From Methylocella sp. (GTDB taxonomy: Bacteria; Pseudomonadota; Alphaproteobacteria; Rhizobiales; Beijerinckiaceae), in NCBI GenBank assembly GCA_035503795.1, contig DATJTB010000114.1:1-39752 (forward strand): a DNA stretch of 39,752 nucleotides, written 5' to 3'. This document shows, piece after piece, positions 1-39,752 of this stretch. The translations under genes were made by a program, and so were the position numbers. How positions within the stretch are numbered: the first letter of the stretch is position 1; each line of letters starts with the position of its first letter. Under the pieces are notes generated by a model. It ran no database searches and was not told the origin of the DNA. It saw only the letters and a list, made by a program, of their open reading frames with translations.

Positions 1-384
1 TACCGCGGGGATAGACCCCCTTTCGCAGCAAGCCATCAATAATATCGCGGGGTTCCCCCGCATACGCGGGGATAGACCCGGTTTGCCATGTCCGTCTTTA
101 TGGACCTCATCGGTTCCCCCGCATACGCGGGGATAGACCCGGGCCGAATATTGCCGCTTTCGTCCTCGGAACGGTTCCCCCGCATACGCGGGGATAGACC
201 CGCCTTTATGTCGAAGTTTCCGGCACGATTACGGGTTCCCCCGCATACGCGGGGATAGACCCGCAGCCAATGTTCCCCGCGATATGGTTCATGGGGTTCC
301 CCCGCATACGCGGGGATAGACCCTTTCGCGTCAGAGGCACCTACCTCGGGGTCCGGGTTCCCCCGCATACGCGGGGATAGATTC
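1..384 (+). CRISPR. CRISPR array with type I-E-like 29-bp repeat GGTTCCCCCGCATACGCGGGGATAGACCC; 7 repeats (first truncated, last degenerate) and 6 spacers of 32 bp
   Basis: Repeats at 1-18 (partial), 51-79, 112-140, 173-201, 234-262, 295-323 and 356-384 (ends ...GATAGATTC). Period is 61 bp. The CCCCGC-ATAC-GCGGGG hairpin aligns with the E. coli I-E repeat. The degenerate last repeat marks the trailer end. Confidence 0.97.
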
Positions 385-418
385 CCGCCGTCCAGCAAAA
401 CCCCTCGTTGCTCGGGTT

Positions 419-1957
419 TCAGGCGGCGCGAAGCTGGCGCATCGTCTCGAAGCGATAGGTCAGCGCTTCGGCGAGATGAAGACGGCTGACCGAGGGCGCG
501 GCATCGAGATCGGCGATGGTGCGCGCGAGTTTCAGGATGCGGTGGAATCCGCGCGCCGAGAGATGCAGCCGCTCGGACGCGTCCTGGATCAGGGACCGAC
601 CCCCGGCATCGAGCAGGGCGACGGTTTCGATGACATTGGACGGCGCGGTTCCGTTGGCAACGACCCCGGCAAGACCGAGGCCGGCATAGCGGGCGATTTG
701 AATCTCCCGCGCCGCGGCCACCCGCGCCGCCACCTCCTTCGAGCCTTCCGCCGCCGCTGGCAGCATCAGATCCGCGGCCGTCACCGCCGGCACATGGACG
801 TTGAGATCGATGCGATCAAGCAGAGGGCCGGAAAGACGCGCCTGATATTGCGCGACGCAGCGGGCATTGGCCCCCCGGCCGCAGGTGAAGCCCGGCTCAT
901 CCGCCTGGCCGCAACGGCAGGGGTTCATGGCCGCGACGAGCTGGAACCGCGCCGGATAGACGGTCCGGTGGTTGGCGCGCGCGATCGAGACTTCCCCCGT
1001 TTCGAGCGGCTGACGCAGGCTGTCGAGCACCTGCGGCTGGAATTCGGGCAATTCGTCGAGAAACAGGACGCCATGATGGGCCAGCGAGATTTCGCCGGGC
1101 CTTGCCTTCACGCCGCCGCCGACGAGCGCCGCCATCGACGCCGAGTGATGCGGCGAACGAAAAGGCCTGCGGCTTGAAAGCGCGCCGCCCGCAAGATCCC
1201 CGGCGATCGAATGGATGAGGGAGATTTCCAAAAGCTCGCGTGGGGTGAGCGGCGGCAGAATGGAGGGCAGGCGCTGGGCGAGCATCGACTTTCCGGCGCC
1301 CGGCGGGCCGTTCATCAAAAGATTATGGCCACCGGCCGCGGCGATTTCGAGCGCCCGCTTGGCGCTCTCCTGCCCCTTGATGTCCTTCAAATCCGGCAGC
1401 GGGCCGGCCTCATCGCGTATCGCCGCCCGTGGCCTCGCCATCACTTGAGTGCCCTTGAAATGATTGGCGAGCTGAATGAGCGAGGCGGGCGCCAGAATGT
1501 CGATATCCTCCGCCGCCCAGGCCGCTTCGGCGCCGCTCGCGGCAGGGCAGATGAGCCCATGGCCGCGCGCATGGGCGGCAATCGCGGCCGGCAGCACCCC
1601 GGCGACGGCGGTGATCGTCCCGTCAAGCGCCAGTTCGCCGAGGACCGTGTAGGAGGCGAGCGCATCTGGCGGAAAGGCGCCCAGCGCCGCCATGATACCA
1701 AGGGCGATCGGCAGATCATAATGGCTGCCTTCCTTCGGCAGATCGGCCGGCGCGAGATTGACGGTGACGCGCTTCGCCGGCATGGCAAGACCCGAGGCAT
1801 TGAGCGCGGCGCGAACCCTCTCGCGCGATTCGGCCACCGCCTTGTCGCCGAGGCCGACCACCGTGAAGACGACATTGCCATTGGCGATCTGGACCTGCAC
1901 ATCGACGGGACGCGCCTCGATGCCCTCAAATGAAACCGTCGCGACGCGGACGACCAT
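419..1957 (-). CDS. comM: YifB/ComM family Mg-chelatase-like AAA+ ATPase
   Basis: 512 aa. Lon-like N-terminus (VNLAPADLPKEGSHYDLPIA), Walker A GPPGAGKS, HHGVLFLDELPEF, AAMNPCRCG, LSGPLLDRID. Confidence 0.95.
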   Translation of the reverse strand: MVVRVATVSFEGIEARPVDVQVQIANGNVVFTVVGLGDKAVAESRERVRAALNASGLAMPAKRVTVNLAPADLPKEGSHYDLPIALGIMAALGAFPPDALASYTVLGELALDGTITAVAGVLPAAIAAHARGHGLICPAASGAEAAWAAEDIDILAPASLIQLANHFKGTQVMARPRAAIRDEAGPLPDLKDIKGQESAKRALEIAAAGGHNLLMNGPPGAGKSMLAQRLPSILPPLTPRELLEISLIHSIAGDLAGGALSSRRPFRSPHHSASMAALVGGGVKARPGEISLAHHGVLFLDELPEFQPQVLDSLRQPLETGEVSIARANHRTVYPARFQLVAAMNPCRCGQADEPGFTCGRGANARCVAQYQARLSGPLLDRIDLNVHVPAVTAADLMLPAAAEGSKEVAARVAAAREIQIARYAGLGLAGVVANGTAPSNVIETVALLDAGGRSLIQDASERLHLSARGFHRILKLARTIADLDAAPSVSRLHLAEALTYRFETMRQLRAA

Positions 1958-2093
1958 GCTGACCCCCGGGAACTCGCAAAATGCCTTTCAAAGCTCTAAA
2001 TCTCTGCCTGCCACCTGGTCGCGGGCAAAACCGAGGCCGCGACCGCACTCAAGCCTCAGTCAAAGGCTTAGCGGATTTGATGATTTGACACAA

Positions 2094-2108
2094 GAACAAT
2101 ATGCGAAC
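2094..2108. promoter_or_regulatory. Alphaproteobacterial LexA (SOS) box GAAC-N7-GAAC in the comM/lipB divergent region
   Basis: GAAC-AATATGC-GAAC (GTTC-N7-GTTC on the minus strand), about 140 bp upstream of the comM start. TTGACA lies at 2085-2090. Confidence 0.75.
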
Positions 2109-2127
2109 GAATAAGTGTTCGCCCCAA

Positions 2128-2832
2128 ATGGAAAAGCTTGTCAAACTCATGCTGCCAAAGGATGGGGCGCCGGTCGAATGGCGGAGCTCTGACGGGCTTG
2201 TGCCTTATGAGGAAGCCGTGGCTTTGATGGAGGCGCGGGTCGAGGCCATTGCGGCGGGCACGGCTTACGAGCTTGTCTGGCTGCTCGAACATCCGCCGCT
2301 CTATACGGCGGGAACCTCCGCCCGCATGAGTGATCTCTTGAGCAAGGATCTGCCGGTCCATAAAAGCGGCCGCGGCGGTGAGCTCACTTATCATGGGCCC
2401 GGACAGCGGATCGCCTATGTGATGCTCGATCTCAATCGGCGTCGTCCCGATCTACGGGCGTTTGTTTGCGGGCTTGAGAACTGGCTCATCGCAACGCTCG
2501 CTTGCCTCGGCATCCGGGGCGAGCGGCGCGCCGGCCGCGTCGGGGTTTGGGTTCCCCGTCCGGATAAGCCGAAGGGCGCGGCTGGCGAGATCGCCGAGGA
2601 CAAGATCGCGGCGATCGGCATCCGCGTGCGGCGGTGGATTTCTTTTCATGGCGTGGCGCTCAATGTCGCGCCGGATCTGGCGCCCTATCGAGGCATCGTT
2701 CCCTGCGGCATCACCGCCGCTCACCTCGGGGTGACAAGCTTTCGCGACCTCGGCGCCAGCGCCTCGATGGAAGCGGTCGATGCCGCCTTGCGTGAGAATT
2801 TCGAACCCATGTTCGGCGAGACGGCGCGATGA
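2128..2832 (+). CDS. lipB: Lipoyl(octanoyl) transferase
   Basis: Motifs [41 protein letters not shown]. Start is uncertain (ATG 2128 or 2149). Confidence 0.95.
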
Positions 2833-2966
2833 ATTGTCCGTGGCAAGCGCATTCCCTCATCAGCCTTTCAGAGGCTTCCCGCTGATCCGCAGTACGAAAA
2901 GGCTTCCTGAACTTCAGGCCGCGTGTTTGAATCCCGCCGCTCGCATGATTTGACAAGGATGCGCCA

Positions 2967-3413
2967 TTGAAGAAAGCCTCGCCTCGCATCCTGGAAGCCG
3001 GTCACGACACGGACTTGTATCGGGCGATGGTCGCCTTGCGATCCGAGGTCTTGCGCAAGCCGTTGGGGTTGAGTTTCACGGCGGAGCAACTGCGCGAAGA
3101 AGCCAACCAGCGGCACTTGGCTTTAATGGTGGAAGGTTCCTTGGCCGGGTGCCTTTTGCTGGCGCCGGAGGAGGGGCGGATTGTCAAGTTCCGGCAAATG
3201 GCCATCGCGCCTTGCAATCGGGGCAAGGGGTTGGGCAAGGAGCTTCTCCTTCATGCCGAGACAATCGCGATGCAAAACGGATATCGTGGCGTCCGGCTCC
3301 ATGCGCGCGAGAGCGCTGCCGGATTCTACGAAAAAATGGGCTATCGAAGGGTCGGCGAACGGTTCATCGAAGTCACGATACCGCATGTCAAAATGCAGAA
3401 AGAGCTCGCCTGA
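2967..3413 (+). CDS. GNAT family N-acetyltransferase (ElaA/YjcF-like)
   Basis: 148 aa, TTG start. Acetyl-CoA motif RGKGLG, plus LHARESAAGFYEKMGY and IPHVKM. Confidence 0.85.
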   Translation: MKKASPRILEAGHDTDLYRAMVALRSEVLRKPLGLSFTAEQLREEANQRHLALMVEGSLAGCLLLAPEEGRIVKFRQMAIAPCNRGKGLGKELLLHAETIAMQNGYRGVRLHARESAAGFYEKMGYRRVGERFIEVTIPHVKMQKELA

Positions 3414-3565
3414 ACAGGTGTCTTGTTGAATAGCGAGTGCCGAGCTGTGAGGCGCGGCCAGTTACCGCAGGCATCTTGGCCTTTGCGAGCCCCTGAGGCC
3501 CTTCGCCGTTGCTTGCGCCGAGCGGGCAGTGCTATAGGCTCCCCTTCCAGCAAAAGGATCACTCC

Positions 3566-3853
3566 ATGTCCGTCGATCAGGCGAGCGTGCGCCGCATCGC
3601 CCATCTTGCCCGAATCAAACTCACCGATGCCGAGGTGCCGCATCTGCAAGACGAGCTCAACGCCATTCTTGCTTTCGTCGAGGAACTGGCGAGCGTCAAT
3701 GTCGAAGGTGTCGAGCCGATGACCTCCGTCTTGCCGACCGCGATGAAAAAACGCGCTGATGGGGTGACCGACGGCGCCATCCCGGACAAGATCGTCGCCA
3801 ATGCGCCGCTCTCGGACGATCATTTTTTCGTCGTTCCCAAAGTGCTGGAGTAG
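3566..3853 (+). CDS. gatC: Asp/Glu-tRNA amidotransferase subunit C
   Basis: 95 aa from ATG 3566: [17 protein letters not shown]...FFVVPKVLE. Directly upstream of gatA. Confidence 0.95.
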
Positions 3854-3862
3854 AAAAGCGCC

Positions 3863-5344
3863 ATGACCGGCCTCACCGAGCTGACGCTTGCCGAAGCAGC
3901 GCGAGATCTGCGCGCCAAGAAATTCTCCGCCGCCGAACTCGCCAAGGCGCATATCGAGGCGGTCGAAAAGGCACGGGCGCTCAATGCATTCATCCTCGAG
4001 ACGCCCGAGAAGGCGCTTGCCATGGCGGCCCGGTCGGATGAACGTCTCGCGCGCGGCGAGGGGGGACCTCTCGAAGGCATTCCTCTCGGCATCAAGGATC
4101 TGTTTTGCACCGAGGGAGTCCAGACGACCGCGGCCAGCCATATTCTCGAAGGTTTCGTGCCCCCCTATGAATCGACCGTGACCACCCATCTGTGGCGGGA
4201 TGGCGCCGTCATGCTCGGCAAGCTCAATCTCGATGAATTCGCCATGGGCTCGTCGAATGAGACCTCCTATTTCGGCCCGGTGATCTCGCCTTGGCGGCGG
4301 GCGGGCTCGAACCAGGCGTTGGTGCCCGGTGGCTCATCGGGCGGCTCGGCGGCGGCGGTCGCGGCGCGGCTCTGCTTTGGTGCGACCGCCACCGATACCG
4401 GCGGCTCGATCCGGCAGCCCGCCGCCTTCACCGGCACGGTCGGCATCAAGCCCACCTATGGACGCTGCTCGCGCTACGGGATCGTCGCTTTCGCCTCCTC
4501 GCTCGATCAGGCCGGGCCGATCGCCCGCAATGTGCAGGACGCCGCGATTCTGCTGCGCTCGATGGCCGGCCACGATCCCAAGGACACGACGAGCGTTGAT
4601 CGGCCGGTGCCTGATTTCGTTGCCGCAATCGGGCGCAGCATCAAGGGTCTGCGGATCGGCATTCCGAAGGAATACCGGCGCGACGGCATGGCGGCCGAGA
4701 TCGAAAAACTCTGGGCCGATGGCATCGCTTGGCTGAAGGCGGCGGGCGCCACCATCGCCGATATTTCCCTGCCCCATACGCGCTATGCGCTGCCCGCCTA
4801 CTACATCGTGGCACCGGCCGAGGCTTCCTCCAATCTCGCCCGCTATGACGGCGTCCGCTACGGGCTGCGCATTCCCGGCAAGGACATTGTGGACATGTAT
4901 GAAAACACCCGCGCGGCAGGTTTCGGCAAAGAGGTGCGCCGGCGCATTCTGATCGGCACCTATGTGCTCTCGGCTGGCTATTACGACGCCTATTATGTGC
5001 GGGCGCAAAAAATCCGGACGCTGATCAAGCGCGATTTCGAGACGGCTTTTGAGGATGGCATCGACGCGATCCTGACGCCGGCGACGCCTTCGGCCGCCTT
5101 CGGCCTTGGCGAGAAGGGCTCGGCCGATCCGGTCGAGATGTATCTCAATGATATTTTCACTGTAACGGTGAATATGGCGGGCCTGCCCGGCCTTGCCGTG
5201 CCGGCTGGCCTTTCGGCCGAGGGATTGCCACTGGCTTTACAAGTGATTGGCCGCGCCTTCGATGAGGAGACGCTTTTTTCCGTCGGCCATGTCCTCGAAC
5301 AGGCGGCGCCGAAGTTAGCCCCGCCGGCCAAATGGTGGGCGTGA
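3863..5344 (+). CDS. gatA: Asp/Glu-tRNA amidotransferase subunit A
   Basis: Amidase signature [11 protein letters not shown] and [11 protein letters not shown], plus SSNLARYDG and [19 protein letters not shown]. Confidence 0.97.
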
Positions 5345-5439
5345 GATGTCTTCGTCCCCACGGCATGGATCTGGATCGTGGGACGATTTTGGACCCGGTC
5401 AAAGCCTGCACAATACGGCTGGCTGATCGTTTCTTGGCC

Positions 5440-5541
5440 CTGGAGCATTTTCCAGCGAAGTGGGCACCGATTCGCGTTGAGAAAATGCGACAAACCAAAA
5501 AGCTAGATTCCCGATTCAATGGAAGCGGGAAACGGCTCTAG
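5440..5541 (-). repeat. Degenerate palindromic intergenic mosaic element (RIME/Bru-RS-like, subfamily C)
   Basis: CTGGAGCATTTTCCAGCGAAGTGGG...GAAAATGC stem plus a second imperfect stem. Ends in GCTCTAG like the other elements in the window. Confidence 0.6.
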
Positions 5542-5823
5542 GCCAGTCCAGGCTTCATTCCCGCCTATCGCCCGAGCGATACATCCTGGGTTCGCCGAGG
5601 CGGCGCTGACGTTCCTCTGCGATAAAGTCCCACACCTCTGGCCGTAATTTGGCGATTCGGTCACAGACAACGTCCGCGTCATCGATCCAAAGGATTGGGT
5701 TGTCGCATAAATGGGGTATAGTTGAATCCTGCCCATGCGATTGCATCCGGCGCTTTTTGCGGAAAAACACTATTTAATGATAGCGCGGCGTTCCCCTCGT
5801 GAATCGCCGTGGCAGAGGAGAGG

Positions 5824-6129
5824 ATGATGCCCAAGATCGCTAAGATCGCTTTAGTTGTGATATCGCTTGTCGCTTCAGGGGCCCCCACATCGGCTTTCGC
5901 GTTTAGCAATCGCGACGTGGCACAGGGAGAGAAGCAGACGAAGCAATTGCTGCGCCTGATGGATGTGGACCAAAACGGAAAAGTGTCGAAGCAGGAGTTT
6001 ATGCAGTTCATGGAAGCCGAGTTCGACCGCTTGGACGTGGATCGGAGCGGCGAACTTACAGTTGGGGAGCTTTCGAAAACCCGCTTGTACTATTCGCCCA
6101 TGTATCCTGGCGGCACCGAGCACCGTTAG
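5824..6129 (+). CDS. Secreted two-EF-hand calcium-binding protein
   Basis: RBS GAGGAG. Signal peptide ending AFA. EF loops DVDQNGKVSKQE and DVDRSGELTVGE. Confidence 0.85.
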   Translation: MMPKIAKIALVVISLVASGAPTSAFAFSNRDVAQGEKQTKQLLRLMDVDQNGKVSKQEFMQFMEAEFDRLDVDRSGELTVGELSKTRLYYSPMYPGGTEHR

Positions 6130-6170
6130 CCAATAGCGTATTGAACGTCTATTGCTATGGCTTTTAATTC

Positions 6171-6350
6171 TAGGGTCAGGACCTAACGCGCTTATCGCTC
6201 GAACGGAATCGTTCGAGCGATAAGAAATCCCGCAAGATCAAGAAGTTGGAGCGAATTCTCGTCGCAAAAGTCTGTCAAGTTTTGCGGAATTCGCTCTAAT
6301 AAAGTACCCGCCGTGACCGTCATTACGAGCCATAATTAGTCCTGGCCAAG
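6171..6350. repeat. GGGTCAGGAC-ended small inverted-repeat element, interrupted by the subfamily A element
   Basis: Left end TAGGGTCAGGACCTA and right end ATTAGTCCTGGCC. Similar ends occur at 12688-12870 and 34116-34172. Confidence 0.55.
6184..6298 (+). repeat. 115-bp two-hairpin MITE/RIME-like element, subfamily A, copy 1
   Basis: TA-bounded. Hairpin 1 is CTTATCGCTCGAACG-GAAT-CGTTCGAGCGATAAG. Hairpin 2 is GAGCGAATTC..GCAAAA..TTTTGC.GAATTCGCTC. Near-identical copies at 11229-11343 (inverted) and 17043-17157. Confidence 0.9.
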
Positions 6351-6376
6351 ACTGGATTTTACGAGCTCGAACAGGG

Positions 6377-8449
6377 ATGACCAGTGCCATCGGCGATCAG
6401 CCAGGGTTCAGGAGGGCCAGTGGCCGATGGGCCAGGGCCTTGGCCCGCATGTTTCGGGTCGCGGGTCAGCCGCTGCTCTTTGGGCTGCGGCTGTGGGCCT
6501 CGGTCTGCCTGGCTCTCTACATCGCCTTTTGGCTTGAACTCGATAATGAGTTCTGGGCTGGCCTCACGGCCGCCATTACCTGCCAGCCGCAGCTTGGCGC
6601 CTCGCTGCGCAAAGGGTGGTATCGCATGGTTGGTACCTTGGTTGGCGCCATTTTGATCGTGGCGCTGACCGGGCTCTTTCCGCAACAACGTGCCCCTTTT
6701 CTCCTGGCTCTTGCGTCTTGGGCGGCCGCCTGCGCCATGGCCGCGACGCTTTTGCGCAATTTCGCATCCTATGCGGCGGCGCTGGCTGGTTACACGGCTG
6801 TGGTCATCGCGGGTGATGAGCTCGGTGCGACAGGCGGCCCGAACGTGAATGAAGTCTTCCTCCTCGCGGTCACGCGCGCGAGTGAAATCTGCATCGGCAT
6901 TGTGAGCGCCGGCATCGTTCTCGCCGGGACCGACTTCGGCGGTGTCCGGCGACGCCTTGCGGGGTCATTCGCGGCGCTTTCGGCTGAAATCACGGGTCGG
7001 TTTACCGGCATGTTGGCGTTGGCCGGGCCGGAACTGGCGGAGACAACGCCGATCCGGCGGGAGCTCGTGCGGCGGGTGATTGGCCTTGACCCGATCATCG
7101 ACCAGGCGAAAGGCGAATCGTCGCAAATCCGCCATCACTCGCCAATATTGCAAATGGCCGTTGACGGCTTATTCGCCGCTGTCGTCGGCTGGCGCGTGAT
7201 TGCGGTGCATTTGGCCAGGGTGCCGGACGGCGAGGCCCAGCTGGAAGCCGGTGCCGTCCTGCAGTGCATTCCACAAGAGCTGCGACAGGCCGAATATGGC
7301 GTGCCGGCAGCGTGGCTCACAAACCCGGCTGATCAAAGCGAGATGTGTGACGCGGCGGCGCGAGTGCTGACCACCATGCCGGCCAATACGCCATCGCTGC
7401 GGCTGCTCACGGACCAAACGGCCAAGGTGCTGACCGGCATTTCATCCGCGCTCGACGGGCTTGCGCTCCTTCTCTTGAATCCCATTCGCCAGCTTCCCTG
7501 GCACCCTAACGTCCAGGTCCGTGTGCCTGACTGGCTGCCTTCGCTCGTGAATGCGGGTCGCGCATTTGTCACGATCGGCGCCGTCATGATCTTCTGGATT
7601 CTCACTCAATGGCCGAACGGCGCCACGGCAATCACATTTACCGCAATCGCCGTCCTTCTCTTCGCGCCACGGGTCGATCAGGCCTACCAAGCGGCCATGG
7701 AGTTTGCCGCCGGCACGGCCCTGGGCACCGTCTTTTCCGCGATTATCAAATTTGCCGTGCTTCCGGGGATTGAAACCTTCGAGGGCTTCTGCCTCGTCAT
7801 CGGCCTCTTTCTGATACCCGCGGGCGCGCTGATCGCTCAACCGAGGCATACGGCGATGTTCACCTCAATGACGGTCTATTTCTGCGCGCTTGTGCAGCCC
7901 GCCAATGAGATGAGCTTCGATACCGCACAATTTTATAACAATGCCCTGGCGATCGTCACCGGTCTGGCCGTCGCCGCGTTTTCCTTCCGTATGCTACCCC
8001 CGCTCTCGCCTGTATTTCGGACCAGCCGACTCCTCGCGCTCACCTTACGCGATCTGCGCCGCCTCGCAGCGGGCCGCGTCTTATGGACATCCGGCAATTG
8101 GGAGAGCCTTCTATTCGGGAGACTGGAGGCACTGCCGGACACCGCCGAACCCTTGCAGCGTTCACAGCTTGTGACGGCCTTATCGGTCGGCAACGGGATC
8201 ATCGAGCTTCGCCACATCGTCTCAAGGCTTGATTTGAGTGAAGACCTCGATGCTGCATTGGCGGCCTTGGCGCGCGGAAACGGCGGGATCGCGGTCACAA
8301 GGCTCACCAGTCTCGACGGCCGTCTTGCCGCTTTCTCAGCCGGCAGATCGGGGCCGCTGCTTGCGCTCCAGGCGCGAAGCATTATCCTGACAATTTCGGA
8401 GGCGTTGAGAGAGCATGCCGCCTATTTTGAGTCCGGAGAGCCTTTGTGA
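6377..8449 (+). CDS. FUSC family (fusaric acid resistance / AaeB-like) inner-membrane efflux subunit
   Basis: 690 aa with two hydrophobic TM blocks. Motifs LRKGWYRMVGTLVGA, YAAALAGYT and RASEICIGI. Confidence 0.9.
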   Translation: MTSAIGDQPGFRRASGRWARALARMFRVAGQPLLFGLRLWASVCLALYIAFWLELDNEFWAGLTAAITCQPQLGASLRKGWYRMVGTLVGAILIVALTGLFPQQRAPFLLALASWAAACAMAATLLRNFASYAAALAGYTAVVIAGDELGATGGPNVNEVFLLAVTRASEICIGIVSAGIVLAGTDFGGVRRRLAGSFAALSAEITGRFTGMLALAGPELAETTPIRRELVRRVIGLDPIIDQAKGESSQIRHHSPILQMAVDGLFAAVVGWRVIAVHLARVPDGEAQLEAGAVLQCIPQELRQAEYGVPAAWLTNPADQSEMCDAAARVLTTMPANTPSLRLLTDQTAKVLTGISSALDGLALLLLNPIRQLPWHPNVQVRVPDWLPSLVNAGRAFVTIGAVMIFWILTQWPNGATAITFTAIAVLLFAPRVDQAYQAAMEFAAGTALGTVFSAIIKFAVLPGIETFEGFCLVIGLFLIPAGALIAQPRHTAMFTSMTVYFCALVQPANEMSFDTAQFYNNALAIVTGLAVAAFSFRMLPPLSPVFRTSRLLALTLRDLRRLAAGRVLWTSGNWESLLFGRLEALPDTAEPLQRSQLVTALSVGNGIIELRHIVSRLDLSEDLDAALAALARGNGGIAVTRLTSLDGRLAAFSAGRSGPLLALQARSIILTISEALREHAAYFESGEPL

Positions 8450-8649
8450 GGTTTACTGAGATCAACCTGTTCGGTGTTTACGTTGCGCCCATGTCGTTGA
8501 TGATGGTTGCGGCGTGGTTCATCACGATCACGCTGCGCCGGGTGGTGAGCCGCTACGGCTTATTGGCCTATGTGTGGCATCCGGCTTTATTTGTGTTCTC
8601 AGTTTATTTGATCGTACTTTCATCGATGACGCTGATCGTCGCGCGCTAA
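8446..8649 (+). CDS. DUF1656 (AaeX-like) small membrane protein
   Basis: 67 aa with EINLFGVYVAP and VWHPALF. GTGA overlap with the FUSC stop. Confidence 0.85.
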   Translation: MRFTEINLFGVYVAPMSLMMVAAWFITITLRRVVSRYGLLAYVWHPALFVFSVYLIVLSSMTLIVAR

Positions 8650-8669
8650 ATCGTTAGAAATCGATCTCC

Positions 8670-9644
8670 ATGTCCGAAGCTCAGAGCGATGCAAAGAGCC
8701 CCAAGGCAGCAGCCGAACGCGACGCCGTCTGGACGCCTGGGCTGCCTGGCCGCCCGAATATTGGCGCGCGCCTTAAGACCTTTCGGGTTTTGATCACTCT
8801 GGCAACGGTCGGGCTTGCCGTGATGCTGAGCTTCGCCATGTGGGACGCCTATATGGGGGCACCCTGGACGCGGGATGGAACGGTACGTGTCTATGTCGTC
8901 ACCATGGCGCCTGAGGTGGCTGGGCGAATCGTCGAACTTCCTGTCGCCGACAACCAGTTCGTGCATAAGGGCGATTTGCTGATGGTGATTGACCCGAGAG
9001 ACTACAGGATTGCCGTCAGCCACGCAGAGGCGGCGCTGAAGCAGGCTGAGGCCAATGCGCGCAACGCGGAGATACAGTCACAACGCCGGCAAAAGCTGAA
9101 TCTGAATGCCGCTAGCATAGAAGAGAAGCAGACTTATGCGACGACGGCGATTGCCGGCCAAGCGCAAGTCCAGCTCGCCATGGCCAACCTGGATCAGGCG
9201 CGGGTTAATCTCGAGCGTACGGAGGTCCGTTCTCCCGTTAATGGTTGGGTGACCCATCTGTTGGCGCAACTCGGTGACTATGCGAATGTCGGTCAGAATA
9301 TAATTTCCCTCGTCAACGCTGACTCATTTTGGGTTGACGGCTATTTCGAGGAGATCCATCTGGGTTCGATCCGCGAAGGCGACCCTGCCGAAGTCAAACT
9401 GATGGGTTATAGTGAGATCGTTCGTGGTCATGTCGAGAGCATCGCGCGGGGCATCAATGTTCCCAACGCAGAGGCTAACCCGCAAGGGCTTGCGACGGTC
9501 AATCCAATCTTCACTTGGGTGCGCCTTGCCCAGCGCATTCCGGTGCGCATCCATATCGATGAGGTCCCGCGAGGCGTGGTCCTGGCGGCTGGGATGACGG
9601 CCACCGTTCAGATCGATCCGCGGCCCCGACCACAAGCCAAATGA
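8670..9644 (+). CDS. HlyD/AaeA-family membrane fusion protein
   Basis: PWTRDGTV, VADNQFVHKGDLL, VNPIFTWVRLAQRIPVRI. Confidence 0.92.
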   Translation: MSEAQSDAKSPKAAAERDAVWTPGLPGRPNIGARLKTFRVLITLATVGLAVMLSFAMWDAYMGAPWTRDGTVRVYVVTMAPEVAGRIVELPVADNQFVHKGDLLMVIDPRDYRIAVSHAEAALKQAEANARNAEIQSQRRQKLNLNAASIEEKQTYATTAIAGQAQVQLAMANLDQARVNLERTEVRSPVNGWVTHLLAQLGDYANVGQNIISLVNADSFWVDGYFEEIHLGSIREGDPAEVKLMGYSEIVRGHVESIARGINVPNAEANPQGLATVNPIFTWVRLAQRIPVRIHIDEVPRGVVLAAGMTATVQIDPRPRPQAK

Positions 9645-9732
9645 TCATGATTTGTCGTGAAGCGCGGCCTGATCTCGAAAATTTGAGGTCCCATTGGCAC
9701 TGGAATCCTCGCAATCGGAATTTTTGAATTGA

Positions 9733-9901
9733 TAGAGCGGGATGCGAGCGCAAAACCGCTTCCCACTTCTGCTCATCCCGCACTAGATCACGATGATTTT
9801 GGATCGAATCGATCCAAAATCATGAAACGTGCTCGATTCTTATAATTTAGAGCGGGATGCGAGCGCAAAACCGCTTCCCACTTTTGCTCATCCCGCTCTA
9901 G
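9733..9901 (+). repeat. Composite palindromic element, subfamily B (module order hairpin 2, hairpin 1, hairpin 2)
   Basis: TAGAGCGGGATG...CATCCCGC(A/T)CTAG occurs twice (9733-9786 and 9848-9901), flanking ATGATTTTGGATCG-AAT-CGATCCAAAATCAT. The hairpin-1 module recurs at 30835. Confidence 0.9.
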
Positions 9902-10025
9902 AGGTTGCGGTTGCCCTGCTGTATGTCGTTGTCGTCTTGATCGCAAGGATAGCTGACGAGGCAAGACAGGATGTCGCGGTTTCCTCCTGGCTAGCCGTGA
10001 CCGCAAGACGGATGTGGAGCAAACG

Positions 10026-11231
10026 ATGACCCTATATTCGCGGCGCAGAATCTTAGCGACAACCGCAGCCGGCGGTGTCGTTGCAGCGGCGGCGGCCGGC
10101 CATGCAACCGAAGCTTATTCCCCCGCCGCCATGAGCGATCCCGGCCCGCGCAACCCGCCGCAGGAAGCGATCAACCCTTATGATTGGGAGTCGCTGCCGA
10201 CCGACCATGGCAATCTTGGCACACTGAGAACTTCATTCTCAGAGGTCCACAACCGCCATACCGATGCCGGCTGGGCACGTGAAGTCACGGTCCGCAATTT
10301 CCCGATCTCGAAAGCGATGGCCGGCGTCAATATGCGGCTTCCGGCCGGCGCCGTGCGCGAGCTGCACTGGCATGTGCCGGCTGAGTGGGCCTATGTGACC
10401 TATGGCGTCGGGCGAATTACCGGCGTTGATGCCAACGCTCGAAGACACATCTCGGACGTGAAAGCCGGCGATCTCTGGTTCTTTCCGGGCGGCGTGCCGC
10501 ACTCGATCCAGGGACTGGGCCCGGATGGATGCGAGTTCATTCTCGTCTTCAATGACGGCAATTTCTCGGAGGACAGCACGTTTCTGATCACCGACTGGTT
10601 CAATCACACGCCGAAGGATGTGCTGGCCAAGAATTTCAACGTGCCGCCATCGACCTTCGACAATATCCCGAAGAAGGATCTCTGGATCTTCAATGCGCCT
10701 TTGCCCGGCAGCCTCGCCGACGATCTGGCGCAGAGCACGCAGCCCGACGTGCCCAACCCTTACAAATTTCCGCTGGGCGATCAACCGCCGGCCTTTACTT
10801 CCACAGGCGGTTCGGTTCGCATCGCCGATTCGAAAAACTTCGCGGCGACGACCATGGCGGCCGCTCTTGTCGAGGTCGCGCCCGGCGGTTTGCGCGAATT
10901 GCATTGGCACCCAACCTCGGATGAGTGGCAATACTACATCAGTGGTACCGCCCGCATGGGTGTCTTCCATGGCGAAGGAAGGAATAATACGGTGTTGTTC
11001 CATCCAAGCGATGTCGGCTATGTGCCGCAGTCGATTGGCCATTATATCGAGAATGTCGGGAACGACACGCTCCGGTTTCTGGAGGTTTTCACCACTCCGG
11101 AATACGCCGACATATCGCTGGCGTCCTGGATGAACAATGTGCCCCATGAACTCGTCGCGGCGCATCTGAATATCGATCTCGCGACCTTGCGCAAAATGAC
11201 GCAAAAGAAGACCCCGGTGGTCCCGATTTAG
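10026..11231 (+). CDS. Oxalate decarboxylase family bicupin with Tat signal peptide
   Basis: Two cupin Mn motifs (RELHWH..AEW...HSIQG and RELHWHPTSDEW...GHY). Lid FSEDST resembles the OxdC SENST. N-terminal SRRRIL plus hydrophobic stretch. Confidence 0.88.
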   Translation: MTLYSRRRILATTAAGGVVAAAAAGHATEAYSPAAMSDPGPRNPPQEAINPYDWESLPTDHGNLGTLRTSFSEVHNRHTDAGWAREVTVRNFPISKAMAGVNMRLPAGAVRELHWHVPAEWAYVTYGVGRITGVDANARRHISDVKAGDLWFFPGGVPHSIQGLGPDGCEFILVFNDGNFSEDSTFLITDWFNHTPKDVLAKNFNVPPSTFDNIPKKDLWIFNAPLPGSLADDLAQSTQPDVPNPYKFPLGDQPPAFTSTGGSVRIADSKNFAATTMAAALVEVAPGGLRELHWHPTSDEWQYYISGTARMGVFHGEGRNNTVLFHPSDVGYVPQSIGHYIENVGNDTLRFLEVFTTPEYADISLASWMNNVPHELVAAHLNIDLATLRKMTQKKTPVVPI

Positions 11232-11343
11232 AGCGAATTCCGCAAAAGATGACCGCCTTTTGCGACGAGAATTCGCGCCAACTTCTTGATCTTGCGCGAT
11301 TTCTTATCGCTCGAACGATTCCGTTCGAGCGATAAGCGCGCTA
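11229..11343 (-). repeat. 115-bp two-hairpin element, subfamily A, copy 2 (inverted)
   Basis: Reverse complement of 6184-6298 with few mismatches. Its first TAG is the stop codon of the oxalate decarboxylase gene. Confidence 0.9.
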
Positions 11344-11492
11344 GGCTGGAAGCGGATATGCTTGGAGCAGAGGGAGGTTTTGCATTTGCTCCCGGTTATC
11401 TCGAGAAATGAAGGCGCGATAGCGCAGATACGCCCGCGCGATCTCATCCGCGCACAGTTGACTGCGTGCACAAAACCGCCTTGCGCTTTTGT

Positions 11493-12356
11493 TCATCCGG
11501 CTCTCACCGCAAGATTGTCAATCAGCCTTGTGCGGCCGAGCTTGGCAGCGGCCAGCAGCCTGATCGGCCCCTCCTCCATGGATTGGATCGGGGCCAGGCT
11601 CTCCGCATGGCGCGCCTCGCAATAATCGATGAGGAAGCCCGCCTCCGTCAGGCTTCGCCATGCTGCGGCAAGCGCCGGCTTAAGACCAATCCCGCTTTCA
11701 ATCTCGAAGGCGCATTGGCGCAAAGCGGCGTAAAGGCGCGGCGCTTTGGCGCGTTCCGCGGGCGACAAATAGACATTGCGGGATGAAAGCGCGAGGCCAT
11801 CTTCTTCCCGCACTGTTGGCACGGCGACGATGTTCGTTTCGAAATCGAGGTCGCGTGCCATGCGCGTCACGACTTTCAGTTGCTGATAATCCTTCTCGCC
11901 GAAGACGGCGATATCGGCGCGCGCGAGATTGATAAGCTTGGCGACGACCGTCGCCACGCCGGAAAAATGAGTCGGACGGAATCGATCCTCAAGGCCAGCA
12001 GCCGCCGGACCTTCAAGAGTGACGCGGGTGGCAAAATCCGGTGGATAGATTTGCGCAACATCCGGCGCGAAAATCAGATTGCCCCCCGCCTCGGCGAATT
12101 GAGCGGCATCGGCTTCGAGGGGGCGCGGATAGGCCGAAAAATCCTCGCCCGCGGCAAATTGGGTCGGATTGACGAAGATCGATAAAAGAATGCGCCGCGC
12201 CGCGCCTTGAGCGGCCCGCACCAAGGCCAGATGCCCCTCATGCAGCGCCCCCATCGTCGGCACAAGGGCGATCGTTTCTCCGGCCCGCCTCCATTGGGTA
12301 AGCCGCGTCCGCAGGCTTCCAACATCGCTCAATATTTCTGGAAAGCTTTCCGTCAT
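11493..12356 (-). CDS. panC: Pantoate--beta-alanine ligase
   Basis: VPTMGALHEGH, SIFVNPTQF, FGEKDYQQ, GLALSSRN, TRLIDN. Start is ATG 12356 (alternative TTG 12368). Confidence 0.96.
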   Translation of the reverse strand: MTESFPEILSDVGSLRTRLTQWRRAGETIALVPTMGALHEGHLALVRAAQGAARRILLSIFVNPTQFAAGEDFSAYPRPLEADAAQFAEAGGNLIFAPDVAQIYPPDFATRVTLEGPAAAGLEDRFRPTHFSGVATVVAKLINLARADIAVFGEKDYQQLKVVTRMARDLDFETNIVAVPTVREEDGLALSSRNVYLSPAERAKAPRLYAALRQCAFEIESGIGLKPALAAAWRSLTEAGFLIDYCEARHAESLAPIQSMEEGPIRLLAAAKLGRTRLIDNLAVRAG

Positions 12357-12687
12357 GCATCCGCTCAAGGGCTTGTTTGCAAGTTTGGTGAAAGAGAATC
12401 ACCCATCGCCACCCTCAAGGTCACAGACAGGTTCGCGGTTTGATCGTAAGCGGCTTCAGTGGACACAGGCGGTCAAACGCGGCTTTCTTTTGTTATATGC
12501 CGGCAATAAGGGCTGCGAGCATTGAATGCTTATATTCTTTCGGGCGAGCTCATAGCGCGGTGTCCGATCCTGGTCGCCTTCTGAAAAAAATAAAATCTAG
12601 TAGCGAAGACCAAGGTCAGATAATTTTTGTCTCATGCGCGCGGGCAGCCCGCGGCCCGGCCTTCCTTGCGCAAATCATTCCATGTGC

Positions 12688-12870
12688 TAAGGGTCAAAAT
12701 CTGATGAGCATGCCGTCCGAGTAACCGTCATTGCAAACCAACGGGTCGGGCTCCGCCAGCCTTATGACAGGCGCCGCGAAGCGACCCACGACAGACGCCG
12801 AAGCAATCTCATGGAGCTCACGCTCGCCATGAGATTGCCGGCCGGCACCATCATGAGGGCCTGACCCTAA
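12688..12870 (-). repeat. Degenerate REP-like element (GTCATTGC core) with GGGTCA...TGACCC ends
   Basis: TAAGGGTCAAAATC at left and GGCCTGACCCTAA at right, with an internal GCAATCTCATGG..CCATGAGATTGC hairpin. Its reverse complement aligns with 14658-14800. Confidence 0.65.
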
Positions 12871-12928
12871 GCCAGGCGCGCCGTCGGATTATCCCAACCT
12901 CACCCAGCCTCCCAGGTGCAAAGCTTTC

Positions 12929-13765
12929 ATGACGACCCGGATCGACCTTCGCTTTGCCGCGCTCGCACGGCAAAAACGTGCGGCTCTCGTGACTTTCGTG
13001 ATGGCGGGCGATCCCGATCTCGCGACGAGTCTCGCCTTGCTCAAGGCCCTGCCGGCGGCGGGGGCCGATGTGATCGAGCTCGGCATGCCCTTCACCGATC
13101 CGATGGCGGATGGGCCGGCGATCCAGGCGGCGGGACTGCGCGCCCTCAAGGCCGGGACGACGCTCGCCAAGACATTGGCGCTCGCCGCCGAATTCCGCGC
13201 GGCGGACGAGACGACGCCGCTCGTGCTCATGGGCTATTACAACCCCATCTATGTCTATGGGGTTGAGCGGTTCTTGCGCGATGCGAAGTCGGCTGGCGTC
13301 GATGGGCTGATCATCGTCGATCTGCCGCCGGAGGAAGATTCCGAGCTCTGCCTGCCGGCCCGCGCGGCGGGGCTCAATTTCATCCGGCTCGCGACGCCGA
13401 CGACGGATGAAGCGCGGCTGCCCACTGTGCTCGCCCATACCTCCGGCTTTGTCTATTATGTCTCGATCACCGGCATCACCGGTGCCGCGGCGCCGGACGT
13501 TGGCAAGGTGGCGGCGGCGGTCGGCCGGCTCAAGGCGCAGACCGCCCTGCCGGTCGCGGTCGGCTTCGGGGTGAAGAATGCGGCAAGCGCGGCGGCGATC
13601 GCTGCCCATGCCGATGGGGTGGTGGTCGGCTCGGCTCTTGTCGAGGCCTTGCGCGCCTCGCTCGATAAGAATGGAAAGGCGACCGGGAAAAGCGTAGAAA
13701 CGGTGACGGCGCTCGTCGCTGAGATCGCCAAGGGGGTGCGGCCCGCATTGGCCGCACGGGGCTAA
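12929..13765 (+). CDS. trpA: Tryptophan synthase alpha subunit
   Basis: [47 protein letters not shown]. Confidence 0.97.
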
Positions 13766-13774
13766 GGATAGGCC

Positions 13775-14644
13775 ATGAATTGGATCGCCAATGTCGTCCC
13801 GCCGAAGGTCAGATCCTTGCTGCGGCGGGAGACGCCCGAAAATCTATGGGTCAAATGCCCCGAGTCGGGCGAGATCGTTTTTCACAAGGATCTCGAGGCC
13901 AACCTCTTCGTCGTGCCGGGCTCGGGCTATCATATGCGCCTGGCGCCCAAGGCCCGGCTTGACAATCTGTTCGATGACGCGGCTTACGAAGAGCTCGCCA
14001 CCCCGGAGGTGCCGCTCGACCCCCTCAAGTTCCGCGATGTGAAACGCTACACGGACCGGCTCAAGGAAAATCGGCTGAAAACCGGAAATTCGGATGCAGT
14101 GAAACTCGCTTTCGGCAAATTGCAGGGCATGGAGGTCGTTGTCGCGGTGCAGGATTTCGATTTCCTTGGCGGCTCGCTCGGCATGGCGGCGGGCGAGGCG
14201 ATCATTACGGGCATGACGGCCGCCGTCGAGCGCAGGACGCCGTTTATCATATTCACCGCCTCGGGGGGCGCCCGAATGCAGGAAGGCATATTTTCGCTGA
14301 TGCAGATGCCGCGCACTACGATCGCCGTGCAGCGCCTGCGCGAGGCCAAGCTGCCCTATATCGTCGTCCTGACCAATCCGACAACCGGTGGCGTCACCGC
14401 TTCTTATGCCATGCTGGGCGATATCCATATCGCCGAGCCCGGCGCCGTGATCGGGTTTGCCGGAGCGCGGGTGATCGAGCAGACGATCCGCGAGAGATTA
14501 CCGGAGGGTTTTCAGCGCTCCGAATATCTCGAAGCGCATGGCATGGTCGACATGGTCGTTAAGCGGCAGGATATGCGCGCGACCCTCGCCCGGCTTTGCG
14601 CGGTGCTAACCGGGACCAGATCGGTCGAATCGGCAGCCGCCTAA
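13775..14644 (+). CDS. accD: Acetyl-CoA carboxylase carboxyltransferase beta subunit
   Basis: [47 protein letters not shown]. Confidence 0.97.
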
Positions 14645-14657
14645 ATTCACATTTTAT

Positions 14658-14841
14658 GGGACCAGGACTCATCATGGTGCTGTCATTGCAGGGAACCAAG
14701 CGACGAAGAAATCCATGTGACGCACGGCGTCTGCATGGCTTCGCGAAGCCTGTTATCGGGCCGCCGCAACCGGATCCGTTGGCTTGCAATGACGGTCCTC
14801 ATTAAGGTGCCATTCGGCAACCATCGTTGAAGTCTTAACTC
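14658..14841 (+). repeat. Degenerate REP-like element GTCATTGC...GCAATGAC, inverted homolog of 12688-12870
   Basis: Shares CGGCGTCTG, GCTTCGCG..GCCTGT and CCGTTGG(C/T)TTGCAATGACGGT with the reverse complement of the pre-trpA element. Right boundary is approximate. Confidence 0.65.
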
Positions 14842-14864
14842 TCGGGCGCGAAACAAGGGTCCCA

Positions 14865-16181
14865 ATGGAGTCGCTCGACGCGCTGCTCACCCATCTTTTC
14901 ACGCTCCACCGCAAGACAATCGAATTGTCGCTCGGCCGGATCGAGGAATTGTTGGCCGCGCTGGGTTTCCCCGAACGGCGGCTGCCGCCCATCATCCATG
15001 TCGCCGGAACCAATGGCAAGGGCTCGACCATCGCCTTCATGCGCGCCATTCTGGAGGCGGCGGGCAAAAGGGTGCATGTCTATACCTCGCCGCATCTGGT
15101 GCGGTTCCATGAGCGCATCAGGCTCGGCTCGGAAGGCGGAGGCAAGCTCGTCGATGATGGCGAGCTTTTCGCTGCGCTGATCGCCTGCGAGAAAGCCAAT
15201 GCGGGAAAGCCGATCACTTTCTTCGAGGTGACGACCGCTGCCGCCTTCAAGCTGTTCAGCGAGCATCCGGCTGATTATTTGCTGCTCGAGGTCGGGCTTG
15301 GTGGGCGCTTCGATGCCACCAATGTGATCACCGCGCCGAGCGCCTCTCTCATCACTTCCATCTCCATCGATCACGCGGAGTTTCTCGGGAGCACGGTCGA
15401 TAAGATCGCCTTCGAGAAGGCCGGCATCTTCAAGGCTGGCGCTGTCGCGGTCATCGGTCCCCAGCAGGAAGCCGCCTTGAGCGTGTTGGAGCGCCAGGCC
15501 CAGCGGGTTGGTGCCCCCATGATCGTCGCGCATCGCGACTACGAGGCCTTTGAAGAGCATGGCCGCCTCATCTATCAGGATGAGCGCGGCCTCCTCGATT
15601 TGGCCCTTCCACGCCTTCCCGGCCGTCACCAGCATCAGAACGCGGCGATCGCGGTCGCCGCATTGCGCTATCTTGAACCGGGGCTTCCGGCCGCCGTCTT
15701 CGATGAAGGCTTGCCCCGCGCGGAATGGCCGGCGAGGCTGCAGAACCTTGCCCATGGAAATTTGGCGGCGCTCGTCCCGCCGGGGGCCGAGGTCTGGCTC
15801 GATGGGGGCCACAACCCGGATGCCGGCGTCGTGCTCGCCCAGGCGATGGCTGAATTCGAGGAACGGACACAGAGGCCACTGGTCCTGATTTGCGGCTCGC
15901 TCGCCTCGAAGGATACGGCGAGCTTCCTGCACGCTTTCAAGGGCCTTGCCCAGGAGGTCGTCGCTGTGCCGGTGAATGCGGACCAATACGCCAAAACCCC
16001 CGCTGAAGTTGCAGCGGCCGCTGCCGCGAGCGGCATTCCAGCGGCGGCTTGTAGCAGCGTCAAGGCGGCGCTTGCCTTTCTTTCCGCACGCGAATGGTCC
16101 TTCCCGCCACGCCTTCTGATTACAGGCAGTCTCTATCTCGCCGGCGAAGTCTTGGCGCTCAACGGCACGCCGCCGCAATAA
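14865..16181 (+). CDS. folC: Bifunctional folylpolyglutamate synthase / dihydrofolate synthase
   Basis: HVAGTNGKGS, YTSPHL, EVGLGGRFDATN, DGGHNP, TGSLYLAG. Confidence 0.97.
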   Translation: MESLDALLTHLFTLHRKTIELSLGRIEELLAALGFPERRLPPIIHVAGTNGKGSTIAFMRAILEAAGKRVHVYTSPHLVRFHERIRLGSEGGGKLVDDGELFAALIACEKANAGKPITFFEVTTAAAFKLFSEHPADYLLLEVGLGGRFDATNVITAPSASLITSISIDHAEFLGSTVDKIAFEKAGIFKAGAVAVIGPQQEAALSVLERQAQRVGAPMIVAHRDYEAFEEHGRLIYQDERGLLDLALPRLPGRHQHQNAAIAVAALRYLEPGLPAAVFDEGLPRAEWPARLQNLAHGNLAALVPPGAEVWLDGGHNPDAGVVLAQAMAEFEERTQRPLVLICGSLASKDTASFLHAFKGLAQEVVAVPVNADQYAKTPAEVAAAAAASGIPAAACSSVKAALAFLSAREWSFPPRLLITGSLYLAGEVLALNGTPPQ

Positions 16182-16211
16182 AACGGGTCCGCCCACCAGA
16201 TGCACGAGGCA

Positions 16212-16251
16212 ATCGGACAAAAATGTTTCACGTGAAACATTTTTGTCCGAT
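16212..16251. promoter_or_regulatory. parS centromere-like site within a 40-bp perfect palindrome
   Basis: ATCGGACAAAAA-TGTTTCACGTGAAACA-TTTTTGTCCGAT. The core 16224-16239 is the canonical ParB/Spo0J parS consensus. Confidence 0.85.
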
Positions 16252-16413
16252 CGGAGCGGCGTAGCTTACAAGAGCTCATACGCGAGCGCGCTTCAGACCT
16301 GTGGGGTGGTGCAAAAAATTGGTCATGTTGACGTTTGGATGGTGCGGAGGTGCATGGTGTCAACGCTAACTAGACCAAAACGCCGGAGCTTAAGATCCTT
16401 GCACGGAGCGTGT

Positions 16414-16706
16414 GGCTTCATCGATAGTGGAACGGACCTCAAAAATCCCAACTTCGCGGCGATGGCGGAATCTATCAGAGTGCGAGGAATCAGGCTTGAG
16501 GATCCAAGCGAAGTTGAAGGCGGTATTACCGATGCGATCGCCCATGACGGACCGGTTTTGATCGACGCGGTGGTCAGCCGAGTGGTGCTTCCCGTTCCGC
16601 CCAGCATCACGGCCGAATGGCTAAGGGCTTTACTCTTTACATGCTGAAGGCCGTCATGGCTGGCCGCGGTGATGAGCTCATTGACCACGCCCGGACGAAC
16701 CTCTGA
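16414..16706 (+). pseudogene. 3' remnant of a PoxB-type pyruvate:quinone oxidoreductase, frameshifted
   Basis: GTDLKNPNFAAMAES...HDGPVLIDAVV...PPSITAE, then a frameshift near 16618 into AKGFTLYMLKAVMAGRGDELIDHARTNL*. There is no N-terminal part. Confidence 0.8.
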
Positions 16707-16826
16707 CAATAACGCGAGTTCCAAATCGACGCTAAGGCACTTTCTGTTGTCGCGAATTCAATTCACGTTCACCATCTCATTTCACATCATCTTTCCGGCC
16801 TTCATGATCCGATTGGCCCCTGCTCG

Positions 16827-16988
16827 ATGATCGGCTATGATAGGGATGCCGCCATGGCGCACAAGGTGAATGACGAAGGCCTGACCCTGAAGGAGGCCGC
16901 GCTCCAGTCCAGCGACATCGACGAGAAGCGGTTCGACGAAGTCATCGACCCTCGGACGAGGGTTGGGTACGGGGTCGGCGGAGGTTGA
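16827..16988 (+). pseudogene. 3' remnant of a class II fumarase
   Basis: [41 protein letters not shown] aligns to the last ~53 aa of the intact FumC ([41 protein letters not shown]). Confidence 0.85.
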
Positions 16989-17042
16989 AGGCCGTCGTCG
17001 GTCCGGGTCTTCATCGTGATGGTCGGCCTTACGAGAATGCTC

Positions 17043-17157
17043 TAGCGCGCTTTCCGCTCGAACGGAATCGTTCGAGCGATAAGAAATCGCGCATGATCAA
17101 GAAGTTGGAGCGAATTCTCGTCGCAAAAGTCTGTCAACTTTTGCGGAATTTGCTCGC
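17043..17157 (+). repeat. 115-bp two-hairpin element, subfamily A, copy 3
   Basis: Same orientation as 6184-6298 and close in sequence. The right-hand TA is lost and there are a few stem mismatches. Confidence 0.9.
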
Positions 17158-17236
17158 ATGAGCGCCCACTGAAGCAGGTACGCCCCGTTTGCTGGGGCTG
17201 CGGGCATAAAGTGAGGACGACGATCGGGAGAGCCAA

Positions 17237-18931
17237 ATGTCACAAACAGTTGCGGACGTTTTGGTCAGCGTGCTTAAGCAGACCGGGGTTAAGCAAATAT
17301 TCGGCCTGATCGGCGACTCATTGAATCCGCTTGCCGACGCGCTCCGTCGAAGCAATATCGAATGGGTTGGTGTCCGTCATGAGGAAGGAGCGGCTCTGGC
17401 CGCCGCCGGCCAAGCCAAGCTCACAGGCCAGCTCGCGGTGTGTGCTGGCACCACCGGCCCCGGCAGCACGCATCTGGTCGCCGGCCTCTATGAAGCCAGC
17501 CGCGACCATGCGCCCGTTCTGGCTCTCTCCGGTGACATGCCCAGCAAGATGCAGGGGATTGAGTTCTTCCAGACGACACAGCCAGATCTTCTTTTCCGCG
17601 ACGTCTCCCTCTATACGGAAACCATCACTTCCCCACAGCAGGCGCCAGGCGTCTTTCACCAGGCAATCGCAACAGCCTATGCCGGCCGGGGCGTCGCTCA
17701 TCTGACGCTTCCTCAAGACGTTATCGCGGCCAAGGCGGAAGGAGAGCTCTCCAGTGTGGCAACCCTGAAGCCGCGTCAGGAGTTTGCCGCGAGCGACGAA
17801 GATATCGCCGAAATGACCCGCCGGATCGACCATGCGGACAGCGTGGTGATCATGTGTGGAGGCGGCTGCCGCGGGGCAGCCGATCAACTGCGCGCCCTCT
17901 CGGACCGGCTCAAGGCCCCCCTGATCCATTCCGTCAAGGGCAAGGACATCATGCCATACGATGACCCCCGATGGATGGGCGGCATCGGAATGATCGGCAG
18001 CAAGGCCGTGTACAATGCAATCATGGGCTGCGATCTCTTGCTGATGGTGGGCACGGACTATCCCTACTCGAATTTCCTGCCAAGCAAAGGGACCGTCATC
18101 CAAATCGACGAGCGGCCGCAAGTGCTTGGACGGCGTGCTCCGACGGTACTCGGCGTTACCGGCTCCGCTCGCCCGACCCTCAAGCTGTTGCTCAACGAGG
18201 TCGCGTCCAAGACCAACACGCACTTCTGGGACAAGGTAACTGAGGAGCGTCAGAAGTGGGATGAGATGCTGGACAAGCAGGCCGACCTCGCGCGAAGCAA
18301 GGATCGTATCCATCCGCAGGCGGTGGCCCGGGCGGTCAGCGATCTCGCCAAGCCCGATGCGATACTCGTTTTCGACACCGGTCTCAACACGCTCTGGTCC
18401 GGCAACTGGATCCGGCAAAGTGGAGCGCAGCGGATTATCGGTTCCTTCAACAACGGGGCCGTGGGGACAGCGCTTGCTCAGGCAAACGGGATACAAGCGC
18501 TGGATCGCTCGCGCCAGGTGATTGCGCTCTGCGGCGATGGCGGATTCAATATGCTGATGGGCGAATTTCTGACCGCCGTGCATCATAAGCTGCCAATCAA
18601 GGTGATTATCTACAACAATTCCGCCTTCGGGCTGATCACCTTGGAGGCAGAAAGCGTAGGTCTGCCTCCGTTCCGGGAAGGTATCGAATTTCCAAATCCC
18701 GACTTTGCAGCTCTGGCACGTGCCTGCGGCGGTCACGGTTTTACAGCCCGACAACCGGGTGAGTTGAAGGCAGCGGTTGCCGAGGCCTTCGCCATTGACG
18801 GTCCGGCGATCGTTGACGCCGTTGTCGTTTCAAATGAGCTGCCGAACCTGCCGCATCTCGACTTGGATATGGTCGAGCATTTCGCTCTGGCGAAGATCAA
18901 GGAGGCTCTTCTCGCCGTAACCGGTCGATGA
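17237..18931 (+). CDS. Thiamine pyrophosphate-dependent pyruvate oxidase/dehydrogenase (PoxB-like)
   Basis: GLIGDSLN, VRHEEGAA, GPGSTHL, TPP motif GDGGFNM...NN. Confidence 0.88.
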   Translation: MSQTVADVLVSVLKQTGVKQIFGLIGDSLNPLADALRRSNIEWVGVRHEEGAALAAAGQAKLTGQLAVCAGTTGPGSTHLVAGLYEASRDHAPVLALSGDMPSKMQGIEFFQTTQPDLLFRDVSLYTETITSPQQAPGVFHQAIATAYAGRGVAHLTLPQDVIAAKAEGELSSVATLKPRQEFAASDEDIAEMTRRIDHADSVVIMCGGGCRGAADQLRALSDRLKAPLIHSVKGKDIMPYDDPRWMGGIGMIGSKAVYNAIMGCDLLLMVGTDYPYSNFLPSKGTVIQIDERPQVLGRRAPTVLGVTGSARPTLKLLLNEVASKTNTHFWDKVTEERQKWDEMLDKQADLARSKDRIHPQAVARAVSDLAKPDAILVFDTGLNTLWSGNWIRQSGAQRIIGSFNNGAVGTALAQANGIQALDRSRQVIALCGDGGFNMLMGEFLTAVHHKLPIKVIIYNNSAFGLITLEAESVGLPPFREGIEFPNPDFAALARACGGHGFTARQPGELKAAVAEAFAIDGPAIVDAVVVSNELPNLPHLDLDMVEHFALAKIKEALLAVTGR

Positions 18932-19117
18932 TGGTCGCTTCATGCGCTGGTGATAAACGGGAGCGCGCGATTTCCAACACCGAGCGGCTGATGGACGAGC
19001 GGGGCAATACGAGAAATCATCGCCGCTGTCCTTCCTTGGTGCCTGCGCGGCCCACCTACCGTCATCTGCAAGCAAGCAACGTTCGAGGTATGGCAGAGCA
19101 TTCATGGGAGACGCAGC

Positions 19118-20755
19118 GTGACCGGAACGGATAAGATGGACGCTTCCACTGGCTATGATCGGCTTCACAATCCGCGGTTAAACAGGGGGACGGCATTTAC
19201 CGAGGCGGAGCGTCGGGCATATGGTCTTGAGGGCCTTCTGCCACCAGTCGCCATTACGATAGAAATGCAGGTTGCACGCATCCATGCGCAGCTCGCGGCT
19301 CTCGAAAACGACCTTCAAAAATATCTCGCCCTATCTGACCTGCAGGCCCGCAATGAGACGTTGTTCTATGCCGTGCTGATGTCGGATCCGGCGGCCTTCA
19401 TGCCACTTGTTTATACGCCGACGGTGGGTGAGGCGTGCCAGAAGTTCGATCATATCTTCCATTCGGCGCGAGGCATGTATCTACCGATCAGCGCCCGCGG
19501 GCGCGTGCGGGAGATTCTCGGCAATTGGCCGCAAAAGGATGTGCGCTTCATCGTGGTCACCGACGGCGAGCGGATCCTCGGCCTCGGCGATCTCGGCGTT
19601 GGAGGAATGGGCATACCAATCGGCAAGCTCGCGCTTTATACGGCTTGTGCCGGGGTGCCTCCACAATATTGCCTGCCGGTCACGCTCGACGTTGGCACCA
19701 ACAATAATGGACTGCTCGAGGATCCGCTTTATCTCGGTCTGCGGCATCATCGGATCCGCGACGCGGAATATATGGGCTTTATCGACGAGTTCGTTGCCGC
19801 GGTGGAGGATCTTTATCCGAAATGCTGTATTCAATGGGAGGATTTTGCAAACATCAACGCCGTTCCTATCCTATCGCGCTATCGCGACAAGATTTGCACT
19901 TACAACGACGATATTCAGGGTACCGCGGCTGTGGCGCTGGCTGGAATCTTTGCCGCGCTGCGTATCACCGGCAAGAAAATCACCGATCAACGTTTTCTCT
20001 TTCTCGGTGGCGGTTCAGCCGGGACCGGCATCGCGGAACTGATCAGTCAGGCGATGGCGCTCGAAGGGATGGACATCGCAGAGGCGAGAGCACGGAACGC
20101 GCTTTTTGATATCAATGGACTCATTGTAACTTCCCGCACGGACCTTGCGGAATTTCAGAAGCCTTTCGCTCAGGATAGGGGTCCGGTCTCCACTTTCGTT
20201 GAAGCGGTCAAGGCTCTGAGGCCGACCGGAATCATCGGAGTCAGCACCGTTCCGAAACTGTTCAACCGAGGGGTGATTCAGGCGATGGCTGAGATCAATG
20301 AGCGTCCGATCATCTTTCCTTACTCCAATCCGACATCGCGCTCCGAGTGCACGGCGGAAGAGGCCTATCGCTGGTCGAACGGCAAGGCCATTTTTGCGAG
20401 TGGTAGCCCCTTCCCGCCGGTCGAGATCGCGGGTCAAAAATTTGTGCCGGGCCAAGGAAACAACGTCTATATATTTCCGGCGATGGGCATGGCCGTTTAT
20501 GCGACGGAAGCGAGCCGCGTGACAGAGCAAATGTTCATCGTTGCGGCAAAAGCTGTGGCGGAACAGGTCAGGGATGAGAATCTTTCAACGGGGCTGATCT
20601 ACCCGCCGCAAAGCCGGATTTTCGAGGCTTCCCTCCATGTGGCTGCGCGGGTCGCCGAATATATTTTCGATCAGGGACTGGCGCGCGTGCCGAAGCCGGA
20701 TGATCTTGCCGCGCTCATCCGCGCCCGTACCTACCATCCTGTCTATCCGGAGTGA
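19118..20755 (+). CDS. Malic enzyme (MaeA/SfcA, eukaryote-like large type)
   Basis: [54 protein letters not shown]. Start is GTG 19118 or ATG 19136. Confidence 0.93.
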
Positions 20756-20852
20756 AGCGGTTGACCGACTTCAAAAGGGAGCAGAGACCGGCCCTGCGCG
20801 ACAATTCTCAGAACGGGGCGCGATCCAGAGTGCTTGGCAACGAGCCAGAGAC

Positions 20853-22307
20853 ATGAATGAGCCGACGCACCCTCTCATGCACGAGACCCCGATCGGCATC
20901 GATGCGACCGGGACGCGGCGCGAGACGGACTCGATGGGTGAAATCGAGGTGCCAGCCGATCGCTATTGGGGGGCGCAAACCCAGCGCAGTCTGGTGCATT
21001 TCGCGATCGGCGACGATCGTATGCCGAAGCCTGTTTATCACGCCTATGGCTATGTCAAAAAGGCCGCGGCGCTCGTCAACGCCGCCGCCGGGCGGCTGCC
21101 GCAATGGAAAGCGGATGCCATTGTGCGCGCCGCCGACGAGGCGATCGCTGGCAAACTGGACGAGCATTTTCCGCTCTATGTCTGGCAGACCGGGTCTGGC
21201 ACCCAGTCGAATATGAACGTCAACGAGGTGCTTTCGAACAGGGCGATCAAGCTGCTCGGGGGGAAGATGGGCAGCAAGTCTCCCGTGCATCCGAACGACG
21301 ACGTCAATATGGGCCAGTCGTCGAATGATACCTTCCCGACTGCGATGCACATTGCCGCGGTGCTCGAATTGGAGAAGCACTTGCTGCCGCGCGCGGAAGC
21401 GCTGGCGATCGCGATCGAGGCGAAGGCGAACGAATGGAACGAGGTGGTCAAGATCGGGCGGACGCACCTTCAGGATGCCGTGCCGCTGACAGTCGGGCAG
21501 GAGTGGTCGGGGTGGGCGCATCAAATCCGCGAGGCGCTCGCCCGTATCCGCGCCTCGGAGACGGGTCTGTTCGAGCTGGCGGCTGGAGGGACGGCGGTTG
21601 GCACCGGGCTCAATGCGCCGCCGCACTTCAGCCGTGAGATCGCGGAGAAAATTGCCGAGCTGACCGGTGCCCCTTTTTTGACCGCGCCCAACAAATTTGC
21701 CGCACTAGGCGCGCTCGACGCGATGGTAGCTGCGATGGCGGCGGTGCGTGGACTCGCGGTTGCGTTGATGAAGATCGCCAATGACATGCGCTGGCTCGCC
21801 TCCGGTCCGCGATGCGGGCTCGGCGAGCTGATCTTGCCTGAGAATGAGCCAGGCTCCTCGATCATGCCGGGCAAGGTCAACCCGACCCAGCAGGAGGCCA
21901 TGGTGATGGTCTGCATTCAGGTGATCGGCGAAGACAACGCGGTCGCATTTGCCGGAAGCCAGGGAAACTTCGAGCTCAACGCGATGCGTCCGATCATCAT
22001 CAACAACTTTCTCCACTCCGTCCGTATCCTCGGCGATGCTTGCGAGAAGCTGCGGCATTTCTCGGTCGAAGGCGCACGGCTCAACCGCCGGCATATCGAC
22101 GACATGCTCGGCCGTTCGCTGATGCTGGTGACCGCGCTCAGCCCAATCATCGGCTACGACAAGGCCTCTGAAATCGCGCACAAAGCCAATGACGAGGGTC
22201 TGACCCTGAAGGAGGCTGCGCTTCGCTCCGGCTACATAGACGAGAGACGATTCGACGAGATCGTCGACCCGAAAAAAATGGTTGGGCAAGGTATCGCGGG
22301 AAGCTGA
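20853..22307 (+). CDS. fumC: Class II fumarate hydratase
   Basis: [20 protein letters not shown] and signature [13 protein letters not shown]. Likely start is ATG 20853 (or 20877); the ORF-track start overlaps the malic enzyme gene. Confidence 0.96.
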
Positions 22308-22445
22308 TGATTGCCTTTCGCGTGCTGGTGCCGATTGCCCGAATTCCCGTATGTCATCATCGATGCCGGGCAATATGACGGTGTGCCGGATGCCGATGAT
22401 GTAAAGCAGTGTGCAGCTGAGGCTTGTTTTTGCAGAAAGTAAAAA

Positions 22446-22745
22446 TCAGCCTTGCGGCGGGACTGTCCGGCGTAGGCCCCGCTAATGGATGATGCCGGTA
22501 ATCAGCACTCCGTCCGGCTGCTCGTTGTAGAAAATAACGTGATGCGCGTGTTCATGGCGCCGCGATCCGGGAGAAAACTCATCTGCCTTGCGGCCAATGC
22601 GCGGATTGGCGGCAAGAAGTTCAAAGCACTGAATCATGCCCTCGCGCTAGGCTTCCGCCTGTGTCAAACCGAATGTCTCAAACCCGTACAGGAACATCTT
22701 CAAAAGATCGTCATCGGCGTCTTTTGTGAGCCGATATTCACTCAT
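22446..22745 (-). pseudogene. ParE/RelE-family toxin interrupted by two in-frame TAG codons
   Basis: Manual translation: MSEYRLTKDADDDLLKMFLYGFETFGLTQAEA*REGMIQCFELLAANPRIGRKADEFSPGSRRHEHAHHVIFYNEQPDGVLITGIIH*RGLRRTVPPQG*. The start overlaps the antitoxin 3' end. Confidence 0.85.
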
Positions 22746-23004
22746 GCATCAGCCCACGCCCCTTGGCGATTTCTCGCGCTTCGGCGAAGATTTCATCAAC
22801 GGTGCGAGCGCTGACGCCACTGTCTTTGGAAGCGGCCAGCTTTTTCCGCAGTTCGTCCAAGGTCAGTTCCTGCTCACGGCGGTCGCGGTCACGGCGGACA
22901 AGATCGCGGACGTAATCGCTGATACTGGCGTAATCGCCCCGCCTGATCTGAGCCTCGATCCAGTCTTTCATGGGGTCGGGCAAGGAAACGGTCATTGTTG
23001 CCAT
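22738..23004 (-). CDS. ParD-family ribbon-helix-helix antitoxin (CC2985-like)
   Basis: MATMTVSLPDPMKDWIEAQIRRGDYASISDYVRDLVRRD, immediately upstream of the parE remnant. Confidence 0.9.
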   Translation of the reverse strand: MATMTVSLPDPMKDWIEAQIRRGDYASISDYVRDLVRRDRDRREQELTLDELRKKLAASKDSGVSARTVDEIFAEAREIAKGRGLMHE

Positions 23005-23291
23005 GTGCCTAGCCTCCTATTCCCTTCAGGCTATCAAAAATGGGAAAAAATAACATATATCCAGAAAAAATTTTTCGTTTTTAAAGCCCGACAGCGCGGT
23101 AGGGTGGCGCGTGGACGCTCGGAAGCATGCAGGTGGGCCAATTTTGGCCATCCAGAGTGCCGTCCGTTTAGCGCAGGATGCGGTCATTCCAAGTCAACGT
23201 GGTCCCGGTTGGCTCGACACCACGGCGAATTTGACGTAGTCGTGTCCCAGGGGCCGGGTCAGAACGGGCGGGCGCAAAATCTGCGCAACTT

Positions 23292-25466
23292 TCAGACCGC
23301 GTCCTGCGCCGCCGCCTTCACCGCACGCCGGTGCGCGTGCAGGATGAACTCTGTATAGCCGTTCGGCTGAGCACGGCCCTTGAATATGAGATCCGCCGCC
23401 GCCTGGAAGGCATGACCATTGAATGAAGGCGCCATCGGCTTGTAGAGCGGATCCCCTTTATTCTGCCGGTCGACGACGGCGGCCATTTTCCTCAGCGCTT
23501 CCATCACCTGTTCCGGTGTCGCAATACCTTGCAGCAGCCAATTGGCGATGTGCTGGCTTGAGATGCGCAGAGTGGCACGGTCTTCCATGAGGCCGATGTC
23601 GTGAATATCCGGCACTTTGGAGCAGCCGATGCCTTGGTCGACCCAGCGCACCACATAGCCCAGAATGCCCTGGCAATTATTGTCGAGCTCGGCCTCGATA
23701 TCTGATGGGGCCCAATTCGCCCGGCAGACCGGAATGGCGAGGAGATCGGAGAGCGGTGGCGGACGACGGCGGGCGAGCACCTTCCAGCGGCTCGCGACAT
23801 CGACCTTGTGATAATGCACGGCGTGCAAGGTGGCCGCGGTGGGCGAGGGCACCCAGGCGGTATTGGCGCCGGCGAGCGGATGGACGATCTTCTGTGCCAG
23901 CATATCGGCCATCCGGTCGGGTGCGGCCCACATGCCCTTGCCGATTTGCGCCCGGCCGGGCAAGCCGCAGGCAATGCCGATATCGACATTGGCATTCTCA
24001 TAAGCGGCGATCCATTCGGTATTTTTCATGTCATTCTTGCGCACCATGGCGCCGGCTTCCGTGGAGGTGTGAATCTCATCGCCCGTCCGGTCGAGGAAGC
24101 CGGTATTGATGAAGAACACGCGATCGGCGGCCGCTGCGATGCAGGCTTTGAGATTGACCGAGGTGCGCCGCTCCTCATCCATGATCCCCATCTTGAGCGT
24201 GAAGCGGGGAAGCCCCAGCATATCCTCGACCCCGGCAAAGAGATCATTGGCGAGGGTCACCTCGAAGGGCCCGTGCATTTTCGGCTTGACGATATAGATC
24301 GAGCCGTGCCGGCTGTTTCCCGGCCCGCTGACCCGCTTGAGATCGTGCAGGGCGATCAAACTCGTCACGGCTGCGTCGAGAATGGTTTCCGGGATCGGCG
24401 CGCCATTTTCACCGAGCACCGCATCGGTTTCCATGTGGTGGCCGACATTGCGGACGAGGAGCAGGCTTCGTCCATGCAAGATCAGGGGCTCTCCATCCCG
24501 CCCGATGTAATGGCGATCCTCCGAAAGCCGCCGCTCGATCAGCAAGCCGTTCTTTTCGAGCGTCGCGCTGAGATCCCCCTTCATAAGCCCGAGCCAGTTG
24601 TGGTAGACGCCAACCTTGTCTTCGGCATCGACACAGGCGACGCTGTCCTCGAGATCGATGATCGTGCTCAAGGCGGATTCGAGGATGACGTCGGCGACCC
24701 CGGCCTTGCTCTCCGCGCCAACAAGGCTGTTGTGATCGATTTCGATCTCGATATGAAGGCCATGATGGCGCAGAAGAAGAGTCAGGGAATCGAGCGATTT
24801 TCTCCGGTATCCGGCGAAGCGTCCGGGATGGCGCAGCCTCGTATCGAGCCCATTTTCGAGGAGAGCGACGAGCTCGCCGCCCACGACCTTATATTCGACA
24901 ACCGCCTTGTGGTTGCCCTTGGCGAGCGGCACGATGTCGTCAAGAAGAAGGCGAACCCATTCGATGACCTTGGCCCCCCGTACCTTGTTGTAGCCCTTTG
25001 TGCGCGTCGCGCCATCCGTCTCGGGGATGGCGTCCGTGCCATAGAGCGCGTCGTAAAGACTGCCCCAGCGGGCGTTGGCCGCATTGAGGGCATAGCGGGC
25101 GTTCGAGGCCGGGACGACAAGCTGCGGCCCTGCGACCCGCGCGACTTCGAGCACATTTTCGGTGCGGACGGTGAAATCGGCAGGTGCCGGGACGATGTAG
25201 CCGATCTCCGCCAAGAATTTCGCATAGTCGGCCGGATTGAACGGCATCGTCGCGGTGCGGCGGTGATAATCATCGATCTTCGCCTGCAACTCGTCTCGGA
25301 ACAGCAATTGGGCGCGGATGCGCGGCGCGAATTGGCCAATCAATCCGGCAAGACCCGTCCAGAACGAAGCCGCCTCGATCCCGGTACCGGGCAAGGCCTC
25401 GTCCTGGATGAAGTCCGCCAAGGCTTTCTCGACCTTGAGACTGCCGATGTGCTCATAAGCCGTCAT
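23292..25466 (-). CDS. glcB: Malate synthase G
   Basis: 724 aa. [54 protein letters not shown]. Confidence 0.97.
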
Positions 25467-25590
25467 GGTTCCTCACTGTGGGTAAGGGCCGTATACGTAT
25501 TCTTGTTTTGTTGGGGAGATTAAATCCTAATGCCCAGAAATGACTCTTCCAGCTCAAAGGTAACAAATTCCAGCAGACTGGGGCTCGCAA

Positions 25591-26928
25591 TCACGCAGCC
25601 TGTCCCAGCGCGGAAGATTCCCATCCTTTGCGTTGCGGGTCCTTAATCAGCATAGCAATGAAAAAGCCATCCGTGCCGCTTTTCAGCGGGGATAGACGCA
25701 AGCCGAAGCCGTGCCGCGAGGCAAAGCCAGCAAGGTCCGGGAGCCCAGCTTTCTCGGCCATCTCCCGGGCGGAGAGACTCGCATACTCCCTATGGGCAGC
25801 GAGAAATTCCGCGATACGGTCTTCATTTTCCTCCTTGAGAACAGAACAGGTCACATAGAGGAGCCGGCCGCCCGGCTTTAGGAAACGGTGCGCCGCTTCG
25901 ATCGTTTCGATTTGCTCCGCGACGCGGAGCTTGAGGCTACCTGGCCGCATCCGCCATTTCGCATCCGGATTGCGCCGCCACACGCCGCTCCCGGTGCAGG
26001 GCACATCCACGAAAACGAGATCGCAGCGTCCTTCGAGCGCATCGAGTCCCGGCCTCCGTCCGTGCGGAGGGTGGAGCTGCACATTGCGGACGCCGGCCCG
26101 ATCGAGCCTCGGATGGCTGCGCATGAGTCTCGCCCCATCGCGGTCGGCCGCATGGATCTGACCCTTGTTCTGCATCAAGGCGGCCAATGCCAAGCTCTTG
26201 CCACCGGCACCCGCGCAAAGATCGAGCACCTGCTCGCCCGGCTTCGCGAGCGAAAGGAGCGCGGCGAGCTGCGAGGCTTGATCCTGGACCTCGATGAGCC
26301 CTTTAATATAGGCGGGTTCGGCGGCAAGCGGCGGCGGTCGTCCGTCGAACGCGAGGGGCAAACGGAGGCCGACCGGAGAATAGGGGGTTAGCTCAGCGCC
26401 GAGATGGGCGAGGCGCGCTTGAACTTTTGCGCGCGTGGTCTTGAGCGTGTTGACCCGCAAATCGACCGGCGCTCGGGTCGCGAGCGCTTGCGTTTCAGCC
26501 AGGGTCTCCGCTCCGAAAGCCGAATTCAGGAAGGGTTCCAGCCACTGTGGAAAATCGCCGGCAATCCAGGGAGGTGCCCCTTCGAGGCTCGCCTTGGCGA
26601 GCCGCGCCCACTCTTCCTCGGTGAGGGGCCGCGGTGCATGCGCGACATCTGTGCAAAGCGCCGCGACCGTCTCCGCCTCAAGCCCGCGGACCCAATGTAG
26701 AACACCGAGGATGACTGCCCGCGGCGTTTCCTCCCCCATGAGGTAGGCGCTCGAAGCCCGCTTTCGTTGCGCATCATAGATCAACGAAGCGATCGCTGTA
26801 CGGTCCTTGGCGCCAGCGAAACGATGCGAAAGGCCCCAAGCCTTCAAGGCATCGGCCGCCGGCCGCTTCAATGTTTCGATCTCGCCCAGAACTTCGATTG
26901 CGGCCGAGATGCGCGCCGGAGGTGTCAT
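25591..26928 (-). CDS. RsmB/NOP family RNA m5C methyltransferase
   Basis: VQDQASQ, DLCAGAGGK, DVPCTGSG, YVTCS, TDGFF. Confidence 0.93.
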   Translation of the reverse strand: MTPPARISAAIEVLGEIETLKRPAADALKAWGLSHRFAGAKDRTAIASLIYDAQRKRASSAYLMGEETPRAVILGVLHWVRGLEAETVAALCTDVAHAPRPLTEEEWARLAKASLEGAPPWIAGDFPQWLEPFLNSAFGAETLAETQALATRAPVDLRVNTLKTTRAKVQARLAHLGAELTPYSPVGLRLPLAFDGRPPPLAAEPAYIKGLIEVQDQASQLAALLSLAKPGEQVLDLCAGAGGKSLALAALMQNKGQIHAADRDGARLMRSHPRLDRAGVRNVQLHPPHGRRPGLDALEGRCDLVFVDVPCTGSGVWRRNPDAKWRMRPGSLKLRVAEQIETIEAAHRFLKPGGRLLYVTCSVLKEENEDRIAEFLAAHREYASLSAREMAEKAGLPDLAGFASRHGFGLRLSPLKSGTDGFFIAMLIKDPQRKGWESSALGQAA

Positions 26929-26955
26929 GTGGGATCGATCCTCATTACGCGGCGC

Positions 26956-27378
26956 TCAAGGGCCTGAAAGAATTTGGAAGGTAAAAACACCCCACATGCC
27001 GAGCAGAATAAGCACGCCGGCGATAAAGAACTGGCCACGTAACGGCACATAATTGGAAGTCGTGAAGACATAGGCATGCGCGAGCCGAGTTGCAACGAAA
27101 AGCCATTCAAGCACGATGAAGGTAAGACCGGCTTTTTGGGTCGAGACCGAAAGCGCGACAAGGACATAGAACAAGACCGGGATTTCAAACTGATTTTGGA
27201 AGCAATTGCTGATTTGCTGCGCGCGATCCGGCCAGCGATTCTGCTTCAATGAGATGTCCTGCCACTTGAGTATACGGCTCTTGAAAAGATGGGTCCGTTC
27301 AAAGGCCAGCCAGAGAATGAGCGCAAAACTCAGACCGACCTGAAAAAAAAGCGGCAGAAGAACAGCTTTAAGGCTCAT
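26956..27378 (-). CDS. MAPEG family membrane protein
   Basis: Hydrophobic 140 aa with NQFEIPVLFY and RLAHAY. Lies between guaB and the RsmB-like gene. Confidence 0.8.
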   Translation of the reverse strand: MSLKAVLLPLFFQVGLSFALILWLAFERTHLFKSRILKWQDISLKQNRWPDRAQQISNCFQNQFEIPVLFYVLVALSVSTQKAGLTFIVLEWLFVATRLAHAYVFTTSNYVPLRGQFFIAGVLILLGMWGVFTFQILSGP

Positions 27379-27439
27379 ACTTTAGACTCTACGTTGGCCG
27401 TCGGACAAGGCGGTAACTAAGCGGCGCCTTGATGCTGGC

Positions 27440-28927
27440 TCACTCGCTGGTCGGATAATTCGGGCTTTCCCGAGTGATCGCCACGTCGTGCACATGGCTT
27501 TCGCGCAGGCCCGCCAAAGAAATGCGGATGAATTCCGCGCGGGACTGGAATTCCGCTATATCCCGCGCGCCGACATAGCCCATGGCGGCCCGTAAGCCGC
27601 CGGCCAATTGGTGCAGAATGACAGAGGCCGGGCCTCGATAGGGCACCTGTCCCTCGACCCCTTCCGGGACAAGCTTCAATTGATCGCTGACGTCCTGCTG
27701 GAAATAGCGGTCCGCCGAACCGCGGGCCATCGCGCCGACCGATCCCATGCCGCGATAGGACTTGAACGAGCGACCCTGATAGAGATAGACCTCGCCGGGG
27801 CTCTCATCGGTTCCAGCGAGCAGCGAACCGATCATCACGCTATCGGCGCCGGCTGCGATCGCCTTGGCGACATCTCCCGAATATTTGATGCCGCCATCCG
27901 CGATGACCGGAATATTGGCGTCCTGCGCCGCCTTGGCGCAATTCAGGATGGCGGATAGCTGCGGCACGCCGACACCGGCGACGATCCGCGTCGTGCAAAT
28001 GGAACCGGGGCCGATTCCGACCTTGATCGCATCGGCGCCGGCGTCGATCAGCGCCTTGGCCCCATCACTCGTCGCGACATTGCCGGCGATGACCCCGGCC
28101 TTATTGGAGGCTCGCTTGACCCGCGAGACCTGATCGAGCACGGCCTGCGAATGGCCATGCGCCGTGTCGATCACGATGCAATCGGCGCCGGCATCGATCA
28201 GCATGAGCGCTCGCTCATAACCCGCGTCGCCTACACTCGAAGCGGCGGCCACCCTGAGGCGGCCCTCGGCATCCTTGCAGGCGTCCGGATGCAGGCTCGC
28301 CTTCTCGATGTCCTTGACGGTGACAAGTCCGACGCAACGGAAATCCTCGTCGACGACGATCAATTTTTCGAGCCGATGCTGATGCAACAGGCGGCGCGCC
28401 TCATTCTCGCTGACGCCTTCCCGCACAGTGATCAGGTTTTTGGTCATCATCTCGCTCACCGGCTGTGCGGGATCATCGGCGAAGCGGACATCGCGATTGG
28501 TCAATATGCCGCAAAGCCTTGCCTTCCTGTCGCCGGGGCCGCGCTCAACCACCGGAATGCCGGAGATTCCGTGCCGGCGCATGAGGGCCAGTGCGTCGGC
28601 GAGCGTGGCATCGGGGAAAATAGTGATCGGATCGACCACCATGCCGCTTTCATAGCGCTTGACCTTGCGGACTTCCTCGGCCTGGTCAGCTGGGCTGAAA
28701 TTGCGATGGATCACGCCGATACCGCCCGCCTCGGCAATCGCGATCGCAAGCCTCGCCTCGGTCACCGTATCCATCGCAGAAGAAAGTATCGGTATGTTCA
28801 AGCTGATCGTCGAGGTGAGCCTGGTCTTGAGTTCGGCCGTGCGCGGCAAGACGGCCGAATGGCCCGGCAGCAACAGGACGTCGTCAAAGGTCAGCGCTTC
28901 TTGCAGGGGTTGGTGGATCCGGGCCAA
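27440..28927 (-). CDS. guaB: IMP dehydrogenase
   Basis: [19 protein letters not shown] pair, catalytic [20 protein letters not shown] start. Confidence 0.97.
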
Positions 28928-29370
28928 AGAGAACTCCGTGACATAAGCGTCGGCGCGAACGCAAAAGATTCATCATTGGCGCCCCGGCAGTGGCGGCACC
29001 CTATTTTTGCGCATCTTTTCCGGAGTGCGTCGGTGCCAACGGCCTTTGCATTTCGAAATCCATGAGAGTTTCGGGAATATGAAAGCCTGCGTGTCAACTC
29101 GGCCTGCGCCAAGCCGAGCGTTGCCGGGCCGCTCATAGCACGCTCCAAGTCCTGCGCAAATACGGCCTTGTGCTTGGCTTCAAGACCCCCACCTGCCGCA
29201 TGGACATGGTGCGTGTCGGCCGACCTTGCCAGTCCTTCATGAACCCGTCCTGGCGAAGTATTCAATTACGCTGCAAGCCTTCACATATTGGTTAGACTGG
29301 GATTTTTCCGTCTCGGTTGAATCGGGCATGATTTTCTCTAAGACCTTCTGCGTGGCTGCTGGTTGTAACT

Positions 29371-30837
29371 GTGCCTTGGGAGAAGGGTTTGCCAACCTAT
29401 TTGATTTCTGCGCTCACGGTCGCTTTCGCCCTGTTCATGGAAAATCTCGATTCGACGATCATTGCGACCTCTTTGCCTGCCATGGCGGCTGATCTTCAAG
29501 AAGACCCGATATCCCTCAAGCTGGCGCTCACTTCCTATCTTGTTTCCCTAGCCATTTTCATTCCGGCGAGCGGCTGGGTGGCCGACCGTTTCGGTGCCCG
29601 CACCATTTTCCGCATTGCCATCTTGATCTTCACGCTTGGCTCGATTCTCTGCGGCATGTCGTCGAGCCTGCCTATGCTGGTCGGGGCGCGCATCGTGCAG
29701 GGTCTTGGTGGTGCCCTGATGGTTCCGGTTGGACGGCTTGTTCTCTTGCGCTCGATCGACCGGTCCGATCTCGTGAATGCCTTGGCCTTTCTGACCATCC
29801 CAGCCCTGCTTGGGCCGATCATGGGGCCGCCGCTCGGCGGCTTCATTACCACCTATTTTCACTGGCGATGGATCTTCTGGATCAATGCGCCGATCGGCGT
29901 TGCCGGCATTTTGATCGCGACCCTCTATTTGGACGAGGTCCAAAGCCAAGTGGTCGGGCCACTCGACGTCACGGGCTTTCTCCTCTGCGGATTTGGACTT
30001 GCCTTTCTCCTCTTCGGATTTGGCGAGGCAGGGCGCGGGCTCCTGCCCTGGCAAGCCGTGGTGCTCCTCGGCGGCCTCGGGATGCTGGCGCTTGCCCTCT
30101 ATATCCCGCATGCCCGGCGTGCGACGGCCCCCTTGATCGATCTGCGGCTCCTGTCGATCCAGACGTTTCGCGCGAGCGTGCTTGGCGGCTCGCTTTTCCG
30201 GATCGGCATCGGCTCGATTCCCTTCTTGCTGCCGCTCATGCTGCAGACGGGCTTTGGTCTGTCGGCGTTTCAATCGGGCTCGATCACCTTTATCGCTTCG
30301 GTCGGATCCATGGCCATGAAGGCCACGGCAGCCCCTCTTCTGAGACTCCTTGGCTTTCGTTTTGTGCTTGTCTTCGACGCGATCTTGAGCGCCGGGTTTC
30401 TTGGCAGCTACGGCTTTTTCACGCCAGCGACGCCAGTCCTCCTCATGATGGGGGTTCTGTTGGCCAGCGGCTTCGTGCGTTCCCTTGAATTTACGAGCCT
30501 TAATGCGATCGCCTTTGCCGAGATCGCCCCGGTGCAAATGAGCCGGGCCGTGAGCTTTTCCTCGGCGGCTCAGCAATTATCCTTGAGCCTCGGCGTGTCA
30601 GCCGGGGCTGGTGTGCTCCAGGGATTTGCCTATTTTCATCCAGGCGAAGACGTTCTCACCCTGACGAATTTCAAATGGACCTTCATCGCGATGGCTGCCA
30701 TTTCGATGAGTGCCGCCATGACTTTCCTGCGCCTGCCGAGGGGCGCCGGCGCGCAGCTCATCGAACAGCCAAAGCCGCACACGAGCCAAAAGCCCGCTCA
30801 AAAGGCGGAGACGACAGAGTATTTGGGCCAGCTTTAG
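29371..30837 (+). CDS. MFS transporter, DHA2-like (14 TM)
   Basis: MENLDSTIIATSLP, GWVADRFG, GPIMGPPLGG, WIFWINAPIG. The start may be TTG 29389. Confidence 0.92.
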   Translation: MPWEKGLPTYLISALTVAFALFMENLDSTIIATSLPAMAADLQEDPISLKLALTSYLVSLAIFIPASGWVADRFGARTIFRIAILIFTLGSILCGMSSSLPMLVGARIVQGLGGALMVPVGRLVLLRSIDRSDLVNALAFLTIPALLGPIMGPPLGGFITTYFHWRWIFWINAPIGVAGILIATLYLDEVQSQVVGPLDVTGFLLCGFGLAFLLFGFGEAGRGLLPWQAVVLLGGLGMLALALYIPHARRATAPLIDLRLLSIQTFRASVLGGSLFRIGIGSIPFLLPLMLQTGFGLSAFQSGSITFIASVGSMAMKATAAPLLRLLGFRFVLVFDAILSAGFLGSYGFFTPATPVLLMMGVLLASGFVRSLEFTSLNAIAFAEIAPVQMSRAVSFSSAAQQLSLSLGVSAGAGVLQGFAYFHPGEDVLTLTNFKWTFIAMAAISMSAAMTFLRLPRGAGAQLIEQPKPHTSQKPAQKAETTEYLGQL

Positions 30838-30885
30838 ATCACGATGATTTTGGATCGAATCGATCCAAAATCATGAAACGTGATC
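30835..30885 (+). repeat. Solo hairpin-1 module of the subfamily B element
   Basis: TAGATCACGATGATTTTGGATCGAATCGATCCAAAATCATGAAACGTGATC, nearly identical to 9784-9834. Begins at the MFS TAG stop. Confidence 0.9.
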
Positions 30886-30960
30886 GTGAAGACGGAAGGG
30901 AAGGAGGCAAGAAACGAGCCTCCGCTTTTGTTCGCGTCTCGCGTTATTGTTCTGCGGTCA

Positions 30961-31743
30961 TCAGGTGCCCGCTATCGATGCCATAGCAGCGCGATCCCGC
31001 CTTCCGGTCGTTGATTGCCGGCCACCGTGTTTCTCGTGCTGCGGTTTGCGGCCCATGTTGCCCGATCCCCAGGATCCGGGAAGCGTCACCTCGTAGAAGA
31101 GTTTGACGAGTTCCGCCTGTCGATGAGTGGCTGTTTTATCCATGATGCTTGTGAGATGCGTCCGCACGGTCGCCGGTGAAATCTTCAGGCGGGCCGCAAC
31201 CTTCTTGAGACCGCCCCCACCTTGGATGAGTTCGGCGGCAACCCGCGCTTCACCCGCTGTCAAGGCAAAGAGGTCGGCGAAGAGCTGCATGCGTTCGACG
31301 GGCGCTGGGCGGCAGTCCACAAGGACAAGGGCGGCGCATGGATACTCGTCCGTAGGCTGATGCTCAAGATGGCACAAGTCGATCGGCATGACATGCACAG
31401 CGAGCGCGGCGGCCCCCCCTTCATCTCGGATCAGGAGCGAGCCAGCGCCCAGGCGTTGATCGGATCGCCGCGAAGCCTCCCTGATGAGCGACTCCAATTT
31501 TTTTGAAGTCGCAAAATCCCCAGCCGAGATGCAGTTTCTCTCGCAGCGCAAGCCATGGCCGGCACGTAGGAATGTCTCGGCCTTGTCATTGATGAAAAAG
31601 ATGCGCCGGTCAACATTGGTCAAAATGAGCCCGAAGCCGGCCCGCGCCATTAGAGTGCCGAGAATGTCTGGGAGGACGGTTTCGGCGTTCTGAAACTCGC
31701 GAACCCAGACTCCGGGTTCGCCCTGCGACGCGATTCCTTGCAT
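30961..31743 (-). CDS. LuxR-type HTH regulator with N-terminal PAS-like region
   Basis: C-terminal LTAGEARVA...VAARLKISPATVRTHLTSIMDKT...RQAELV. N-terminal LILTNVDRRIFFINDKAE. Start is uncertain. Confidence 0.8.
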   Translation of the reverse strand: MQGIASQGEPGVWVREFQNAETVLPDILGTLMARAGFGLILTNVDRRIFFINDKAETFLRAGHGLRCERNCISAGDFATSKKLESLIREASRRSDQRLGAGSLLIRDEGGAAALAVHVMPIDLCHLEHQPTDEYPCAALVLVDCRPAPVERMQLFADLFALTAGEARVAAELIQGGGGLKKVAARLKISPATVRTHLTSIMDKTATHRQAELVKLFYEVTLPGSWGSGNMGRKPQHEKHGGRQSTTGRRDRAAMASIAGT

Positions 31744-31888
31744 CCCAAGATCCCCCGCAGAGCAAGACACGAACTCTCAGGAGCGAATTTGACCGAATTT
31801 CGCGATGGCTGCCTCATCAATATTGATGATGAACGACAAATTTTTCATCAAACAGGATAGCAGCCGAACCTCTGAACCTGGATCGGCC

Positions 31889-32602
31889 TCAACCGGGGGG
31901 GACCAGGCTTTCCCGAACTTTGCTGAACACGTCACGGAACATCTCTGGCGTCAGCACACCCGTATTCGTATTGTAACGTGAGCAGTGATAGCTATCAAAG
32001 AGCGTGATAGCGCGCGCCTGCGTGGTGCTCGTTGCGATCAAATCCCGCAGGACATGTTCAGCCCCATGCGCGAATGGGAAGTCTTTCAGCGCTTTGCCAC
32101 AGGCGCGCAGGATGGCGTCATGCGCGATTCGACCGAGCGCCACAATGGCTCGGAGGCCCGGCCGGGCTGCGATGCTGGCTGCGAGAAAAGGTCGGCAATT
32201 GCTGAGTTCGACGGGGAGCGGCTTGTTTTGCGGCGGCACGCAACGCACCGCATTGGTGATCGCGCCTGAGATCAACCGCAAGCCGTCGTCGATCTCGCCT
32301 TCGTAGACGCCTTCGGCAAGGCCCAATTCGAGCAAGGTTTGGTAGAGGAGATCGCCCGCAAAGTCGCCGGTGAAAGGCCGCCCCGTGCGGTTGGCGCCGC
32401 GCAGTCCAGGTGCCAAACCAACGACGAGAAGAGGTGCGTCGGTCTCCCCGAAAGTGGGCACCGGCGCGTTATGCCAGTTGGGCCATGCTTCCCTCAGCGA
32501 TTGACGAAAGGCGACGAGACGAGGGCAGAATCCACACTCTCGCTCAGGCTCATATGAAGCGGAAGCGCGATTGCCACTGGGGCCCGCCGAGTTTTTGTTC
32601 AC
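31889..32602 (-). CDS. Uracil-DNA glycosylase (family 5-like, Fe-S)
   Basis: CGFCPRL, GLAPGLRGANRTGRPFTGD, RCVPPQNKP, YHCSRYNTNT. Confidence 0.9.
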   Translation of the reverse strand: MNKNSAGPSGNRASASYEPERECGFCPRLVAFRQSLREAWPNWHNAPVPTFGETDAPLLVVGLAPGLRGANRTGRPFTGDFAGDLLYQTLLELGLAEGVYEGEIDDGLRLISGAITNAVRCVPPQNKPLPVELSNCRPFLAASIAARPGLRAIVALGRIAHDAILRACGKALKDFPFAHGAEHVLRDLIATSTTQARAITLFDSYHCSRYNTNTGVLTPEMFRDVFSKVRESLVPPG

Positions 32603-32623
32603 GCCGGAAAATTCATCCGTGCA

Positions 32624-33238
32624 TCAAGGCCGGTCATCAGCAAGCGCCGGATCGAAACTGCCGGCGGTCACGGGTCGGCGTTCCTGCAGCTTTTGTGGCC
32701 GCTCCATCCGGTCACCGGGATCGCGGCAGATTTTCGGCGCGAGATGAACGATGTCAATGAACTCATCGGCTTGACGGCGTAGCTCATCCGCCACCATCGC
32801 GGGCTGGGTCGCATTGGTCGACACGACCGAAACTCGAACCCCCTTGCGCTGCACGGCTTCCACAAGAGAACGGAAATCGCCATCGCCGGAGAAAAGCACG
32901 AGATGATCGATGTGATCCGCCATCTCCATCGCATCGACCGCGAGTTCAATGTCCATATTGCCTTTGACCTTGCGCCGCCCGAGGGAATCCACGAATTCCT
33001 TGGTCGGCTTGGTCACTACGGCGAAGCCGTTATAATCCAACCAATCCACCAATGGACGTATAGAGGAATACTCCTGGTCCTCTACTAAAGCGGTATAGTA
33101 AAAGGCACGAATGAGCTTTCCCCGGCTCTGAAATTCCTTGAGCAGGCGTTTGTAGTCGATATCGAAGCCGAGGGATTTAGCTGTCGCGTACAAGTTCGCG
33201 CCGTCGATAAAAAGGGCAATTCGCTCCTGGTCAGCCAT
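32624..33238 (-). CDS. NYN domain (LabA/DUF88) protein
   Basis: FIDGANLY, KGNMDIELAVD, FSGDGDF. Divergent from rpoZ. Alternative start at 33250. Confidence 0.92.
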   Translation of the reverse strand: MADQERIALFIDGANLYATAKSLGFDIDYKRLLKEFQSRGKLIRAFYYTALVEDQEYSSIRPLVDWLDYNGFAVVTKPTKEFVDSLGRRKVKGNMDIELAVDAMEMADHIDHLVLFSGDGDFRSLVEAVQRKGVRVSVVSTNATQPAMVADELRRQADEFIDIVHLAPKICRDPGDRMERPQKLQERRPVTAGSFDPALADDRP

Positions 33239-33637
33239 AATATGTCTCATACAGTTCGCTTGTGATGTTCCTCGTCACTGATAATCTAGGAGCAATTACA
33301 ATCTCTCCTGGACTTGCAGCCTTATTCTGGCGCTTCAATCCCTCATTACAACGAAAATCAGAGCAAAATTAAGTGGTCCTGACTTTCCTCGGCGTCAAGG
33401 GGCCGATCCACCGCCGATATGCTAAGCTTCCGCATCAAAGTGATTAGATTATGGCAAAGCCAAGTTTACGCTTGCTGCGGCATCGAAAGACTGATGCTTG
33501 GCTTTACGCCCGGGGGAGGGCCGGTGTAGGTGGAATTGCCAATAAAATTCGATGCATGCTCGAGGTTGCCAAAAAACGCAAGCAATATTACTTAAACCTA
33601 ATCCAAAAAACCTTCCTTCACAAGGAGTGCGCAACGC

Positions 33638-34033
33638 ATGGCCCGCGTCACGGTCGAAGACTGTATCGATAAAGTCGAAAATCGCTTCGAACTCATTTTG
33701 ATCGCCAGTCACAGAGCGCGGTCGATCGCCTCCGGTGCGCCGATCATGGTGGAACGCGACAAGGACAAGAATCCGGTTGTCGCCTTGCGCGAGATCGCCG
33801 AAGCGGCCCTCGCTCCCGACGATCTCCGCGAGGATTTCATTCAATCCCTGCAAAAACATGTCGAGGTCGATGAACCAGAGGCCGAAGCCGTGCCGGCCTT
33901 GTCTTCTGCGCCCGAGAGCCTGCAACCAGACGGCTTGGGAAACGTCCAGTTTGACCGGATGACCGAGGAGGATCTTTTGCGCGGTCTTGAGGGTCTGGTG
34001 CCGCCCGCCGAAACGGAAGATGAAGGCGACTGA
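33638..34033 (+). CDS. rpoZ: RNA polymerase omega subunit
   Basis: [19 protein letters not shown]...[12 protein letters not shown] with acidic tail. Confidence 0.97.
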
Positions 34034-34115
34034 TCGGCTGGCTTCTGGGTCGAAAATAGAATTGTGAAGGGCGAATTTGCGGAACTCTGCTAAGGTTCCA
34101 GTGAGGAAAGCTCTT

Positions 34116-34172
34116 GGGTCAGGACCTGATTATGGCGCCTCCAATGACAGCACGATAACCAAGTCCTGACCC
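34116..34172. repeat. Small element with 10-bp perfect terminal inverted repeats GGGTCAGGAC/GTCCTGACCC
   Basis: IR at 34116-34125 and 34163-34172 in the rpoZ-relA gap. Same end motif as at 6173. Confidence 0.65.
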
Positions 34173-34253
34173 TGAAATTATACAAGACGAATATTGCAGG
34201 ACGGCGTAGGATCCCGATTTGGATCGTGAACGAACCCGACAGGCCTCACGATC

Positions 34254-36458
34254 ATGATGCGGCAGTATGAACTTGTCGACCGCGTTCGGCGCTATAATCC
34301 GCAGGCAGATGAAGTCTCGCTCAACCGTGCCTATGTCTATGCGATGAAGGCCCATGGCGCGCAAAAGCGAGCCTCTGGCGACCCCTATTTCTCGCATCCG
34401 CTCGAAGTGGCCGCCATTCTCACAGACATGAAGCTCGATGACGCAACGATCGTGGCAGCCGTCCTGCACGACACGATCGAGGATACCGGTACGACCAGGG
34501 AGGAAATCGACAAGCTTTTCGGGCCTGACATCGGCCGTCTGGTCGATGGTCTGACTAAGCTCAAACGGCTCGACCTCGTCTCGAAGCGCGCGGCGCAGGC
34601 TGAGAATTTCCGCAAACTGCTGCTCGCCATCGCCGAGGACATAAGGGTCCTTCTTATCAAGCTCGCCGACCGGCTGCACAATATGCGCACCTTGCATTTC
34701 GTCGCCGCCGAGAAACGCGCCAGGATCGCCGAGGAAACCATCGATATCTATGCCCCGCTCGCCGGCCGGATGGGCATGCAGAGCTTGCGTGACGAGCTTG
34801 AGGATCTCGCCTTCCGCCATCTCATGCCGGATGCCTATGCGATGATCTCATCGAGGCTCGCTGACCTGCGCGAGAAGAACGGCAGGATCATCAAGACGAT
34901 CGAGAAGGAACTGACCGCCGAGCTTGCCGCGCGCGGCATCGAGGCCAAGGTGGAAGGCCGGCAGAAGCAGCCTTATTCGGTCTGGCGCAAGATGGAGCGC
35001 AAATCGATCGCCTTCGAGCAGCTCTCCGACATCTTCGGCTTCCGCGTCATTGTCGATCATGTCGAGGATTGCTACCGCGTCATCGGCGTGGTGCATACCA
35101 AATGGGCCGTCGTTCCTGGCCGCTTCAAGGATTACATTTCGACCCCCAAGCAGAATGATTATCAATCGATTCACACGACGGTCGTGGGGCCCGGACGGCA
35201 GCGCGCGGAGCTCCAGGTTCGAACAGACCTCATGCATGACATTGCCCGCCACGGGATCGCCGCGCATTCCCTCTATAAGGATGGCCGGATCGGCAGCCGG
35301 GAGTGCCTGACGAACGAGAGCCGATCCTATCAATGGCTGCGCCGCACGGTTGCTCTGCTTTCGGAAGGCGCGACGCCGGAGGAATTCCTGGAGCACACCA
35401 AGCTCGAGCTTTTTCATGACCAAGTGTTCTGCTTCACCCCGAACGGCCGGCTGATTGCCTTGCCGCGCGGCGCAACGCCGGTCGATTTCGCCTATGCGGT
35501 TCACACCGATGTCGGCAATACGGCGGTCGGCGCCAAGATCAACGGCCGCCATGCGCCGCTCCTCTCCGAATTGCAGAATGGCGACGAGGTTGAGATCGCC
35601 TGCGCGGAGGGACAGACGCCGCCACCCTCCTGGGAAGGCCTGGTGATGACCGGCAAGGCACGTTCGGCGATCAGGCGGGCGACCCGCGACGCGGTTCGCA
35701 CTCAATATGCGGCGCTTGGCCGGCAGATCGTGACCCGCGCCTTCGAGCGAGCTGGAAAGGCCTTCACCGAGGATAAGCTGAAAAGCGCCTTGCCTCGCCT
35801 TGCACGCCCGACGATTGAAGAGGCGCTGGCCGCGGTTGGACGCGGCGAAATGTTTTCCGGCGATGTCGTCCGGGCCGTCTATCCGGAATTCATGGAAGAG
35901 CACAAGCCGAGTGTTCCACGACCGCGCGGCGAAGCCGGCTGGTTCGGCATGAAGAAGGCGACGAGTCTCGTTTTCAAATTCCCCGGCAATGGCGAGGGCG
36001 ATCGGAATTCGATTCCCATAAAGGGCTCGCATGGTGATCTGCCGGTGCGCTTCGCGCCGAATGGCGGAGCCCTGCCGGGCGATCGCATCGTCGGCATCCT
36101 CACGCCGGGCGAGGGGATCACCATCTATCCTATTCAGTCACCGGCGCTTACCGCATTCGACGAAGAGCCGGAGCGCTGGCTCGATGTGCGCTGGGACATC
36201 GAAGAAAGCCGCCATGAGCTCTTTCCCGCGCAAATTTGCGTCACCGCCATCAATGAGCCTGGCACCTTGGGCACCATCGCGACGGTGATCGGCGACCATG
36301 CGGCCAATATCGACAATATCATCATCAAGCCTTTGTCCGCCGATTTTCGCGAGCTCACTATCGACATCGAGGTTCAGGATCTGAAGCATCTGAACACGAT
36401 CATCTCGCATCTACGGGCGCGGCCCGTCGTCCACAAGGTCGCGCGGGTGAATGGCTGA
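34254..36458 (+). CDS. spoT: Bifunctional (p)ppGpp synthetase/hydrolase (long RSH)
   Basis: HD motif LHDTIED, KLADRLHNMRT, KDYISTPKQNDYQSIHT, TGS domain (TPVDFAYAVHT), C-terminal ACT domain. Confidence 0.95.
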   Translation: MMRQYELVDRVRRYNPQADEVSLNRAYVYAMKAHGAQKRASGDPYFSHPLEVAAILTDMKLDDATIVAAVLHDTIEDTGTTREEIDKLFGPDIGRLVDGLTKLKRLDLVSKRAAQAENFRKLLLAIAEDIRVLLIKLADRLHNMRTLHFVAAEKRARIAEETIDIYAPLAGRMGMQSLRDELEDLAFRHLMPDAYAMISSRLADLREKNGRIIKTIEKELTAELAARGIEAKVEGRQKQPYSVWRKMERKSIAFEQLSDIFGFRVIVDHVEDCYRVIGVVHTKWAVVPGRFKDYISTPKQNDYQSIHTTVVGPGRQRAELQVRTDLMHDIARHGIAAHSLYKDGRIGSRECLTNESRSYQWLRRTVALLSEGATPEEFLEHTKLELFHDQVFCFTPNGRLIALPRGATPVDFAYAVHTDVGNTAVGAKINGRHAPLLSELQNGDEVEIACAEGQTPPPSWEGLVMTGKARSAIRRATRDAVRTQYAALGRQIVTRAFERAGKAFTEDKLKSALPRLARPTIEEALAAVGRGEMFSGDVVRAVYPEFMEEHKPSVPRPRGEAGWFGMKKATSLVFKFPGNGEGDRNSIPIKGSHGDLPVRFAPNGGALPGDRIVGILTPGEGITIYPIQSPALTAFDEEPERWLDVRWDIEESRHELFPAQICVTAINEPGTLGTIATVIGDHAANIDNIIIKPLSADFRELTIDIEVQDLKHLNTIISHLRARPVVHKVARVNG

Positions 36459-36561
36459 TATTCAAGAATGGAAGGCGAAAAAGCGGATGGCCTGGTTGCC
36501 ACACGACGCGATGATTGGGGATCGTCAAGGTCCAGGATTATCGTGATCAAACCTACTCAAG

Positions 36562-37365
36562 ATGAAGACCATGAAGGAACACGATAACGTCGATGATGGA
36601 GAGGCGCCGCCGCAGGCGGAGCGGCTGTTTTCCGGACTGATTGGTTGCGAATATGACGCACTCGATCTCATCGTCCCGGAAGCCGCCGCGATGAGCCGGC
36701 GGGTTGGCGAGCGCGTCGCCCAATTTGCTCGTCAACGCGGCAAGGACACGGCCCCGCTCAGCGTTTTGGAGATCGGCTGCGGCACGGGTGTGACCACTTT
36801 GGCATTGGTGCGGGCCGAGCCCAATCTACAGATTCTATCGATCGACAACGAGCCGGCCATGCTGTCCCAGGCGCGTGAAAACCTTGCCCCCTTTGTCAGC
36901 ACTGGACAGGTGCGTCTTGTCGAAGCGGACGCCTTGACCGCCTTGGAGGGGCAGACCGGCGAAAGCCTCGATCTGGTCGCCTCCGCTTATGCGATCCATA
37001 ATTTTCGGGAAGTCTATCGCACCGCGGTTCTCGCCGAGATTTTCCGCGTGCTGCGGCCGGGCGGTCTCTTTGTCAATGGCGATCGCTACGCCCTCGATGA
37101 ACCGGCCGCGCATACGAAACACACGCAGGAGGAGCTACGCGGCTATTTCAAGGTCTTCGCCAAAATCAATCGTTTTGACCTGTTGGAGCAATGGGTCGTT
37201 CATCTTTTCGGCGATGAATCGCCGGATCACATCATGCGCCTTGGAGCTTCGCTCGGAAAGATGCAGGATCTCGGCTTCGCGCCAGTCGATGTCCCCTTCC
37301 GTGAGGGCGTCAACACGCTGTTGACGGCCGGCAAGCCAGGTTCTCGAGCTTCCAGCTGCGGGTAG
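36562..37365 (+). CDS. Class I SAM-dependent methyltransferase
   Basis: VLEIGCGTG, IDNEPAML, LRPGGLFV. Confidence 0.85.
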   Translation: MKTMKEHDNVDDGEAPPQAERLFSGLIGCEYDALDLIVPEAAAMSRRVGERVAQFARQRGKDTAPLSVLEIGCGTGVTTLALVRAEPNLQILSIDNEPAMLSQARENLAPFVSTGQVRLVEADALTALEGQTGESLDLVASAYAIHNFREVYRTAVLAEIFRVLRPGGLFVNGDRYALDEPAAHTKHTQEELRGYFKVFAKINRFDLLEQWVVHLFGDESPDHIMRLGASLGKMQDLGFAPVDVPFREGVNTLLTAGKPGSRASSCG

Positions 37366-37435
37366 CGATAAAGCGCGAATGTCCTTGTCATGCCGTGCAA
37401 GCGGAACGCTCTGTTTAAAGTGTGAAGGACCGGCA

Positions 37436-38089
37436 ATGCGGCAGGCAGAACTTTTTGCTGGTTCACGGCTGGATCATGGGGAGTCTCTGGTGCCGGGGAT
37501 GATCCTTTACCGGCGCTATTTCCTTGCTGTCGGACAGCGGGCGTTGGCTCACGAAATCGCCGAGGTCGTGCGTCAGGCGCCGTGGTTCACGCCTTCGATG
37601 CCGCGTTCGGGTCGGCCCTTTTCCGTCAAGATGACCAATTGCGGCCGCTACGGCTGGGTCTCGGATCGAGAGGGCTATCGCTATACAGAAAACCATCCCT
37701 CTTGCGGCGCGCCATGGCCGCCGATCCCGCATCTGGCCCTGCAAGCGTGGCGAAATTTGTCGGATTATCCTCACCCACCCGAGGCCTGCCTCGTTAATTT
37801 CTACGATCAAGACGCCAAGATGGGGCTCCACCAAGACCGGGATGAAGCCGAGTTTGCCGCGCCGATCCTTTCCATATCGCTGGGTTGCTCCTGCGCATTC
37901 CGATATGGCGGCCTGCGGCGCGGCGATAAGACTAACAAACTTGAGCTTCACTCAGGCGATGTGCTTGTAATGGGTGGTCCGGCGCGGCTGATCTTCCATG
38001 GGGTGGATCGGGTTTTCGCGGGCTCATCGGACCTGCTGGCGGAATGTGGGCGCATCAATCTCACCTTGCGCCGCGTCACCCTGCCATAG
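37436..38089 (+). CDS. alkB: AlkB family 2OG-Fe(II) dioxygenase
   Basis: MTNCG.YGWVSD, CLVNFY, MGLHQDRDE, FHGVDR, RINLTLR. ATG 37436 chosen as start. Confidence 0.9.
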   Translation: MRQAELFAGSRLDHGESLVPGMILYRRYFLAVGQRALAHEIAEVVRQAPWFTPSMPRSGRPFSVKMTNCGRYGWVSDREGYRYTENHPSCGAPWPPIPHLALQAWRNLSDYPHPPEACLVNFYDQDAKMGLHQDRDEAEFAAPILSISLGCSCAFRYGGLRRGDKTNKLELHSGDVLVMGGPARLIFHGVDRVFAGSSDLLAECGRINLTLRRVTLP

Positions 38090-38222
38090 ACGGGAACCTG
38101 TCCGCGCTAGGTTAAGACCTAATTATAATAGATCGTGTCCCATGGCGTGGCGTAACTGGAGCGGAGGGGCCACGGGCTTCGTGTCGCCCTGACTTCCTTT
38201 CAGGTTCGAACGGAGAAATGGC

Positions 38223-39050
38223 ATGGTCAGTTCTAATGGCTGTTTCGTCTGGTACGAGCTGACGACGACAGACATAGAAGCCGCCAAGGCCTTCTACGCC
38301 GATGTTATTGGCTGGGGCACGCGAGATGCCTCGGTACCCGGCTTGGCCTATAGCCTATTTACCGAGCAAGACTCCCCCGTCACCGGGCTGACGAGCCTGC
38401 CGGATGACGCGAGGAGAGCGGGCATTGCGCCGCATTGGATGGGATATGTTGGCGTCGACGACGTGGACGAAGCCGTCGCCCGGATCAAGCAACTCGGCGG
38501 ATCGGTGCATGTCTCTCCAAGGGACGTCCCTAACATCAGCCGCTTTTCGGTCATCGCCGACCCGCAAATGGCAACGCTTGCATTGGTCAAGGGGCGGAAG
38601 CCCGCCCAAGGGCAATCCATCGAGCCGGGAACGCCAGGGCGCGTGGGCTGGCACGAGCTGTTCGCCGCCGACTGGGAGAAGGCGTTCGCATTCTACAGCG
38701 AGCTATTCGGCTGGCAAAGAGCGGAATCCCATGTCGGTGTGATGGGCACATATCAGCGGTTCTCCGCGGCAGGCGAGACGATCGGCGGCATGTTCACCAA
38801 ACCTCCCACATTGCCGCTTCCCTTCTGGCTTTACTACTTCAACGTCGACAATGTCGAGGCGGTAGCCGGGCGCGTGGAAGCGGGTGGCGGCGAAATCCTC
38901 TATGGCCCGACCACAGTACCGGGGGGTGCTTGGATCGTCCATTGCACGGACCCTCAAGGCGCCCTATTCGCGCTGCTGGATAGGCGCCGCCGCAAACCTA
39001 TCGGATATTATGTGCTGCGCGACCCATCCGATGCGCAGAACCGCCGATAA
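38223..39050 (+). CDS. Two-domain VOC (glyoxalase/bleomycin resistance) protein
   Basis: Duplicated W(Y/H)EL...A.AFY..(V/L)(I/F)GW and DPQ motifs. RBS GGAG. Confidence 0.9.
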   Translation: MVSSNGCFVWYELTTTDIEAAKAFYADVIGWGTRDASVPGLAYSLFTEQDSPVTGLTSLPDDARRAGIAPHWMGYVGVDDVDEAVARIKQLGGSVHVSPRDVPNISRFSVIADPQMATLALVKGRKPAQGQSIEPGTPGRVGWHELFAADWEKAFAFYSELFGWQRAESHVGVMGTYQRFSAAGETIGGMFTKPPTLPLPFWLYYFNVDNVEAVAGRVEAGGGEILYGPTTVPGGAWIVHCTDPQGALFALLDRRRRKPIGYYVLRDPSDAQNRR

Positions 39051-39116
39051 TTCTGGCGAAGCTGCACCATCGCCATTTGGGTGGTCTTCGCCCAGCAAAC
39101 CAGGACCACGCGATTG

Positions 39117-39752
39117 TCAGTCGGGAGCGCCCGATTTTGCGCCTCGACCGATCGCAAATTGACCGACGGGCCCCTCCACGTGGAATTTTATCCCCGTCAT
39201 CTTTGCGAAGAGATCGATATTCGCGATTCCGATCGCGCATCCGCCGAGCCCCATGTCGGTCGCGGCCAGATAGAGCGTCTGAGTCAAGACGCCGACATCC
39301 TTGAGAATCAGCGCGTAGGCGATCGAGCTGTACTTCCACGAAACCCGGCCAAAGCGCGCTGCGATCGTGATCAAGACCTGGGGTAAAGCGGGTGCTCCCA
39401 TCGCATATTGTGCTTCCGCCAACAACGCTTCGAGCTCGTTCTTGGGAACGCGTATTGGCACCAGCGCGTGACCGCCAGCATCGTAATGATAGAAACCTCG
39501 GGCAAGCCCTTGGCATATATTGATGGCCAGATAAAGTTCGAGCTCGTAGCTCGCCCCCGCCGAGGCATAGGGCCTAACGGTATGGGTATCCACTGCACCG
39601 CCATTGCCGCCCGCGCTTTTCGATATGGACAAAACACGCGCGGTCATATCGAGAAATCGCGAAAGCTCGGCGACCGTGATCGGCCGTTGGGCATCAAAGA
39701 TGCGCGTCGAATGACGCTCCCGCAGGAGGTTTGCGAGCGGCGAAATTTCCTC
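39117..39752 (-). CDS. SagB/ThcOx-family FMN-dependent peptide dehydrogenase, 5' part outside the window
   Basis: The frame stays open to the window edge (EEISPLANLLRERHSTRIFD...). Motifs RPYASAGASYELE, WKYSSIAYALILKDVG and GLGGCAIG. Confidence 0.82.
   Translation of the reverse strand, partial: EEISPLANLLRERHSTRIFDAQRPITVAELSRFLDMTARVLSISKSAGGNGGAVDTHTVRPYASAGASYELELYLAINICQGLARGFYHYDAGGHALVPIRVPKNELEALLAEAQYAMGAPALPQVLITIAARFGRVSWKYSSIAYALILKDVGVLTQTLYLAATDMGLGGCAIGIANIDLFAKMTGIKFHVEGPVGQFAIGRGAKSGAPD

What the first reader, a model, noticed from the sequence alone, without database searches (positions are those of the whole stretch)
6184..30885. Family of TA/TAG-bounded two-hairpin elements that conserve structure but not sequence
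Seen: subfamily A (6184, 11229, 17043) and subfamily B (9784-9900, 30835) have different stem sequences but the same blueprint over about 115-117 bp. The order is TAG, an outer stem (GCGCG/CGCGC vs GATCACG/CGTGATC), a 14-15 bp perfect stem around GAATCG, a GAAA bulge, a linker, then GAGCG.. with a 5-nt bulge, GCAAAA-loop-TTTTGC and a ..CGCTCTA end. A third divergent type may lie at 5440-5541. Known: Rhizobiales carry palindromic mosaic repeats (RIME, Bru-RS) whose mobilising enzyme is not clear to me. Inference: wholesale compensatory change implies selection on an ssDNA or RNA fold, i.e. a non-autonomous element recognised by shape or a structured RNA tag.
Basis: partly seen in the sequence, partly recalled or inferred. 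Interest (0 to 1): 0.75.

Follow-up and report, generated by a model that had tools for sequence, protein, structure and literature searches.

The report
CIR-type repeats carry IS630 transposon ends
These ~115-base two-hairpin repeats (about 430 whole copies in this genome) belong to a class known from alphaproteobacteria since the 1990s. They duplicate a TA on insertion and their left end copies the end of an IS630 transposon, which is therefore the likely enzyme that moves them, a question the reviews had left open.

Summary
Subfamilies A, B and C share one two-hairpin blueprint (A vs B: 46% identity, 20 of 34 matched pairs swapped). The genome holds 430 full copies (1.8% of bases), and the blueprint recurs in 27 of 301 genomes of the order.

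The class is known: CIR/RIME/Bru-RS. B is 82% identical to a S. meliloti repeat.

New here:
- Insertion at YTAR with a TA duplication, shown by nested insertions.
- The left 28 bp match the left inverted repeat of one IS630 subgroup (TAGAGC-N16-GAATC; GANTC at position 23 in 106 of 134 IS left ends). This also explains the CcrM site in the loop. An intact copy of this IS630 lies in the genome.

Against:
- The right end matches only over positions 1-14.
- Elements and this IS630 do not co-occur significantly (9/26 vs 68/274, p=0.35).

An RNA tag is not supported: no orientation bias, no G-U preference, no positional conservation, and resident copies decay. Template switching between arms can produce much of the covariation.

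Verdict: a known class of MITE, with a testable candidate transposase.

The parts
5441..5540 (-). Subfamily C element (105-bp type), left hairpin with GAATC; right-end TA decayed to TG/CA
   Evidence: 63 full copies in the genome
6171..6185 (+). IS5/IS427-type terminal remnant into whose TA the A copy inserted
   Evidence: after in-silico excision the joined flanks match an uninterrupted copy at C280:2308-2346 (85%, E 8.5e-6); IS5 ends
6184..6298 (+). Subfamily A element, TA to TA, GAATC at position 23
9733..9785 (+). Extra B right hairpin, head-to-tail with the next copy and sharing its TA
9784..9900 (+). Subfamily B1 element, GAATC at position 23; 82% identical over 117 nt to a S. meliloti 1021 pSymB repeat
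11229..11343 (-). Subfamily A element; the TAG at its right end is the stop codon of the oxalate decarboxylase-family gene 10014-11231
11453..11507 (+). Decayed B-type right hairpin
   Evidence: 65% to the 9733 copy
17043..17157 (+). Subfamily A element, right TA lost
30835..30887 (+). B left hairpin (right half decayed to ~30945); its TAG is the stop codon of the MFS gene 29371-30837; 21 of 24 relatives have no element here

Best explanation
These are CIR/RIME-class miniature transposons that insert at YTAR, duplicate the TA, and carry an IS630-type left end, so they are likely moved in trans by transposases of the TAGAGC-ended IS630 subgroup. Shown: the target, the TA duplication, the match of the left 28 bp and the right 14 bp to IS630 ends, and an intact IS630 of this type in the genome. 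Inferred: the transposase binds the two outer ends as double-stranded DNA, cuts the element out and pastes it at a new YTAR. The loop GANTC is the GANTC of the IS630 left end and may put movement under CcrM methylation control. Each hairpin is an outer end plus an internal inverted copy of it. Template switching between the arms copies changes across, which gives compensatory change without selection on resident copies. The bulges and lost inner TAs would keep the inner copies from being used as ends. An IHF-like site in the linker of A and C would help bend so short an element.
For: Target and duplication: Y before and R after in 119 of 133 full copies with both ends intact, the two sides independent. 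An A copy nested in a B2 copy at C51 restores an ordinary B2 when removed with one TA. Partner: complete 1058-bp IS630 at C250, ends C-TAGAGC...GCTCTA-G, with HTH ORF, A7G slippage site and a DDE ORF without stops. IS ends: GANTC at position 23 in 59 of 79 and 47 of 55 distinct left ends from two independent sets; the same position in A, B and the C consensus. Profile of positions 8-28 (own IS left out): element left ends score 12-20 bits, reached by 2-5 of 32,033 other TAG sites, and the top-scoring of those sites are IS or element remnants. One IS630 from the genus matches the A and C left ends at 23 of 28 positions and the C right end at its first 14 of 14. In 28 elements from other genomes, positions left free by the search pattern fit the IS630 profile (0 of 5000 shuffles as high). 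Template switching: the B1 bulge is precisely deleted in 10 and copied to the other arm in 5 of 141 copies, and the A mismatch is repaired in either direction in 34 of 106. IS630-family transposase duplicates TA and needs only ~24-30 bp ends (PMC2170065, passages).
Against: The right end fits IS630 only at positions 1-14 (and weakly 21-24). Its AAAAGT core is in 0 of 145 IS right ends, and positions 15-28 score -1 to -13 bits against an IS median of 12. No significant co-occurrence: 9 of 26 pattern-positive vs 68 of 274 pattern-negative genomes have this IS630 (p=0.35). Four of 10 element-bearing genomes have no DDE_3 match at all. The hairpin-with-bulge plan is kept across about 20 genera, more than cut-and-paste alone requires. 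Skipping the bulge restores an IS-like inner end in B1 but not in A. The IHF-like site is absent from B (0 of 159 linkers within one mismatch). No parent IS with these internal sequences was found, and no empty allele in two runs.
Confidence: 0.7

Rival explanations
1. The elements descend from IS630 ends but are now moved by a dedicated enzyme that reads the bulged hairpins in single-stranded DNA, as RAYT does for REPINs.
For: Strong cross-genus covariation: 16 of 37 and 15 of 38 pairs changed on both sides, 0 of 500 shuffles as high. The right-hairpin core is conserved and not found in IS ends. IS630 was not found in 4 of 10 element-bearing genomes. Same-family neighbours are head-to-tail 27 to 2 and share private changes.
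Against: A TA duplication is a DDE signature; HUH enzymes make none (established knowledge). No transposase or HUH nuclease among 60 of the 66 genes flanked on both sides (6 of the 60 had no Pfam hit, and the 6 not scanned were 5 long genes plus the window's oxalate decarboxylase gene, named). All 3 Y1_Tnp matches in the genome contain stops. Tandem arrays also fit local slippage.
Confidence: 0.15
2. They are MITEs of IS427-group IS5 elements, which also use YTAR and duplicate TA.
For: IS711 duplicates TA at YTAR and is associated with Bru-RS repeats (PMC2266754, passages). DUF4096 transposases occur in 52 of 58 genomes of the genus.
Against: Ends callable near the 24 printed IS5 loci begin TAGG(T/G/C) or GAGCCTG with different subterminal sequence; several calls were spurious (judged by eye, no profile built). 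The IS711/Bru-RS link is reported as an insertion hot spot.
Confidence: 0.05
3. They are kept as structured RNA tags (terminators, stabilisers or RNase sites).
For: Very stable folds. Twice as frequent per free YTAR in convergent as in divergent gaps (84/820 vs 66/1355, p=1e-5). In 36 full copies the terminal TAG is a stop codon, so many copies are probably co-transcribed.
Against: Orientation near gene 3' ends is 65 vs 73 (p=0.55). G-T vs A-C single changes are 60:53 and 89:84. One-sided breaks outnumber compensated doubles 186:4 (A) and 326:15 (B1). Median substitution in stems is close to that in loops. 0 of 23 relatives carry an element after gatA; 3 of 24 do after the MFS gene, of another family and orientation. 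No Rfam match. The convergent excess also fits removal from promoters.
Confidence: 0.08

Closest known systems
CIR1-4 of Caulobacter and Brucella (Chen and Shapiro 2003, as described in PMC2229807)
   Same: About 110 bp, two stem-loop arms joined by a linker, GANTC at a terminal loop, TA at both termini, intergenic.
   Different: The review lists TIR as absent, target duplication as unknown and the mechanism of mobility as open. Here imperfect TIRs (10-12 of 16), a TA duplication and an IS630 end match are found. CIR sequences themselves were not compared because the paper is not held.
RIME repeats of Sinorhizobium (the name for the matched repeat is recalled; the record had no repeat annotation)
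   Same: Subfamily B matches full length in 138 of 148 hit plasmid records, 133 of the 148 being Sinorhizobium; 82% to S. meliloti 1021 pSymB, 16 places.
   Different: Far higher copy number here. Subfamily A matches only Methylocystis and Methylosinus plasmid records.
Bru-RS1/Bru-RS2
   Same: 103-106 bp palindromic intergenic repeats (PMC10800456, PMC2267715, passages), the size of the C type.
   Different: No sequence comparison was made.
RUP of Streptococcus pneumoniae / IS630-Spn1
   Same: A ~107-bp TA-bounded MITE assigned to an IS630 by similarity of ends (PMC2229807), the same logic as here.
   Different: RUP folds end to end. These elements have two internal hairpins and unequal ends, with only the left a full IS end.
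REP/REPIN with RAYT (recalled)
   Same: Abundant intergenic hairpins whose shape outlasts their sequence.
   Different: TA duplication, IS-like ends, and no repeat-flanked HUH gene found.

Membership tests
CIR/RIME/Bru-RS class | ~110 bp, two stem-loop arms plus linker | tested here: met
CIR/RIME/Bru-RS class | GANTC at the loop of one arm | tested here: met
   kept in 94/106 A, 109/167 B1, 36/85 B2, 37/63 C
CIR/RIME/Bru-RS class | TA at both termini; intergenic | tested here: met
   4 of 430 full copies lie inside ORFs called by my own simple gene finder
CIR/RIME/Bru-RS class | Sequence match to a named published element | tested here: inconclusive
   82% to a S. meliloti repeat whose name could not be checked; original papers not held
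IS630-dependent MITE | TA target duplication | tested here: met
IS630-dependent MITE | Left end similar to the terminal repeat of an autonomous IS630 | tested here: met
IS630-dependent MITE | Right end similar to the terminal repeat | tested here: inconclusive
   positions 4-14 in the top 0.02-0.3% of 8,951 YTAG sites; positions 15-28 do not fit
IS630-dependent MITE | Autonomous partner in the same genome | tested here: met
   C250 element
IS630-dependent MITE | Co-occurrence with the partner across genomes | tested here: not met
   9/26 vs 68/274, p=0.35; the strict pattern misses many carriers, and MITEs can outlast an IS
IS630-dependent MITE | Binding, excision and insertion by the transposase | not testable with these tools
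   needs an experiment
REPIN/RAYT system | HUH (Y1) gene flanked by the repeats; no target duplication | tested here: not met
IS427-group (IS5) MITE | Ends match IS5 terminal repeats | tested here: not met
   small sample, judged by eye
Structured cis-acting RNA | Covariation of stems | tested here: met
Structured cis-acting RNA | Strand preference, G-U tolerance, conserved position | tested here: not met
Structured cis-acting RNA | Expression and defined transcript ends | not testable with these tools
   no RNA run available

The most novel reading that the evidence does not exclude
The whole CIR/RIME/Bru-RS class is one ancient, order-wide parasite of TAGAGC-type IS630 transposases. It pairs a true IS630 left end, gated by CcrM methylation, with a specialised bulged-hairpin right end read partly by shape. 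It re-tunes its arms by template switching each time a new IS630 invades, so its bursts would be tied to the cell cycle.
Probability: 0.3. Interest if true: 0.75.

Novelty: new member of a known kind. Interest (0 to 1): 0.5.

Why it matters
A 2007 review says the role of the CIR GANTC site and the mechanism of CIR mobility were undetermined, and my ten searches found no later answer in the held library. The end match gives one explanation for both and names an enzyme to test. These repeats make up 1.8% of this genome, can supply stop codons, and hold 639 of its 9,852 GANTC sites. The case is also a caution for RNA-motif screens: strong covariation here comes from mobile DNA palindromes, not from an RNA.

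Tried and rejected
- Rfam at gathering threshold: no match.
- Original papers (Chen and Shapiro 2003; Osteras 1995) are not held; one guessed id also failed. Halling and Bricker 1994 was not tried. They may already mention IS-like ends.
- No RNA holder listed, so nothing can be said on expression.
- Contigs of three DNA runs showed no empty allele among the joints listed. Contigs drop rare variants, so this is not absence.
- Relatives are only 72-84% identical in coding DNA, too far for base-level empty sites. Only presence or absence was read.
- A dedicated flanked mobiliser was not found.
- Other IS630 subgroups have different ends (TAGTAC, TAGTGT, TAGTGG, TACCAA).
- An IS630-left-end pattern found nothing in 5 element-bearing genomes, but one of them does hold this IS630, so the pattern is insensitive.
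- Solo halves are mostly hairpin deletions of whole elements rather than independent units (inspected by eye, up to 7 per class).
- Three look-ups in earlier scan notes returned nothing.
- No covariance model was built; profile HMMs, an IUPAC pattern and pair counts were used instead.
- Dropped rows: two IS loci with mis-called left ends and the genome's own IS were left out of the profiles; 26 of 167 B1 copies under 80% identity were left out of the pair counts; two own-genome loci were left out of the 28 independent elements.
- Loci from the unpublished genome G043 were not analysed. It enters only the tools' genus tallies.
Full report
Observation. A and B fold far better than shuffles and differ by wholesale compensatory change: 54 of 117 identical, 20 of 34 matched pairs swapped. 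Profile HMMs found 697 non-overlapping hits in the 3.64-Mb assembly, 430 of them full length, in six models A, B1, B2, C, D and E. Only the right half of D was modelled. A strict blueprint pattern hit 27 of 301 genomes and 20 of 125 genera of the order, with 0 hits for the reversed control. The hits fall into ~115-bp and ~105-bp types and fold the same way. Hand-picked cross-genome alignments of 8 B-type and 7 A-type sequences covary strongly, with changes on both sides far outnumbering G-U changes (30 vs 2 cells in the B type).

Known class. Delihas (PMC2229807; parts 1 and 2 of 3 read) describes CIR elements as ~110 bp, two arms and a linker, GANTC at a loop, TA termini. It lists TIR as absent, target duplication as unknown, and says the mechanism of mobility needs more information. 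A 2024 review (PMC10969869, passages) mentions CIR only as intergenic and never mentions IS630; Delihas 2011 (PMC3184786, passages) only tabulates it. Subfamily B matches a S. meliloti pSymB repeat at 82% over its whole length; that this is RIME1 is my recollection. I also read passages of PMC2267715, PMC10800456, PMC2266754, PMC1273637, PMC2573895, PMC2873474 and PMC2170065, and no supplements. The original CIR and RIME papers were not held. Searches listed no title linking these repeats to IS630, and none of the papers I opened does. Most subscription papers are outside the library, so prior art cannot be excluded. A CcrM-like methyltransferase gene is in the genome (best family CcrM, E 2e-126 on a partial query, below the whole-protein cut-off).

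Mobility. Full copies sit in Y-TA...TA-R (119 of 133 with both ends intact), and the outer bases vary independently, which points to a 2-bp duplication at YTAR. Excising 409 copies in silico gave 49 junction-spanning matches, mostly trivial tandem self-matches. The clean case is an A copy inside a B2 copy at C51, where removal with one TA restores a normal B2. The window's own 6184 copy sits in an IS5-type end remnant with an uninterrupted counterpart at C280. Neighbours of different families are in random orientation (24 tandem, 23 inverted), as expected for independent insertion into the YTAR that element ends provide. Same-family neighbours are tandem 27 to 2 and share private changes, as expected for local duplication. 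Positions are not conserved in the genus. Copies are not very young: A copies have a median 93% identity to their consensus, and 15 of 106 have a dispersed partner at 99% or more.

Partner. The genome has one complete IS630 (C250, 1058 bp, C-TAGAGC ends, HTH ORF, A7G slippage site, DDE ORF) and three remnants. From 110 loci of relatives, ends were called for 82 (79 distinct). A second set of 80 loci gave 55 left and 69 right ends; there the end caller required a YTAGAG-like start but not GANTC. GANTC begins at position 23 in 59 of 79 and 47 of 55 left ends, the position it has in A, B and the C consensus. On positions 8-28, element left ends score 12-20 bits, against an IS median of 18 and a background mean of -27. 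In 28 elements from other genomes, positions not fixed by the search pattern fit the profile beyond all 5000 shuffles. Right ends fit over positions 1-14 but carry an AAAAGT core seen in 0 of 145 IS right ends. IS5 ends and other IS630 subgroups look different. Against the model, co-occurrence is not significant (9/26 vs 68/274), and 4 of 10 carriers had no DDE_3 match. This is compatible with elements outlasting episodic IS invasions, but it is not support.

Why hairpins covary. Within families, one-sided breaks dominate (A 186 vs 4 compensated, about 1 expected; B1 326 vs 15, about 3 expected), and G-T and A-C changes are equal. Resident copies therefore decay without a strand-specific fold being kept. 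The small excess of compensated doubles comes with signatures of arm-to-arm copying: precise loss of the bulge, its complement appearing on the other arm, and the A mismatch repaired in both directions. Any selection on the fold must act at amplification. None of the 28 independent elements keeps a TA end on both inner arms. In B1 the bulge moves the inner copy out of IS register, though not in A. An IHF-like site (consensus recalled) lies in the linker of 61% of 105 A and 36% of 61 C copies within one mismatch, against under 1.2% in controls, but not in B. These roles are inferences.

Gene context, from a simple gene caller (2,662 genes): 4 of 430 copies lie inside ORFs, there is no orientation bias, 36 supply a stop codon with either end (16 left, 20 right), and there is a twofold excess in convergent over divergent gaps.

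Verdict. A real, abundant member of the CIR/RIME/Bru-RS class. It behaves like an IS630-dependent MITE (confidence 0.7), with the right hairpin unexplained. Novelty lies in the target duplication and the partner link, not in the structure. Interest 0.5.

Noticed in passing
genome G000, e.g. C35:3927-3967; not in the window: 89 exact copies of a 16-base palindrome resembling parS (label recalled) on 88 contigs, 1 inside an ORF, each within a ~110-bp degenerate repeat. Far more than the few parS sites I recall as usual; it may be a mobile repeat carrying parS.
   Followed up: partly
IS630 left ends (L001:878-945 and relatives): This IS630 subgroup carries further GANTC sites behind position 23 (a second near 34-35 and a third in a TGATTCA motif upstream of the start codon), suggesting CcrM control of the IS itself.
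   Followed up: partly
window 51-399: CRISPR array at the contig end: 6 repeats spaced 61 bases (type I-E-like repeat, recalled), next to a YifB ATPase gene.
   Followed up: no
window 16243-16988: A pyruvate dehydrogenase C-terminal fragment and a 167-base, 72% copy of the fumC 3' end (22141-22307) lie just before the intact genes, apparently a decayed duplication.
   Followed up: no
window 6171-6185 and 12856-12870: Short IS5/IS427-type terminal remnants like the left end of the IS5 at C7.
   Followed up: partly
L384, L387, L392 (after the MFS stop codon): Three relatives carry an A-type element in the opposite orientation at the site where this genome has B: repeated independent insertion at one spot.
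   Followed up: partly
genome G000: CTAG is strongly depleted (2,517 vs ~13,400 expected) and GANTC mildly (9,852); 639 GANTC sites lie in the elements. Terminal TAs decay faster than internal positions.
   Followed up: no
G000:C274:4855-5793: A 312-aa tyrosine recombinase gene flanked by elements on both sides, probably housekeeping XerC/D.
   Followed up: no
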